Shown: piece after piece, positions 1-64,000 of the stretch
How the letters are laid out: the number at the start of each line of letters is the position of its first letter
Position numbering within the stretch: position 1 is the stretch's first letter
IMG/VR virus record: IMGVR_UViG_3300042894_007211
DNA: 64,000 nt
From: an uncultured virus (IMG/VR IMGVR_UViG_3300042894_007211)
Lineage: Duplodnaviria > Heunggongvirae > Uroviricota > Caudoviricetes
Direction: 5' to 3' (one strand)
The notes under the pieces: generated by a model
What the model was told of the DNA's origin: nothing
Seen by the model: the letters and a program-made list of their open reading frames with translations, nothing else
Databases searched by the model: none
Made by a program: the position numbers and the translations under genes

Positions 1-4
1 CTAA

Positions 5-196
5 AGGTGTTTTACTAAAACACCTTTAGGTTTAGATTTACAATACATCATTAAAAATCCTATCTGTGTTTGTCCCAATTGTGAAGTAATTTTAGACTTT
101 ACTGTAAATGATGAAGTCAAAGATAAATTCAAAGACGCGATGAAAAATATCAATCAAATAAAAAGTAAATACAAAGACATAGCTAAATTCAAATAA
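5..196 (+). CDS. 5'-truncated small Cys-containing protein (KTPLGLDLQYIIKNPICVCPNC...KFK)
   Basis: Open frame 5-196 ending TAA that overlaps the next ATG; no start codon; CxxC motif; the first 14 nt of the window are an inverted copy of 16-29. Confidence 0.55.
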   Translation, partial: RCFTKTPLGLDLQYIIKNPICVCPNCEVILDFTVNDEVKDKFKDAMKNINQIKSKYKDIAKFK

Positions 197-807
197 TGTC
201 GGACTTAAATAAAAAATTTACAGAAATATATAATAGAAATTACTGGGGTTCACAAGAAAGTAAAAGTGGAACAGGTAGTGAACTCAAAAATACTAAAACA
301 CTGATTGGTCACTTATCATTGCTGTTTACAATTCTAAAACCTCAATCTATCTTAGACATACCCTGTGGAGATTTCAACTGGATGAAAACCATTGATTTTT
401 CTGGTATGAAGTATATCGGAGCTGACATAGTAGAGGATTTAATCGAAGAAAACAAAAGAAAATTTCCAGATGTTGATTTTCGAGTTGCTGATATTACTAA
501 AGATACTTTACCAAAAGTTGATTTAGTTATAGTAAGAGATTGTTTAGTTCACTTAAGTATTGAAAATATTTTTAAATCTATAGAAAATATAAAATACAGC
601 CAAAGTAGATGGTTGTTAACAACTTGTTTTGTTGATGAACAAGAAAATTGCGATATCAATGATGGTGCTTGGAGAACAATCAACCTTATGGCGCCACCTT
701 TCTATTTTGAACCACATTTTGTAATAAGTGAAGACTGTCAAGAACGATACCCACTCTATGATGATAAATCGATGGTGTTATTTGATTTAGATAAAATAAA
801 ATTATAA
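196..807 (+). CDS. Class I SAM-dependent methyltransferase
   Basis: SGTGS followed by ILDIPCGDFNWM, YIGADIV and DLVIVRDCLVHL motifs. Confidence 0.85.
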   Translation: MSDLNKKFTEIYNRNYWGSQESKSGTGSELKNTKTLIGHLSLLFTILKPQSILDIPCGDFNWMKTIDFSGMKYIGADIVEDLIEENKRKFPDVDFRVADITKDTLPKVDLVIVRDCLVHLSIENIFKSIENIKYSQSRWLLTTCFVDEQENCDINDGAWRTINLMAPPFYFEPHFVISEDCQERYPLYDDKSMVLFDLDKIKL

Positions 808-835
808 CAAATTAAATTTTTAGACTATAACCTAA

Positions 836-1525
836 ATGATAACAATATCTAAAGACATAATAGTAACTGATATAGAAAGCGTTATTAAATATATCAATGA
901 AATAAAAAACATACCAGTTCTTAACAAAGATGAAGAGTATCAACTTTTTTTAAGAATACAAAAAGGTGACCAAACAGCAATAAGTGAAATTGTTAAACAC
1001 AACTTAAGATTTGTTATACATATTGCAAAAAAGTATCAAAACTTAGGTCTGACCTTTGAAGACTTAATTTCTTTCGGAAATATTGGACTTTATAGAGCCG
1101 CTAAAAAGTTCGATGCCGAAAGAGGTTTCAAATTTATCACTTATGCCATCTGGTATATTAAAGCTGAAATCACAGCAGCAATTACTGAATTGTCTTCAAC
1201 CGTAAGGATACCAAATTCACAAGATGGTGAACAATATAGTCAACAACAAATCGGAGATTTTGATGGAAGTTCGGAAGATTCAAATAGATTTGATAAATCA
1301 GATTTAATGATAGAATTAAAAATGTTACTTAATTCATTAAGTTTAACGGAACAAGAAGCAATTACAAGATTTTATGGTTTTGGATTTGATTATGCACAAC
1401 CTATGGAAGATGTGGCTAAACATCTTGGTGTTTCAACAGAAAGAGCAAGACAGATTGTAAAAAAAGCAGAAAGAAAATTAAAAAATCATCCAAATTTAGA
1501 TATTTTAAGAAAGTATTTAGATTAA
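836..1525 (+). CDS. RNA polymerase sigma70-family sigma factor (phage-encoded)
   Basis: Region 1.2 (YINEIKNIPVL), region 2 (NLRFVIHIAKKYQ, DLISFGNIGL, KFDAERGFKFITYAIWYI), region 4 HTH (MEDVAKHLGVSTERARQI). Confidence 0.93.
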   Translation: MITISKDIIVTDIESVIKYINEIKNIPVLNKDEEYQLFLRIQKGDQTAISEIVKHNLRFVIHIAKKYQNLGLTFEDLISFGNIGLYRAAKKFDAERGFKFITYAIWYIKAEITAAITELSSTVRIPNSQDGEQYSQQQIGDFDGSSEDSNRFDKSDLMIELKMLLNSLSLTEQEAITRFYGFGFDYAQPMEDVAKHLGVSTERARQIVKKAERKLKNHPNLDILRKYLD

Positions 1526-1554
1526 TTTATTATATTTGAAAAAAATTAAATAAA

Positions 1555-1707
1555 ATGAAAATATTAATTATTACAATTTTGGCAATCTCTATGATAGTGT
1601 GTTTAATAATCGGTCTATCAATGGTGGTCTTAAAACATATGAAAGGTAGTAAACTTTACCATTTTGTCAAAAGACATATCATCACAGATAAAGATTTAGA
1701 AAATTAA
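1555..1707 (+). CDS. Small single-pass membrane protein (50 aa, not in ORF track)
   Basis: MKILIITILAISMIVCLIIGLSMVVLKHMKG...DKDLEN*; preceded by TATATTTG at 1531. Confidence 0.6.
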   Translation: MKILIITILAISMIVCLIIGLSMVVLKHMKGSKLYHFVKRHIITDKDLEN

Positions 1708-1720
1708 TTCTTAAATCTAT

Positions 1721-2197
1721 TTAAGATTTCGTGTAACAAATATCAATTAACTTAAATGACTTGTGTAGACTTGGTGGATTTTTCTTATTCCAATCTTCAA
1801 TCTCTTCAATCTTAGATATAAAGTTAGAAATCTCACCAATTCCTACTCCAGTTGGTCTAACAGGGAAAGGTCTTTGACCAGTTATTGGCTCATTATGTGG
1901 TTTTATCCAACATGCTATAGTTCCTAAATGGTATCCTTCTCCAATTAAATATTCATGAAGTGAAATAAAACTATCGATGTTTTTATAAAGTGGTAAATCT
2001 TCAGAAGTTAACATATTATCTTCATCTCCGATAAGAATTAAAACTCTATCTTCTTCACTACTTAATGGATCTGGTTGATACATCTCAACTTCGACTGGAA
2101 TATCAATATCAGAAAAACCATCTCTAAGAAAGTTTTCAACCATCTCTTTAGTGAAATCATTAGACTCAAATAATTTATATGGTTTTAAATATCTCAT
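1721..2197 (-). CDS. Hypothetical protein with N-terminal capsid-targeting-like tag
   Basis: Starts MRYLKPYKLFES; last gene of the minus-strand operon starting at 5618. Confidence 0.75.
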   Translation of the reverse strand: MRYLKPYKLFESNDFTKEMVENFLRDGFSDIDIPVEVEMYQPDPLSSEEDRVLILIGDEDNMLTSEDLPLYKNIDSFISLHEYLIGEGYHLGTIACWIKPHNEPITGQRPFPVRPTGVGIGEISNFISKIEEIEDWNKKNPPSLHKSFKLIDICYTKS

Positions 2198-3327
2198 TAA
2201 TAACTAAGTGCCTCTTTAATTCTTTGTGTATATTTATCAACAATAGCTTTACACTCTGCAGCTGTTACTTGCTGACCACCCGACTTACTTAATAAAGTTT
2301 GAATTGTTAAAATGTTAGATGCTGAAGCGGTATAATAGTAGACACCATTACCACCATTACCAGTTGGATCTGCAAAACTATTAATAGATCCGAATTGTGA
2401 TGCCCAATTGGTGTGTCCTAAAAGTATTACAACATTACAGTGAGATGGATCGCCAGCATTGTAAGTTTGTCTGTAGAAAGCATATGTTGTAAATCCATTA
2501 CTCATAGTACCATTCCAAAGAGTACCAGATGCTAGAGTTCCTCCACCATCGGCTCCTGAATTACCACCGACTTGCCAACCAACAGGTCCGGTTTCTACTC
2601 TACTACCAATAACTGTAAGTGGATGATTAACACCTGATTGACTACCCAAAGTGAACTGAGTATAACCTAAACTAACATAATAAAAATCAGTATCAACAAT
2701 AGTATCAGTCGTATTTGTGTAATTAATTCTATAAGGAAAAGAACCTGGATCACCACTATTTGATGTATATTGAACACCACTTAATAACCATGGTGTAGTC
2801 ATATTTCCACTATCATATTGGTCACCTCCACCATCACTTATATAAGTTCCATCACCATCAAGTTGATAGTAGTAAAAACTTGGATTTCTAAAATCAGCCA
2901 TGTAATTTCTAAGATAAGTTGCAATCTCTTCTAAATAAAGATAAGGCTGTGGCGGAAGCCAAGATGTCCAATAGCCATTGTTATTCAACCACAATTTAGA
3001 TTGTGTTCCAAAAACAAAAGAAGTTGTCCCAGCTATGTAATTTGCTAAATCAATAAAAGACGCTTCTGTTTTCTCAGCAGATCTCATAAAACCAACATGA
3101 CACGGATAATTAGTTGCCAAAACTCGTTCAGGTGCATTCGATCTATCACCAGATATGTCTTTATATGCAACAATGTATCCATTAGTTTCATCAGGACCAT
3201 TCCACCACTCTTTGCCTGAAGTGATAGCTACATCACCATTTGCAGCAGCAATATCTCCAACTTGTTCAGTTCCAGGTATCGCTGGATTTGGTGAAGGGTT
3301 ATAACAAAAAGTTCTAAAAGTAGCCAT
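2197..3327 (-). CDS. Putative virion fibre/adhesin protein with shared N-terminal module
   Basis: N-terminal ~124 aa highly similar to 3348..5618; Gly/Thr/Asn/Tyr-rich C-terminal domain. Confidence 0.6.
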   Translation of the reverse strand: MATFRTFCYNPSPNPAIPGTEQVGDIAAANGDVAITSGKEWWNGPDETNGYIVAYKDISGDRSNAPERVLATNYPCHVGFMRSAEKTEASFIDLANYIAGTTSFVFGTQSKLWLNNNGYWTSWLPPQPYLYLEEIATYLRNYMADFRNPSFYYYQLDGDGTYISDGGGDQYDSGNMTTPWLLSGVQYTSNSGDPGSFPYRINYTNTTDTIVDTDFYYVSLGYTQFTLGSQSGVNHPLTVIGSRVETGPVGWQVGGNSGADGGGTLASGTLWNGTMSNGFTTYAFYRQTYNAGDPSHCNVVILLGHTNWASQFGSINSFADPTGNGGNGVYYYTASASNILTIQTLLSKSGGQQVTAAECKAIVDKYTQRIKEALSY

Positions 3328-3346
3328 TTAAAAAAATAATTTTATT
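3283..3346. repeat. Direct repeat copy 1 (gene start plus leader); copy 2 at 5574..5636
   Basis: tggatttggtgaagggttataacaaaaagttctaaaagtagccatttaaaaaa(a)taattttatt occurs twice, differing by one A. Confidence 0.9.
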
Positions 3347-3347
3347 T

Positions 3348-5618
3348 TTAGTCCCAACTAATCCAATCGTTTTCGACTCTAGTAGTATTAGAAGATGATG
3401 TCATTATTGAATCATCAAATGTATCTGTAATAATATACCAAGTATATATACCACTTTCACTATGTCTAACAATGAATCTATCTTTAATTCCTCTTGTACT
3501 AAAACTAAAATTGGTTTTATCAGTTACGATAGAATTTATTAATGTCAAGTTAAAATCATATAGATTAATTTGTATCACACCGTCATTTGGATTTTCAAAA
3601 ATATACATAAATCTATTTTTACCAACATTGAGATTGAAATCACTTTGGTCAGGTAAAGTGCCAGCAACATGTGTTGTTGGTTTTAAAATAATAACATCGC
3701 GTGATAATGAGTCAAATAATAAAACCACGAGATCTCCTTGTCTAGCTGCTGGTGATGATTCATAGTAATTATTAGATGTATAATCGTTATTACCAGACCA
3801 AGGACCAATAGTAACAATCTCATCAGTTGTAGTATTAATCTGATATAATACATTTTCATGTTTTATACCAAAAATGTTCCATCCAGTGTATGTGGTTATG
3901 TTATATGTTGCAGTACCAGTAACTGTTAACTCATCTATAACTTCACCAGTGTTTCCAAAATACTTAAGTATCATTCCAGTACCATCACCGGCTGCGTAGG
4001 ATTTAAGACAAGATTTATTTCCAAAACTATGTATGGTAGGATAGGTAAAATCTGTTAACAGACCTAGTGTTATAATTTCAAAGCCATCAGCTTCAGTAAT
4101 AGATAATACTTGAAGATCTGTATTATTTGTAGTACAAATCGCATAGTAGTTATTTGTCAAGCCGTCATCATTTAATAAAATACCTGTTTCATTTCCAACT
4201 CCAGCATTTGTAAATACGTATGTAGTTAAACTAGTTTGCCATGACATTTGATAAACAATATCAAAGTATGCGAATGTATTCATTATACCATTCCAGTCAG
4301 AATTAGTATAAAAAGACATAAGAACAGAATCTCTACCAGTATTACTTAGTGAGCTGTTGCGGTTTGCATTTATACTAAAATTATTGTAATTAGTGCCTTT
4401 TACATGTGATGTAGAATTAAGTACATTAGTAGTTCCATTATAAGTATAAATTCTATAATCTACATCTGAGTCATCCCAGTTATGTATAATCATAGCAAAT
4501 TTATTAATACCATAATTTCGAAAATCAATAGACTTATAATCCATTGTTGACTCATCTTCTTTAACAAATGCAGTTAAATCAACTGAATGTAATAGGGTAT
4601 TATCAGATATTTTTCTAATTTTAAAATCTTGGTATATACTGGTTGCAGCTGTTTTTTTAAATATTACATAATAGTCAGCCTGATCATAAAGTCTAATTTC
4701 ATAATTATCAAGACTGTTATATTCAATAATAGTTGAATCAGTTCCATTATACAGTTTTTTAATAACTATGCTACCATCATTGTAAACAATTCTAAGCATG
4801 AATGTACCATTAGACGAAGCATAATCCTCGTCCGTTACAATTTCAGTATAAGCTAAGCCTGTTGCATCGTATGTATATTGATAAACATTTAAACCGTCAA
4901 AATACCAAACCGATCCACTATATCTTACAGACATAACTTTACCTTGGTGGACACTATAATTAATAGACTCCTCTGTATCTACAGTTTGAACTGTATTACC
5001 TGCAGCATCAAGAAATAATATTTTGCTTCCACTAGTTTCATTACTACTAAATACAAGCATATATCCAGATTCATTAAGTGGATAAAAGTCCTCACGAGTC
5101 CACTCACTTCTTGATAAACCTAAAGGTCTTACTGTTGCGGTATTATTTTCAGAATTAAGATTAATAAGTCCCCAATTTGAAGTGTCACCAGGCAATCTAC
5201 AAAGGACAGCATAAGTTTGAATTCCTGTAACAAAGACAATATCTCCATCACCATAACTTGTCCAATATCCATTTGCGTTTAACCAGGTTTTCGCATTATC
5301 ACCTGTTGTAAAATTTTGATTAAATACACTGTTAACTAATTCAATAAAAGATTCTTCTGTTTTGACAGCTGACCTCAAAAATCCTAAGTGACATGGAGTA
5401 TCAATTGATAAAATTCTTTCTGTTGCATTTGATCTGTTTCCAGATGCATCAACGTAAGCTACAATATACCCATTAGTCTCATCTGGTCCATTCCACCATT
5501 CTTTACCGGGAGTGATAGTTACATCATCAATTGCAGCAGCAATATCCCCAACTTGTTCAGTACCAGAAATTGATGGATTTGGTGAAGGGTTATAACAAAA
5601 AGTTCTAAAAGTAGCCAT
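3348..5618 (-). CDS. Putative virion fibre/adhesin protein (beta-rich) with shared N-terminal module
   Basis: Same MATFRTFCYNPSPNP...NGYWTS module, then ~630 aa of Asn/Thr/Tyr-rich sequence; TAATATATA upstream. Confidence 0.6.
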   Translation of the reverse strand: MATFRTFCYNPSPNPSISGTEQVGDIAAAIDDVTITPGKEWWNGPDETNGYIVAYVDASGNRSNATERILSIDTPCHLGFLRSAVKTEESFIELVNSVFNQNFTTGDNAKTWLNANGYWTSYGDGDIVFVTGIQTYAVLCRLPGDTSNWGLINLNSENNTATVRPLGLSRSEWTREDFYPLNESGYMLVFSSNETSGSKILFLDAAGNTVQTVDTEESINYSVHQGKVMSVRYSGSVWYFDGLNVYQYTYDATGLAYTEIVTDEDYASSNGTFMLRIVYNDGSIVIKKLYNGTDSTIIEYNSLDNYEIRLYDQADYYVIFKKTAATSIYQDFKIRKISDNTLLHSVDLTAFVKEDESTMDYKSIDFRNYGINKFAMIIHNWDDSDVDYRIYTYNGTTNVLNSTSHVKGTNYNNFSINANRNSSLSNTGRDSVLMSFYTNSDWNGIMNTFAYFDIVYQMSWQTSLTTYVFTNAGVGNETGILLNDDGLTNNYYAICTTNNTDLQVLSITEADGFEIITLGLLTDFTYPTIHSFGNKSCLKSYAAGDGTGMILKYFGNTGEVIDELTVTGTATYNITTYTGWNIFGIKHENVLYQINTTTDEIVTIGPWSGNNDYTSNNYYESSPAARQGDLVVLLFDSLSRDVIILKPTTHVAGTLPDQSDFNLNVGKNRFMYIFENPNDGVIQINLYDFNLTLINSIVTDKTNFSFSTRGIKDRFIVRHSESGIYTWYIITDTFDDSIMTSSSNTTRVENDWISWD

Positions 5619-5636
5619 TTAAAAAATAATTTTATT
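5574..5636. repeat. Direct repeat copy 2
   Basis: Matches 3283..3346. Confidence 0.9.
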
Positions 5637-5663
5637 GTATATATTATATATGAAATAAAATAT

Positions 5664-5694
5664 TTTGAACTTCTTAAAATAATCACTACATTTG
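5664..5694 (+). promoter_or_regulatory. Bacteroidota-type housekeeping promoter (-33 TTTG / -7 TAnnTTTG)
   Basis: TTTG 5664-5667, 19-nt spacer, TACATTTG 5687-5694, ATG at 5700. Confidence 0.7.
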
Positions 5695-5699
5695 TATTT

Positions 5700-6158
5700 A
5701 TGAATGTATATGATAAATTTCTAATCGACTTCAATTTTGTATCCACAATTGAAGAAAAACAAAAACTACTTGATGATTTCTCAAAAGAAAATGATATTGA
5801 TAGTGATGAACTTATTGAGTTGAAAATACAAATTCAAGATTTAGTTGAAACAGATGCTATTAATGAAGATACAAAGATTTCACTAGAAATTGAAGATGGT
5901 AACTTTATACTATACAGCTGTATAAAAGATAAAGATTCTTATAAATCAGGAAGTAACTACTATGTTAAAGTAGACGACCCTAAAGAATTTTATCTTTCAA
6001 CTGGAATTGGTGAAACAAATGCAATAATTAGAGATATGATAAACTCTATTAAACCTACATACTTTATTGTAGTCGATGATGGAATTGGAACTTTAAAAAG
6101 AAAAAATATTTTTCCAAAAGATATTGAATTTCAGAATTATTTTACTAAATTTGCTTAA
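5700..6158 (+). CDS. Hypothetical protein
   Basis: 152-aa ORF directly behind a TAnnTTTG promoter. Confidence 0.75.
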   Translation: MNVYDKFLIDFNFVSTIEEKQKLLDDFSKENDIDSDELIELKIQIQDLVETDAINEDTKISLEIEDGNFILYSCIKDKDSYKSGSNYYVKVDDPKEFYLSTGIGETNAIIRDMINSIKPTYFIVVDDGIGTLKRKNIFPKDIEFQNYFTKFA

Positions 6159-6167
6159 TACAAAAAT

Positions 6168-6368
6168 ATGAATATGTATACAACACAACTATTTACTACA
6201 AAAAATATTGAGACTCTGAAAACTCTGGTCAAACAATTTCCAAATGATGGTGATTTAGGTAGACAAGTAAGAAATCTTTTTCGCATTGATGAATTTGTTC
6301 TGACAATACCTAATGATCGTGAGCTCGGTGCAGAAATCAGAAAAAGTGTTGTAAATTTTTCAAAATAA
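6168..6368 (+). CDS. Small hypothetical protein with internal duplication
   Basis: FPNDGDLGRQVR / IPNDRELGAEIR repeat. Confidence 0.7.
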   Translation: MNMYTTQLFTTKNIETLKTLVKQFPNDGDLGRQVRNLFRIDEFVLTIPNDRELGAEIRKSVVNFSK

Positions 6369-6369
6369 A

Positions 6370-6400
6370 TTTGCTTATTAAAATTTAATTACTAACTTTG
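6370..6400 (+). promoter_or_regulatory. Bacteroidota-type promoter
   Basis: TTTG 6370-6373, 19 nt, TAACTTTG 6393-6400. Confidence 0.7.
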
Positions 6401-6422
6401 TTAAAAATAAATCAAAAACAAT

Positions 6423-7547
6423 ATGTCAATGAAACCTAATGGAATGTCGCAAGAAATGTTGGAGAAACTCGAAGGTCTAACTCCAAAAGAACAAAAGTAT
6501 TTTGCTATTATGTGGGCTAAGTATGGTGTACTTTTTATATCATCTAAACCTGGTGTCGCAAAATCCGCAATTGGTCGTTCAATTGCTGAAAAGATGGGAT
6601 TTGCCTATTTAGATATGCGTCTCTCGATGTCTGATGAATCAGACTTTAAATACCCTTACCTCGAAGATGGTATGTTTGATGGTAAGCCTATCAAAGTTTC
6701 TGGCTACGCTGTTCCAAAGTGGGCCTACGAAGCGAACCAACGTCCAACTCTAATCCACTTTGAAGAGTTGAACCGTGCTCCACAATTCGTGCGAAATGCG
6801 GCTCTACAAATTCTTCTTGAGCGTGAGATTGGTGAGTTCAAATTTAACTCTAACGTTATTATGATGGCATCTGGTAACTTAGGAGACGAAGATGGTACTG
6901 ACGTTGAAGAGTTCGACTCAGCTCTTAACAACCGTCTAATCCACATCCCTCACTCACTTTCTGTTGACGAGTGGTTAGGTGACTTCGCCGCTGATGGCTG
7001 TCACAAACTTATCACTTCGTTCATCAAAGCTCATCCAGAGCAGATGTATAAAACGAGTGAAAACACTAAGGGTTACGCAACTCCACGTTCTTGGACAATG
7101 TTGTCTAAGTTCATCACTGAGAACTGGGGTATGGATGCTTCACCTCGTGAGTTCCTTCCACTTTTGAAAGAAGTTGCTTCTGGATATGTTGGAAACTCTG
7201 CGATGAAGTTTATCCAATACTGTGAAGATATGTTGAATATCTCTATCCAGGATGTTCTTAACGACTACGACCGTATCAAAAAGGATCTTGAGAAGTACAA
7301 CCGTGATAAGAACTCAGAACTTATCCAGTCTTTGAAAGAGATTGACATCACTAAGTTATCTGACAAACAACTCGATAACTGTGTCAAATTCCTTAACAAT
7401 GTGGGAGACGACGAGAAAACAGCTTACTTGCTTTACATCTTAGACAACATCGCTGATGTTACTAATCCTAAGATGAAGAAATTCCTCCTTAAGTTCGAGG
7501 ATTTGTTGAGAACCATTAAGAAAATCAACAAACCAGGCAGTAAGTAA
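6423..7547 (+). CDS. MoxR/AAA_5-like AAA+ ATPase
   Basis: Walker A variant SKPGVAKS, LDMRLS, Walker B IHFEELNRA, ASGN sensor, ALNNRL, TPRSW. Confidence 0.85.
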   Translation: MSMKPNGMSQEMLEKLEGLTPKEQKYFAIMWAKYGVLFISSKPGVAKSAIGRSIAEKMGFAYLDMRLSMSDESDFKYPYLEDGMFDGKPIKVSGYAVPKWAYEANQRPTLIHFEELNRAPQFVRNAALQILLEREIGEFKFNSNVIMMASGNLGDEDGTDVEEFDSALNNRLIHIPHSLSVDEWLGDFAADGCHKLITSFIKAHPEQMYKTSENTKGYATPRSWTMLSKFITENWGMDASPREFLPLLKEVASGYVGNSAMKFIQYCEDMLNISIQDVLNDYDRIKKDLEKYNRDKNSELIQSLKEIDITKLSDKQLDNCVKFLNNVGDDEKTAYLLYILDNIADVTNPKMKKFLLKFEDLLRTIKKINKPGSK

Positions 7548-7561
7548 GACTGATTAGCTTT

Positions 7562-7593
7562 AAGGGGATGTCAATTGGCATCCCCTTTTTTTT
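7562..7593 (+). terminator. Rho-independent terminator
   Basis: aaggggatg...catcccctt stem followed by a T run. Confidence 0.85.
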
Positions 7594-7624
7594 AGTTAAA
7601 CAAAGAATAAATGATATATAAGAC

Positions 7625-7861
7625 ATGAATCACTACCAAATACAAATTATTATATTAACAAAGTACGGTGAATTTTTTGGAAAAAAAGCCGTAATGAATG
7701 ATGAGAAATATCTTGCACTTTGCGAGATAGCAAAGAATTTTTATAGTAGTGGTGGATTTGAACTTACATTAGAAGATGGTGGATTCATTGTTATACCACC
7801 AGATGTTGTTCAGCAATCAGTATTAAGAATACAAAAGACAAAAATTGACGATAATGTTTAA
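7625..7861 (+). CDS. Hypothetical protein
   Basis: 78-aa ORF at the start of a tightly overlapping operon. Confidence 0.7.
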   Translation: MNHYQIQIIILTKYGEFFGKKAVMNDEKYLALCEIAKNFYSSGGFELTLEDGGFIVIPPDVVQQSVLRIQKTKIDDNV

Positions 7862-8504
7862 GAATAGATTTAAAAAATTTGGCGGAGATTATATCCCTGA
7901 TATAATAGACTACATTAAAGATTACATAGATAAGGATCCAGGTGTCACTATTTCAATCGGCTGTGATTCAATTCAAAAACGTAGACGCACCGTTTATGCC
8001 ATAACTATAATGATGTATAATGGTGATTTAAAACACGGAGCTCACGTTGTATTTTTTAGAGAAAGTTGTCCTAAAATCAGAGAAAACAGTGAAAGACTTT
8101 TCAGAGAGGCTCAGTATTTACACGACTTAGGTGTTTACTTAGATGATGAGCTTTCTAAGTTTTATAAAAGAACAGACTTATCCGAAAGAGAAATGAAAAG
8201 ATATAAGTATCACCTTCTTAAATGTGCAGGTGAGTATTCACATGTTCCTCTTCATCAGGATGATGCGGTAATGAATGCGCTATTTCTCAGTCCTGCTGAT
8301 ATGATTGATTATAGAACAATTGATGTTCACGTAGACTTTAATCCATTTGAGGGTTCAATAAATGAGAAGGGTGTTCATAAAAACAAATCTTACGCAGCTT
8401 ATAAAAGCTACGCACCGTGGCTCAGAGGGATGGGTTTCCGTGTGTTCGCAAAGCCGCTCGGATTCGCCAGTACATCAGCAGCTGACTTGCTACTTCAAGA
8501 TTAA
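7854..8504 (+). CDS. RNase H-like YkuK (DUF458) family protein
   Basis: ISIGCDS, RLFREA, DVHVDFNP and C-terminal KP..FASTSAAD motifs; ATG at 7854 preferred. Confidence 0.75.
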   Translation: MFKNRFKKFGGDYIPDIIDYIKDYIDKDPGVTISIGCDSIQKRRRTVYAITIMMYNGDLKHGAHVVFFRESCPKIRENSERLFREAQYLHDLGVYLDDELSKFYKRTDLSEREMKRYKYHLLKCAGEYSHVPLHQDDAVMNALFLSPADMIDYRTIDVHVDFNPFEGSINEKGVHKNKSYAAYKSYAPWLRGMGFRVFAKPLGFASTSAADLLLQD

Positions 8505-8878
8505 TGTTTGAGTTAAATTCACATATGATACAAAAAATGGGGTGGTGGTTATACTACCCCAATTTAGGTTTAGGATTAGATTACCCAGGACTTTTTACTA
8601 ATGATTATATGGTGAGATTTTTCTTTATAGACAAAGAAAGAGAGCGAATATTTATTATTAAAGAAATGACTCCGGAAGAAAAACAAAAAACAAAAAAATT
8701 ATATAAATTTATAAAGTTTAATGTTTACAAAAAAAATGAAATCATTGATTTAAAAAACATTAAAATGAACATAGATAACTTCAATTCTAACACACAATTA
8801 TGGAAATTAGTTATTGAAAATGAGGCGTGTGATGAAAATTACCAAAGACACTTTAGATTAAACAAAATATTAAAATGA
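8504..8878 (+). CDS. Hypothetical protein with C-terminal RxxRLxxIL helix
   Basis: Ends QRHFRLNKILK. Confidence 0.7.
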   Translation: MFELNSHMIQKMGWWLYYPNLGLGLDYPGLFTNDYMVRFFFIDKERERIFIIKEMTPEEKQKTKKLYKFIKFNVYKKNEIIDLKNIKMNIDNFNSNTQLWKLVIENEACDENYQRHFRLNKILK

Positions 8879-9507
8879 AAAAGAGAGAATTAAAAATTAT
8901 TGGACTATCCTACAGTCAAACACAAATTGGCTCATATGTAATTGTACTTACTGATAAAAAAGGATTGAGAAAACTTCCGTTAATTATTAAACCATCTGAT
9001 GCTCAGAGAATTGCACTCGAACTTGAAGGTTTGAAACCACAAAGACCTCTAACACACGACCTTTTTAAATCTTTATCTGATTCTTTTGGAATTGACATTC
9101 AAGAAGTTTTTATTTATCAATTATTAGAAGGTATATTTTACACTAAGATAATTGTATCAAATGGTATAGAAGACTTAGAAGTTGATTGTTCTTTAGGTGA
9201 TGCAATTGCTCTTGCTACAATCTTTAAGTGTCCAATTTATACAACACAGGATATTTTAGACTCAACTGGTATATTTATGAATGATGATGGAACTATTCCT
9301 AAAGATGAAGATGTAGAGGATTATGATGAAGATGATGACATTGATGATGAATTTGATGAAATGCTAATGATGATAGATAGTGAGCCTTCAAGAAAAGTAT
9401 CTATCGAAGATTTAGAAAAAATTATGAATGAGGCAATCGATAATGAAGAATATGAAATAGCAGCGGAGATGCGTGACCGAATTCAAAAATTAAAAAATGA
9501 ACAATAA
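8875..9507 (+). CDS. Bifunctional nuclease (DUF151/BFN) domain plus C-terminal UVR domain
   Basis: LSYSQTQIGSY, KLPLII...AQRIA, RPLTHDLF, EGIFY, DAIALA; UVR-like EAIDNEEYEIAAEMRDRI. Confidence 0.88.
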   Translation: MKKRELKIIGLSYSQTQIGSYVIVLTDKKGLRKLPLIIKPSDAQRIALELEGLKPQRPLTHDLFKSLSDSFGIDIQEVFIYQLLEGIFYTKIIVSNGIEDLEVDCSLGDAIALATIFKCPIYTTQDILDSTGIFMNDDGTIPKDEDVEDYDEDDDIDDEFDEMLMMIDSEPSRKVSIEDLEKIMNEAIDNEEYEIAAEMRDRIQKLKNEQ

Positions 9508-9510
9508 AAA

Positions 9511-9942
9511 ATGGAAAAAAAACTTTATGACAAAATAGATAGAACAATCTTAAAATCATTACCTAATCCAACTGATGCTGCCTACGAGGCAAAAATTAAA
9601 ATACCTGAGTGTACATTTTTAGGCGTTCAAGAGCAACCAGATTTTGCTACCTTTTATTTAACATTTTATGCTGATGATAAAATTATTGAATTAAAATCTC
9701 TTAAACACTATATTTATCAATTAAGAGACATAATTGTTTCATATGAAAGATTAATTAATATTGTTTATGACGATTTGATGAATGTTTATGAGCCAACTAG
9801 ACTTAGAATTGTTATGGTTTGTAATCCACGTGGTGGAATTAGTTCTAAACTAACAATCGACTCAGATTGGAAAATTAGAGGTGGTCAAGAAAATTTCAAA
9901 GACTGGACACTTTCAGAAGACACTTGGGAAGTAGTGATGTAA
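9511..9942 (+). CDS. queF: QueF-like T-fold protein (atypical active site)
   Basis: PNP, PE.T.L...QPDFA, ELKSLKHY and PRGGI motifs of unimodular QueF; Gly at the expected catalytic Cys position. Confidence 0.75.
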   Translation: MEKKLYDKIDRTILKSLPNPTDAAYEAKIKIPECTFLGVQEQPDFATFYLTFYADDKIIELKSLKHYIYQLRDIIVSYERLINIVYDDLMNVYEPTRLRIVMVCNPRGGISSKLTIDSDWKIRGGQENFKDWTLSEDTWEVVM

Positions 9943-9973
9943 AACTTCCAATAAAAGAATAAATTAAATTAAT

Positions 9974-10894
9974 ATGGCACTATCGTACATTGGCGGAAAA
10001 AGTAAAATTGGAACTTGGATCAGAAATTTCATTCCAAAAGACACAGAGGTTTATGTTGAACCTTTTGCTGGTATGTTTTGGGTTTTCTTTAAGTTAGAAA
10101 TTCCAACATATCCAAACTTAAAAACAGTGGTTTACAATGATGTAAATCCTCTAAACGTAAACTTCTTTAATTGTCTAAAAGATCCGGTGAGACTTTATGA
10201 AATTTCTAAAGGAACACCAATTGAAGATGCTGAACTTTTCGCAAAGTTTAAATCAGAAGTATTCGATCCTAATTTAGTTATTGACACTAAAGTTGCTAAT
10301 TTTGAAATCGCATACAAATATGCCTACATCTTAAGTCAGGTGTGGTCTGGAACAGATCCTAAAAAAGGTAACTTAATTAAAAACGGTGGTTATGTAGGAA
10401 AAGACGGTGTTTACAAATCTAAATTTGAAATTTTTAGAAGTAAACTTCCAGATGCTAAATGGCAGAAGTATTTTAGTAAAATAACTGTAGTAGAAAATTT
10501 AGATTTTGAAGAAGTTATTAAGAAATATGACGGAGAAAAAACTTACTTCTACTGTGATCCACCATATTTTATGACCGAGAATTATTATATTAATCATGAT
10601 TTTGGTTTAGACACTCACAAAAGATTGGCAGATGCTCTAAAATCAGTAAAAGGTAAATTTGGACTAAGCTACTACTACTTTGATAAGTTAGATGAATGGT
10701 TTCCATCAGACTGTTTTGTTTGGAAAAGTAAAGAGTTTGCAAAGACCGCTATGGCAGTTTCTGGCAAATCTCAAACTAAAGGCGTTGAACTATTAATTAT
10801 GAATTATGGAAAAATTGATGAAGTTCAACAAGAAGTTCAACAAGTTACAACAGATATAGATAACAGCGAAGAAGATTTTGACTTCACAATTTAA
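9974..10894 (+). CDS. dam: DNA adenine methyltransferase (Dam/D12 class)
   Basis: YIGGKSK, YVEPFAG, VYND, FYCDPPY. Confidence 0.9.
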   Translation: MALSYIGGKSKIGTWIRNFIPKDTEVYVEPFAGMFWVFFKLEIPTYPNLKTVVYNDVNPLNVNFFNCLKDPVRLYEISKGTPIEDAELFAKFKSEVFDPNLVIDTKVANFEIAYKYAYILSQVWSGTDPKKGNLIKNGGYVGKDGVYKSKFEIFRSKLPDAKWQKYFSKITVVENLDFEEVIKKYDGEKTYFYCDPPYFMTENYYINHDFGLDTHKRLADALKSVKGKFGLSYYYFDKLDEWFPSDCFVWKSKEFAKTAMAVSGKSQTKGVELLIMNYGKIDEVQQEVQQVTTDIDNSEEDFDFTI

Positions 10895-10946
10895 AAAGAG
10901 AGAGGATATATTTTTATAAATAAACTTATAAAAATATATCTCCTTT

Positions 10947-11168
10947 ATGAAATTTAAACCCGGTGATATAGTCATTAAAACCACAGGTGGAAATAAAATG
11001 ACAATCTTTGATAAGATATCAGATGGTGTTTATAAATGTCTTTGGTTTGTTGAAAGTTCTTGTAATGAATCCATCTTTAATGAAGATGAAATAGTTACTT
11101 TAAATGAGTATAAAAGGTTTCTGAAAACAGAAGAGCGCGAAGATAAAATCAATCAACTATTGGGTTAA
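10947..11168 (+). CDS. Small SH3-like (YodC/DUF2158-like) protein with C-terminal RxxKIxxLL helix
   Basis: FKPGDIVIKTTGGNKMTI...CLWF; ends EEREDKINQLLG. Confidence 0.75.
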   Translation: MKFKPGDIVIKTTGGNKMTIFDKISDGVYKCLWFVESSCNESIFNEDEIVTLNEYKRFLKTEEREDKINQLLG

Positions 11169-11200
11169 AATTTATTTTAATATTAGAATAAATAATTTAC

Positions 11201-11710
11201 TTAAACAGAATAAAGACAGAAGTATTCAAACTTATCAGAAATCATTTTCATTTCTTCTTCTAAGTCTTTCTTATCAATGATTTTAATAATATCACCATTA
11301 CTACAGAATGTATATTCTTCAAATTCCAACTCACTCATGAATTCTACTTTCTTATCAATAGATAATCCTTTAAATTTATTAAATAATCTACGAAAATCAG
11401 GAAGTAATTCCTTACAAACCTCATCATATTCTTGTCTTATTCTCATAGGTTTAACACCTCTTACTCTTATTTCATCAGTAAGTTCTTTATTAGATAATCC
11501 TTTAAGTCTACTTGGTGGTGTTATCTTGTTTAACACAGCATAAAGTGACCAACGCCTTTCAGCTTCTGCTTTAACTCTATCAGTTATTCTTCTAGTTCCT
11601 GATATCCAAGTCTCAACACTAATTATATTATTAGCTGAACTAAGATTCAATAAGTATTTATCATTATCATCAATAGATTCAAATAATTTAAATTCCTTTA
11701 TATACTTCAT
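11201..11710 (-). CDS. Hypothetical protein with N-terminal capsid-targeting-like tag
   Basis: Starts MKYIKEFKLFES; TTAATATATA 8 nt upstream. Confidence 0.75.
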   Translation of the reverse strand: MKYIKEFKLFESIDDNDKYLLNLSSANNIISVETWISGTRRITDRVKAEAERRWSLYAVLNKITPPSRLKGLSNKELTDEIRVRGVKPMRIRQEYDEVCKELLPDFRRLFNKFKGLSIDKKVEFMSELEFEEYTFCSNGDIIKIIDKKDLEEEMKMISDKFEYFCLYSV

Positions 11711-11718
11711 ATTTATTA

Positions 11719-11728
11719 TATATATTAA
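11719..11728 (-). promoter_or_regulatory. Putative late promoter TTAATATATA
   Basis: Exact decamer recurring 16 times just upstream of starts. Confidence 0.7.
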
Positions 11729-11730
11729 AT

Positions 11731-12078
11731 ATGAAACTGGATATTAATGAGATAAATCATCAACATATTGTTAAAGTCGTGATCTTTGCACTTTTTATGT
11801 TTAAAAGACAAATAAGAAATACACCACTTTACCGTATATCAGTTTTGAAATTTGTAAAAGCAAGAATACCTTGGAAGATAGACTTAGTTATTCTGACAGA
11901 AGAGAAAAAAACTGTTGGTGAAGAAAGAGAAATGATACTAGATGAATTATTAAATGGTGTCAAATCTGATTATCTTTCAAAAATAAATGTTACATTTACC
12001 ACACCATTGAAAACAGTCACAATGGAAATTGATTTAAATGACGAAAAAAAATATGAACAATTTCTTTATCATAAGTAA
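11731..12078 (+). CDS. Hypothetical protein
   Basis: 115-aa ORF; internal EEREMILDELL resembles the C-terminal helix motif. Confidence 0.65.
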   Translation: MKLDINEINHQHIVKVVIFALFMFKRQIRNTPLYRISVLKFVKARIPWKIDLVILTEEKKTVGEEREMILDELLNGVKSDYLSKINVTFTTPLKTVTMEIDLNDEKKYEQFLYHK

Positions 12079-12080
12079 CC

Positions 12081-12296
12081 ATGTATATTTGTATTAGCAA
12101 CACATCTAAAAGAAAAGAACTTGTTATAGGTAAATACTATGAAGTTTTCAAACATGAAAGTGGTCCTAAATTCGCTTGGGTAAAAATAATTGATGAGTCT
12201 AACGCAGTTGGTTGGAGAACCATTCAATGTTATTCAGCGGATTTTAGTAATAAAAATGATTGGAGAGATAAACAAATTAATAAGATTTTAAGTTAG
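12081..12296 (+). CDS. Small SH3-like protein with C-terminal RxxQIxxIL helix
   Basis: YICISN...LVIGKYYEV; ends DWRDKQINKILS. Confidence 0.7.
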   Translation: MYICISNTSKRKELVIGKYYEVFKHESGPKFAWVKIIDESNAVGWRTIQCYSADFSNKNDWRDKQINKILS

Positions 12297-13639
12297 TCTT
12301 CCCAGAAAAAATATACATGTTTTTCTGGCCATCTATAGTCAAATGTAGCAAATCCATATAATTCAGCAACTCTTTCTAATCTATCATCAACATTTCTCGG
12401 AAGTTCACCATCAAAGTCAATTGATTCAAATTCAACATAAATATTATCATCATATTCTTTTATATTCTCGATATGTAATCCAGTTTTTTCCGAAAAGTAT
12501 TTTTTGAATTGTTCAACATCAAATTTCTTATCTCCTATTTTTTTATCTGTTTTTTTGAATTTGTAATCAATTGTGTTAAACTTAGCATCTGGTGTTTCAT
12601 CGTTATTATAACCTTCAAATCCAGTTACATCAAATTTTGCAAATGACCAACCTAAATCTTGAAGTCTAGCAATTGTTACTTGCATTTCATCAGCAATTTT
12701 TACAAAATCTTCATAAGTTTTAAATTTTTCATTTGTAGAAAATCTTATTGTAAACTGTGATACTTCAATACCACCAGTAGGGTTTACAACTGGTTGAAAA
12801 TCTCCACCACCATCTAAGTATTGTTGATATGTCATATCACCTAAAGTTGACTTGAATGTTATTTTATATCCGTCTTCAATTAAATCCAATACACAATCTA
12901 CAATATCCGAAATTACAGATTTATTATCAATACTTTCTTTGATGATATACTTATCGTTTTTTCTAACCGCTAATTTACCATCGATAAATTTATAAAACTT
13001 ATATTTCTGGTCTATTGATGTTACTAAATAATAAGCATCTGGATTAAGTGCTTTATACCTTTGAATGTTACCTTCTACTTTAACTCCATCGATTTCACCA
13101 CCTTGTTGTTTAGCATAAGCCCATTGAATATAATGTGGATCAACGTGTCGGTCTCTCAACTTATCTTGTTCGATTGATGTTTGTAAAGTTGAAAGAAGAT
13201 GAATGAATACTATTTTATATTCATTAATTTTTGCACTGTCAAAGATTTCTTTGACGTGTTCAAATCCACGGTCAGTAAATTCTTTTCCAGCGCCGGTTGT
13301 ATCATAGATAAAGTTCTGACCAGTTTCCATAAACTTTTCCATTCTGTTTAAGTTCAACTCTGATGCGTTTTTAGTTCTACCACCTTCAGGTAGTTCTTTA
13401 CCTTTATAATATATGTTAGGGTCTTTTGTATAGAGAAGAGAAACATCATCTGTTGAGAAATCCTTTATGTTAGGATTTTTAGAATGTATATGATTTTTAA
13501 CAAAATAAGACTTTCCGATACCAGGAGCTCCAATTAAGAAAATAGCAAGACCTCTATCAGTTCCAATAAGTTCCGGAATAGGCTCATTCTTTGATACCTC
13601 TTCTAAAATAAACTGATTATATTCTTTTAAAAATTTCAT
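12293..13639 (-). CDS. P-loop kinase (zeta-toxin/AAA_33-like) fused to a second domain, with N-terminal tag
   Basis: MKFLKEYNQFILEE; GAPGIGKS, FSTDD, FIYDTTG; internal KYIIKES junction. Confidence 0.7.
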   Translation of the reverse strand: MKFLKEYNQFILEEVSKNEPIPELIGTDRGLAIFLIGAPGIGKSYFVKNHIHSKNPNIKDFSTDDVSLLYTKDPNIYYKGKELPEGGRTKNASELNLNRMEKFMETGQNFIYDTTGAGKEFTDRGFEHVKEIFDSAKINEYKIVFIHLLSTLQTSIEQDKLRDRHVDPHYIQWAYAKQQGGEIDGVKVEGNIQRYKALNPDAYYLVTSIDQKYKFYKFIDGKLAVRKNDKYIIKESIDNKSVISDIVDCVLDLIEDGYKITFKSTLGDMTYQQYLDGGGDFQPVVNPTGGIEVSQFTIRFSTNEKFKTYEDFVKIADEMQVTIARLQDLGWSFAKFDVTGFEGYNNDETPDAKFNTIDYKFKKTDKKIGDKKFDVEQFKKYFSEKTGLHIENIKEYDDNIYVEFESIDFDGELPRNVDDRLERVAELYGFATFDYRWPEKHVYFFWED

Positions 13640-13648
13640 GGCGTATTG

Positions 13649-13658
13649 TATATATTAA
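13649..13658 (-). promoter_or_regulatory. Putative late promoter TTAATATATA
   Basis: Exact decamer 9 nt upstream of ATG 13639. Confidence 0.7.
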
Positions 13659-13668
13659 AAAAGATTAT

Positions 13669-13676
13669 TATATTTG
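13669..13676 (+). promoter_or_regulatory. Bacteroidota-type -7 element TATATTTG
   Basis: 4 nt upstream of ATG 13681. Confidence 0.6.
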
Positions 13677-13680
13677 TCTT

Positions 13681-14535
13681 ATGAGAGGATTTAGAATATA
13701 CAACAAAGCAGAACTATTCAACGCAATTGAAAAAATAACCGTTGAAAAAATTGAGGGTCAAGTTATTACCAAATATAATGGGCGTGTTACACAAGTAGCT
13801 AATGTATCGAATCGATATGAGATTTTTGATATTGTAAAATATCTTAAAGATAAAATTGAACTAATTGAGCAAAACTTTACTATTTCTAAATATCAATTGA
13901 TTATTAGAAAAGGTCAACAATACCTTCAACTTATTTCTGATAGTGTTGAAATCGGAGGTATCCGTTTTTACAAATCTTTCTACATCTTAAACTCAACAGA
14001 TAAATCACGCAGACTTAGTTTCTATGCTGGTCTACATTCTGAAAAATATTACTTCATTGGTGCAAACAATGTAGGTATGTCGAGGAAACATCTTACCGGT
14101 GTTACCGAAGCTGCTGATGTTGCATCAACTGCTCTCAATGGCGAAACATTCGATGATCAAATTGAAGCACTTCAAAACTTAGTTGGCCATCGTATTCAGT
14201 TCTCTAAAATTCGTCAGGTAATTTTAGGAGAAAAAGAAGAAATTCCACAAATTAATCATCGTAAGTTTGATGCGTTTAAGAACTCTGTTCGTTACGCAGA
14301 TGGTGATGGTCTCATTAGAATAACAAAAGAACAACGTTCTCAATTATACACAGAATCTGAAAGAATGAAAGAAGTCAAAGAAGATTTTTACTTAGATGCT
14401 TTCTGGGTTTTCGGGACTTATATGAGATTGTTTAATAAACAAGACTCTCATATCATTAAAAATGAAACAGACCGTATTATGAAAATTACACAATGGGCTG
14501 TTCGTAATAATGTTTTAGAATCACTAGGTATCTAA
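13681..14535 (+). CDS. DUF932/DUF945-like protein
   Basis: VSNRYEI near N-terminus and ILNSTDKSRRLSFYAG...RKH resemble the LxNSHDG...KH pattern; ends VRNNVLESLGI. Confidence 0.5.
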   Translation: MRGFRIYNKAELFNAIEKITVEKIEGQVITKYNGRVTQVANVSNRYEIFDIVKYLKDKIELIEQNFTISKYQLIIRKGQQYLQLISDSVEIGGIRFYKSFYILNSTDKSRRLSFYAGLHSEKYYFIGANNVGMSRKHLTGVTEAADVASTALNGETFDDQIEALQNLVGHRIQFSKIRQVILGEKEEIPQINHRKFDAFKNSVRYADGDGLIRITKEQRSQLYTESERMKEVKEDFYLDAFWVFGTYMRLFNKQDSHIIKNETDRIMKITQWAVRNNVLESLGI

Positions 14536-14540
14536 TTATT

Positions 14541-15023
14541 ATGCTACTAGAAGACAACTCCGGATTTGTAAACTTTCCTATACCAGGGAAAGTCATAGAT
14601 AGAATCGAAGATATTAAAACTTTTATCTATTTAGTTGCATTTGAAACATTGGACCTTACTAATGTTCCTTACATACTTTCCAACTGTAGATTAAATCTAC
14701 AAGGTACTCTTGTATCTGATGATGTTACTTTTAGAAAAAGATTCTCACATAATACTTTAGATGATATTGTTGAAGAACAACTTGATAACAATGAGTTCGA
14801 AAGTCGTTACTTTCCGAATATGAATGGTGACACACAATCATCTATTCCACTTACTACCTGTATTTGCTTAGGTTGGTCTGAACACACCTATCAATTTAAA
14901 GACTCAACAGATTGGGTCTGTACTTTTAGAGACCTAACTAATGAAGGTCAAAAGTTATACTACTCAATTAAAAAATTACACAACAATAAAGAAGTAAGAA
15001 TTTTAACTTTTAACAACATTTAA
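14541..15023 (+). CDS. Hypothetical protein
   Basis: 160-aa ORF in operon. Confidence 0.7.
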   Translation: MLLEDNSGFVNFPIPGKVIDRIEDIKTFIYLVAFETLDLTNVPYILSNCRLNLQGTLVSDDVTFRKRFSHNTLDDIVEEQLDNNEFESRYFPNMNGDTQSSIPLTTCICLGWSEHTYQFKDSTDWVCTFRDLTNEGQKLYYSIKKLHNNKEVRILTFNNI

Positions 15024-15025
15024 TG

Positions 15026-15055
15026 TTGACTTTTTCAATTTAATCACTATATTTG
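15026..15055 (+). promoter_or_regulatory. Bacteroidota-type promoter
   Basis: TTG 15026-15028, 19 nt, TATATTTG 15048-15055. Confidence 0.65.
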
Positions 15056-15069
15056 TAGAAACTAATTTT

Positions 15070-16374
15070 ATGGCATACGAAAGAAAAACCTACGACCTTT
15101 TTATCTCTGATGATTTAAAAACGATTTTAGAACAAATTAAATCAGAATCAGTTGTTGCTGATTTGCTTCTTAAACGCAGACATCAAAAGGAAGATTTGGT
15201 AGACGATCCAGTCAATTTCATTTCTATATCATCACAAGACCCTACACGCATTTCATATCTCACAACTGAGCGTATTGGTCAAATTGACGAATCTGATTAC
15301 TGGACATCCTCTCGTCGATTTCATATCAAACCAGGCGGGTTTATCTCAAAGGTATTTAAAGATATCTCACCAAAAGATGTTGAGACTTTTTCTAATCTTT
15401 ATCGATCAGAGGCAAAGAAACCTAAATTTGAGTTTCGTATTTTCAAAGGTCAAGATATCAGAGGTAATTATCATTATTCACGACACGCGAGTGATTATGG
15501 AAGTCTTGGTGTATCTTGTATGAGATATGATAGTTGTCAAAAAATGTTTGATGTTTACGTCGATAATGATGATAAGATTTCAATGATTGCTATGCTAAAT
15601 GAAGATGGTTACATTATGGGTAGAGCTCTTCTTTGGAACTTTGATGGTAATAAAATTATGGATAGAATTTATACAGTCAATGACGAACAATTGCAATTCT
15701 TTTTTAAGAAGTGGGCAACTGAAAATGGATATTGGTATAAAGCTCAACAAAACTGGTATAACTCAATTCAGTTTGAGCGAATTGGTGAAGGAAAAAAACT
15801 ATTTAAGTTTGATATCAAATTAGACCACTCTGATTTTAGATACTATCCTTATATGGATACTTTCAAATTCTTCAATCCAGATAGTGGTACTTTTTCAAAC
15901 TACAGACCAGAAGGTAGAGACCATTACACTCTTTGTTCTTCCGATGGTAGTAAATATGATTGGAATTACCTTTCTTATGATGATTTCGACCAAGTTTACC
16001 GACACAGAGGAGAAACTGTTAGACTTGACTATTTAAATATGTCAGCACATCCAGATAGATGCAATTATTCAGATGTTCTTGACCGTTACATTCTTTGTGA
16101 CCACGCTGAATGGCGAGAAGACATTAGAGACTATGTTTTCGGAAGTGAATATGATAAATTTAATGACCAAGATGCCATTCAGTCAAAATTAGACTACATT
16201 CAGGAAAGCGAGACCAGAAGATCGAGAAGAAGTGCTGGAAGAAGTGTAAGTCAATTAACAGAAATGTTAGAACAAGCAAGAGAGGGTAACGATATGCACA
16301 TGATATACGAGCAAATTTTGTCTCAAATATCAAATGATTATGTTGTTCAAAGACCTAGTCCAACTCAGGAGTAA
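15070..16374 (+). CDS. Conserved phage hypothetical protein (SCM...RAL.W...DRIY...PYMD motifs)
   Basis: 434-aa ORF with SCMRY, GRALLW, MDRIYT, YPYMDTF. Confidence 0.7.
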   Translation: MAYERKTYDLFISDDLKTILEQIKSESVVADLLLKRRHQKEDLVDDPVNFISISSQDPTRISYLTTERIGQIDESDYWTSSRRFHIKPGGFISKVFKDISPKDVETFSNLYRSEAKKPKFEFRIFKGQDIRGNYHYSRHASDYGSLGVSCMRYDSCQKMFDVYVDNDDKISMIAMLNEDGYIMGRALLWNFDGNKIMDRIYTVNDEQLQFFFKKWATENGYWYKAQQNWYNSIQFERIGEGKKLFKFDIKLDHSDFRYYPYMDTFKFFNPDSGTFSNYRPEGRDHYTLCSSDGSKYDWNYLSYDDFDQVYRHRGETVRLDYLNMSAHPDRCNYSDVLDRYILCDHAEWREDIRDYVFGSEYDKFNDQDAIQSKLDYIQESETRRSRRSAGRSVSQLTEMLEQAREGNDMHMIYEQILSQISNDYVVQRPSPTQE

Positions 16375-16379
16375 TTAAG

Positions 16380-16400
16380 GAGACCTTATGGTCTCTTTTT
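16380..16400 (+). terminator. Short intrinsic terminator between convergent genes
   Basis: gagacc-ttat-ggtctc-ttttt. Confidence 0.6.
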
Positions 16401-16931
16401 ATTTTTCTTATAACCATCAAGTAGCTCTATCACGTTTTTGTAATCGTAATAATTCAGGTATCTATCTATTGTTTTGATAAATTCCACAGGTTTTCTATCC
16501 ACATGAATTAGTATATCGAAATAATAACCAAAATAGTTGTAGACTTTTTTTTCTGATATCAGGCCAGTCTTTATGTAGATGTTAAAATAAGAAAGTTTAT
16601 CAAAAAAGTTATCAAATAGGTCTCTACAATAAGCCTCTTCAGTTGTAAATCGAGATTTTTTATTGTGTGTTTTTAAAGCTTCTATTAAATAATCATCATT
16701 TATTTTGAAAGGTTTTCCATCTATCTCTATAGTTCTGGCATTCCAATCAAGCAGTGTTAAAACGGTTTTGATACTTTCATCTGAAAGGAATTCTTTAGCT
16801 TCTTTTGCTAAAAATTCAGATTCTTTCCACAACTGAGACCTTCTATATTCAATGATTGCTTTTATGAAAGTCAGTATTGCAAATATTGGTAAGATGTCAG
16901 AGATAAATGTAAAGACCAATTCCATAAACAA
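16386..16931 (-). CDS. Membrane-anchored hypothetical protein
   Basis: N-terminal hydrophobic helix (ILPIFAILTFIKAII), helical soluble domain. Confidence 0.7.
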   Translation of the reverse strand: MFMELVFTFISDILPIFAILTFIKAIIEYRRSQLWKESEFLAKEAKEFLSDESIKTVLTLLDWNARTIEIDGKPFKINDDYLIEALKTHNKKSRFTTEEAYCRDLFDNFFDKLSYFNIYIKTGLISEKKVYNYFGYYFDILIHVDRKPVEFIKTIDRYLNYYDYKNVIELLDGYKKNKKRP

Positions 16932-16960
16932 ATGCTTTATTTGTATATATAAATTATAAT

Positions 16961-17710
16961 ATGAAAGAATTTCTTTTAAAAAAGTTAGAGTGTTTCAATG
17001 ATGAAGAATTTAAATTCGATCCTGCTGCACATAGATATACCTATTTAGGAGAACAGTTTACATCAGTTACCAGGTTTATTCAACAATTTCACAAACCATT
17101 TGAACAGGACTATTGGTCTCAAAAGAAAGCAGAAGAAGCAGGAGTACCTCAAGAATGGATTTTAAATGAATGGAAAAAGTTAAATGATTATGCTAATGAA
17201 GTAGGAACTGATACTCACCAATGGATTGAAGACTACTTTAATAAAATATGGAAACCACTACCTTCTAATTTAGATGTTATTAATAGAATAAACAAATTTA
17301 ATGTTATTTATGCTAAACATCTTCACAAATTAGAACCTCTAAAGTTTGAAGTCAGAGTCTTTTCAAAAAAATGGAAAATTGCCGGTATGATTGACTCTCT
17401 TTTCATACATCGAGGTAAGATTTTTATTTTAGACTGGAAAACTAATAAAAACTTCACAACAGATGATAATCTGAAATATAAAGAAAAACTTTTAGCTCCA
17501 TTTGAAGATAATTTTAAATCACATTTATCAGAATATTCTATTCAACTATCTTTTTATGCACTTATATTAGAAGAATGGGGCTTCGATGTTGGTGGTGCTT
17601 ATTTAGTACACATAGGACCTGGTGATGAGCCAGCTGAAATGCATAAAGTTATAGATATGAGACACAAACTTAAAAGGTATCTCGACGGTGATGCTGAAGT
17701 CGAACTTTAG
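16961..17710 (+). CDS. PD-(D/E)XK exonuclease (Cas4/RecB-like)
   Basis: HRY...SVT, GTDTH, AGMIDSL, ILDWKT, YSIQLSFYA. Confidence 0.88.
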   Translation: MKEFLLKKLECFNDEEFKFDPAAHRYTYLGEQFTSVTRFIQQFHKPFEQDYWSQKKAEEAGVPQEWILNEWKKLNDYANEVGTDTHQWIEDYFNKIWKPLPSNLDVINRINKFNVIYAKHLHKLEPLKFEVRVFSKKWKIAGMIDSLFIHRGKIFILDWKTNKNFTTDDNLKYKEKLLAPFEDNFKSHLSEYSIQLSFYALILEEWGFDVGGAYLVHIGPGDEPAEMHKVIDMRHKLKRYLDGDAEVEL

Positions 17711-17714
17711 AAGT

Positions 17715-17724
17715 TTAATATATA
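17715..17724 (+). promoter_or_regulatory. Putative late promoter TTAATATATA
   Basis: 4 nt upstream of ATG 17729. Confidence 0.7.
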
Positions 17725-17728
17725 TCTT

Positions 17729-18880
17729 ATGACTAATCTATACGCCAGAAAATTAGAAAAGATATTCAACAAAGTCGGACAAATTGCGTCTAAAGGACGT
17801 GATAATAAACTTGAATATACTAAATACATCGATGAGCTAATCGAAAAAGGCGATTTTGTCTCTTTCCAAGAAATGTTACTTATATTTTATCAAATTGATA
17901 CAATAGATACAGGTGATGTAAGTGATATTAAATCAAAAACTTGGAACGAAATCTGTTTTCAAACTAAATCTACATTTTTACAGAAACTATCAAAATTATA
18001 TAAGCAAAAAAAGGTCTATCAACAATCTTTCAATATTTATTCAGAAAGTAATAATATAGTTCAACTATCACTATCAAATAGATTGACTTCTACATTCTCT
18101 GCGACTGGTCTAACACCATCTATTAATTTTGAAAAAAGAGGTGAATTAGTCGACTTAAAAGTTTATGAGAATGATATCACATCTGTTCAAATTCAAAAGG
18201 CCATTTGGGAAGTAGCCGAATCAGGAAATGAAGAACCAACAAATATAAAATTTTTTGAAGACTTTCAAATTTCTTATTTAGCAAATTCATTTACCACATT
18301 TAATCCTTCTCAGTTATCAATCGGTGATAAATTTACTATGTCAGTAACTACTACTAAACAATACATTCCAGGTCAATTGATTTCTGTAACTTGGTCAGGA
18401 AATTACATCGAAGGTAACGTAGAATCTTATGACTATGTTTCAGGAGATACAATAATGACAGTAACTGATACTAGTGGTTCATCAACTTATTCTCTTTGGA
18501 TTGTGGATTATTTATCTGGTACAAAAAGTGTGAGTTTTCAAACTTCTGTTCCATCAACACAAGGTGCTACTTATTTAGTAACAACAACTCAAAAAGATCC
18601 ATTAACATTTGATTTTAAAAAATATTATTATAAATTAAGTTTAGAAAGAAATCCACTACTTGGACAGATTTATGAAGTTGATGTTTACGATCCAAATTCA
18701 TCTTACTTAGTTCAAAATAAGCAATACGCGAGACTTACCGGTGAAAGAAAGGCATACATTCAGGCTCAAAAAGTTGGTGTCACTTACTCCTTAGTATTCG
18801 ACGTTGAAAATCCCGCACTGTCTGACGATGCTAATTTGTTGAATAGATATACTCAAGCAATTAATTATCTACTTTCTTAA
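17729..18880 (+). CDS. Putative virion structural protein
   Basis: Ser/Thr-rich beta segment in the middle; late-type motif upstream. Confidence 0.5.
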   Translation: MTNLYARKLEKIFNKVGQIASKGRDNKLEYTKYIDELIEKGDFVSFQEMLLIFYQIDTIDTGDVSDIKSKTWNEICFQTKSTFLQKLSKLYKQKKVYQQSFNIYSESNNIVQLSLSNRLTSTFSATGLTPSINFEKRGELVDLKVYENDITSVQIQKAIWEVAESGNEEPTNIKFFEDFQISYLANSFTTFNPSQLSIGDKFTMSVTTTKQYIPGQLISVTWSGNYIEGNVESYDYVSGDTIMTVTDTSGSSTYSLWIVDYLSGTKSVSFQTSVPSTQGATYLVTTTQKDPLTFDFKKYYYKLSLERNPLLGQIYEVDVYDPNSSYLVQNKQYARLTGERKAYIQAQKVGVTYSLVFDVENPALSDDANLLNRYTQAINYLLS

Positions 18881-18920
18881 ACTTTATTTCTAAATACCAT
18901 ATAAAAATAAAAAAACTAAT

Positions 18921-19409
18921 ATGGAAATTAGAGTTATTGATTTTGAAATACTAACGACACATTATAAAAAATATAGAGATGGTGTTGATTTAATTAATTT
19001 AGAAAGAAAGAAAATTCTTGAACAAATTGAGCCTCTTAGAAAAGAGATGAACATGATTATTTCTTCTGCAACCACTGGTATCATTTTAAATGGCCAAACA
19101 CAACAACAGCAAGCTGAAAGATTTCAAGAATTACAACAAGAATTAGTTAACATTGATAATGATTTCAAAGCTAAGAATAAAGAAATGGTCGATCAACTTA
19201 ACACAAAGTCATTCGATGAACTTTCAGTAATCATTACGGAATGGGCTGAGAAAAACTCAATTGATTTGGTAAGTGGTAAAATGGAAATCATTTTTTGCAA
19301 CGATAAATGGGATGTTACAAATGATATTCTTGAAATTCTGAAAGAACAAGAACTTTATGTTGATAGAGAAATTGTAAATGAACGAGAAAAAGAAAAAGAG
19401 AGTGTTTAA
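18921..19409 (+). CDS. Skp/OmpH-like chaperone lacking signal peptide
   Basis: IRVIDFEIL start, long coiled coil, IITEWAEKNSIDLV...DVTNDILEIL C-terminus typical of OmpH. Confidence 0.7.
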   Translation: MEIRVIDFEILTTHYKKYRDGVDLINLERKKILEQIEPLRKEMNMIISSATTGIILNGQTQQQQAERFQELQQELVNIDNDFKAKNKEMVDQLNTKSFDELSVIITEWAEKNSIDLVSGKMEIIFCNDKWDVTNDILEILKEQELYVDREIVNEREKEKESV

Positions 19410-19421
19410 CTCTCTTTTTTT
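19393..19421. terminator. Bidirectional intrinsic terminator
   Basis: aaaaagagagt...actctcttttt between convergent genes. Confidence 0.75.
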
Positions 19422-20226
19422 ATATTCCTAATATTTTAGTGATTTGAACTACTTGGTCTTTATTCTTTTCATCAGAAATGAAATTTGTGAATTTTAGTAT
19501 TCTTTTAACTTCTTCTGGTTTTGCTTTAATTAAGTCAGTCATCTTTTTTTGTAAATCAACTTCATCGTTCCTTTCTTGATTTTCACCTTTTACAACTAAA
19601 TCATCAAGTCCTTTTTTTACTTCACCAACTTTTTCATTATCTAATGTAAATTCGACAGTGCCATCATCTTTTACATCAATTTTAGTTATTTCGGCTTTTG
19701 CTTGACCTTTATTATCTTTCATATTATAACTAACTACTAAATCTTCATCAGGTATTATTTTTTTAGCAAAGTCATCTTTATCAACTTCTGATTTTATATA
19801 ATCTAAGCTAGTAAGCCACTGCTTATAATCATTTGCTAAAGAGCCAATCTCACTACTACTTCCTTTTGATTTCTCTAACTTTTTTTGAAATTCTTCAATA
19901 TCTTTTCTAAATGAAAAAAGTATAGAGTAATAATTCATCATTGTTTCGATGTTAGTTAGTTCGACTAATTTTTTAGTAAATTCAGCAACTTTACCAACAA
20001 TCATTTTTTGACAAGGTCTAGTAAAAAAGAAACAGTTTAGTAAATCTTTATCTTTTTTAATTTTATCGGCACTGAAATCAGGTGCCATATAATTTGTCCA
20101 ATTACCTTCTGCTGATTGTAGAAAATTTAACTTTTTTGCAACTTCACTCTCAAATTTTTGAGTTTCCTTTAATAAATCATCGGCTGAAGCTTCAAAAAAC
20201 TTTTGGTAATTAAGCATGATTTTCAT
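19420..20226 (-). CDS. Hypothetical protein with N-terminal tag; C-terminal domain paralogous to 20229..21356
   Basis: MLNYQKFFEAS; ends DLQKKMTDL...FISDEKNKDQVVQITKILGI. Confidence 0.75.
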   Translation of the reverse strand: MKIMLNYQKFFEASADDLLKETQKFESEVAKKLNFLQSAEGNWTNYMAPDFSADKIKKDKDLLNCFFFTRPCQKMIVGKVAEFTKKLVELTNIETMMNYYSILFSFRKDIEEFQKKLEKSKGSSSEIGSLANDYKQWLTSLDYIKSEVDKDDFAKKIIPDEDLVVSYNMKDNKGQAKAEITKIDVKDDGTVEFTLDNEKVGEVKKGLDDLVVKGENQERNDEVDLQKKMTDLIKAKPEEVKRILKFTNFISDEKNKDQVVQITKILGI

Positions 20227-20228
20227 AT

Positions 20229-21356
20229 TTATTCACCTTCTCCACCACCGATGATTTTATCAATTTCAGCAACTTTGTCTTTATTAGCTTCATCTGATAT
20301 GAAATCAACAAAACTACTTACTTTTTTAATATCTTCTGGCTTTTTAGTTTTAAGGTCTCCAAGTTTTTTAACTAAGTCTTCTTGTCCCTCGGCTTTTTCG
20401 CCTTCAACTTTACCTAATAAGTCACTAGTCTTTTTAGTAAAATCAGCATCTTCGAATGAAACATCTTCACCTTTGATTTCTTTAACCTTTTTGATGCCAA
20501 TCATTTCTTTATCCTGAAGGTCTTTCATTGGTCCTTCTTCTGGTTTTTTCTTATCGTCATCTGTGATTTTCTTCCACTCATCTTCATTAAATTTATCTCT
20601 TTTATAAATTACAGAATCACCTGGTTTGTAACCACCTTCTGGACCAGCTTCTGGCATTTCTTTACCAACTGATTGTAGATATCTCTCTAAATCTTCAGAC
20701 TTTGCCTCAGAAAGATACTTGTCTAATCTAACTATTAGAGTTTTATTAACCCAATCTAAAGCTAATTGTTTTCTTTTTTTACCATCTTCACCAGCAGTTA
20801 AAAGAACTTTTTTATAATCTGGTAAATGTGTGGTATCCTTCATATCAACAATAATCTTTTTAGGATCAACTTTTGCATCTTGTCCAACTTTAAAATCTGG
20901 ACCACCAGCATATTTGTAATCTTTTATAGCCCTGTTTCTAGTGTACTCATTATAAAACTTTACAATGTCAAGTGTAGGTGAATCTTTACCATAAGCCTGT
21001 AGAATATTATCATAGAATGGTTGTAATCCTTGATCACCAAGACATCCGGTTTCTGGATCTAAAATATTTTTAATCAAATCAAGACAATCTTGCTCATTAA
21101 CTTCTGGTTTTTTATTAAACTCATCAATAACAGCTTTAAAGATGTAGTTGTCATCAGCTGGGTTATATACATTCTTTTTTGTCCAGTCTTCAATTTTTTC
21201 AGCATCTGGTTCTAAGCCGAGCATTTTTTGCATATCGTCAACTGATTTTTTCCAAAGGTTTTTGAAAAAGTTGACCACTTTACCAAATATCTCTTCGTTA
21301 ACCGGCTCTAAGTCTTTATATTTTTTATAAGACTCGTATGTCTTCATGTATTTCAT
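20229..21356 (-). CDS. Hypothetical charged protein with N-terminal tag
   Basis: MKYMKTYESY...VNEE; ends DLVKKLGDL...FISDEANKDKVAEIDKII; TTAATATATA at 21384. Confidence 0.78.
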   Translation of the reverse strand: MKYMKTYESYKKYKDLEPVNEEIFGKVVNFFKNLWKKSVDDMQKMLGLEPDAEKIEDWTKKNVYNPADDNYIFKAVIDEFNKKPEVNEQDCLDLIKNILDPETGCLGDQGLQPFYDNILQAYGKDSPTLDIVKFYNEYTRNRAIKDYKYAGGPDFKVGQDAKVDPKKIIVDMKDTTHLPDYKKVLLTAGEDGKKRKQLALDWVNKTLIVRLDKYLSEAKSEDLERYLQSVGKEMPEAGPEGGYKPGDSVIYKRDKFNEDEWKKITDDDKKKPEEGPMKDLQDKEMIGIKKVKEIKGEDVSFEDADFTKKTSDLLGKVEGEKAEGQEDLVKKLGDLKTKKPEDIKKVSSFVDFISDEANKDKVAEIDKIIGGGEGE

Positions 21357-21383
21357 GTGTTAGTCAATTTTTTTATAATAAAC

Positions 21384-21393
21384 TATATATTAA
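21384..21393 (-). promoter_or_regulatory. Putative late promoter TTAATATATA
   Basis: Exact decamer upstream of ATG 21356. Confidence 0.65.
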
Positions 21394-21418
21394 TTTTTTC
21401 ATATAAAAAATAAAAAAA

Positions 21419-21895
21419 ATGAACTATTTAAAAAAAGTTACAGAATTCCATAAAACTTTTGAAGCTCCTGTACTCGATACTCCTCAAATTCCATCCGAAG
21501 AAAGATGCCAGTTAAGAGTTTCACTTATACAAGAAGAATTAGATGAATTAAAACAAGCTATAAAAGACGGTGACTTAATTGAAATTGCTGATGCGCTATG
21601 TGATATACAATATGTCCTTTCTGGTACTGTCTTAGAGTTTGGTATGTCTGAAAAGTTTGACAAAATGTTTAAAGAAATACAAAGAAGTAATATGTCAAAA
21701 GCCTGTTCTTCAATAAAAGAGGCAATTGAAACCATTTCATATTATAAAAAGAAAGATGGCACTGAATCTATGTATAAACAAGTTGAAGACAAATGGATTG
21801 TGTATAGAATGTCAGATAATAAAATATTAAAATCTGTCAAATATTCACCAGCCAATCTAAAAAAAATAATTAAAAATGAAAATCAAGAAGTTTAA
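21419..21895 (+). CDS. MazG-like nucleoside triphosphate pyrophosphohydrolase
   Basis: V.EFH..F, LIQEELDEL, EIADALCDIQYV, EIQRSNMSK. Confidence 0.9.
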   Translation: MNYLKKVTEFHKTFEAPVLDTPQIPSEERCQLRVSLIQEELDELKQAIKDGDLIEIADALCDIQYVLSGTVLEFGMSEKFDKMFKEIQRSNMSKACSSIKEAIETISYYKKKDGTESMYKQVEDKWIVYRMSDNKILKSVKYSPANLKKIIKNENQEV

Positions 21896-22334
21896 TGAAC
21901 ACAATTCAGTAGATACTTTAGTTGTATCTGCTTTTCCAGGTTGCGGTAAATCACACCTATTTAGAAATAAAGGTGAAAAAAAAATATTAGACAGCGATTC
22001 ATCTACTTTTGATAAATCTGAATTTCCCGAAAACTATATCACTCACATAAAATCAAATATTGGAAATGCTGATATAATCTTAGTATCATCACACAAAGAA
22101 GTAAGAGATGCCTTACAAAATCAGGATATTGATTTTACATTAGTTTATCCCAGTAGAGATATCAAAGATGAATATATTCAAAGATATATTGATAGGGGAA
22201 ATGATGATAAATTTGTTGAGTTGCTTAAAAATAACTGGCATAACTGGATGGATGAATTAGAAAATCAATCTGGTTGTAATAAAGTAGAATTAAAAGAAGG
22301 TGAGTACCTATCGGATATAATAACAAAATTATGA
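21876..22334 (+). CDS. P-loop nucleotide kinase-like protein with short N-terminal tag
   Basis: MKIKKFNEH; SAFPGCGKS; DSDSS; YIQRYIDRGN. Confidence 0.7.
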   Translation: MKIKKFNEHNSVDTLVVSAFPGCGKSHLFRNKGEKKILDSDSSTFDKSEFPENYITHIKSNIGNADIILVSSHKEVRDALQNQDIDFTLVYPSRDIKDEYIQRYIDRGNDDKFVELLKNNWHNWMDELENQSGCNKVELKEGEYLSDIITKL

Positions 22335-23341
22335 AAACAATATTAGTAACAGGAGGAGCCGGATACATTGGCTCACATACAGTAATTGAACTAATAAAGG
22401 CAAATTATGATGTAATCATAGTTGATAACTTCTCAAATTCAAACCCAGTTTATTTAAATAAACTGTTCAAACTTTGCAATGAATTAGTCGGTAGACATCC
22501 AATGTTTTACAATAGAGATTGTAGAAGTAGCTTGATAGATATTTTAAGCACACATAAAGTTGATGGTGTAATTCACTTTGCTGCTCACAAAGCAGTCGGC
22601 GAATCTGTTGATAAACCACTTGAATATTATGATAACAACATAAATTCATTGATGTCTATATTAAATGATTGTAAAAACTTTGGCATTAAAAATATAGTAT
22701 TCTCATCATCTTGCTCTCTTTATGGTGATGTTGAAAATTTACCAGTCGATGAATTGACACCTATATCTGATCCACAATCTCCGTATGCCTACACAAAATT
22801 AATCGGTGAAAGAATTCTTTCTGATTTCTGTAGAGTTAATCCAGAAATAAAAGTAGTTGCTTTAAGATATTTTAATCCAGTTGGTGCTCACGAAAGTGGA
22901 TTGATTGGTGAGTATCCAATTTCTAAACCAAACAATATTATTCCGGTAATTTGTAACTCGGTAGATGGAGATGAAATGACTGTTTTCGGAAATGACTATG
23001 ATACAAAAGATGGCTCTTGTATAAGAGATTATATTCACGTTTCTGATATCGCAAACGCTCATTATTTGGCGGTAGAATATATGATGAATAAAATGTCAGA
23101 TAATTACGATGTATTCAATTTAGGTTCTGAAAGTGGCGTTTCGGTTTTAGAGTTGATAAATGAATTTGAAAGGGTTAATGATGTAAAAGTAAATTATAAA
23201 ATTGGTCTGAGAAGAGCGGGTGATGTTATAAAAATCTACTCTGATTCAACAAAGGCGAAAGATTTACTTGGTTGGAAAACCACTCATACAATTAAAGATA
23301 TGGTATCATCAGCTTGGAAATGGCATAACAATTTAAAATAA
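22331..23341 (+). CDS. galE: UDP-glucose 4-epimerase
   Basis: GGAGYIGSH, HFAAHKAVGES, FSSS, YxxxK (YAYTK), LRYFNPVGAHESG, RDYIHV. Confidence 0.95.
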   Translation: MKTILVTGGAGYIGSHTVIELIKANYDVIIVDNFSNSNPVYLNKLFKLCNELVGRHPMFYNRDCRSSLIDILSTHKVDGVIHFAAHKAVGESVDKPLEYYDNNINSLMSILNDCKNFGIKNIVFSSSCSLYGDVENLPVDELTPISDPQSPYAYTKLIGERILSDFCRVNPEIKVVALRYFNPVGAHESGLIGEYPISKPNNIIPVICNSVDGDEMTVFGNDYDTKDGSCIRDYIHVSDIANAHYLAVEYMMNKMSDNYDVFNLGSESGVSVLELINEFERVNDVKVNYKIGLRRAGDVIKIYSDSTKAKDLLGWKTTHTIKDMVSSAWKWHNNLK

Positions 23342-23343
23342 AA

Positions 23344-23577
23344 ATGGATGAATTGTTAAGGATTAATTCTAAAGTTTTTGGTCAGTATTATACTAAAAAA
23401 ATAAAAGACTATTTTGATGAGGGTCAATTGGTAACAGTTTATGCACATCACAGTCTAAGAATATTCACAACAGATAAAAATGGAAACATATTTAAAATTC
23501 AACATCCCGATTTTGGAACAATTTTTTTCACAAAGTATGAATGGAGAAACAAAAAAATAAATAAAATATTAAAATGA
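23344..23577 (+). CDS. Small protein with C-terminal RxxKIxxIL helix
   Basis: Ends EWRNKKINKILK. Confidence 0.7.
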   Translation: MDELLRINSKVFGQYYTKKIKDYFDEGQLVTVYAHHSLRIFTTDKNGNIFKIQHPDFGTIFFTKYEWRNKKINKILK

Positions 23578-24419
23578 AATTAGGAATTATAGGACAAGGA
23601 TTCGTTGGTGGATCCGTTTATGAAGGAATGAAAAACTATTTTGAAACGTTCACATTTGATTTAAATGGAAATTGCACAGAAAGTTCATTGTTTTCACTTA
23701 TAGAAAAAGTTGATATGACATTTTTATGTCTTCCAACACCGATGAAAAAATCGGGTGAGTGTGACCTTTCAATTGTTAGAAACTGTCTTTCAGAGTTAGA
23801 TATGATTGTTAAGTCATTAGATAAAAAAGATTTTATTGTTATAATTAAATCTACGATTCCACCGGGAACAACAGATATATTAAATAAAGAAAATAACAAT
23901 TTAAACATAGTATTCAATCCGGAATTTCTAACGGAGGCTAACGCGGTTGAAGATTATAAAAACCAGAACAGAATTATCATAGGTGGTGATAGACCGTGGA
24001 CATCAAAAGTAAAGACAGTATTCGAAAAAGTATTTCCAAAAGTTCCAATCATAAAAACAAGTTCAACAATTGCTGAGATGATTAAATATGTTACAAATAC
24101 CTTTCTATCAACTAAAGTTTCATTTGCTAATGAGATGTATCAAATTTGCGAAAGTCTTGATGTTGATTATGATAAAGTAATGGAGTATGCAAAGTATGAT
24201 GATAGACTGGGGAAATCTCACTGGTCAGTTCCAGGTCCCGATGGAGACTTTGGTTATGGCGGACATTGTTTCCCTAAAGACATTGCTGCTTTAAAATTTA
24301 TTGCTAATAATTTAGGAGTTGATACTACTGTTTTAGATGCGGCTATTGAAAAAAACACACAAGTCAGAACAGATTTAGATTGGACAAAACAAATTGGCAG
24401 AGCAGTTTCTGATGATTAA
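23574..24419 (+). CDS. ugd: UDP-glucose/GDP-mannose dehydrogenase family (lacks C-terminal domain)
   Basis: GQGFVG, CLPTP, KSTIPPGT, FNPEFL, AEMIKY..N, GYGGHCFPKD. Confidence 0.9.
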   Translation: MKLGIIGQGFVGGSVYEGMKNYFETFTFDLNGNCTESSLFSLIEKVDMTFLCLPTPMKKSGECDLSIVRNCLSELDMIVKSLDKKDFIVIIKSTIPPGTTDILNKENNNLNIVFNPEFLTEANAVEDYKNQNRIIIGGDRPWTSKVKTVFEKVFPKVPIIKTSSTIAEMIKYVTNTFLSTKVSFANEMYQICESLDVDYDKVMEYAKYDDRLGKSHWSVPGPDGDFGYGGHCFPKDIAALKFIANNLGVDTTVLDAAIEKNTQVRTDLDWTKQIGRAVSDD

Positions 24420-24429
24420 TAATTTTTAT

Positions 24430-24437
24430 TATATTTG
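24430..24437 (+). promoter_or_regulatory. Bacteroidota-type -7 element TATATTTG
   Basis: 5 nt upstream of ATG 24443. Confidence 0.55.
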
Positions 24438-24442
24438 TTATT

Positions 24443-24814
24443 ATGTTATCAAATAAAGAAAAAAAGAGAAGACAACACGAAAAAGAGTTATTAGCCATTA
24501 GAAATAAAATGGGTAATAGTGTCATATGGTTTGATGCGCTTAATAAGGTACAACAATATGATTTACTTTATTTGTGGAAAAGAGAAAAGTATAGAAACAA
24601 ACTAACAAGTCCAAAGAAAAAAACTTTGTATAAAAAAATTAGTGGATTTTCCAACGGTAAGTTCCAGATTATAAAAAAAGAAATTGAAGTAATTTCTTAC
24701 CCTGTAAACTTTAAACACTTCCTAAAAGAAATAAAACCTCGTTTTAGTGTTAGTGTTACAAAAATGAGAGAAGCCAGGCTTCAACATTTACTTAAAGATG
24801 ATAGTAAGACCTAA
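24443..24814 (+). CDS. Basic hypothetical protein with RxxRLxxLL helix near C-terminus
   Basis: Ends KMREARLQHLLKDDSKT. Confidence 0.7.
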   Translation: MLSNKEKKRRQHEKELLAIRNKMGNSVIWFDALNKVQQYDLLYLWKREKYRNKLTSPKKKTLYKKISGFSNGKFQIIKKEIEVISYPVNFKHFLKEIKPRFSVSVTKMREARLQHLLKDDSKT

Positions 24815-26720
24815 AAAAAGGAAAGTTCTTAGATATAAAAAGATGAAAGAGATTGGATTGAATGAAAATAAAATTCAATTTCTTTTTATCTTAGATAGTT
24901 CAAATTCAGAAACTTATAACGAACTAATAAGTAATTTCAATAATACTAATGTTGAGGTAAACATATTTTCTAATCTTTTTAGTTATCAAAAATATGAAAA
25001 ATTCAATTACTTTTCAGATAGTTTAGACATTCTGTTTGAGATATGTGAAACATCTTTTATGATGAAAGATAAAAGAATTTTATTCTACGACTACACAATA
25101 ATTGATAGTATAGATATTCTGAACCAAATTAAACCAATTGTATCAAAATCAAAACCAGATGAAATTTCAATTGTTTTAGCACACTGTGACACAGAAGAGA
25201 AAAAAGAATTACTGATAGAGAACTTAATTACACTAAAGAAACAAAATCAAAAAATTATTCTATCGTCACATATTTTAGTTGATAATGATATAATTGAACT
25301 TGTTGACTATTTCGTATGTGATAAAAAGAATGAAATGATTAGTCACACTGAGTATGACGGTAAAGGTGAAACTTATGATTACATAGACGTACCTGGTTAT
25401 CATCACAAGTATTTTTACGACAATCACGCATTTGCTATACTTAGATTGATGTTACAAGCTGTTATTTTATCAAATGCAAATGGTTATAAAATATCACATT
25501 TAATACACTACGATTCTGTTCTTTATGATCCAAAAGTTCTTAGAAATCATTATGAAGATTTACAAAATTATGACATAGTTCACTATTTTTTTGATGAACA
25601 TAAGCAAAGAATGGATGGTAATTTCTTTTCAATCAAAAATGAAGTTTTTTTAGATTTATTTAATCATATAAAAACAAAATTAGACTTTGTTAAATATGAA
25701 TTAGCAATTTTCGAAAATTTTTTGAAAAATATTTGTAACTCTAAAGATTACAAAATCAAAATAATGAAAATTGAATCTTTATTCTATAAAAATATTATTG
25801 ATAAAATAAAAATGTTGGATTTGAGTTTGAAAAAGTATTACTCAGATGATGTATTTACAGATACTTTTATAATACCATCAGTTGATAAGTCGAATAATAA
25901 ATACATCTCGATACTGACAAATGATAGAAATGTCTCTGAAGTAATTATAACAGAATTGAAATATAAAATTTTTCCAGAACTAATTAATGTTTTTCAAGTA
26001 GATGATAATCTATTGAATGAGGGAATAAATGTTTTTATACCACACATCGAATCTGGAAAACTTATAAATAATGAATCAAAATTTGCAAATTGCTATAAAT
26101 TGGAACCAGAGTTAATTAATTTTCATGTAGTAAAAAAATCAGAAATATTATCAAATTATAATATCAAAGAGGATTTCATAACAACGATTGTTGGAGAAGA
26201 TTTCTCAACAGTTCACAAAAGATGCTTAGAACACAACGGATGTATTGTTGATTTAGGTTGTCTCTATTGGGATTGGTCAATTTTTTTCTTAGGTAAAAAG
26301 AGAATAATTGGTGTCGATCCACAAGAAAATGAAATCATAAATACAAAACTATTTAAAGGCGCGGTTTCAGATTTCACTGGTTATGGTATATTATCAACTG
26401 GAGGTGAGACTGCTAGGATAATAAAATCAGATGTAGGATTTCCAGTTTTAAAATGGAAAGAATTCAAAAAATTATATGAAGTAGACCAGATTTCAGTTTT
26501 AAAGATTAACATTGAAGGTGGTGAATATGATTTGATTAAATCTTTTGATAGTGATGACTTTGATAAAATTGATCAGATTGCTGTTAGTTTTCATCACTTT
26601 GAGGATGATTCCTTAATGGAAAATACATTTGAATGCTTACAAATTATACAACAACATAACTATGATATTTTTGACTTAGATATCTATGGTTGGTACTTGT
26701 GTGTGAAAAAAAGATATTAG
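24798..26720 (+). CDS. Multidomain protein: putative glycosyltransferase-like domain plus FkbM-like methyltransferase
   Basis: Middle domain paralogous to 28844..29845; C-terminal IVDLGC...LKINIEGGEY...QIAVSFH. Confidence 0.65.
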   Translation: MIVRPKKRKVLRYKKMKEIGLNENKIQFLFILDSSNSETYNELISNFNNTNVEVNIFSNLFSYQKYEKFNYFSDSLDILFEICETSFMMKDKRILFYDYTIIDSIDILNQIKPIVSKSKPDEISIVLAHCDTEEKKELLIENLITLKKQNQKIILSSHILVDNDIIELVDYFVCDKKNEMISHTEYDGKGETYDYIDVPGYHHKYFYDNHAFAILRLMLQAVILSNANGYKISHLIHYDSVLYDPKVLRNHYEDLQNYDIVHYFFDEHKQRMDGNFFSIKNEVFLDLFNHIKTKLDFVKYELAIFENFLKNICNSKDYKIKIMKIESLFYKNIIDKIKMLDLSLKKYYSDDVFTDTFIIPSVDKSNNKYISILTNDRNVSEVIITELKYKIFPELINVFQVDDNLLNEGINVFIPHIESGKLINNESKFANCYKLEPELINFHVVKKSEILSNYNIKEDFITTIVGEDFSTVHKRCLEHNGCIVDLGCLYWDWSIFFLGKKRIIGVDPQENEIINTKLFKGAVSDFTGYGILSTGGETARIIKSDVGFPVLKWKEFKKLYEVDQISVLKINIEGGEYDLIKSFDSDDFDKIDQIAVSFHHFEDDSLMENTFECLQIIQQHNYDIFDLDIYGWYLCVKKRY

Positions 26721-26763
26721 TCATCAGTAGTAAACTTTTGACAATAAAATTATTAAAATAGAT

Positions 26764-28053
26764 ATGATTGAATTAGAAAAAATACAGAATTTAGTGGGAA
26801 ATCATGTCTCACCATACATCTACAATTCAAAAGAGTTTGTAGCTGGAAAAACACCAATATATTATTCAGGACCATACTGGGATAATAAAGAAACCGAAGC
26901 TGCTATTAACACTTTTCTTAATGGAAAGTGGATTACAACTGGTGAAAAAGTATATAAATTTGAACTTGAATTCTCGAAGAGATTCAATGTTAAACATTCA
27001 CATATGGTGAATTCTGGTAGCTCAGCTAATTTAGTTTTAATTGCTGCACTTAAAAGAAGATTTGACTGGCAAGATGAAGATGAAATTATTGTTTCTCCTG
27101 TTGGTTTTCCTACAACAATTTCTGTACTTTATCAACACAGATTAAAACCAGTTTTTGCTGACATCGAATGGGAAACTCTTAACTTTGATTTAGATGAGGT
27201 AGAAAAAAAGATTACACCTAAAACTAAAGCAATATTTGTTTCTCCAGTTTTAGGAAATCCACCTGACTTTGATAGACTACTTGAAATCTGTGAAAAATAC
27301 AATATCAAATTAGTTGGTGATAACTGTGATAGTTTAGGTTCTAAATGGAAAGGTAAATACTTAAGTGAATACTATGTTGCATTTTCAAATTCATTTTATC
27401 CCGCTCACCACATCTCTACTGGAGAAGGTGGAATGGTTTGTACAGATGATGATGAGTTGAAAAAACTTTTTGTTAGTATTTCTTGGTGGGGTAGAGATTG
27501 CTACTGTATTGGCTCAGCTAACCTTTTGAGTTGTGGAACTTGTGGTAATCGATTTGATAAATGGTTAGATACTTATGATGGGGTGGTTGACCACAAATAT
27601 GTATTCTCTGAAATGGGGTATAATTTAAAACCACTTGACTTACAGGGTGCTATCGGATTAGAGCAATTAAAAAAACTTGACGAGATTGAGGCTAACAGAA
27701 AAAATTCGAAAGATAGAATTTCAAAGATATTTTTAGATAATATTAAAAATATTACTGTTCCCAAAATGCTTGAATCCTCTGATACTTGTTGGTTTGGAAC
27801 ACCGTTTATTTGCCACGAAGAAGGTCTAAAACATAAACTTGTTGACCACTTGGAAAAGAATAAAATTCAAACAAGAAACTATTTTGCAGGAAATATTCTA
27901 ATTCATCCTGGTTACAAATTTTTAGATGACTATTCTAATTATCCAGAATCAAACAAAGTATTAGATAAAGTTTTCTTTATTGGAGCGGCTCCTCACTACA
28001 CAGAACAAGTCTTTGAATATATTGAAGAAGTTATAAAAAAATTCGAACAATGA
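26764..28053 (+). CDS. rfbH: CDP-4-keto-6-deoxyglucose 3-dehydratase (RfbH/DdhC, DegT family)
   Basis: VNSGSSANL, DNCDSLG, SFYPAHHISTGEGG (His in place of PLP Lys), GRDCYC...CGTCG Fe-S motif, GYNLK. Confidence 0.9.
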   Translation: MIELEKIQNLVGNHVSPYIYNSKEFVAGKTPIYYSGPYWDNKETEAAINTFLNGKWITTGEKVYKFELEFSKRFNVKHSHMVNSGSSANLVLIAALKRRFDWQDEDEIIVSPVGFPTTISVLYQHRLKPVFADIEWETLNFDLDEVEKKITPKTKAIFVSPVLGNPPDFDRLLEICEKYNIKLVGDNCDSLGSKWKGKYLSEYYVAFSNSFYPAHHISTGEGGMVCTDDDELKKLFVSISWWGRDCYCIGSANLLSCGTCGNRFDKWLDTYDGVVDHKYVFSEMGYNLKPLDLQGAIGLEQLKKLDEIEANRKNSKDRISKIFLDNIKNITVPKMLESSDTCWFGTPFICHEEGLKHKLVDHLEKNKIQTRNYFAGNILIHPGYKFLDDYSNYPESNKVLDKVFFIGAAPHYTEQVFEYIEEVIKKFEQ

Positions 28054-28742
28054 GATGTTTAGTATTAGGCGATGGTCTACTGGGTTCACAGGTTATTTCT
28101 CAAACTGGTTGGGATTTTGTTAGTAGAAAAAGAAATTCAGTCTCAGCTGAAGACTTTTTAAATTGGTCTTATTTACTAGATTCATATGATACAATAATTA
28201 ATTGCATTGGCTTTACTAAGACTTATGAAAATAACCAGAAAGATAGTTGGAACTTAAACGTAGTATTTGTAAACCAATTAATTGACTACTGTAATAATAA
28301 TAGCAAAAAGTTAGTTCATATATCAACTGATTACCTTTATTCTGGTTCTGTCCCTAATGCGACTGAAAATGATGTGCCAATACCTGTAAACACTTGGTAT
28401 GGTTACTCAAAACTAGTAGGTGATGCCTTAGTTCAACTACAATCAAAAAATTACTTAATGTGTAGATTATCACACAAACCAAATCCATTTCCATATGAGA
28501 GTGCTTGGACTGATATACACACAAATTGTGACTCGGCTGATGTTATAGCGGATTTAGTAGTTCAACTTGTAGAATTAAATGCTAATGGGGTTTACAATGT
28601 TGGAACTGAAGTAAAGTCTATTTATGATTTAGCGAAAAGAAGTAATCCAGATATCAAAGCAATTAATAAACCAGCTCACGTACCGAATGATATCTCAATG
28701 AATATAGATAAACTTAATAAAAAGATAAAAAATAATAAATGA
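28050..28742 (+). CDS. RmlD-like NDP-sugar reductase (SDR)
   Basis: GDGLLG, HISTDYLY, YGYSK. Confidence 0.85.
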   Translation: MRCLVLGDGLLGSQVISQTGWDFVSRKRNSVSAEDFLNWSYLLDSYDTIINCIGFTKTYENNQKDSWNLNVVFVNQLIDYCNNNSKKLVHISTDYLYSGSVPNATENDVPIPVNTWYGYSKLVGDALVQLQSKNYLMCRLSHKPNPFPYESAWTDIHTNCDSADVIADLVVQLVELNANGVYNVGTEVKSIYDLAKRSNPDIKAINKPAHVPNDISMNIDKLNKKIKNNK

Positions 28743-28843
28743 TTATGAACGAAGTAGTTTACTTAATCTCAGGTATTTTAATTGGTGTGATGATTGCCCC
28801 AGTAATTGAAAAACTGATAAAAAATTATGTTAATAGAAAATAA
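28739..28843 (+). CDS. Small membrane peptide (34 aa, not in ORF track)
   Basis: MIMNEVVYLISGILIGVMIAPVIEKLIKNYVNRK*; ATGA overlap upstream and abuts next ATG. Confidence 0.55.
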   Translation: MIMNEVVYLISGILIGVMIAPVIEKLIKNYVNRK

Positions 28844-29845
28844 ATGAAATCGGAGATAGTTGCAATACAGTCACATGCTAACACAGATGAAAAACTAGAT
28901 GTTTTGCATGATTGTATACAGGCTGTTAAAAAACAGGGCTATCAAATAATTCTAAGCTCACATATAAAAGTCCCTAACCATTTGGTTGAACTTGTCGACT
29001 ATTTCATCTATGACGCGGAAAATCCACTTATAATGTGGAACGAATATGATGAGTTAGGAGCCGGTATTCAATTTTATATTAATTTACCAGAATATCATAT
29101 TATTAAAAACTTAGATTTTAATCATGGATTTGCTGCTCTTAAATTATTTAAAAATGCTGCTCATATAGCGAAATCGAATAGTTTCAACGTTATTCATTTC
29201 GTAAATTTTGACTACGTGTTAAACGAAGAAAATGTGTTAAAAAATCATTCAGAAATTCTGAACCATAAAGATGTTTTTTTCTACACAGAAAACATTGTTG
29301 AAGTTGTTGTTGCTGGTTTATTTTCAATCAGAGTAGATAAATTCATAGAGGTCTTTGGTGGTGTTAATTCAAAACAAGACTATTGTAATTTTTATAGATT
29401 TGTTCACCCAGATTTAGCAATTCTTGAGCATTTTATACCACACTTGTGTAGATTTAATAATTTAGATTGTCATTATGAAAATATCAAAAATATAGAAACT
29501 AATAATATTTTAGATGTTTTCAATCAAGATGAAATCTATGGTCTTTATAGTATCAATCAAGACAAAATCCGCTTAATATTTTGTAAAGATGATAATGACT
29601 TTTATCTATATACAATGCCTAATACAAATAATAATGTAGAAGTTTTAATTTTACAATACGGTGACCGGAGTTGGAGTTTTGAAGTAACATCTCCACAATT
29701 CATAAAAATACCAGCTGAGTTAATGAATGGATTCAAAGTAGACTTTGGTAGTAAAAAAATAAATTTAGAATTTAACTTAAAAAGTAATGCGGCTTTTTGT
29801 GATATAAAAGATAAAACCATAATTAAAAAAATCGAAAACATATGA
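28844..29845 (+). CDS. Putative glycosyltransferase-like protein
   Basis: SHANTDEK...IILSSH...VDYFIYD..NP, NHGFA, FVNFDY; paralog of the middle domain of 24798..26720; sugar-cluster context. Confidence 0.55.
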   Translation: MKSEIVAIQSHANTDEKLDVLHDCIQAVKKQGYQIILSSHIKVPNHLVELVDYFIYDAENPLIMWNEYDELGAGIQFYINLPEYHIIKNLDFNHGFAALKLFKNAAHIAKSNSFNVIHFVNFDYVLNEENVLKNHSEILNHKDVFFYTENIVEVVVAGLFSIRVDKFIEVFGGVNSKQDYCNFYRFVHPDLAILEHFIPHLCRFNNLDCHYENIKNIETNNILDVFNQDEIYGLYSINQDKIRLIFCKDDNDFYLYTMPNTNNNVEVLILQYGDRSWSFEVTSPQFIKIPAELMNGFKVDFGSKKINLEFNLKSNAAFCDIKDKTIIKKIENI

Positions 29846-30735
29846 ATTTATTAGATGGTAAATTTGTTTCAAATCAAATACTTAGTGACATAAGAAATAA
29901 AATTGATGCAAATATTGAAAAAAGTCAATCACGTTTAGGTTATCAAATATCTAAACCATCAATGGCTATCGTTCTTGTTGGAAACAATCCTGCTTCTGAG
30001 TCATATGTCAAAGGTAAACTTAAAGCCTGTGAAAAAGCAGGTATAAATCATAACCTCATCAGATTTCCGGAAACAATTACAGCGTTTGAATTACTTGAAG
30101 AGGTCAAAAGATTAAATAAATCTTCTTATGACGGCTTTATTGTTCAGTTACCGTTACCAACACATATAAAACCAGATGCAATTATAAATGAGATAAGTGC
30201 TTATAAAGATATTGATGGATTTCATCCTCTAAACTTTGGCAAGATGGCACTTGGTCAAAAATCGATGAGACCAGCAACCGCTTATGGCATTCTTAAACTA
30301 ATTGAACACTATCAAATTGATACAAAAGGTAAACATGTTGTTGTCATTGGTCGTTCTAATATTGTCGGAAAACCTATTTCTATTATGTTAGGAAACGACT
30401 TTAACATTGGAAGAGCTACTGTTACCTCTTGTGATATAAACACACCCAGAGAGCTTCTAATTGAAGAAACTAAGAAAGCTGATATAGTTATTATCGCTGT
30501 TGGAAAACCTGGTTTATTAACTTCAGATATGGTTAAAGAAGGTGTTGTTGTGATTGATGTTGGTATCAATAAATTAGATAGCGGAAGATTAGTTGGTGAT
30601 TGTGACTTTGATGCGATTGCTGAGAAAGCTAGTTGGATAACTCCCGTTCCAGGTGGTGTTGGACCAATGACTATATCTGGTCTTATTTTGAATACATATG
30701 AAGCTTGGAAGATGAAAAACTTTATCAATGAGTAA
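29842..30735 (+). CDS. folD: Methylenetetrahydrofolate dehydrogenase/cyclohydrolase
   Basis: LLDGK, ASESYV..K, GFIVQLPLP, KDIDGFHP, GRSNIVGKP, IDVGIN, TPVPGGVGPMT. Confidence 0.95.
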   Translation: MNLLDGKFVSNQILSDIRNKIDANIEKSQSRLGYQISKPSMAIVLVGNNPASESYVKGKLKACEKAGINHNLIRFPETITAFELLEEVKRLNKSSYDGFIVQLPLPTHIKPDAIINEISAYKDIDGFHPLNFGKMALGQKSMRPATAYGILKLIEHYQIDTKGKHVVVIGRSNIVGKPISIMLGNDFNIGRATVTSCDINTPRELLIEETKKADIVIIAVGKPGLLTSDMVKEGVVVIDVGINKLDSGRLVGDCDFDAIAEKASWITPVPGGVGPMTISGLILNTYEAWKMKNFINE

Positions 30736-30826
30736 CATTACTAAGAAAGAGTTAGAAAGATATGATAAAAGAATCATTTGTATTATCTGTGAGAGATGTC
30801 AAAAATTAGAACAAATATTAAAATGA
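30728..30826 (+). CDS. 32-aa mini-protein ending in RxxKLxxIL helix (not in ORF track)
   Basis: MSNITKKELERYDKRIICIICERCQKLEQILK*; overlaps the folD stop and the next ATG (ATGA). Confidence 0.6.
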   Translation: MSNITKKELERYDKRIICIICERCQKLEQILK

Positions 30827-31080
30827 AAGTAAAGTGTATTAACACAAGTAAATATAATAAGTATGATAATCTACCACTAACGATAGGTAAAGTATATGAT
30901 GTGATAGAGATTACTCATATTCCTTTCAATGCCAGAAGGTATGATGATTACACAGGACCTTTTTATAAATTAGTTAATGATAGGGGAGAAGTGTCTGGAT
31001 ATAGTGATGAATGTGTTAGAACTCTTACATTAGATGAACTTAGGGAATTAAAATTAAAAGAAATATTAGAATGCAATTAA
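30823..31080 (+). CDS. Small SH3-like protein with C-terminal RxxKLxxIL helix
   Basis: MKVKCIN...LTIGKVYDV...NDRG; ends ELRELKLKEILECN; ATG 30823 preferred. Confidence 0.75.
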   Translation: MKVKCINTSKYNKYDNLPLTIGKVYDVIEITHIPFNARRYDDYTGPFYKLVNDRGEVSGYSDECVRTLTLDELRELKLKEILECN

Positions 31081-31409
31081 TACTTGGAATACTTTTTGGA
31101 ACACTGGCTCAAATACTTGTATTTTTTCAAATACAGGGTAGTTTAAAGTACCAGGCTTTACAGGATTATAAGTGGTTAGTCCTTCTTTCTGGTATTCCAA
31201 TTACTTGGCTTTTTATTGAATCAGTTAAGTACATTTATCTATGGTCTGACGGTCAACTTTGGCCTGGTAGATTAATTGGATTTTCTATTGGTATAGTTGT
31301 TTTCACTATAATGTCAATACTTCTATTTGGTGAAGGTATAAGTTTAAAAACTGGAATTTGTCTATTACTATCTATATCTATACTCGCTATTCAAATATTT
31401 TGGAAATAA
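31071..31409 (+). CDS. Small 4-TM membrane protein (DMT/SMR-like topology)
   Basis: Four hydrophobic segments, LFGEGISLK before the last helix. Confidence 0.65.
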   Translation: MQLILGILFGTLAQILVFFQIQGSLKYQALQDYKWLVLLSGIPITWLFIESVKYIYLWSDGQLWPGRLIGFSIGIVVFTIMSILLFGEGISLKTGICLLLSISILAIQIFWK

Positions 31410-31699
31410 TGAATAACTGGAAAATAAAAGATAACATAAAAAGAGGTTTCATTTCATTTGAAGTCGGAGATGAAGTTGTGTGTTTCCATAGAAAAGGCAA
31501 TGGTCATCCTCGTGCTATTAAAGACTCAATAACTTATATAATTAAAAGTATTGACTTAGATGGACACTTGTTAGTGGCTCAACACTCATCTGATGGTATA
31601 GGTTTTCTATCACCAATTAGAGTTCATAAAATGTATATGATTCAGAAAAATACTATGAGAGACATTAAATTAAATTCAATACTCAATGAAACAAAATAG
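31409..31699 (+). CDS. Small SH3-like protein with RxxKLxxIL helix
   Basis: FEVGDEVVCF; ends TMRDIKLNSILNETK; ATG 31409 preferred. Confidence 0.7.
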   Translation: MNNWKIKDNIKRGFISFEVGDEVVCFHRKGNGHPRAIKDSITYIIKSIDLDGHLLVAQHSSDGIGFLSPIRVHKMYMIQKNTMRDIKLNSILNETK

Positions 31700-31736
31700 T
31701 TTCTAATGATATAAAATAAAAAATAATAAATTATAA

Positions 31737-32915
31737 ATGGGAAAATTAGCCTTAAATTTTATTTGTAAAAATGAATCACACATCATCGGTAAGATGCTTG
31801 AAAGTTGTAAAACAATTACAGACTTAATTGTCGCAACTGATACTGGATCAGACGATGGTACACAAGATATAATCAGAAAGTTCGGAGAAGATAATAATAT
31901 TCCAACATATGTTTATGACAGACCATTTGACAACTTCGAGAATAGTAGAAATCACTCAATGCAGAAACTACGAGAAGTAGTAAAAGAACTCGGATGGGAT
32001 GCAGACAAAGTACACGGATATTGGTTTGACTGTGATGAGACTCTAATCATCCAACCAACTTTTGACAAAAATCAATTCACAAAAGACCTTTATATGATTA
32101 ATACTTATATTAATCAGATGAAGTATACAAGAAACACATTCTTCAAAGTTTCTAAACCATTTAGATGGTATGGTCCAGTTCACGAATTCATAGTTTGTGA
32201 TGAGAAAAACATAACATCTGGATTAGCCGAAAAAATCCATGTCGACGTTAAAATGGAAGGTAACTCTTGGAAAGGAAGTATTCCAGCAAAATACAAATCA
32301 CATGCCTTTGAATTAGAAAAATACATTGATGCAGACAGATCGGATCCGAGATGGATTTTCTATACTGCACAATCTTATCACGATTCTGCTTCAATTCCGG
32401 ATGGAAAAGAAGAGAATGAAGAAAGATTAAGAAGAGCAATGAAATATTACAAAGAAAGAATTCAACGAACAGATGGTTATATTGAAGAGATTTTTTACTC
32501 ACAATATAGAGTAGCTACAATCATGAGAGTTCTTGAAGAACCATGGTATTTAACACACCAAGAATGTTTGAAAGCATACTCTATGGATCCACTTAGAGGA
32601 GAATCTATTAAAACAATCATTGATTACTACTTACAAGTTGGTGAATGGCATATGGCATATCTTTACACTAAATTTGCTAAAGTTAATTTCCACGGTAAAA
32701 ATCCTTACCCAACTAGATTGTTATTTGTTGATGAATCACTTTATGTTTGGAAATTCGCTGAAGCTCACGCTGCTGCTTGTTTCTATACAGGAAGAATGGA
32801 TGAGGCGAGAGCCAATTACCAAGAAATTGTTAATCTTACAAAAACACATCCACAAAACTTCACACCAGAAGATTTGAAAAAAATTGAAATGAACGGTCAG
32901 TTTTTTGCAAAATGA
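31737..32915 (+). CDS. GT2-family glycosyltransferase with TPR-like C-terminus
   Basis: LNFICKNES, DTGSDDGT, FENSRN, FDCDE, WYGPVHE; FYTAQSY and helical repeats. Confidence 0.88.
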   Translation: MGKLALNFICKNESHIIGKMLESCKTITDLIVATDTGSDDGTQDIIRKFGEDNNIPTYVYDRPFDNFENSRNHSMQKLREVVKELGWDADKVHGYWFDCDETLIIQPTFDKNQFTKDLYMINTYINQMKYTRNTFFKVSKPFRWYGPVHEFIVCDEKNITSGLAEKIHVDVKMEGNSWKGSIPAKYKSHAFELEKYIDADRSDPRWIFYTAQSYHDSASIPDGKEENEERLRRAMKYYKERIQRTDGYIEEIFYSQYRVATIMRVLEEPWYLTHQECLKAYSMDPLRGESIKTIIDYYLQVGEWHMAYLYTKFAKVNFHGKNPYPTRLLFVDESLYVWKFAEAHAAACFYTGRMDEARANYQEIVNLTKTHPQNFTPEDLKKIEMNGQFFAK

Positions 32916-33391
32916 TTAAACTAATTGTTGCCATATCAAAAAACCGTGTGATAGGTGATTCAAATAAACTAATTTGGCACCTTCCAGCCGATTTAAAAAG
33001 ATTTAAGGAAGTTACAACAGGTCATCCAATTGTTATGGGTCGAAAGACTTATGAATCAATTGGAAGACCTCTTCCTAATCGAAGAAACATCATTATCACA
33101 AGAGATCAAAACTATCAAATTGATGGTTGTGAAGTGTTAAACTCAATCGAAGAGGCACTTATGTTAACTAACAACGATTGTTTTATTATCGGAGGTGGAG
33201 AAATCTATAATCAAACTTTACACATAGCAGATCAGATTTATATGACTAAAGTCGATGAAGAGTTTGACGGTGATACAACATTTCCAGAGTTACCTGCTTC
33301 TTGGTATGTTTCTAAAAAAGAAGACTTCTCATCAGACGAAAAAAATACATACAACTACTCATTTGTTTTTTATGAAAAATTTGAATTCTAA
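32912..33391 (+). CDS. folA: Dihydrofolate reductase
   Basis: IG..NKLIWHLPADLKRFK, VMGRKTYESIGRPLPNRRN, IIGGGEIY, GDTTFP. Confidence 0.96.
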   Translation: MIKLIVAISKNRVIGDSNKLIWHLPADLKRFKEVTTGHPIVMGRKTYESIGRPLPNRRNIIITRDQNYQIDGCEVLNSIEEALMLTNNDCFIIGGGEIYNQTLHIADQIYMTKVDEEFDGDTTFPELPASWYVSKKEDFSSDEKNTYNYSFVFYEKFEF

Positions 33392-33944
33392 AGGAAAATT
33401 AATAATGGTTATCGGAGCTCCTGCTTCTGGTAAATCAACTCTTGCTTCTGAGTTACACACTGAACTAAAGAAAAGAAATAAGAATTCTATTTTTATTAGT
33501 GAAGTCGCGACAGACTTTATTGCAGAATACGGCATACCAAATACACCAATTGACCAGATGGTAATTTTCTATAAACAGCTAAATAAGGAAACTATGTTCT
33601 TAGATTCAAAGGAGTTCATAGTTTGTGATTCAAGCTCTATCTTAAATTATTTCTATTTCAGACAGTTGTTTCCTGAGAAGTTATCTAATAAAGATATAGC
33701 AACAATTAATCATCTACAAAAAGAAATATTAAAGCATATAAATACAATTGACCATGTCTTTTATGTGCCACCAATGAGAAACATCGACACAAATGATGGA
33801 ATCAGATATCATAATGATGATGATATCACAAGACTTGATAGATGGATTAAATCGTATTTAGAATTGGAAAATATAAATCATACTGATTTATCTGAAGTAA
33901 AAGTAAATGATAGATTAGAATTTATTTTAAAAGAATTAGAATAA
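33372..33944 (+). CDS. NadR/AAA_28-like P-loop kinase
   Basis: GAPASGKSTLA, SEVAT, IVCDSS, DGIR; ATG 33372 preferred. Confidence 0.8.
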   Translation: MKNLNSKGKLIMVIGAPASGKSTLASELHTELKKRNKNSIFISEVATDFIAEYGIPNTPIDQMVIFYKQLNKETMFLDSKEFIVCDSSSILNYFYFRQLFPEKLSNKDIATINHLQKEILKHINTIDHVFYVPPMRNIDTNDGIRYHNDDDITRLDRWIKSYLELENINHTDLSEVKVNDRLEFILKELE

Positions 33945-33954
33945 CGATATTATA

Positions 33955-34281
33955 TTATAAACCATCATTTTCATGACTGTGTGATGAGTGTCCTTTTGAT
34001 GTTCCTTTATATTGTGTCCACATTTCAACATAGTCTTCTTCATTTTCAATTTTATCAAACATATCAACTGGCTTATCGTGTTCGTGTTCTTCATCAGAAG
34101 ATTTTAGTGAACCATGAAATATAGCACCTGGTTTGATATTATTATCTAAGAATTCTTCAAACTCTTGAACTTCATCTATTGAACAATTCAACAACTTTGA
34201 AATCTCATCATATGTTAGACCAATAAAAAGTGACTTTTGATTACCACTCACAAATTCTAAAAATAATTTTATTCTTGACAT
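33955..34281 (-). CDS. Hypothetical acidic protein with N-terminal tag
   Basis: MSRIKLFLEF; TTAATATATA 4 nt upstream. Confidence 0.7.
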   Translation of the reverse strand: MSRIKLFLEFVSGNQKSLFIGLTYDEISKLLNCSIDEVQEFEEFLDNNIKPGAIFHGSLKSSDEEHEHDKPVDMFDKIENEEDYVEMWTQYKGTSKGHSSHSHENDGL

Positions 34282-34285
34282 GTTC

Positions 34286-34295
34286 TATATATTAA
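34286..34295 (-). promoter_or_regulatory. Putative late promoter TTAATATATA
   Basis: Exact decamer upstream of ATG 34281. Confidence 0.7.
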
Positions 34296-34305
34296 AAAAA
34301 TTCAT

Positions 34306-34337
34306 AAAAAAAGAAACCCGAAGATATTTCTTCGGGT
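34306..34337 (-). terminator. Intrinsic terminator
   Basis: Minus strand acccgaaga-aata-tcttcgggt followed by a U-rich tail. Confidence 0.8.
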
Positions 34338-34376
34338 CGGTCTAAGAATTCTATTCTTAGAGGTGGTTCTTTTTAA

Positions 34377-35027
34377 TTATTTACTTAATAACTTGATTAA
34401 ATCTTCTGTAATTTTAGTAATCATTTTTTTACCATCAACTGAAACAGCTGGAATATTTTTTACCATTGAGTATTTATCATTACCATCAACTGAGATGGAT
34501 TCAATAAGTTTTTTCATCTTAGGTTCATTTGAATACTTTTTAGTATAGTATGATTTTAATTCATTTACAAATTTAGTTAAATCAACACCTTCTTTAACGT
34601 TGTATTTAACCATTTGTAACTCATTGTCTTGCTTTTCTATCATTAAATACCAGATAGATTTTTTAGATACTTTAACGTTTTCTAAAAAGTTATATGCTTT
34701 AGATGCTTTAATATTTTTTGGAAACTTAGCAACTTTACCACTAAAATCTACTTTAGATTCGTGAGTTTTGTCATCTAAATCAATATCATCTGAAAAATCA
34801 TCTTCTTCTTCATCAGTAGAAATGTTTTGGTCAAAAGCTAAAATATCTTTACGAGATGCAATACGCTCACCCTTTTTAGTTTCTTCAGGAAGATTAGGAT
34901 TCATCGGTCTATCAAAATCCGTATCAGGAGCGACACCAGTCGATGGATCAATTTCCTCGATTTTCGGTTTAGATTTCAAGTCTGTAAACTTTTTAAAACC
35001 AACGATATTTTTTTTGTTTTCTGCCAT
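34377..35027 (-). CDS. Hypothetical protein (late-type)
   Basis: 216-aa ORF, acidic linker; TTAATATATA at 35057..35066. Confidence 0.75.
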   Translation of the reverse strand: MAENKKNIVGFKKFTDLKSKPKIEEIDPSTGVAPDTDFDRPMNPNLPEETKKGERIASRKDILAFDQNISTDEEEDDFSDDIDLDDKTHESKVDFSGKVAKFPKNIKASKAYNFLENVKVSKKSIWYLMIEKQDNELQMVKYNVKEGVDLTKFVNELKSYYTKKYSNEPKMKKLIESISVDGNDKYSMVKNIPAVSVDGKKMITKITEDLIKLLSK

Positions 35028-35083
35028 TTTTTATTCTACTTTTTCTTTATATCTATTATATATTAATTATTTAAAATAGTTTT

Positions 35084-35338
35084 TTAACCCCTTTGTCTAT
35101 AATCATATTTATCTACAATATAATTCTTAAAATTCTTTATTAAACTCATATGGTCAAATAGAATTGATACTGCGGGTTGCATTCTTTTGATATAATTTGA
35201 CATCAAATCATTTTCAAAAAGATAAGGAGATAAAGTTTTATCTAAAATAACATTCTCATAATCGACAAACGTGTTATCATCATCGTGGCGATGTTTGAGT
35301 GTATAAAGTTCTGGAAGTTGATTTCTTTTGTATAACAT
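35084..35338 (-). CDS. Small protein downstream of baseplate wedge gene
   Basis: 84-aa ORF translationally coupled to 35338..37068. Confidence 0.65.
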   Translation of the reverse strand: MLYKRNQLPELYTLKHRHDDDNTFVDYENVILDKTLSPYLFENDLMSNYIKRMQPAVSILFDHMSLIKNFKNYIVDKYDYRQRG

Positions 35339-37068
35339 TATCCTTCAGTTGTTCTTTTTTTAGAGTCTATGACACCTTTATTTATAATATTCACAGATTT
35401 CATTTGGTTACCATCAATTTCAGCCGAATAGTAAATATTATTTCTATCTCGCCATCCGCCTCGAATGATTGGAATTTCTTCTGGTTCAAACAAAATATCT
35501 CCTAAGATTGGATCCAATCCTTTAGTTTCTGTTGGACTGTAATTAGGGTTAGGTCTTATCGCAATTGGCTTTGCTAATCTTGATGTAATCAAATTTTTCG
35601 CATTCTCGGTTCTATTGATATTTTGTTTATGATAATCTTCATTCTTTTTAGAAATAAATTGAATATCAACTGAGTGAATATCACTTATAGACGATAACTC
35701 TTTAATAAGGTCAAGTTTTGGAATTCTATCAATTCTTTTTAATGAAAGAAAATATTCTGAAACTTTATCTAAAATTTGAGCCCTTACTGAATCAGTAGTT
35801 GAATCTGAATAAGACATAACATAAATATTCATTACATAGTAAGATAATTTAGGTGACTGTATTTTATATTTTCTTGTTAACTGTAAAGTACCAGATGTCT
35901 TTAGATACTTATTTATTTTACTTATTTCGTATTGGTCTAATTCAAATGCTCTTAAACTGATTGTAAAATAATCAGCATTTTGATTTTTAAATAGTCTAAT
36001 ATTCGGAGTTGCTACAATAAATATTGTATTTGTCTTTTCATAAGCATTTACGTGAGAAAATACACCAAGTTTTTTGATTTCATAAGCATATTGTTGGGGC
36101 GTTCCTAATACAAAATTATTTGAGGCAATAGGTAAAATACTTTTTGTAAAAAGAATACTTTCTGGATCAGCTCCAAAATTTACATCAGTTGCGATATCTA
36201 CATTAAAAACTCTAGTCACATCTATAGTCTCGCCATTACCATCTGTGATGTCATCAATAAATTTAAAATCATCTCTTGTTCTTCTAAAGATATTTCCAAC
36301 AGAACCATCTGATGTTAGATATCTAACACCAATTGGTGCTCCTAATTGAGGAATTGCACCAAAACCACCATTACCGAAAATGATATCTATACCACCATTA
36401 AAACCAGTTCTAACAACACAGGCTTCTTCATCCGGTAACATTTCGTAAATATGTTTTTTCAGTGACCACATTCTACCATTAACAAAAACCTCAACGTTAA
36501 AATTTTCAACATCTTTTCCACCAGTTTCTGAAATAGCAAATGTCTGAAGTGAAGCTCCAGTAGAAGTTAGTGTTCTTGCGTTCCACTTACCCTGAATTAT
36601 TGGTAAATAAAATGTATAATTAGGAGTAATTTTATGTGTAATTTTTTCAACACCAATATTTACTGAGTATTCTAATGAATTAGTATTGTTTCTCATCAAT
36701 ATTTTATTATTAATAGTAATTCTTCCACCAGGAATATCTTTATCAATATCAGTTGTAGATTTAAGACTAAATTTAAGTGTACCTGTTGCGCTAATACCTC
36801 TACTTGGAATATGACCAGCATAAATTGCAGCACTCCTTATAACTCTCGGGTTTATAGCATTTGGTTGGCTTAAATCTAATTGAGAAATTGCATTCTTTAA
36901 GTAAAGAATTGAAAGTTGATGTAAGTTTTCTAACACAGACAATATCTGTCCATAAGGTGAAGCCGGTGAATATAAGATACCAGCTTTTCCGAATTCAGTA
37001 GTTAGATATCTCTCAATCTCTGCTTTGATACCTGAAAAAGAAATCGATGAAAACTTAGTTACAGCCAT
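35338..37068 (-). CDS. Baseplate wedge subunit (T4 gp6/baseplate-J-like)
   Basis: A.YAGH.P.R..SA, IIQG, IIFGNGGFGAIP..GA.I.VRYL.SDG..GN, GADPES pattern. Confidence 0.8.
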   Translation of the reverse strand: MAVTKFSSISFSGIKAEIERYLTTEFGKAGILYSPASPYGQILSVLENLHQLSILYLKNAISQLDLSQPNAINPRVIRSAAIYAGHIPSRGISATGTLKFSLKSTTDIDKDIPGGRITINNKILMRNNTNSLEYSVNIGVEKITHKITPNYTFYLPIIQGKWNARTLTSTGASLQTFAISETGGKDVENFNVEVFVNGRMWSLKKHIYEMLPDEEACVVRTGFNGGIDIIFGNGGFGAIPQLGAPIGVRYLTSDGSVGNIFRRTRDDFKFIDDITDGNGETIDVTRVFNVDIATDVNFGADPESILFTKSILPIASNNFVLGTPQQYAYEIKKLGVFSHVNAYEKTNTIFIVATPNIRLFKNQNADYFTISLRAFELDQYEISKINKYLKTSGTLQLTRKYKIQSPKLSYYVMNIYVMSYSDSTTDSVRAQILDKVSEYFLSLKRIDRIPKLDLIKELSSISDIHSVDIQFISKKNEDYHKQNINRTENAKNLITSRLAKPIAIRPNPNYSPTETKGLDPILGDILFEPEEIPIIRGGWRDRNNIYYSAEIDGNQMKSVNIINKGVIDSKKRTTEG

Positions 37069-37073
37069 AATTT

Positions 37074-37397
37074 TTAATTATTAATTTCTTTTAGATAATC
37101 TTCATCAAATCTATTTTTATTGAAAATATCTTTAACGTCATCAATCAGACTATCAACTGTAGATACTCTTTCTACTAAGTATTCTTTAGTTAAAGGGTTA
37201 GAGTAATAACCCCAAGTAAATTTCCCTTGTTCTAATTGTCTTTTTTCAACAACTATAACTAACTCTTTATTTTCGTTAGTGGCTACAAGTTCAACATATT
37301 CACCAAGTTTTAAACTAGCTTTCTCTGAGATAGCAACATCATCAAAATTTTGTAACAAATCAGCGTGGATTTTATTAGTATTTGCTTTTAAACTCAT
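37074..37397 (-). CDS. Hypothetical protein (late operon leader)
   Basis: 107-aa ORF behind TTAATATATA 37418..37427. Confidence 0.7.
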   Translation of the reverse strand: MSLKANTNKIHADLLQNFDDVAISEKASLKLGEYVELVATNENKELVIVVEKRQLEQGKFTWGYYSNPLTKEYLVERVSTVDSLIDDVKDIFNKNRFDEDYLKEINN

Positions 37398-37417
37398 CTT
37401 AAAAAAATTATTTTTAT

Positions 37418-37481
37418 TATATATTAAAAACCGTTCCTTTGATTTGATTTTGAATTTTTAGCAATTACTATTTAATATATA
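37418..37481. promoter_or_regulatory. Divergent pair of putative late promoters
   Basis: TTAATATATA on minus (37418-37427) and plus (37472-37481). Confidence 0.65.
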
Positions 37482-37503
37482 ATGTATAAAATATTGAGTT
37501 GAT

Positions 37504-38259
37504 ATGTTATTTCTGCAAACTACACCTAATTTTACTAATATTAATATGGTTGATATTTTTGAAAAATATGGCTGGAAAGGTCTATTATTTGTTTTTTTAA
37601 TTGCCTTAATTTACGGCATTGCCAAAAGTAACTTTATGGCAAAAATAATGACAAAAATATCTGATAAGTTTATTGAATGGTTTTTAAAAGACAAAACTAA
37701 AGATTTAGATAATGTTAGAAATATTACGGATTCTGATATTTCAAATCACGATGTTTTTAACTATATTGATTTTTGGGTTTATTCAAAAGTCCCAACTTTT
37801 CAATTTTCAACTGAATATAGAACTGCGGTTTTTAAAAAATATCTGACACTATATCTTAAAAGTTATAAAACAAATATTTTGAAATTTGTTCAAAGTAAAG
37901 AGTATCAAGAAATGGATGCGGCTAAATTAAGAACAACTCTTTTAAATTTGATCAATTCAATCATTTTCGACTACGAAAGAGAGGCTCAAGATGCGGGTAT
38001 ACCAAAAATTGTAATAGAAAAAATGAAAGCTAAAAATAATGATACAATTACTTTAACTATTGATTTGATAGAAGGTGTTTGTTCATCACAATTTTACCAA
38101 TCTGAGAAAAACTTGTTAAAGGTATATTCAATTCTAAATATTATACTTTCTGTTTTAGAAAATACAATTAGTAGCTCTGAAACAGTTTGTAATTCAATAA
38201 ACGGTCAGTTGAAAGGATTAAAATTCATAGATGGTGATAAAATTTATATAGAACCATAA
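37504..38259 (+). CDS. Single-pass membrane protein (late-type)
   Basis: TM segment GLLFVFLIALIYGIA followed by a helical domain. Confidence 0.7.
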   Translation: MLFLQTTPNFTNINMVDIFEKYGWKGLLFVFLIALIYGIAKSNFMAKIMTKISDKFIEWFLKDKTKDLDNVRNITDSDISNHDVFNYIDFWVYSKVPTFQFSTEYRTAVFKKYLTLYLKSYKTNILKFVQSKEYQEMDAAKLRTTLLNLINSIIFDYEREAQDAGIPKIVIEKMKAKNNDTITLTIDLIEGVCSSQFYQSEKNLLKVYSILNIILSVLENTISSSETVCNSINGQLKGLKFIDGDKIYIEP

Positions 38260-38297
38260 ACGGACAAAGTAGAGGATTGAATTTTAATATATACTAT

Positions 38298-39359
38298 ATG
38301 AGTAAAATATTATTATCTGAATTTATTGAAAGATCTAATTATATACATAATAGTAAGTATGATTACTCTCTTGTGGTATTTAAAAATAATGATTCAATTG
38401 TTAATATAATATGTCCGATTCATGGTGTCTTCGAACAGAGGGTTGGATCACATTTAAGTGGAAGTTCATGTAGAAATTGTAAAATTGATAACAGAAGAAC
38501 CCCTGTTTTAAAATTTATAGAATCCTCTGACAGGATACATAATAATAAATATGACTATTCAATGGTCACTTATTCCACAACAAATACAAAGGTTAAAATT
38601 ATATGTGAAAATCATGGAGTATTTGAAAAATCACCTAAAAATCACCTAAAAGGACAAGGATGTCCATCGTGTAAAAAAATAACAACTGAGAGTTTTATAG
38701 AAATGTGTAAAACTAAACACAAAGATAAATATGATTATTCTTTCTCAATATACAGTGGATCACATTCAAAAGTTAAAATATTATGTCCATATCACGGCGT
38801 TTTTGAACAATCAGCTTCTCAACACATGAGGGGATTTGGATGTATTAAATGCTCATCAGATAGTAAGAGGATATCTACAAAAGAATTTATTGACATATCA
38901 AATAAATCACACAATAATAAATACGACTACTCAATCACTAAATATGAGTCATCTAAATCAAAATTAGAAATAGTTTGTCCTATTCATGGTATTTTTACTC
39001 AGATACCAACAGACCATATGAGAGGATTTGGATGTAAATCTTGTGGATCTGAAATATCAGTATCTAAATTAGAGATAAAATGGTTAGATTCATTAAATAT
39101 TAAAATTGAGAATAGACAATATAAAATTGGTAAGTATATTGTTGATGGATATGATCCTTTAACAAATACAATTTATGAATTTAATGGTGATTTTTGGCAT
39201 GGTAATCCAAATACTTATAATCCGAATGATATAAATCCACTCACCAATTCAACATTTGACCATCTATATAAGAAAACACTTAATAAAGAAAAATCTCTTA
39301 TTAAGAAAGGATTTAATATTATTTCTATTTGGGAAAGTGAGTATAAAAAGCAAAACTAA
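38298..39359 (+). mobile_element. Free-standing putative homing endonuclease: four DUF723-like Zn repeats plus Vsr/PD-(D/E)XK-like nuclease domain
   Basis: 4x H..KYDYS...IICP.HG.F.Q...H..G.GC..C; C-terminal VDGYD...YEFNGDFWHG...IWE; own TTAATATATA at 38284. Confidence 0.8.
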
Positions 39360-39901
39360 TCCATAAGGTCATAGACATCTTCTGCGGTGAATTCCGGGTC
39401 TCTAATTTTTAAATCATAGTCTTTGAAATCTTTGAAATCCTCTTCATCTGCGTCTAATCTTCTGATAATTGAGTCGTTTTTATCTTGTCTTTTAAAAAGC
39501 CGGTTTTCTCTTACTTCTCTATCGATGTCTAAATAAACTACAAAACAACCTTTTCTTTGTTCAGAAGTGATGTTTTCAAATTCACCAGGTGTCATAATAA
39601 AAACTTGTGCTAATTCAAACTCTTCTTGAGTTATTCCATAATACCAGTTTTTGGGAGATTTTCCGTCAGGAGTTACTTTAAATTCTTGATAAGCTAAAAA
39701 TTTATTTTCATTAATTGATTGTATGAATTGTGTGTCAGTTACAAAATTATAAGTCACACCGTGTTGTTCATATTTTCTAGCGGGTCGTGTAGTCCATTTA
39801 AGACATGGTTTTAAACCTTTTTCAACTAACTTTCTCATTAAGTAGTCTTTACCTGAACCACTTTTACCTAAGATAATTAACTTCTCTTTTTTATTAGTCA
39901 T
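39356..39901 (-). CDS. gmk: Guanylate kinase-like protein
   Basis: GKSGSGKD, TTRPAR..E..GV.Y.FV, WYYG, RRLDAD..DF. Confidence 0.85.
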   Translation of the reverse strand: MTNKKEKLIILGKSGSGKDYLMRKLVEKGLKPCLKWTTRPARKYEQHGVTYNFVTDTQFIQSINENKFLAYQEFKVTPDGKSPKNWYYGITQEEFELAQVFIMTPGEFENITSEQRKGCFVVYLDIDREVRENRLFKRQDKNDSIIRRLDADEEDFKDFKDYDLKIRDPEFTAEDVYDLMD

Positions 39902-39967
39902 TTTGATTTATATTAGTAATTTATAAAAAAGTTTTTAATATATAGGATAGAAGAAAATTTAAAAATT

Positions 39968-42961
39968 ATGGCAACATTTATTACGTCCAAATCCGTTGGA
40001 AATGATATTAACATTTATGTTGAAACATCAACTGGATATTGGAAATATAACCACAATGGAGTAGATTCTGCAGTTTTTCCAAATGGTGAACAAACAATCA
40101 CAGTAGCAAATGCAAATGGTGAGTTCACACTTATTTCATGTCTTTCAGATGGTACAGTTAGTGGGGATGTAACTTATTTAGAATTAAGTGAAAATCAAAT
40201 TACTTCATTTGATGGAACGGGTTTATCTGGTTTAACTGAGTTGTATTTAAATAATAACCAATTAACTTCATTTGATGGAACTGGTTTAACAAGTTTAACT
40301 ATTTTAAATTTAGGTACCAACCAATTAACTTCATTTGATGGAACTGGTTTAACAAGTTTAACTGGTTTATATTTAAGTAATAACCAATTAACTTCATTAG
40401 ACGGTTTTATTTTACCAACAAGTTTAACTAATTTAGAATTAAATGAAAACCAATTAACTTCATTTGATGAACCTGGTTTAATAAGTTTAACTTATTTGAA
40501 TTTAAGTGATAATGGATTAACTTCATTAGATGGTTTTATCTTACCAACAAGTTTAACTTCTTTACATTTAAGTGATAATGGATTAACATCATTTGATGGA
40601 ACTGGTTTAACAAGTTTAACTATTTTAAATTTAGGTACCAACCAATTAACATCATTTGACGGGACTGGTTTATCTAATTTAACTAATTTGGATTTACGAA
40701 ATAACCAATTAACATCATTTGATGGAACAGGTTTATCTAGTTTAACTTATTTGGATTTAAACTTAAACCCATTAACTTCATTTGATGGGACTGATTTAAC
40801 AAGTTTAATTGGTTTTGTGTTATTTGAAGATAAAGGAAGTTCTAACATAATTACACCTGAATTAAACAATTCAATATTGAACCAATTAAATACAAATGGT
40901 GTTGAAGATGGATACTTCTTTTCATCAAATGGTAGAACATCAGCAAGTAATGTTGATTACGATAACTTAGTAAGTTTAGGTTGGCAATTCCGTGGACTTG
41001 ATCTAACAGTTGGTGGAGGATCTAAATATGCGGCTAAATATGTTGGAACAGATCCTGCCCCACCTGGATGGACAAAAGTTGGAAATATCGCAGTAGATGT
41101 TGATGGAATTGCTTCAAGTGAAGATTTACCATTCTCACCTGGTATTTATGAGACATATGATACCGATGGTTATGTTGTAATTTCCGATACATCAAATGCT
41201 GGTTTGGTTGGTAGAACTACTGGAGGAGGTGGTATTCAATCAAATGCAGAAACACCAACTTATTGGGCAAGTGTTAGTAAGTCTGATGAAAGTTTTAAAA
41301 CTTTAGTAAGTCAGATTTCAAAACAAACGTTTGTAACTGCTACAGATGCTAAAAGTTGGTTGGATAATAATGGTTATTGGACATCTTTCGTAGATGCTAC
41401 TTCATTTGTTTCTGTATGGAATACAACATTGGGGGGGGATGGTAACCCATCAATTATATTACCATTAGTGTCATCAGGAAACTACAATTTTAGTGTAAAC
41501 TGGGGTGATGGAAACACTGATACTATCACTGCATATGACCAAGCAGAAGTAACCCACATATATGCGGAAGGTGGTGAATACACTGTAACAATTACAGGAA
41601 CAATTGAGGGATGGTCATTTTCTACAACAATAGCCGAAAAATTATTATCAATCACAAATATCGGACCACTTAAATTAGGAAATGAAGGTTATTATTTTCT
41701 AGGATGTTCAAACTTAACAACAATTGGTGGCATATTTGATTTGACAGGAGTAACTAATATGGCTAGTATGTTTGAAAGCTGTACTTCATTAACATCAGTA
41801 AATGGAATTGGCTCATGGGATGTTTCTTCTGTAACTGATATGGGTGATATGTTCAATAGTGCAACAGCATTCAACCAACCATTAAACTCATGGGATGTTT
41901 CCGCTGTAACTAATATGGGTGGTATGTTTGATTATGCCACATCATTCAACCAAGACATAAGTTCATGGGACGTATCTTCTGTAACTAATATGATTTATAT
42001 GTTTACTAATGCATCATCATTTAACCAAAACATTAGTTCATGGGATGTTTCCGCTGTAACTAATATGGGTGCAATGTTTGCTGGAGCATCATCATTTAAC
42101 CAAAACATTAGTTCATGGGATGTTTCCGCTGTAACTACTATGGCTGCAATGTTTGGTTCAACAAAAGACAATTTTTCTATCTTCAACCAACCATTGAATT
42201 TATGGAATGTATCTTCTGTAACGGATATGGGTGCTATGTTTGCTGGCAACTTATACTTTAACCAAGATATCAGTTCATGGAATGTATCTAATGTAACTAA
42301 TATGAGTTATATGTTTGCCGTTGAAAGTGGTGATATACCATTCAACCAAGACATCAGTTCTTGGAATGTTTCTAATGTAACTACTATGGCTGGTATGTTT
42401 AGGGGAGCCACGTCATTTGATCAAGACATCAGTTCTTGGAACGTATCTTCTGTAACTGGGATGTCGAGTATGTTTAATAGAGCCACTTCATTTAATCAAA
42501 ATATTGGTGGTTGGACTACTTCAGCAGTAACTGATATGTCTGGTATGTTTAGAGATGCAACAGTCTTCAACCAAGATATTAGTTCATGGGATGTATCTTC
42601 TGTAACGGATATGGGTAATATGTTTGATTATGCCACATCATTCAACCAAGACATCAGCTCTTGGGATGTTTCTTCTGTAACTGGTATGTATGCAATGTTC
42701 AATGGCGCAACTGCTTTCAATCAAGATATTAGTGGATGGAATGTATCTTCTGTGACCACTATGATGGATTTCATGACTGGTAAATCAACAGCTAACTTCT
42801 CATACTATGATGATCTATTAAATGCTTGGTCTGCATTAACTCTACAAAATGGAGTAACATGGGATATGGGTACAATTGAGTACACTGCTACTGGATCAAC
42901 TGCTAGAGCAAACATCATCTCAAATTATTCATGGGCAATTACTGATGGTGGACTGATATAA
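39968..42961 (+). CDS. LRR plus BspA/DUF285-repeat adhesin-like protein with internal shared module
   Basis: ~10 LRR units ([17 protein letters not shown]), NGYWTS module, PKD-like WGDG, ~14 [17 protein letters not shown] repeats; TTAATATATA at 39935. Confidence 0.85.
40190..40810 (+). repeat. Tandem 63/66-bp LRR-coding repeats
   Basis: Recurrent aaccaattaacttcatttgatggaactggtttaacaagtttaact. Confidence 0.85.
41745..42780 (+). repeat. Tandem ~75-bp DUF285-coding repeats
   Basis: Recurrent ttcaaccaagacat.agttc.tgg.atgt.tcttctgtaact..tatg. Confidence 0.85.
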
Positions 42962-42981
42962 GTTATAGATTAAGTTATAAA

Positions 42982-43227
42982 TTACTTAAGTGGTTTGTAA
43001 TTAGGCATTGAGCCTTTGTAGTTTCTATCACCTTTTGCTAAAGCTTCTCTTTCGGCTTCACATGCTGCTGCATATTCAGGATCTTTCTTTTCCTCTTCTT
43101 TACAGTTCATACAAATGACATCTTCATTAAACATTGACAAAGTGGTCATATTATTAGTAGTACCTCCACATCTATCACAGACATCTCTTCTCATTGAGAA
43201 GTTTTCAAATGTTTCTAATCTTTTCAT
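42982..43227 (-). CDS. Small Zn-finger protein with N-terminal tag
   Basis: MKRLETFENF; CDRC...SMFNEDVICMNC. Confidence 0.75.
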   Translation of the reverse strand: MKRLETFENFSMRRDVCDRCGGTTNNMTTLSMFNEDVICMNCKEEEKKDPEYAAACEAEREALAKGDRNYKGSMPNYKPLK

Positions 43228-43736
43228 TTTTTGATTGTTGTAAAATCATTTCTAAAAAAGTCATTGAAATCCATAACTCTTTTTCCCTTTGGTTTAGACT
43301 CACCCTCACCAGAAGTAAAATCTTGTCTTTTCGAAAAAACATCTTTTAAAGCTTTAAGATCTAATCTTTTCTGGCGTGATTTCTTGCCAGTTCTTGGCCC
43401 GTGATTTTTCCCCATTGGTGCTGGTAATTTTTGAAAAACTCTATTAGCACCAGAAGGATTATAAGGAACAGAAATATCACCAGAGCCAGTTGTACCACCA
43501 CCAGAGGCCCAACCTGGACCAATTGTTGTTCCAGCTAAGCCAGAAGGTTGTGCAGATACAACGGCACCCATTCCACCAACTGATGGACCACCTGTAGCAG
43601 AAGTATCTTCTAAAAGTGATTGTTCTTTGATTTTAATAGTTTCGATAACTAAATTAAGAAGTTCTTTATCTCCGTAATTTTCAGCAATTAATCTTCTTTT
43701 AATGCCCCAAAGTTCCATCAAACTAAAATGTTCCAT
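43224..43736 (-). CDS. Hypothetical Gly-rich protein (late-type)
   Basis: LLEDTSATGG then Gly/Ser/Thr-rich tract; CTAATATATA 4 nt upstream. Confidence 0.7.
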   Translation of the reverse strand: MEHFSLMELWGIKRRLIAENYGDKELLNLVIETIKIKEQSLLEDTSATGGPSVGGMGAVVSAQPSGLAGTTIGPGWASGGGTTGSGDISVPYNPSGANRVFQKLPAPMGKNHGPRTGKKSRQKRLDLKALKDVFSKRQDFTSGEGESKPKGKRVMDFNDFFRNDFTTIKK

Positions 43737-43746
43737 AAACTATATA

Positions 43747-44055
43747 TTAGTTTTCTAATCTGTTTCTTTGAAATGTAATTTCGTGACCGTTTTTCTCAAT
43801 CCATTCAAAAACATCATTCATATTATCACCTACTTTCAATGAAATTCCGAGTTTCGGGTGGTCTAACTCAACACCACTGATATTTATTATCATTATTTTA
43901 TTTTTAACAGGAGTGAAGTATATCTGCAGTTCGAAGTCTTTAGCCGTTCTAAAAAAAGACTTTTTGGTTTTTCCAACCACTACAATCTGACTTAGTAATC
44001 TTTTTAAACCTTGGTAACTCACTATGAATATTTTTTTGGACAAACCCACTCGCAA
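43747..44055 (-). CDS. Hypothetical protein
   Basis: 102-aa ORF, TTG start uncertain. Confidence 0.55.
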   Translation of the reverse strand: MRVGLSKKIFIVSYQGLKRLLSQIVVVGKTKKSFFRTAKDFELQIYFTPVKNKIMIINISGVELDHPKLGISLKVGDNMNDVFEWIEKNGHEITFQRNRLEN

Positions 44056-44090
44056 CTTATATATAATTTACTAAATATAGAAAAGCACTG

Positions 44091-44759
44091 ATGAACAAAG
44101 TAAAACTGTTAGAAGTAAAGAAACTTCTAAAAGAATTAGAATTTATTGAATCCGATTTTGAGTATCGAAACGAAATTATCAGTGAAGCTGATGCTCAATT
44201 TATAAATTCAATAAATCAATTTCTACAAAATCATCCAGACCTGAAAGAAATCTATGATAACAAAGTTACGGAAAAAATTAATCAGTCAATCAAAAAAACG
44301 CAAGAAAGTGCAGATGAAGACCAATCAGAAGCCACCGGCATCCATATTCAAGAAGATGATACAGATAGCCAGAAAGAAGAACCTGAGAACACTGAAGAGA
44401 TTGAAGAGGAAAATAAAAATACAAAACATCTTTCGCAATTAAAAAAACTTTATCGAGAAATTGTTAAATTGACACATCCTGATAAAATTAAAAACGAAAG
44501 ATTAAATGAAATTTATTTGAAAGCAACTAAATATTATGATGAAATAAACAAAATTGGTATCTATGCTGTTTGTAATGAATTATCAATTGTTTATGAAATT
44601 GAGACAGAAGATATTTCACTAATTTACGATGAAATTCAAAAATATCAACAAAAGATAAATTTTATTGAAAGTACATACACTTGGAAGTGGTTTAATTGTG
44701 AAAATGATGAGCAAAAAGACCAGATATTATTAAATTATATTAAACTTAAAATTAGATAA
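44091..44759 (+). CDS. J-domain-like (HPD) co-chaperone
   Basis: LKKLYREIVKLTHPDK after a coiled coil and acidic linker. Confidence 0.7.
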   Translation: MNKVKLLEVKKLLKELEFIESDFEYRNEIISEADAQFINSINQFLQNHPDLKEIYDNKVTEKINQSIKKTQESADEDQSEATGIHIQEDDTDSQKEEPENTEEIEEENKNTKHLSQLKKLYREIVKLTHPDKIKNERLNEIYLKATKYYDEINKIGIYAVCNELSIVYEIETEDISLIYDEIQKYQQKINFIESTYTWKWFNCENDEQKDQILLNYIKLKIR

Positions 44760-45387
44760 CGTTAATTTTAATTTTCTTATCTCTAATTAAATCTTCTAAT
44801 TCTTCTTTTCTAAATGTCTTTTTGTAAATGTCATTTTCTTTATCAGAATTTTGCAGAACCCACTCATTTCCATTACTTGTTGTGTAAATATAGTTCTGGT
44901 CAGCGTCTACAATTTCAATTGTTCTTGATGTCAATTTATCATAAAACTTTTTAACATCATCATTTACTTTATATAATTTTACCTCCTGCCATTTATCTAA
45001 AGTATCGTTCCATATTTGCATCATCAAATAAACCGGATTTTCTAATTCATTTGAATTAATATCATAAACAAACATAAACTTACAAGGTTTATTCAAAAAA
45101 GTTTGATAATCATCAGAGTTTCTTAATTCTGATTTTTTTAGGGCTAAACTTGAAAGTGAATTTATAAATTCAATACTATTAGAAAGAAAATCTAAATCAA
45201 GATTTGCACTGAAGTCACCCTCAGGCAGTTTCAAAGTATCGAATATATTTGTTTCTTCAGCACCAATTGATGACAACAAAGCATCGTGCCAAATAGTCAA
45301 TGACTCTAATAAGTCTTCAACTCTTTGAAAAGTTAAGTCAATCACTAATGATTCTTTAAATTGATTATATCTTTTCATATGTTTCAT
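44752..45387 (-). CDS. Hypothetical protein with N-terminal tag
   Basis: MKHMKRYNQFKES; TTAATATATA 4 nt upstream. Confidence 0.78.
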   Translation of the reverse strand: MKHMKRYNQFKESLVIDLTFQRVEDLLESLTIWHDALLSSIGAEETNIFDTLKLPEGDFSANLDLDFLSNSIEFINSLSSLALKKSELRNSDDYQTFLNKPCKFMFVYDINSNELENPVYLMMQIWNDTLDKWQEVKLYKVNDDVKKFYDKLTSRTIEIVDADQNYIYTTSNGNEWVLQNSDKENDIYKKTFRKEELEDLIRDKKIKINVI

Positions 45388-45391
45388 AATT

Positions 45392-45427
45392 TATATATTA
45401 AAAAAAGGAATCTGATTTTAATATATA
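45392..45427. promoter_or_regulatory. Back-to-back putative late promoters
   Basis: TTAATATATA on minus (45392-45401) and plus (45418-45427) in a 46-bp intergenic gap. Confidence 0.75.
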
Positions 45428-45433
45428 AGAAGT

Positions 45434-46804
45434 ATGAAATGGATAAAAGGTTATCAACTGTTCAAAGAATCTAAGACTTACTCTAATAAAAATCTTATTA
45501 CTGAGATTTGCACTAGTATGATTCTTCTTAATAATCAATTTCTTGACTCGATATTAGATAGAGGATTAAAAGCAAGATATTCTGAAAACTCTGAAATATT
45601 CTTAACAGATTTAAAAAACCTGCTATTAGCAAAAAATAGACTTGAATTAGGTAAATTTGAAGATAATAAGTGTGTGAGTGACGATGAGTTATCAAAGATA
45701 AACGGTATGTTTGAAGAGGTTCAATTCGATATGGAAAAAGATTGGAACCTTCTGATTAACTCAAGAAACACAGCAAGAAATATAATTGATAAACTTCTAC
45801 CAGATGAGAAATTGACATCAGATAGAATTAAAAAGATTTATTGGATTGGACCTAATAAAACTGCCGATGCTGATGAAGATATTGTTATAGAACTAAATGA
45901 TGGTAAACAATATAGTTTTTATTTAAATAAAAATATTTCATCAACTAAATCATCTTCTTTTAACACATTTGCTGAAGAACTAATCGGTACCGATTTAGAT
46001 AAATTATTCTCTGATGAATATTTACCCAAATGGGACAAATTAGCTCAACAGTGGATTACAATCATTTATGAAAATTCTAATAAAAATATACAATCATATA
46101 TTGAAAGATTTATAGATCCAAAAAGAATTGAAACAATTAATTATTTTGAATATTTTGATATTAGACACTCTGATCCTAAATACAGACATTTAGGTGAATT
46201 CTTTAAAGAGTTCAATAAAAACATCTTAAAATTTTCTGACCTATTGAATGAAATTTGGAAAAACAAAGAAATTTGTTTTATGGATCCAGATAGAGTTCAC
46301 AAAGATTGGACTGAGACTAAGATTGTTATACTTAATTCTAAAATTTTAGAAAATATTTTTACTAATTCTTTTAAAACAAACTTCGCATCTGATATTGAAA
46401 GATTAGATGATGGTATGAAATTAGCTGGTGGTGTTGTTAAAATGAAACTATTCAAAACATTAGTTGAAAAAATGGGTTGCTTAGAAAGACCACTACATTA
46501 TATAAACAGTAATGGCTCCCATTTTCATACGATACCATCAAGAGAATTTTTTAGAAAGTTTTATGATGAATTAGATATAAAATTTGATTATCATGTTAAC
46601 TTTACAGTTAGTGAAGAAGAAGATAACAATGACTTCAATATCAAAATTATTCTTGAACAAGAAAATAAACCATTAATTACCTTCTTTATACAGGTGAAAT
46701 TCTCAGGTGGTGAGATGTCTGGTAAGTTGTCCGCTAAGTCTCGCTTCGAATTGGCTGATGATTTTAACTATGTCATTTCGAAAAAATCTCTTCTGGAGGA
46801 GTAA
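45434..46804 (+). CDS. Hypothetical protein with N-terminal tag
   Basis: MKWIKGYQLFKES; 456 aa. Confidence 0.78.
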   Translation: MKWIKGYQLFKESKTYSNKNLITEICTSMILLNNQFLDSILDRGLKARYSENSEIFLTDLKNLLLAKNRLELGKFEDNKCVSDDELSKINGMFEEVQFDMEKDWNLLINSRNTARNIIDKLLPDEKLTSDRIKKIYWIGPNKTADADEDIVIELNDGKQYSFYLNKNISSTKSSSFNTFAEELIGTDLDKLFSDEYLPKWDKLAQQWITIIYENSNKNIQSYIERFIDPKRIETINYFEYFDIRHSDPKYRHLGEFFKEFNKNILKFSDLLNEIWKNKEICFMDPDRVHKDWTETKIVILNSKILENIFTNSFKTNFASDIERLDDGMKLAGGVVKMKLFKTLVEKMGCLERPLHYINSNGSHFHTIPSREFFRKFYDELDIKFDYHVNFTVSEEEDNNDFNIKIILEQENKPLITFFIQVKFSGGEMSGKLSAKSRFELADDFNYVISKKSLLEE

Positions 46805-46841
46805 CCTTAAGTGAATATATACATTAAAATTCTTCGTTTTA

Positions 46842-49800
46842 ATGGCTTTACCTCCTATTTTTCCACTTTATCCAGATAGTTTATCAGGGCCATACAACGT
46901 TTCATTAGCACTTCCTGGACCAATAAGTCAAATATCAAAATCAATCGGTCTTACCAGTTCTGCTATAATGTTATTTCCAAATGCAGAATTTATACAAAAA
47001 CTTATTGATGGTGATTTAGGAATTGCAGATGCTATTTTAAAGGGCATGATGTCAGAGAATTTTGCATCACCTAACTTAGCTACTGATGAAATGGCTTTTA
47101 GAAAATTTGCAGAACTAAACAAAATAGATTTAGGCAATGAAGACATAAATAAATATAAGAAAGATGGTAAGTTTGTAATGCCTAAGGATAAAATTACAAT
47201 AAGTCCAGAATGGGATAAAATTGGATTGAAGGCAATTGAAAAAACAACATTACAATCTATTTTTGAAACACAGAAACCTTATTTAGAAATAGCGAAGCTG
47301 GTCATTGAAAATATAGCAAAAATAGAAGATATTATTGCTAGAGTAATGCCGTTAATTTCATTATCACCACTAACTTGTAAATCAAAAAAACCAAATCTAA
47401 ATGGTGGTAAAGGTAATTTTCCAAAGGCTATTGGATATAACAATGGACAAGCACTTGTAGATGAGTTATCAAAATTAGAAACAATTCTTACTGCAAATAT
47501 AGAAGTTAAGAAAAAGTTAGACTTCGAAACTGTAAATAGTTTTTTTAGCCAAGATTCAACTGGAAAAAAAGCCTCACAAGCTCAAAAAGATTTACTTTCA
47601 AAATGGTCTGTATTGATAGCTGCTTTAGAGGCTGGAGATATATCTATGAAATCATTTTCTGATATCATCTCAGCAAATGGTGGTGTTGAATCTAAATATA
47701 AACCTATAATTCAACAAATTTTATCAGATACTTCAAAAAAATTCTCAGTCATCAGGATTTATAATTTAACCCAACAAATATCTCCAGTTATTGTAACATT
47801 CGATGATGCAAGAGACTTAATTAAACCAGCAATTGGTAAGTGGACTTTCAAAAATAACTTAGATATACCAAACCGTGATTTCATAAGAATTTATCAGGAC
47901 CTTTCTTTACAATTTTACAAAGAAAAGGTTCCATTTTCGATGATACCAGATGAACCTACAGGAAATACAGGTGATTCAGCACCACCTGCCGAAGATGGTA
48001 AATGGCAAATTATTTCAACTATTTATTCAACCGGAACATTTAACCCAAATATTGAATATCAATATTTCTATAAAGATTTACCTCAAGACGAACCTGTAAT
48101 AAAACCAAGAAAATCTGAATTAAATCTAAATGAAGAAAAAGATCCATATCATAAATATAAACCAAAAAAACTTATACTTGGAATTTACAACTCTAAAGGC
48201 GAACCACTTAATCCAACTCAATTTGTTAACACAATTGGTTTATCAGGAAATAATGTAATTGATGTCCCAACACCATTCAAAAAAGCGGATTGGATTTTAA
48301 GAAGTCCAAAATGGTACTTACCAACTGGTCAGTATCAATGGCCTGATTACGGAAGTCCTGTATTTGTTTGGGAAAAAGGTTCACAAACAAGAGAAAGTAA
48401 AACCAACCCAAATGCTGATGCAGACCCAGCTTGGAAAATTAAAAAGTATAAAGAAGGTGACAAAGATATTATATCTAAAGGTGATGCGTTGCCTGGAAAT
48501 CCTGTTATTGTTAGATTTGAAATGAGTGAAGTAGTTGAGTATACGGATATATTTACAGATTTTGTGAAATTCGGATTTCATAAAACAGATATAAAAAAGT
48601 CAGAAAAGGAAGCCTTAACTAAAGAAATTGTTGGCAAACTTGATATACCGGCTCATTTACAAAATGTATTTAACTATGGTCAATTAAGATCATCTTTTTA
48701 CAAAAGAATAGGAGGTCAAGATCCTGTACCACAACTTTTAAAGAAATCTTATAAACCATATAAAATATTTTCAACTAAAGCATCAGTAGACCAACAAATT
48801 AGAGAGTTCTCAGTAGCTAAAGGTGAACAACCTGGCTTCATATGGATTGAACCAGAAGCTGATTATGATATGAAACTTATTAGAATTGATCCTACAACTA
48901 ATATTAATTATATCGAAGCTCAGGGAGAGTCTGAAGTTTCTACACAAATCAAAAACTTTGTTAAAAATAGATTTAAGTTTAGTTTTTCTAATAATATTCC
49001 ATTTACAATTTCTGTAACTAAAAACAGTGAAACACCAGAAATACTAACTAATATAACAGAATATGTTGTAGAAAACTGGAATTATCAAAACGCAAATGCT
49101 ATTAACGATAATCAATTTGAATATACAATTTGGTCATCAACTCCACCATCGGAATACGTAAATGAAACCGGAAAAGTTCAAAAATCAACATCAGAAGGAA
49201 CCATATTCTATGAATTAGTAAAAGATGGAAGTAATTATTATTATAGAAAATTTAGATTTAAAGTAGATTTAGAAGATGTGGCCATTCAGGCTTTTATTGC
49301 TTGGTTAAATCCTTCACTATTATATACAATATGGGCTATCTATATAAATGATCCAGATGCTACATATACATTTACCGTTGGTGTCGGTGATGCTTCAATA
49401 ACTCGAACCATTGAGTTAAAAAAGATATTTCCTTATAAAGTATATGAGAATTTCCCAGCTGGTGATATAGATTTATTTTATGACTTTAGTAGCGCAATCG
49501 GAGATGAGGCCTTAGTAAGACCTGTTAGAATTGACTCTACTGGTAAAATAACAAGATGGTATTATCTTAAAAACAGAACATTTACAGGTCCTGATAGTAA
49601 GAAAAGCTCAACAGTAACATTAGATAAAGGTGAAACAAATTACTTACCAACTTTCGGTGTTGAAAGAAATTTTACAATAAACTACAGCACAAAAACTAAA
49701 ATCTTAAATCAAGACTGTGATATATCATTTATAGATTCGGACTTTACACTGTATAGAATAAAAGTTGATAGCAATAATCCATTTGGTTCTATTATAGATC

Positions 49801-51731
49801 CAACTAAAATTACAAATGAACAACTAACAAGACGTGAAGTATATTCACTTGGAAAATACGGTCACGGTGCACCAGATGAACCACAAGAAATAGAGATATT
49901 AAAGAGATATAAATTAACCGACTTAGATACCGAATCATACTATGTAGTCGAAGGTATTTTAAGAAATCCACCACCAGGTGATCCACTTGATAATGTACCA
50001 CAATCAGCATCAAATGTAAGTGATAATAGTTACTACAGACTGCCAGACGCTTTGGGTGCTATCAAAGTTTTTATTAGTGTTTTGGTAGATATCTTTTCTA
50101 AACTTGTACCACAAATAAATCAATTAATTTCACTATTTAAAAATCCTACACAGTTTATAGTAGATATAATCGGTGAAAAAGCAGGCGAAAACATTTTATT
50201 TTTGAATAAAGAATCTTTGCAAACTTACTCAGATGGATTTAAGAAGCTAATAGATTTGAAAAAAATTCCAAATAAACCTCTACCACCAGAACAAATTATG
50301 TTATCAAGTAGTGCTAAATATACCACAGGCGTTCAATTAAACGGTGATAGAATTGAAGCTATCAAAGAGTTAAAAAAATTGTTTAAAAACTCCAATCTAT
50401 CCAACTATGTATTTGTTGATGATGAAGGTAAATTAACTTCAATATTAGATGGAATAGCAATGATACCTTTTGGTATTTTTGGTATAAATTTACCGTTTGG
50501 TATAAAACTTGACACCAATGCAATTACTGAAGGTAAATCACCACTGTCATTGATTTTTCCGAAAGATTTCAAATTAAAAGATGTCAAAGACCTGACTGAT
50601 GCTCTTAATTTGAAAAGGTTTGATGATAGGCAACCAAATATAAAAGATTTTCAACAACCTGATCCTAATCTATCTGATGAATTCATTGTAAAGTTTCAAG
50701 ATGGTTCTCAAAGAATTCTACCGGAAAATTCATTAGATGAATTTGTTATTGATAATAAAACTAAATATAACTTTATTTATGTAGAAGAAGATGTTCAACA
50801 AACTGCAGAACAAATAGATAAGTTAATAGAAAGTGGCTCACAAGATGACCTTCAACTTGCTTTTGATAAACTTGATAAAGCCTTAAAGTCCAAACCAAAC
50901 GATGGATTACTTCAAGATAAATTTGATAGAATAAAACAACTGTTAGAAAAGTTAGAAATTGGTCAACAACCAATTCTAAAGTTATTGTTAGGACTTATCA
51001 CATTACCTGTTAAAATTATAGGAGGTATCATTGAGTGGTTATTAAATTTCTTTTTAAGTTTAGCAAATCCGGCTACATTGCCACAAAAAATGATAGAACT
51101 TTTATCATTTCAATGGGTTATGCAATTTTTTACACCAAAAGGTCTGTTAGAAATTGCCGGTATCAGATTTAAACCAGAGAAAAAAATTGAGTGGGCCGCG
51201 CAAGTTATGATACCGGGACCAGGCAAAGGTGTGCTTCCAAGAAGTTTAAAGTTACCAGAAGATATAGTTAATTTAGGCTACAATAAAAACAAACTCAAAA
51301 GTGATAATTATCTTTCTGGTGATGACATGAAGATAATTGACTTAAGTCTATTTCTAAATGTAATTTTTAATGTTAAATATCCAACTTACTCACCTTTACA
51401 ATTGAGACAGAACTTGAAACTCCCTGGTCCATTACTGAGTGGTTTTCTTTGTCTTATCGAAAAGATTATCAATGCAATTATTGACTTTGTATGGTCGACT
51501 TTAGGTATAGAGGCAATTATTCCAGCACCACATATTAAATTATGTGATAAAGATAAAAATCAACCAGAAAATGCTTCAAAATTAGTGAATGGTCAGAATA
51601 ACGCTGACTTAGAAGAGTTTTACTATGAGGTCAAACTTGAAGATGGTCAGGTTATAAACTTCTTAGATAGAGAAGAGTTAGATAAATTTATTAGTGATAA
51701 CATAGATTTAAACTATGATTTCAACTTTTAG
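46842..51731 (+). CDS. Very large hypothetical protein, probably virion structural
   Basis: 1629-aa ORF; hydrophobic helical C-terminal region; GAATATATA variant upstream. Confidence 0.65.
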   Translation: MALPPIFPLYPDSLSGPYNVSLALPGPISQISKSIGLTSSAIMLFPNAEFIQKLIDGDLGIADAILKGMMSENFASPNLATDEMAFRKFAELNKIDLGNEDINKYKKDGKFVMPKDKITISPEWDKIGLKAIEKTTLQSIFETQKPYLEIAKLVIENIAKIEDIIARVMPLISLSPLTCKSKKPNLNGGKGNFPKAIGYNNGQALVDELSKLETILTANIEVKKKLDFETVNSFFSQDSTGKKASQAQKDLLSKWSVLIAALEAGDISMKSFSDIISANGGVESKYKPIIQQILSDTSKKFSVIRIYNLTQQISPVIVTFDDARDLIKPAIGKWTFKNNLDIPNRDFIRIYQDLSLQFYKEKVPFSMIPDEPTGNTGDSAPPAEDGKWQIISTIYSTGTFNPNIEYQYFYKDLPQDEPVIKPRKSELNLNEEKDPYHKYKPKKLILGIYNSKGEPLNPTQFVNTIGLSGNNVIDVPTPFKKADWILRSPKWYLPTGQYQWPDYGSPVFVWEKGSQTRESKTNPNADADPAWKIKKYKEGDKDIISKGDALPGNPVIVRFEMSEVVEYTDIFTDFVKFGFHKTDIKKSEKEALTKEIVGKLDIPAHLQNVFNYGQLRSSFYKRIGGQDPVPQLLKKSYKPYKIFSTKASVDQQIREFSVAKGEQPGFIWIEPEADYDMKLIRIDPTTNINYIEAQGESEVSTQIKNFVKNRFKFSFSNNIPFTISVTKNSETPEILTNITEYVVENWNYQNANAINDNQFEYTIWSSTPPSEYVNETGKVQKSTSEGTIFYELVKDGSNYYYRKFRFKVDLEDVAIQAFIAWLNPSLLYTIWAIYINDPDATYTFTVGVGDASITRTIELKKIFPYKVYENFPAGDIDLFYDFSSAIGDEALVRPVRIDSTGKITRWYYLKNRTFTGPDSKKSSTVTLDKGETNYLPTFGVERNFTINYSTKTKILNQDCDISFIDSDFTLYRIKVDSNNPFGSIIDPTKITNEQLTRREVYSLGKYGHGAPDEPQEIEILKRYKLTDLDTESYYVVEGILRNPPPGDPLDNVPQSASNVSDNSYYRLPDALGAIKVFISVLVDIFSKLVPQINQLISLFKNPTQFIVDIIGEKAGENILFLNKESLQTYSDGFKKLIDLKKIPNKPLPPEQIMLSSSAKYTTGVQLNGDRIEAIKELKKLFKNSNLSNYVFVDDEGKLTSILDGIAMIPFGIFGINLPFGIKLDTNAITEGKSPLSLIFPKDFKLKDVKDLTDALNLKRFDDRQPNIKDFQQPDPNLSDEFIVKFQDGSQRILPENSLDEFVIDNKTKYNFIYVEEDVQQTAEQIDKLIESGSQDDLQLAFDKLDKALKSKPNDGLLQDKFDRIKQLLEKLEIGQQPILKLLLGLITLPVKIIGGIIEWLLNFFLSLANPATLPQKMIELLSFQWVMQFFTPKGLLEIAGIRFKPEKKIEWAAQVMIPGPGKGVLPRSLKLPEDIVNLGYNKNKLKSDNYLSGDDMKIIDLSLFLNVIFNVKYPTYSPLQLRQNLKLPGPLLSGFLCLIEKIINAIIDFVWSTLGIEAIIPAPHIKLCDKDKNQPENASKLVNGQNNADLEEFYYEVKLEDGQVINFLDREELDKFISDNIDLNYDFNF

Positions 51732-51771
51732 AAAAATGATTTATATAACTTAAAAACTAAATTTAAACATT

Positions 51772-52014
51772 ATGGCTACAAATTCAAGACACAGAAAGAA
51801 TCATAAACAAAAAGTTGAGGCTAGAAAAAGAAGATTAGCTGACGAAAAAAAGAAAACTGAAAAGTTCCAGAGAGATTTTATTATGAATATGATTAAACAG
51901 GAGCAAGAAAAAGGTCTTTTCAATAATACTCAAAATGTTGACCAAATTTCAACTGATGGTCCGATTTTAGATGGTCCTGTTGATGGTCCAGTTATTGATG
52001 GTCCGTCTATTTAA
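51772..52014 (+). CDS. Small protein, basic N-terminus, DGP-repeat C-terminus
   Basis: SRHRKNHKQK...DGPILDGPVDGPVIDGPSI. Confidence 0.7.
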   Translation: MATNSRHRKNHKQKVEARKRRLADEKKKTEKFQRDFIMNMIKQEQEKGLFNNTQNVDQISTDGPILDGPVDGPVIDGPSI

Positions 52015-52202
52015 TAAAGGATTGTTGTATTAACTTTATTTTCAATTCTTTGAGACAAAGTTCTTTTGATTAGAGACGTTAAGTATTTTCTTGCCAATTC
52101 ACTTTTTTCGCAATTATTCTCAAGTTTACACTTTAGAAAATAGCAATTGGCGGCCAATATCGTGTCAACCTCTGACTTACCTTTAGATTGAAAACTCTCC
52201 AT
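52011..52202 (-). CDS. Possible small hypothetical protein
   Basis: 63-aa ORF filling the gap; TATATA upstream. Confidence 0.4.
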   Translation of the reverse strand: MESFQSKGKSEVDTILAANCYFLKCKLENNCEKSELARKYLTSLIKRTLSQRIENKVNTTILY

Positions 52203-52239
52203 ATGTCATATATATAAAAATAAAAAACCATTTTTTTTG

Positions 52240-53307
52240 ATGAAAAATAAAACCTCACTTAACTTAAATATAAATAAAGACGATTCAAGTATTAACGACT
52301 ATTTGTTTTGCTGGAACGTCTTTGATAGTAGACCAAATAAGGTACTAGTACACGATAGTTATTTAGCTAACGATTTTCTAAAAATCATAAGTGAAATGAC
52401 AATAGAAAAAAATGATTTCACAGAAATTCTACCGGATGATGAGTGTGATATCATTAACTCAAAAACTCTGGCAAAGTTATCAGAAGGTGTTTATATCTCA
52501 TATGTCTTAATTGATGAAAAACAACCAGATGCTATAGTTTCTGAAATTACATTCTTCTATCAATCAGAAAATGATAAAGAGTTAATTGATGAAATAATTG
52601 AAAACTTAGTTCAACATTGTGAAGTTGACTATCAAGAATCTGAAATCAACAAATTAAACGCTATTGGATTTTCAGGAAATTCACTTGAATTAGAAAGAGT
52701 AGATACAAAAATTGATTTAGATGCTATAGAATTGTACTATAACAATAAAACAATGAAAGACATCAATAAGTTAGTTAAGAAAATCAAAAAATCACAAACT
52801 GGTTTAAGTATTCTTTACGGTGATAGAGGCACAGGCAAAACTTCAGTAATTCATTACTTAGCAACTAAACTTGATAGAATTGTTATTTTTGTTGCTAACA
52901 ATATGTTAGAACACACTATAAACAATCCAGACTTTAGAAAATTCATTAAAAAATACAACAAAGTCTTACTTGTTTTAGATGACTGTGAGATGTCTTTCAA
53001 CGAATACTTTGTTAAATCAAACTTTATTGTTAATAACCTACTTCAACTGGTTGATGGATTCTTATCAGACACTGTTGATTTAAGCATAGTCGCTATATTC
53101 AACGTTGAATGTTCAGAAGAAATCGATCACAATTTGATGAATTGTAATAACTTAATTGACATCATTTATTTTGATGAGTTAGAAATTAGTGAAGCTAACG
53201 AACTTTCAGAACATTTAGGAGACAAATCAAAACAAAAAAACAAATCAAAACTCATAGATATAATAAAGAAGAGAAAATCGTTGAATAATAAAAAAATAGG
53301 ATTTTAA
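52240..53307 (+). CDS. AAA+ ATPase
   Basis: ILYGDRGTGKTS, LLVLDDCE, NLLQLVDGFL. Confidence 0.85.
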   Translation: MKNKTSLNLNINKDDSSINDYLFCWNVFDSRPNKVLVHDSYLANDFLKIISEMTIEKNDFTEILPDDECDIINSKTLAKLSEGVYISYVLIDEKQPDAIVSEITFFYQSENDKELIDEIIENLVQHCEVDYQESEINKLNAIGFSGNSLELERVDTKIDLDAIELYYNNKTMKDINKLVKKIKKSQTGLSILYGDRGTGKTSVIHYLATKLDRIVIFVANNMLEHTINNPDFRKFIKKYNKVLLVLDDCEMSFNEYFVKSNFIVNNLLQLVDGFLSDTVDLSIVAIFNVECSEEIDHNLMNCNNLIDIIYFDELEISEANELSEHLGDKSKQKNKSKLIDIIKKRKSLNNKKIGF

Positions 53308-53318
53308 TATATAGTAAC

Positions 53319-53648
53319 ATGATACTTGAACTAACAGACGAGGAAATATTGGATTTTTTGATGACTTCGGAATTTGAAGAAAATTATAAACCAGAAGAGC
53401 TAAAATATCTACTTCACAAGTTTAGATATTTTTATAGAGTGTTGAATGGTAAATATGATTTAATCAAAACTGATAGTGAATTCAAAGTTGATAAACTTCT
53501 ACTTGAAGTTGAACAAAAAAAATTACAAATCAACCAAATTTTAGTTGATAAAACTAAACTTGAAGAATCTATTTTGAGTATGAAAAACAGAAAACTTACT
53601 GTAAAAGAAAGAATTTCTGGAAAAATAATTAACAACGATGAAAATTGA
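53319..53648 (+). CDS. Coiled-coil hypothetical protein
   Basis: Ends RKLTVKERISGKII; TTAATATATA at 53304. Confidence 0.7.
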   Translation: MILELTDEEILDFLMTSEFEENYKPEELKYLLHKFRYFYRVLNGKYDLIKTDSEFKVDKLLLEVEQKKLQINQILVDKTKLEESILSMKNRKLTVKERISGKIINNDEN

Positions 53649-54759
53649 AGAGTACAAACAATTAGAAAAGAAAATTAATAACCAAAACTTTAATGAAGGT
53701 TATAAAACCATCAATATGGTTTTACTAGCACTGTCTTGGTTTGGACACATTGCATCTGTTTTCTTAGCTTATTTTATGCTTTCTAAGATCCTATCTGGTG
53801 CAATGACTGATAATCAAGTTGCTGTGTTTGCGGCATCAGTAATCATACTTTCTGGTATCGAACTTTTGAAAAGAGATATTTTTGATAAGTTCTCAATCCA
53901 ATATTTAAAAATAAAATCTTTACAGAAAGTGTTACCACTTTTCTTATTAAGTGTGATTATAATTGGTATTTCTTTTTACTCATCAATTTCTGGAGCTAAA
54001 GAATTTGCTTCAAAAGAAAAACAATTTGAAAATGATAAAGAACTTATTCTAACTGAATATTCAGATTCACTTAATAGAATTAGCGATAGTATTGTAAAAT
54101 CAAAAGATCTTGAAATTACTACTTTAAAAGCTAAATTAGATATCAAAGATAAAGAACAAACAGATATCGAGGCTCAACAACCACTTACTCGTCAACAAAG
54201 ACAACGTGTGGCGGATTTGAAAAACGAAAGAGCTACTCTAAGAGGTGATATTGATAAAGTTGAGACTGATAAAGAAAAAGTTACAACTGAAACTGCCACT
54301 AAAATTAAGCAAAAAGAGGCAGAACTTGGTTCAAAAACCGATGAAAAGAAGAAAGACAACTCTAAAAATACTGTAATGTTTGTTATTGTTTCAACACTCA
54401 TTGAGATAACAATATTAGCGGGTGTTTACTTTAATGAATATTATAAATTTAGAAGCTATAGAGAATTTAGAGATAAATTAGAAAAAGATCCAAACTATCA
54501 GAAGTTTATGCTTTATGAACAAATACTTCAAGTGATATACCCTGAAGATACTAAAATGAATCAAAAATTACCGTCAAATAAAGCCATTATTGATATGTGT
54601 AAGGTAAATGATATGATTGTACTTAATAAAGATATTACTGATTTCTTAAAAGTTATATCAGGACTCGGTATTATTAAAGTTAGCGGTGCTGCTAAGTATA
54701 TCAACAAACAACGAGACCTTTCTTTTGAAATACTCAGAAAACACTTTAATGTTGAGTAA
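53638..54759 (+). CDS. Multi-pass membrane protein with long coiled coil
   Basis: Three N-terminal TM segments, ~130-aa coiled coil, fourth TM. Confidence 0.75.
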   Translation: MKIEEYKQLEKKINNQNFNEGYKTINMVLLALSWFGHIASVFLAYFMLSKILSGAMTDNQVAVFAASVIILSGIELLKRDIFDKFSIQYLKIKSLQKVLPLFLLSVIIIGISFYSSISGAKEFASKEKQFENDKELILTEYSDSLNRISDSIVKSKDLEITTLKAKLDIKDKEQTDIEAQQPLTRQQRQRVADLKNERATLRGDIDKVETDKEKVTTETATKIKQKEAELGSKTDEKKKDNSKNTVMFVIVSTLIEITILAGVYFNEYYKFRSYREFRDKLEKDPNYQKFMLYEQILQVIYPEDTKMNQKLPSNKAIIDMCKVNDMIVLNKDITDFLKVISGLGIIKVSGAAKYINKQRDLSFEILRKHFNVE

Positions 54760-55007
54760 TGAAAACTGGAGATATTGTAGTTTTTATTGGCAAAGATTTA
54801 CAAGATAAACACTTGAGTAATTTCACTTTTGGATATAGATACAAAATTAAATCAGTAACGCCACTACCAGACGGTGATTACTATGTTGATAATTTAGCTG
54901 TTTTATTTGAAGACTTTCCATACGGAGTAATAAAATCTAATTTTGAGAAATACTTCGTTAATGTAAACGATTTCAGAAATCACCAGATTGTAAATATAAT
55001 ACAATGA
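54759..55007 (+). CDS. Small SH3-like protein with C-terminal RxxQIxxII helix
   Basis: MKTGDIVVFIG...FTFGYRYKI; ends DFRNHQIVNIIQ. Confidence 0.7.
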   Translation: MKTGDIVVFIGKDLQDKHLSNFTFGYRYKIKSVTPLPDGDYYVDNLAVLFEDFPYGVIKSNFEKYFVNVNDFRNHQIVNIIQ

Positions 55008-55843
55008 TTGAAACGCCTTTTAATTTCACGGGTTCTAAATTCAAATTACTTGAACAATTACTACCCGAATTTGATTACACTAAAGATACATTTGTAGATG
55101 TTTTCTGTGGCGGTGGTTCAGTCTATACCAATATTTTAGATAAGTACCACCAAATCGAGGTAAATGACGTAATAACAGATTTAGTAGGTATACATCAATG
55201 TCTTTCAATAAGTGATGAAATTATCTCAATGACAAAAATTATTTGTCCAGGAAAAGAAAATCCAGAAGGTTTTGCTAAATTAAGAGAAGATTATAACTCA
55301 AATCCAACACCGGAAGGTTTATGGGCTCTACTATTATCATCTACTAATAATATGATGAGGTTTAATCAAAAATTTAAATACAATCAGACTTACGGCGAAA
55401 GAGGTTGGAATAAAAACACCGATATCAAAGTAGAAAACTTCACCAAACACATTAGACAATTTAATAGTAAAATAAAATTCACATCACAAAGTTTCAACAG
55501 TTTAGAAATAAAACCAAATGCGATGTACTATTGCGATCCGCCATATGGTAGAATAAAAAATGCTGATGGTACTATGGCAAAAAAACAAATATCAGAGGCA
55601 GGATACAATGCATTTTGGAAAGAAGATGATGATAAAGAACTCTATGATTTTTTACAAAAAGTAAATGCGATTGGTTCATCTTTTGTTGTTTCTGGTGTTC
55701 TGTATCACAACGGTCAAACCTGCTGGATGCTAGATAAATTAATATCAGACGGTTTCAGTAATAAGCAGTTAAACTTTGATTATAATAAGGTTTCAAGAGC
55801 CGGTAAAAAAGATACAATCGAAATAATTGTTAAAAATTTTTGA
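55004..55843 (+). CDS. dam: DNA adenine methyltransferase (T4 Dam-like)
   Basis: PFNFTGSKFKLL, FVDVFCGGGSV, NNMMRFN, YCDPPY. Confidence 0.9.
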   Translation: MIETPFNFTGSKFKLLEQLLPEFDYTKDTFVDVFCGGGSVYTNILDKYHQIEVNDVITDLVGIHQCLSISDEIISMTKIICPGKENPEGFAKLREDYNSNPTPEGLWALLLSSTNNMMRFNQKFKYNQTYGERGWNKNTDIKVENFTKHIRQFNSKIKFTSQSFNSLEIKPNAMYYCDPPYGRIKNADGTMAKKQISEAGYNAFWKEDDDKELYDFLQKVNAIGSSFVVSGVLYHNGQTCWMLDKLISDGFSNKQLNFDYNKVSRAGKKDTIEIIVKNF

Positions 55844-55889
55844 CAAAGAAGATGTTATACTAATATATAACAAAAAAAATATTTAATTT

Positions 55890-56105
55890 ATGGATTATCT
55901 AGACAAGTACGATGCTTTAGTTAAATTAATAACTGAAGAAATCGAAATCGAAGGTAAAAAAGTTAATCTGAAAGATGACTTTGAAAAGTTTTTCATTCGT
56001 GGAAACAAAACTGCTGGAACCCGTATCAGAAAAATGATGCAAGAACTCAAAAAAATCTCACAAGAAATCAGAACAGATGTTCAAGATTACAAAGGAAAAA
56101 TTTAA
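55890..56105 (+). CDS. Histone H1-like Hc1 family protein
   Basis: KF...GNKTAGTRIRK.MQELK. Confidence 0.75.
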   Translation: MDYLDKYDALVKLITEEIEIEGKKVNLKDDFEKFFIRGNKTAGTRIRKMMQELKKISQEIRTDVQDYKGKI

Positions 56106-56118
56106 CAACTTTTCATAG

Positions 56119-56146
56119 AAACCGAACTTATCAGTTCGGTTTTTTT
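56119..56146. terminator. Intrinsic terminator between convergent genes
   Basis: aaaccgaact-tatc-agttcggttt followed by a T run. Confidence 0.8.
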
Positions 56147-56594
56147 ATTTAATACCAATCTCTTCAACGAAAACTTTAATCCTACCTGAACGAGGATTAC
56201 CAATTGAATCAAAAGCACATTTACTTAAATCGATAATATTTTTAGATTTATTACCCATCCGGTCGGTTATTTTGACAACTATACTAGCGGAATCATAAAT
56301 ATTTGTCACTCTTAAATAAGAACCCATTTTAGAAAAGTTGTAGGCGGCTGTTAACGAGTCTTTATGAAATCTACTACCAGATGCTGTTCTTGCACCATGT
56401 GGATTGTACCAAGTTGCAGAGTGAATTCCTCCTTTTTTTGTATAGACTTTGATAGTATCTTGTTCAACGGTGATTGTATCTATCTCACCAATAAAGTCAT
56501 CACTAACATCATCTTTAATAATTGTGGGTAACTTAGTGTTTGTTGAAAAACCGTGGATAAATATTGTACACAGTGCTAATAAATATTTTTTCAT
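56145..56594 (-). CDS. rlpA: RlpA-like (DPBB) lytic transglycosylase
   Basis: ATWY...TASG.RF...LTAA...LRVTN...VVKITDR...IIDLSK.AF; short hydrophobic N-terminus. Confidence 0.85.
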   Translation of the reverse strand: MKKYLLALCTIFIHGFSTNTKLPTIIKDDVSDDFIGEIDTITVEQDTIKVYTKKGGIHSATWYNPHGARTASGSRFHKDSLTAAYNFSKMGSYLRVTNIYDSASIVVKITDRMGNKSKNIIDLSKCAFDSIGNPRSGRIKVFVEEIGIK

Positions 56595-56668
56595 AACTGT
56601 ATATATGAAAAAAATAAAAGTAGGTTTGAATTTTAATATATAATAAGTTAAAACTAAAAAGATTGTAT

Positions 56669-57217
56669 ATGAAAAAATTCAGTAAAATAACCAATCAACA
56701 GGTATCAGAAGAACCAAAAGTTGAAGTAAAGCAACTAAATGAAGAAGATCTATTCAAAGCCAAACTTATGAACTTAATGGATCATATACTTTCTGTTAGA
56801 ACATATGGACCAGTTGACAGACACCAGAGAGCGGGTCTTATCAAAATTGCTGGTAAAGAAATGTTAGTTGAAGCTATTTTAGATTTATTAACAGAAAAAT
56901 CAGCTAAAGACCAAACAAAAGTTTTAGAAGGACTAAAATCAGAAATCAGAGATTGGCAAGTTATAGATGCAAAAATTGATAATATCAATAAAGAAAGAGT
57001 ATCACTTGCTAACAGAAATAAATTTAAAAATCTTCTCGAAAACTATACTGAAGAAGATTTACTAATTAAAGTTGTAGAAAAAGATGTTGATAAAATCACA
57101 AAAGAAAAAACTTTAAACGATTATATCACTCTAACTTCAGAATCTAAATTAAATAACTCAACAAAGTCAGAATTAATCGAAATTTATTCTAATAGGTTAA
57201 ACCAATTGGCTAACTAA
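56669..57217 (+). CDS. Hypothetical protein (late-type)
   Basis: MKKFSKI...LNEE; TTAATATATA at 56633. Confidence 0.72.
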   Translation: MKKFSKITNQQVSEEPKVEVKQLNEEDLFKAKLMNLMDHILSVRTYGPVDRHQRAGLIKIAGKEMLVEAILDLLTEKSAKDQTKVLEGLKSEIRDWQVIDAKIDNINKERVSLANRNKFKNLLENYTEEDLLIKVVEKDVDKITKEKTLNDYITLTSESKLNNSTKSELIEIYSNRLNQLAN

Positions 57218-57230
57218 GAATAAAATATTT

Positions 57231-57692
57231 ATGATTAATGAAGAAAATTTTAGTCACCTTTTTAGTGATTTTGTAATTGCGGATTCAAATCCGTTCAAAT
57301 TATCTACGCAAGAGACATATAAAGAAGGCGGTGAATTGAAATTAAAAACCAACGACATCAATATTGATTTAGCAGAGGTTAACTCACCTATTGATTTAAT
57401 ATTAACTAATAACAATTTTGAAATTGTAGAATACTACCCAAATACATTTCTTAAAAAACTATTTCGTTTGAAAAACTCAGATGGATTAAAGTTTGACGGA
57501 ACTGACAATCATTTTGTTTTTATGTCTGAGAAAACTTCTAAAATATTCAAAACAAATTGTAAAGTTTATCCTCTACAAGAAGACAATAAAGTCATAATCG
57601 GGAGGAGGTCTATGATAATAATTCATCAAAAAGATGAAAAATATTTTATGTGGTCAGACCCGTCAAACTACAAAACAATTCTAATTAGATAA
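57231..57692 (+). CDS. Hypothetical protein
   Basis: 153-aa ORF. Confidence 0.65.
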   Translation: MINEENFSHLFSDFVIADSNPFKLSTQETYKEGGELKLKTNDINIDLAEVNSPIDLILTNNNFEIVEYYPNTFLKKLFRLKNSDGLKFDGTDNHFVFMSEKTSKIFKTNCKVYPLQEDNKVIIGRRSMIIIHQKDEKYFMWSDPSNYKTILIR

Positions 57693-58653
57693 TACCAAGT
57701 TGGGATAGTAATAAATCTCTTTGTAAAGAAACATCTTCAAACTTTGAGTAATCATAATAGTTAGAGACACCTCTATCATTTAATACACAAACTCTAACAA
57801 AGCCATGTTGAATGTTAGAAGTAATAACGTGATAACTTTTACCTTCAGTAAGTTCAAGTTGTGTACCATATTTTACTTCTTGTGTGCAATTTAATACTGT
57901 ACCAGTTGGAACTTCCATAAACTTTTTGATTTTCTTTGAAATGATTTCAATTATAAAATCAGAATTTAATTTTCTAAAATCTATTTCTGAATCTTGTATA
58001 AAATCAGCCAAAGACTTCATCATAGCAGTTGAAATTTCAACTTCTCTGTGAGGTATTCTTTTCAGAGCCGATTCTAAAATAGTTTCTCCAGTTCCGTTAT
58101 TGTAAACTGATTTTAAAAACCATTTTATTTTATTCCAATAAAGGCTTTGTTCATGAAAAGACTTGTGATCATCAGCATAAGCAACTGAAAAAGTATCTAT
58201 TTCATTACAAATGATATAATTCATAATTGGAACAAAACAAACCGATAAACCATCAGCTCGCTCACTGTGTCTACGACCAATACCTCTTCTGTTTGGTTTT
58301 CTTAACCAACGACCATTAAGTAAACGATCATAAGTTTGGCCGTTCTCAGTCAGTAGTTTAACAAAATCTTTTTGAGTTCTGTTTTTGACATATGTTTTAA
58401 ATCTTTCAACTTTTGTGTGTTGAACGATAATCTCTTTTAATTTTTTCCAACTAATAGGTTTATCTAATTCAAAATTGAGTTCTTCTGTCAATTTTCTGAA
58501 ATTATAAAATTCAGCAAAATCACCTAACTTCAGTGAATTCATCGCACCAGTACTCACTTCTCCCTTTTCGAATTGTGAAATAATAGGGAATTGTTCTTTA
58601 GCTTGCTCGTAAAATCTTATATTTTGACGAATAGCCTCATAAGTAAATTTCAT
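57685..58653 (-). CDS. Hypothetical protein with C-terminal SH3-like domain and RxxxLxxL helix
   Basis: VLNC...LTEGKSYHV...NDRG, then QRDLLLSQLGII. Confidence 0.72.
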   Translation of the reverse strand: MKFTYEAIRQNIRFYEQAKEQFPIISQFEKGEVSTGAMNSLKLGDFAEFYNFRKLTEELNFELDKPISWKKLKEIIVQHTKVERFKTYVKNRTQKDFVKLLTENGQTYDRLLNGRWLRKPNRRGIGRRHSERADGLSVCFVPIMNYIICNEIDTFSVAYADDHKSFHEQSLYWNKIKWFLKSVYNNGTGETILESALKRIPHREVEISTAMMKSLADFIQDSEIDFRKLNSDFIIEIISKKIKKFMEVPTGTVLNCTQEVKYGTQLELTEGKSYHVITSNIQHGFVRVCVLNDRGVSNYYDYSKFEDVSLQRDLLLSQLGII

Positions 58654-58926
58654 TTAGATTTGATTTGAAAGTTCGTAAAAAATTGGACTTCTTTTAACCA
58701 TTTCTCTAATGGTTTCTTCATCGAGTTTGACTAGCATAAATTTCAAAGATTCACCTGTAAAGTCTTTGCTTACAATTTCACCCTTTGAAAGATTAATAAT
58801 ATCGTGCTTATAAAAATGCACGTCAGTGCTACCAGTTGGCGCATTGTGTCTTAAAAAGCCAACTTTAAGTATTTGTGAGAATTTATCCTCAGTCAATAAT
58901 GTTCTAATTTCTTTAATTTCACTCAT
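58654..58926 (-). CDS. Hypothetical protein
   Basis: 90-aa ORF in minus operon. Confidence 0.65.
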   Translation of the reverse strand: MSEIKEIRTLLTEDKFSQILKVGFLRHNAPTGSTDVHFYKHDIINLSKGEIVSKDFTGESLKFMLVKLDEETIREMVKRSPIFYELSNQI

Positions 58927-58929
58927 AAT

Positions 58930-59142
58930 CTATTTATTATATTTCTTTTGTCTCTCTAACGAACCAGCACAAATATTTTTTTCATCAACTGGTGTTTCAT
59001 AACCCCAAACATCATTTGATACCATATGACATTTGTGGTCTTCAATTTTACCTATAGATACCATCTTATCAACATAGGTTCTGAATTTAATACTATGTTC
59101 ATTCTGATTTTTCCACGGACATTCTTTGCAACAGTTTCTCAT
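58930..59142 (-). CDS. Small Cys-rich protein
   Basis: CKECPW...CHM...CAG. Confidence 0.7.
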   Translation of the reverse strand: MRNCCKECPWKNQNEHSIKFRTYVDKMVSIGKIEDHKCHMVSNDVWGYETPVDEKNICAGSLERQKKYNK

Positions 59143-59152
59143 TTTTATCTTA

Positions 59153-59443
59153 TTAATATCTTCTAATTAGATTACCATATCTGTCACGCAACTGATTTTC
59201 AATTTTGGTACGAACAACAATGTTAGTGTCTTGAAACTTTGCGTCTAAAGCACTCTCACAAATAAATCTAATTCTGTTACCGTTGGTATCACGAGTTTCA
59301 ACTTTACCATTTAGATATGTGACAACAAAAATATTCTCTTTATCTGAAAAACTGGCATTATTCACGGAGTCACATATTTTTCTGATAGTGTTACCCGACT
59401 TATCACAAGTATAGAGAGTGTCTGATTGAATTTTGAAGTTCAT
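59153..59443 (-). CDS. Small internally repeated beta protein
   Basis: DKSGNTIRKIC / DTNGNRIRFIC / DRYGNLIRRY. Confidence 0.7.
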   Translation of the reverse strand: MNFKIQSDTLYTCDKSGNTIRKICDSVNNASFSDKENIFVVTYLNGKVETRDTNGNRIRFICESALDAKFQDTNIVVRTKIENQLRDRYGNLIRRY

Positions 59444-59467
59444 AGATTATGTTTATGTTATGTTTTA

Positions 59468-59497
59468 CAAATATAATCATTTTTTTAATACACACAA
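59468..59497 (-). promoter_or_regulatory. Bacteroidota-type promoter
   Basis: Minus strand TTG, 19 nt, TATATTTG (59475-59468). Confidence 0.6.
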
Positions 59498-59549
59498 TCA
59501 ATTTTCGTATTTAAATAAAAATATATAGTTAAAACTCAATAAAATCAAA

Positions 59550-59873
59550 GTGTCTGTAAGAATTGTTCATCTAAAACCTAACTCTCAAGATATTGAGACA
59601 TGGGTTGCTATTGTTGACAGTGAAGTTGTTGGTCACATCTATATGAAAATAGAGCATAATAATCGAATAAAATTTTTAGATGCTTGGGTTCATGAAGATT
59701 GGAGAAGAAAAGGAATATACAGAACTCTATGGGAAACCAGATGGCAATACGTCAATGAGAATTATAAATTACACACAGTGTATGCCTGGTGTAAAGACAA
59801 CAGTTTACCACTTCTAATCGAAAAGGGGTTTGAAATAGGTGAAGTTTGCACTTATGTAGAAAAAAAAATTTAA
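59550..59873 (+). CDS. GNAT-family acetyltransferase
   Basis: VVGH...WVHEDWRRKGIY...LLIEKGF. Confidence 0.8.
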   Translation: MSVRIVHLKPNSQDIETWVAIVDSEVVGHIYMKIEHNNRIKFLDAWVHEDWRRKGIYRTLWETRWQYVNENYKLHTVYAWCKDNSLPLLIEKGFEIGEVCTYVEKKI

Positions 59874-59970
59874 TTTTTTTTTATTTTTTACTAAACTTTT
59901 TAAAACTTAGTATCCATCAACGTCTATAAGAAACATACGGTGTAAATCGTAATAAAAAAAGAAATGCGGG

Positions 59971-60243
59971 ATGAATAAAGCAGATTTAGTAAATTCAATT
60001 TCTGAACAGACTGGTTTAACAAAAACTAAGTCTAATCAAGTTGTAGACGTCCTAACATCAGTAATTGCTGAAACACTTTCTAAAGGTGAAAAAGTTACTC
60101 TTGTTGGTTTTGGTACTTTCACAACAACTGATAGAAATGCACGCAAAGGTAGAAATCCAAAAACTGGAGAGGTAATCGAAATTCCAGCTAAAAGGGTTGC
60201 TAAATTTAAGGCAGGTTCAGAGTTGACAAAAAATGTAAATTAA
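59971..60243 (+). CDS. hup: HU family DNA-binding protein
   Basis: MNKADLV...VTLVGFGTF...ARKGRNPKTGE.I.IPA...KFKAG. Confidence 0.95.
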   Translation: MNKADLVNSISEQTGLTKTKSNQVVDVLTSVIAETLSKGEKVTLVGFGTFTTTDRNARKGRNPKTGEVIEIPAKRVAKFKAGSELTKNVN

Positions 60244-60262
60244 TATTTATATTTTTCAATTG

Positions 60263-60290
60263 AAAAACCCTCTTATTTAGAGGGTTTTTT
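60263..60290. terminator. Bidirectional intrinsic terminator
   Basis: aaaaaccctct-tattt-agagggttttt. Confidence 0.85.
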
Positions 60291-60471
60291 ATTTTTCAGA
60301 CTTTTTAAAATCCCACGGACAATGACGACAACCACTTTCGCAGCATTTAGGTCTAATCATCTTTAAATACTCTTCAGTGAAAACTCTTAGTTTTACACCT
60401 TCAATCTCTTCCCAATAGAAATCAACACCTTCTATCAGTTCATCAACTCTTAGTCTCTTCCAATCACACAT
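60289..60471 (-). CDS. Small Cys-rich protein (DUF5522-like)
   Basis: DFYW...VFTEEYL...CCESGCRHCPW. Confidence 0.75.
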   Translation of the reverse strand: MCDWKRLRVDELIEGVDFYWEEIEGVKLRVFTEEYLKMIRPKCCESGCRHCPWDFKKSEK

Positions 60472-60526
60472 TTAAAATATATCTTTTACTCTTCTGATGT
60501 AAAATTTTTAATTTTTTTTACTTCAA

Positions 60527-60568
60527 TATATATTAAATAGAAATTTTAGAAAAGAAATTTAATATATA
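60527..60568. promoter_or_regulatory. Divergent pair of putative late promoters
   Basis: TTAATATATA on minus (60527-60536) and plus (60559-60568). Confidence 0.65.
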
Positions 60569-60573
60569 AAACT

Positions 60574-62247
60574 ATGAAATGGATTAAAAATCGTAAACAA
60601 TTTTTAAATGAGGCAAAAATCAGAGATGTGATTTTACCCAGACAAGCAAAAGAGGTTGCTTCATATTGGGGTGAAAAATACTTAGATTATGAAGAAATCG
60701 AACCAACAGACAAAATAAAACAAGGTAGTTGGAAGTTAGAAGAAGAAGATAAAGTTAAAGCATTATCTGCATTTTTTGATTGCGATATGAGTGTAATAAT
60801 CAATTTGTTTTCTAACCTACCCGATAGATTTAATACAGTATTAGCTGAATCTATCAAACCTGAGTTACTTGAAGAAGCACCAAGAACCGTGTTAGTCGAA
60901 TTAAACATTCAGTCTCCAACAGTTGACCAAATGGTTTTTATTTTTGATAATGTATTTAGAAAATTAGCCATCTCTGAAACACAATCAACTGAAATGATTC
61001 AAAAAGATGATAATGGAAGACCTATAAGAGACGAGGAAGGAAATATGATGAGAATTAAGAAGAATGCAGGTGATCCTATATTCACAAATAACTTAGTCAA
61101 TATAAATTCATTCGTTGATGACTACAATAGATGTTATCCAGATGAAAAGGTTGAAGCGAACTTTCAATCTAGAGACCTTTCTCAATTAAGAAATTTAGCT
61201 AAAGATAATCACAATAGAGATTATAAATTTGAATTTAATATTTTCGGAAAAGACCTTTACTTACAAATAGATCACAATCCAAAAGATGTGTTAAATATGT
61301 CAATTTCTAAATTTTATAGTTCTTGTCAACATCTTTATACAGGTGGTTATAGAAGTAGACTTTTAGGAAATATATTCGATCCTAATTCTATTCCAGCTAT
61401 ACTAGTATTTGATTCTCCTATAATTTGGGGAAATGACAAAATTTCTGATAAACTACCACTTTCAAGAATGATGATAAGAAATATTGAGACATTCAGTAGT
61501 GATGGTAACGTTGAACCGAAACTTTTCTTTGATAGAGCTTACCCTGATAGAATGAGAGATATTTTTGCACAGTTAGTAGAGAAATATAGTTCAAATAAAG
61601 AAACTGTTAAAGATAGCGACAGTGTTACTTACACTTTTATGCCAGATATTGACTATGATGATGATAATGTTGAAGAACCTTATATGGATAGACTTAGAAT
61701 GAGAAAAGAAAGAATGATCGGTATAAACACTAAAACACTTTATTTAAGTCATTCATACGATTGGTCAAAAACTAAGATTGCACCGAATGCTAGAATTAAA
61801 GAGTTAATTATTGAAACTACTGACATTCCTGAGAACTTACTTGAAATCAAAGTTGATTTAGAGTGGATTAAATTTAAAAACCTTAAAATTAAAACTCTTC
61901 AAGGTTTTGAAAATCTTAAAACCGATTCTGTTGCCTTTGATAAGTGTAAATTTGATGCTAAATTCTTTGATGAGATGGCTAAAGCTAAACCAGATATTAA
62001 AAAACTACAAATCATAAGTTCAGATATTACCGGTGACCTACAACTATCTCAATTTGAAAAATTAGAAGAACTTCATTTAGTTTACACACTTGATTCATTA
62101 GATGAAACACTAGAAGCAGTGTCTAATACACAGATTAAAAAATTAGTTATCTCTGGAGATTTAGTTTCAGGTGAAAATGGCAAACAAATGCTTCAAGATA
62201 TCAGAAGAAAAGGTATAAGAGTTGAAACAATCGGACCAGTTATATGA
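60574..62247 (+). CDS. Hypothetical protein with N-terminal tag and LRR-like C-terminus
   Basis: MKWIKNRKQFLNEA; SSCQH...SRMMIR...FDRAYP; Leu-periodic C-terminal region. Confidence 0.75.
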   Translation: MKWIKNRKQFLNEAKIRDVILPRQAKEVASYWGEKYLDYEEIEPTDKIKQGSWKLEEEDKVKALSAFFDCDMSVIINLFSNLPDRFNTVLAESIKPELLEEAPRTVLVELNIQSPTVDQMVFIFDNVFRKLAISETQSTEMIQKDDNGRPIRDEEGNMMRIKKNAGDPIFTNNLVNINSFVDDYNRCYPDEKVEANFQSRDLSQLRNLAKDNHNRDYKFEFNIFGKDLYLQIDHNPKDVLNMSISKFYSSCQHLYTGGYRSRLLGNIFDPNSIPAILVFDSPIIWGNDKISDKLPLSRMMIRNIETFSSDGNVEPKLFFDRAYPDRMRDIFAQLVEKYSSNKETVKDSDSVTYTFMPDIDYDDDNVEEPYMDRLRMRKERMIGINTKTLYLSHSYDWSKTKIAPNARIKELIIETTDIPENLLEIKVDLEWIKFKNLKIKTLQGFENLKTDSVAFDKCKFDAKFFDEMAKAKPDIKKLQIISSDITGDLQLSQFEKLEELHLVYTLDSLDETLEAVSNTQIKKLVISGDLVSGENGKQMLQDIRRKGIRVETIGPVI

Positions 62248-63902
62248 GAGAGTTAAAATATTTAAAACTATTTGAAGCATTTGAATCTATTAAGTTAACA
62301 AAAACTTTAGGTTATGTCGATTCCAAGAGTAGAGAAGAGTTAATAGATAAGTTGAAGATTATATGTTCGAGTATAGATTTTCCAATTTCTCAATTAACCG
62401 ACGATTATTTCAAATACCTTCCATTTAATAAGGCACTAAATCTACAATTTACCCCAGAAGACAAACCGTGTAAGGCTACTAGTAAAGATTTATTTGGGGG
62501 TTCTGGTATAGAAGGTGAAGTCTGTCAAAGTGGAAAAATAAAAAGAATGTGGGGGTCTCGCCAAAGACTTGTTGACTGCTCGAATTGTAGTGGAACTGGA
62601 ATACAACCACAAAAAAGTGAAGTACAGCTTCTAAAATTTTGGTTTACTAAAGAAGGTGAAATGGTAGCAATAACTGCAGTTGATAACAACACAAAACCAG
62701 AGCTTAAATCGAAAACAACCTCAAAATTCAACAAAAATGTATCAAGTTTTAATTTAGTTGGTGAAGAATATTCAAGAAGAAGTAACGTCTCTTTTTTAAA
62801 TCATGGTGATTTTGTTTATGCTAACTTAGTTGGACATTCAACACCAATCATTTGTTTTGTTTGGAAAGAAGGACGTAGATTATATCTAATTCAAGATGAA
62901 CACGATGGAGATACACCAAGTGGTGATTTTAGAAAAATTGCTAAATATTCGTGGAACATCACAGATGGTGATTTTATAACTCTACGAAAAGCAGAACCAA
63001 AACAAACTCAAGATTACGAAGATGTTGATGATGAAATCGACCCATATTCTTTTAACAGATCTATAACTTTTAGCTACAGAGGTGTTCAGATGTCAAGATA
63101 TAATAATGCAAGAGAAGTAGAAAAAACTATTTCAAAGGCTCATTTTGCGCTTGTATTTGATATTTCAAAATTAAAATCCACAGATTTTAAATCAAAGAAG
63201 GAAATATCTTCAGAAAGAGAAAAAATCAAAAGTGGATCTAAATTGACTATTAAAGATGAAGACATAAGAAAAGCAAATATTCAAAGATATATGAATGAGA
63301 TTGCTAAAAGAAGTGATATCATTTCAGATATTAGCAATCTAAAAAAAGTAGTCAAAAGAATTTTAACTGGTAATTCACTTTACTTAATACTATACAACTC
63401 CAGATTTACCAATAATCTATTTTCAGTTATTGATAAATATCTTAGAGCTTTGAAAGAAGATGTTAATGAAGATTACTATAAACGAGAACTTTCTAACTAT
63501 ATTGCTGAAAAATATAAAAGTGTGGCTGAAAGAAGTTCAAACATTTCTAAAAATCTTAAAGAAGTAAGAGACCATTTACAAAAAAATGATATGGATGATA
63601 GACTTCAGATAATTGATGGATTGGACAAAATGTCAAAATCATTCAACAATTTAATCGATAATTCTAAATTAGAATGTATTGAAGATCTTGAAATTCTTTT
63701 ATCAAAACTTGACGGGTTGAGAACTATTTTTAGAGGAAATAGGTATGATGTAGATAAACTAGACTATTTTATAGACAGTTTAACAAATGAGGAATCAGGT
63801 AACAGCATAAGATACATAACTGACCATTATTACGTTAGAGACTATGTTGCTGAAATTAATAACAGTATACAAAAATGCCTTACAATTTTGGCAAGATATT
63901 AA
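62244..63902 (+). CDS. Hypothetical protein with N-terminal tag and CxxCxGxG zinc motif
   Basis: MRELKYLKLFEAFES; CSNCSGTG. Confidence 0.75.
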   Translation: MRELKYLKLFEAFESIKLTKTLGYVDSKSREELIDKLKIICSSIDFPISQLTDDYFKYLPFNKALNLQFTPEDKPCKATSKDLFGGSGIEGEVCQSGKIKRMWGSRQRLVDCSNCSGTGIQPQKSEVQLLKFWFTKEGEMVAITAVDNNTKPELKSKTTSKFNKNVSSFNLVGEEYSRRSNVSFLNHGDFVYANLVGHSTPIICFVWKEGRRLYLIQDEHDGDTPSGDFRKIAKYSWNITDGDFITLRKAEPKQTQDYEDVDDEIDPYSFNRSITFSYRGVQMSRYNNAREVEKTISKAHFALVFDISKLKSTDFKSKKEISSEREKIKSGSKLTIKDEDIRKANIQRYMNEIAKRSDIISDISNLKKVVKRILTGNSLYLILYNSRFTNNLFSVIDKYLRALKEDVNEDYYKRELSNYIAEKYKSVAERSSNISKNLKEVRDHLQKNDMDDRLQIIDGLDKMSKSFNNLIDNSKLECIEDLEILLSKLDGLRTIFRGNRYDVDKLDYFIDSLTNEESGNSIRYITDHYYVRDYVAEINNSIQKCLTILARY

Positions 63903-63924
63903 TCTGAAAATCTTTAAAAGAAAA

Positions 63925-63999
63925 TTAAAACAATCTTTTTATCTCATCGATTTGTCTTTGAAATTCCTTAAGTTCAATATTTCTAAGCATTTTAAACTT
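63925..63999 (-). CDS. 3' end of a gene entering from beyond the window
   Basis: KFKMLRNIELKEFQRQIDEIKRLF* on the minus strand. Confidence 0.4.
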   Translation of the reverse strand, partial: KFKMLRNIELKEFQRQIDEIKRLF

Positions 64000-64000
64000 T

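Follow-up and report, generated by a model that had tools for sequence, protein, structure and literature searches.

The window (the whole 64,000-nucleotide stretch of DNA that was analysed) comes from an uncultured virus, IMG/VR record IMGVR_UViG_3300042894_007211, and is a member of the Mahaphage group of AT-rich megaphages. A codon-based gene caller gave a set of 82 genes. About one-eighth of their products, and up to one-sixth of the proteins of relatives, carry a nine-residue, Arg-led helical peptide (the tag), the strict form of which is R-x-x-[KQR]-[IL]-x-x-[IL]-[LIG]. The tag-bearing genes, and one ATPase gene to which we return below, are as follows:

8504..8878, + strand: carrier, 124 aa, without a Pfam family; tag RHFRLNKIL at 8846-8872, kept in 3/3 orthologues
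10947..11168, + strand: carrier, 73 aa, DUF2158/YodC-like SH3/KOW barrel; tag REDKINQLL at 11136-11162
11731..12078, + strand: protein with internal variant REMILDELL (11926-11952), kept in 3/3 orthologues
12081..12296, + strand: carrier, 71 aa, SH3-like signature; tag RDKQINKIL at 12264-12290, followed by a convergent gene
13681..14535, + strand: 284-aa protein, preceded by a TAnnTTTG motif; loose tag RNNVLESLG at 14503-14529
23344..23577, + strand: carrier, 77 aa; tag RNKKINKIL at 23545-23571; flanked by sugar epimerase and UDP-glucose dehydrogenase genes
24443..24814, + strand: carrier, 123 aa, preceded by a TAnnTTTG motif; tag REARLQHLL at 24767-24793
30728..30826, + strand: 32-aa ORF, uncertain gene; end RCQKLEQIL at 30794-30820
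30823..31080, + strand: carrier, 85 aa, SH3-like (weak DUF6501); tag RELKLKEIL at 31042-31068
31409..31699, + strand: carrier, 96 aa; tag RDIKLNSIL at 31658-31684, present in 3/3 orthologues
52240..53307, + strand: YjoB/Bcs1-like AAA+ ATPase by fold search, C-terminal IGF; candidate reader of the tag
54759..55007, + strand: carrier, 82 aa, SH3-like signature; tag RNHQIVNII at 54975-55001
57685..58653, - strand: 322-aa protein, C-terminal SH3-like domain and loose tag RDLLLSQLG at 57694-57720

In 9 of the 82 window proteins the strict motif falls inside the final 20 aa. Elsewhere in these proteins it occurs once in 17,927 positions, giving a C-terminal expectation of 0.05; shuffling each protein's last 20 aa 10,000 times gave a mean of 0.11 and a maximum of 2, and shuffling the pooled C-termini gave a maximum of 3. 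The nine strict peptides reported by a first-pass annotation, together with its two looser C-terminal versions (13681 and 57685) and its internal copy (11731), are all present at the genes it named, and the enrichment is large, in relatives as well. Its description of the carriers as scattered singly does not always hold: 30728 and 30823 adjoin, and relatives show arrays. A loose match at 44752-45387 was rejected as a false positive, as its orthologues are without the motif. No orthologue of ORFs 30728 and 54759 was found among the genomes compared, which casts doubt on 30728 as a gene. Carrier 30823 had no tblastn match in 50,697 phage records, and in the ESM Atlas the 31409 protein matches only unnamed viral clusters.

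The 10947 protein comprises a barrel (residues 1-51) followed by one long helix (residues 52-71), of which the tag is the distal end. Its DUF2158/YodC-like Pfam match (E 7e-6) covers residues 6-48, and the AF2 model (pLDDT 93), in which the predicted helix projects from the barrel, resembles the NusG KOW domain (Z 7.5, rmsd 1.4-1.6 over 52 residues). Among the homologues listed, R64, D66 and K67 are invariant in 120/120. The 13681 peptide is found as RNSVLE[AS]LGI in three clade orthologues, and the version of the 24443 protein in the relative LR745206 has the variant REAAIDLLL.

Since the motif was defined on the window, the independent test is provided by the relatives. Strict and looser tags, respectively, are carried by 110 and 152 of 945 genes in LR745206 (635 kb), 44 and 102 of 915 in LR756504, 37 and 45 of 393 in G001, and 20 and 34 of 244 in G002. 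Control segments 25 or 45 aa upstream contained no strict match (0 in 1648, 1592, 686 and 446 segments, respectively). LR756500 has the tag at background level only. G012, in which a DNA proxy had shown 2 matches, proved on gene calling to have 24 looser tags among 879 genes, in a dialect of its own; it was therefore rejected as a tag-negative control, and the comparison yielded no close tag-negative genome.

The bodies that bear the tag are unrelated. With the tag masked, the 154 carriers of LR745206 form 154 BLAST families, and the 148 bodies long enough for a profile test form 147 clusters. This bears out the first-pass claim of a portable module on otherwise different proteins, and it excludes a single shared domain family for which the helix would be a packing element. 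Pfam matches at E<=0.001 were obtained for 6 of 150 carriers scanned (1 over its cut-off), and only 18/154 have an SH3/KOW-like signature. Carrier bodies include SH3/KOW barrels, zinc-binding-like domains, membrane anchors (predicted in 3/154 LR745206 carriers), capsid-protein-like fragments and helicases; two SF2 helicases and a PolB-like fragment are among the carriers.

In orthologues identified by their bodies, the pattern R-x3-h-x2-h is kept in 119/122, compared with 18/919 for non-carriers. Over 56 pairs, synonymous differences affect 83/225 key tag codons (37%) and 1116/2662 body codons (42%), and tag codon use follows that of the genome. As synonymous sites of the tag vary as freely as those of the bodies, selection acts on the peptide: the tag is under selection as a peptide. 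Its consensus is [E]-[IL]-R-[DEN]-x-K-[IL]-x-x-[IL]-[LG]. Position 0 is Arg in 142/151 sites and Lys in 0, against background shares of 3.5% for Arg and 9.0% for Lys. The Arg is typically 9-12 residues before the stop (range 9-20), the last residues being free, and the conserved stretch of helix is only about 2.5 turns. In line with the amphipathic helix suggested by the first-pass annotation from the Arg and the hydrophobics, Arg0, Lys+3 and the hydrophobics at +4/+7/+8 would share one face; by the helical angles, Arg0 falls at the centre of the hydrophobic side rather than along its border.

A free C-terminus is not needed. LR745206 has 12 internal copies of the tag, where shuffling gave a mean of 0.8 and at most 4; the tag occurs twice on some proteins, and a core SF2 helicase has it as a loop insertion. 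This insertion is found in 10/19 orthologues, with a full match to the motif in 4 and a near match in 2; G004 has Asp for Arg, W02 has Ser at +4, the G012 loop is degenerate, and the insertion is gone from G008/G009, which implies that this particular copy is dispensable. Internal copies, including that of the helicase loop, point to a docking motif, and its distribution shows the tag to be portable, either C-terminal or internal. This is a new aspect beyond the C-terminal description.

Timing was approached via promoter motifs at the heads of transcription units, the class labels of which (late-type AT box, TAnnTTTG) are our assumption. In LR745206 the late-type AT box precedes 16/154 carriers versus 75/99 N-terminally tagged genes, and TAnnTTTG precedes 51/154 versus 4/99. 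In LR756504 late-type promoters are likewise avoided by carriers, but TAnnTTTG is not enriched (7/103 versus 6/57). Thus, the earlier assignment of carriers to early or middle expression stands in LR745206 and by half in LR756504, the window alone being uninformative. One lake metatranscriptome (0.06 of words; contigs of relatives only) was also uninformative on timing.

The tag is probably a short helical docking peptide for one shared partner, acting in early or middle infection. Given the placement of its key residues on one face, the Arg would enter an acidic pocket of the partner that adjoins a hydrophobic groove, and the variable bodies would be interchangeable adaptors or clients brought to this hub. 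The closest analogue would be the VBM of p97/Cdc48 cofactors, given in PMC5389986 as EhRRRRLxhh: a short Arg-led helix on unrelated proteins, by which many cofactors are gathered on one AAA+ hub. Aligned with that version of the consensus, the tag agrees at -2, -1, 0, +3, +4 and +7 and disagrees at +1, +2 and +6. The VBM has its hydrophobics at +6/+7, whereas those of the tag are at +7/+8 and its +1 is acidic or polar; moreover, the VBM is eukaryotic and belongs to a handful of cofactors, whereas the tag is on 100-170 proteins per phage genome. A Cdc48 N-domain was rejected as reader because CDC48_N is lacking in 5/5 phage records, so the likeness is one of analogy only; no Cdc48-type ring was found in a Bacteroides control genome. 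As in the case of SPO1 Gp53, which engages ClpCP, an early phage protein may engage an AAA+ machine in host takeover; Gp53 is one protein, for which the abstract of PMC6873191 describes no shared portable peptide.

By this analogy, an AAA+ remodelling machine is a plausible guess for the hub, to be held tentatively. The best named phage candidate, itself an unlikely one, is the 52240 ATPase, for which the best fold matches are YjoB (7w46, E 9.5e-12) and Bcs1. It is present in 23/40 records, including all four 634-735 kb GenBank genomes, G004-G007, G012, G013 and G027; it is absent from LR756500, G026, MaF61 and Lak-A1, and searches of tag-rich G028 and G018 (both probably partial records) did not recover it. 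About 57 LR745206 genes match this pattern of presence, which is therefore not peculiar to the ATPase. Its C-termini (IGF/IGL/IGY) resemble the ClpP-docking loop. A conserved Bacteroidota host protein is a serious possibility for the hub, at least as likely as the 52240 ATPase. The AAA encoded at 6423 is shared with LR756500, where the tag is at background. PrkA/YeaG was rejected as reader, being in 6/40 records and absent from tag-rich, near-complete G004, G006, G007, G013, G027 and G028.

Alternatively, the tag could be a degron for the timed destruction of early proteins by a Clp- or Lon-type protease of host or phage. It is mostly C-terminal, on non-late genes, and like the ssrA/tmRNA degron it is a short label common to unrelated proteins. 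The phages encode ClpC without an N-domain (20/40 records), ClpP (12/19) and ClpS, and the 52240 ATPase has its ClpP-loop-like end. However, unlike ssrA the tag is gene-encoded, is followed by a variable tail with free last residues rather than lying flush with the C-terminus, and is sometimes internal, as in helicases; none of 9 related-phage tmRNA loci translated encodes the motif, and a McsB-type kinase (PF00217), as would be needed for phospho-arginine degrons, is in 0/5 phages. Clp_N is absent from LR745206, LR756504 and G012, being found only in LR756501 among 5 tested. Furthermore, both ClpC and ClpP are missing from tag-rich G027 (676 kb, 98% complete), whereas tag-poor LR756500, G026 and Lak-A1 have ClpP. 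This weakens phage ClpC/ClpP as reader, and the degron explanation as a whole is unlikely.

It is doubtful, too, that there is no separate reader and that tags pair with one another or bind membrane, gathering carriers in one assembly or at the envelope. The amphipathic pattern, the predicted helix standing out from its barrel and the two copies on some proteins would fit, but the Arg in mid hydrophobic face, never swapped for Lys, is atypical of membrane-targeting helices, the conserved turns are few, and some carriers already have a predicted anchor of their own.

Docking on a hub of the replisome, such as the phage's sliding clamp, is improbable: the +4/+7/+8 spacing is that of the PIP box and T4-type clamp-binding tails, some carriers (the SF2 helicases and the PolB-like fragment) act on DNA, and the core genes of the clade include a divergent clamp (E 9e-4), but the tag has an invariant Arg and no aromatic pair, the PolB subunits end in an L-x-x-F-type peptide without it, and some 150 clients, some membrane-anchored, are hard to fit to one pocket. 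A virion packaging signal is very improbable. The capsid targeting sequence (CTS) of T-even phages is N-terminal and tied to head assembly, whereas the tag is C-terminal or internal, on genes without late-type promoters; these phages also have a separate N-terminal CTS-like tag (loose pattern), which in LR745206 is on 7/154 carriers versus 120/791 other genes. What the two have in common is that a short, conserved peptide marks accessory phage proteins of great diversity and fast evolution; the T4 CTS is described in PMC3012670 as such a tag on diverse defence proteins. Equally remote is a signal in DNA, mRNA or nascent chain (recombination site, translational coupling or termination control): overlap with the following gene is indeed commoner among carriers than among small genes without the tag (66/153 versus 132/495 in LR745206), the Arg usually keeps its distance from the stop, and the DNA of the window's tags is 73-84% similar over 31-35 nt, but synonymous sites are free, codon use is that of the genome, 29/153 LR745206 carriers have a convergent neighbour, and internal copies exist.

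No description of the tag was found in the open literature searched, including the main text of PMC7824862, PMC7162821, PMC8297831 and bioRxiv 10.64898/2026.10.24.761521. A profile built from 80 tags, a motif too short for such searches, gave nothing meaningful against the PDB (best E 0.14) and one match, a spurious repeat, among 1.84 billion representatives. One stringent pattern in one dialect had 111 matches in GTDB genomes, with 31 loci on short flanks; 1/111 (L411) ends a clear gene with the Arg in frame, in a genome with no overall enrichment (8 matches versus 7 in the control). A host mimic of the tag may exist.

The docking reading can be extended, speculatively and with rather little likelihood, to a modular adaptor platform, in which 100-170 small, fast-evolving target-binding modules would dock via the Arg helix on one AAA+ remodeller, perhaps the 52240 ATPase, and captured host proteins would be unfolded, disassembled or destroyed. 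The modules would include capsid-protein-like decoys and membrane anchors, and sister lineages would have switched to other private tags, e.g. DPYGEExW, found on 89 proteins of LR756501. If true, this would be the phage counterpart of p97-cofactor or Cullin-adaptor logic.

None of the known tags considered could be matched to the phenomenon, for which the mechanism given here is a proposal. In phages that rank among the largest known, one peptide links 11-18% of the proteome, a share that is almost entirely unannotated. The identity of the partner would give more than 100 unknown proteins per genome a shared step, and would also show how giant phages organise and keep big sets of new accessory genes.

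The first-pass annotation had described a shared C-terminal motif, R-x-x-[KQR]-[IL]-x-x-[IL]-[LIG] (the tag), on otherwise different proteins (its carriers). The strict form ends 9 of the 82 window proteins, against a maximum of 3 in the shuffle control, and occurs elsewhere in them once. The window (30% GC, 95% coding) encodes a sigma factor, HU, sugar-nucleotide enzymes, a baseplate wedge and numerous unknown genes. Its baseplate protein is 70% identical to that of LR745206 (634,780 bp) and 67% to that of LR756502 (642,428 bp), and 38–40% to those of LR756504 and LR756501. Passages of PMC7162821 describe a Mahaphage clade that includes genomes of 634, 636, 642 and 735 kb, with Bacteroidetes as predicted hosts. 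Three window genes are referred to here:

10947..11168, plus strand: carrier of 73 aa
52240..53307, plus strand: YjoB/Bcs1-like AAA+ ATPase
39968-42961: protein of 997 aa that combines leucine-rich repeats with a PKD-like domain and DUF285 (BspA-like) repeats, seen in the DNA as repeats of 63 and 75 nt

Relatives were analysed whole (LR745206, LR756504, LR756501, LR756500, MaF61, G002, G009, G012) or in part (G001, 280 of 281 kb; Lak-A1, 60 kb), with genes called by a simple codon-based script.

Tag counts in related phage records (strict / looser, among genes called)
LR745206: 110 / 152, 945
LR756504: 44 / 102, 915
G001: 37 / 45, 393
G002: 20 / 34, 244
G012: 6 / 24, 879
G009: 3 / 4, 179
LR756501: 2 / 10, 1008
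LR756500: 1 / 2, 671
MaF61: 0 / 0, 195

A relaxed profile matched 172 of 945 proteins in LR745206 versus 5 of 2165 control windows, and among 40 records searched with a DNA-pattern proxy, 12 had 19–58 matches, the reversed pattern giving 0–5 in any record. The tag is real and large in scale. Its dialect differs by lineage: R[DEN]xK[IL]xx[IL][LG] near the window, RKx[KIR]IxxL[LIN] in LR756504 and RTELIDK[IV]L in LR756501.

When the tag was masked, BLAST placed the 154 LR745206 carriers (median length ~100 aa) in 154 families, and 148 of them formed 147 profile clusters, so the carriers are not one domain family and the description of the tag as a portable module was borne out. A Pfam scan of 150 of the 154 gave 6 matches at E<=0.001 and 1 past its cut-off. 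Some carriers are SH3-type and others not, as had been proposed: an SH3/KOW-like signature occurs in 5 of 11 window carriers and 18 of 154 in LR745206. Other bodies have predicted membrane anchors (3 in LR745206) or are fragments, one of them PolB-like and others resembling the major head protein. LR756504, unlike LR745206, has tandem paralogues (103 carriers in 83 families). Judged from sequence, the tag is portable across unrelated bodies. The model of the 10947 carrier has a KOW/SH3-type barrel followed by a 20-residue helix with the tag at its far end; we infer from the distance to the barrel that this tag would be unburied.

The codon use of the tag is that of the genome. Among 56 orthologous pairs, whose bodies are 49% identical, synonymous differences at identical residues affect 83 of 225 codons at key tag positions and 1116 of 2662 in the bodies. 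The motif is kept in 119 of 122 orthologues found by body alone (non-carriers, 18 of 919). With the remaining motif positions fixed, position 0 is Arg at 142 of 151 sites and never Lys, yet Lys is 2.5 times commoner than Arg. Overlaps with the downstream gene are over-represented; coupling to that gene is not required, since the neighbouring gene is convergent for 29 of 153 carriers. These comparisons indicate that selection on the tag is at the protein level and that it is a peptide rather than an element of the DNA.

Internal copies number 12 in LR745206 versus 0.8 by shuffling. One is a loop insertion within a core SF2 helicase (labelled DNA helicase by the libraries), which we take to be UvsW-like. 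The insertion is present in 10 of 19 orthologues, with the full motif in LR745206, G031, G007 and G011, a near match in G010 and G013, a damaged motif in LR756502, G004 and G015, and no motif in G012; the insertion is lost in G008 and G009 and absent from seven remoter orthologues. This pattern implies a copy conserved over some distance but dispensable. The tag evidently does not need a free C-terminus, and the loop copy is the strongest argument that it would be a docking motif rather than a terminal degron. In G034 (82325-85282; L334, L326) about 1.4 kb interrupts the helicase between residues 200 and 213; the break falls exactly on the loop where other genomes have the tag.

The proposal that carriers are early or middle genes held in part; in the window alone the sample is too small for promoter contrasts. 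In LR745206, an AT-rich box of the kind usual at presumed virion genes with an N-terminal tag heads the transcription unit of 16/154 carriers versus 75/99 of those genes, and TAnnTTTG, presumably the Bacteroidetes housekeeping promoter, that of 51/154 versus 4/99. In LR756504 the first contrast recurs (11/103 versus 36/57) but the second was not seen.

Literature listings and term searches within the main text of phage papers gave no description of the tag; it is undescribed in the searches made, and the first-pass annotation knew of no described function for it. In form the tag comes nearest to the VCP-binding motif of p97 cofactors (PMC5389986), and in phage biology to the capsid targeting sequence of T4 (PMC3012670), whose defining position differs from that of the tag. 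Other private tags occur in sister genomes. DPYGEE[DN]W, with synonymously free codons, is found genome-wide in 89 proteins of LR756501 (L109-L145), either C-terminally, directly behind the N-terminal tag or between domains, and in no other genome analysed. NADDFG(F/L) ends ~14 proteins of LR756500 (e.g. 11706-16900), most with an N-terminal MKYIK-type tag. A separate observation is an expanded paralogue family in G012 (~33-220 kb; L270-L280), with roughly 100 or more members, each 180-350 aa long, that have the C-terminus ILKYQRHFEIWNDDLTLNEENFxxLIxEIxDGL in common.

As to a reader, the 52240 ATPase, whose fold resembles B. subtilis YjoB and Bcs1, diverges fast, ends in IGF, and is found in large tag-bearing genomes, G027 among them, and missing from tag-poor ones; it is only a candidate, because about 57 genes show the same pattern. 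PMC9565160 describes YjoB as a substrate-specific chaperone. In most orthologous loci a conserved 109-aa gene follows the ATPase (window 52240-54759), usually with a 373-aa membrane coiled-coil gene as well, and some homologues carry a PurH-like domain pair (PF02142, PF01808) as a fusion. A host protein is also a candidate. Scanning GTDB genomes with a stringent pattern turned up no conserved family of cellular proteins that bears the tag. One hint of a host reader comes from two tagged small ORFs (L411:2939-3277 and 4001-4303, minus strand) on a resolvase-bearing island in a contig of a Bacteroidetes MAG; their neighbours include an AbiEii-type gene and DUF932 besides the resolvase, and they have no megaphage homologues. 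Reading by phage ClpC/ClpP is weakened: ClpC lacking its N-domain is widespread in these phages, but tag-rich G027 has neither protein. The ClpC N-domain is missing in LR745206 (423224-425329; L057:3224-5329), LR756504 and G012 and kept in LR756501. In LR745206 and G001 the gene immediately upstream of ClpC carries the tag. PrkA fails as reader, no McsB or Cdc48 N-domain was found in the five phages searched for a McsB route or a Cdc48/p97-type reader, the polymerase bears another tail, and phage tmRNA tags differ in sequence from the motif. Phage tmRNAs (L362, L363, L364, L365, L366, L367, L356) encode long lineage-specific tag peptides of ~28-34 aa. A complete PrkA/YeaG, DUF444/YeaH and SpoVR operon occurs in several of the megaphages, LR745206 (480112-484920) among them.

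On a helix, Arg0 lies at 0, Lys+3 at 300, +4 at 40, +7 at 340 and +8 at 80 degrees. The Arg is thus inside the hydrophobic face, which suits a protein pocket better than a membrane. Docking on one partner, itself hypothetical, is somewhat favoured as the role of the tag.
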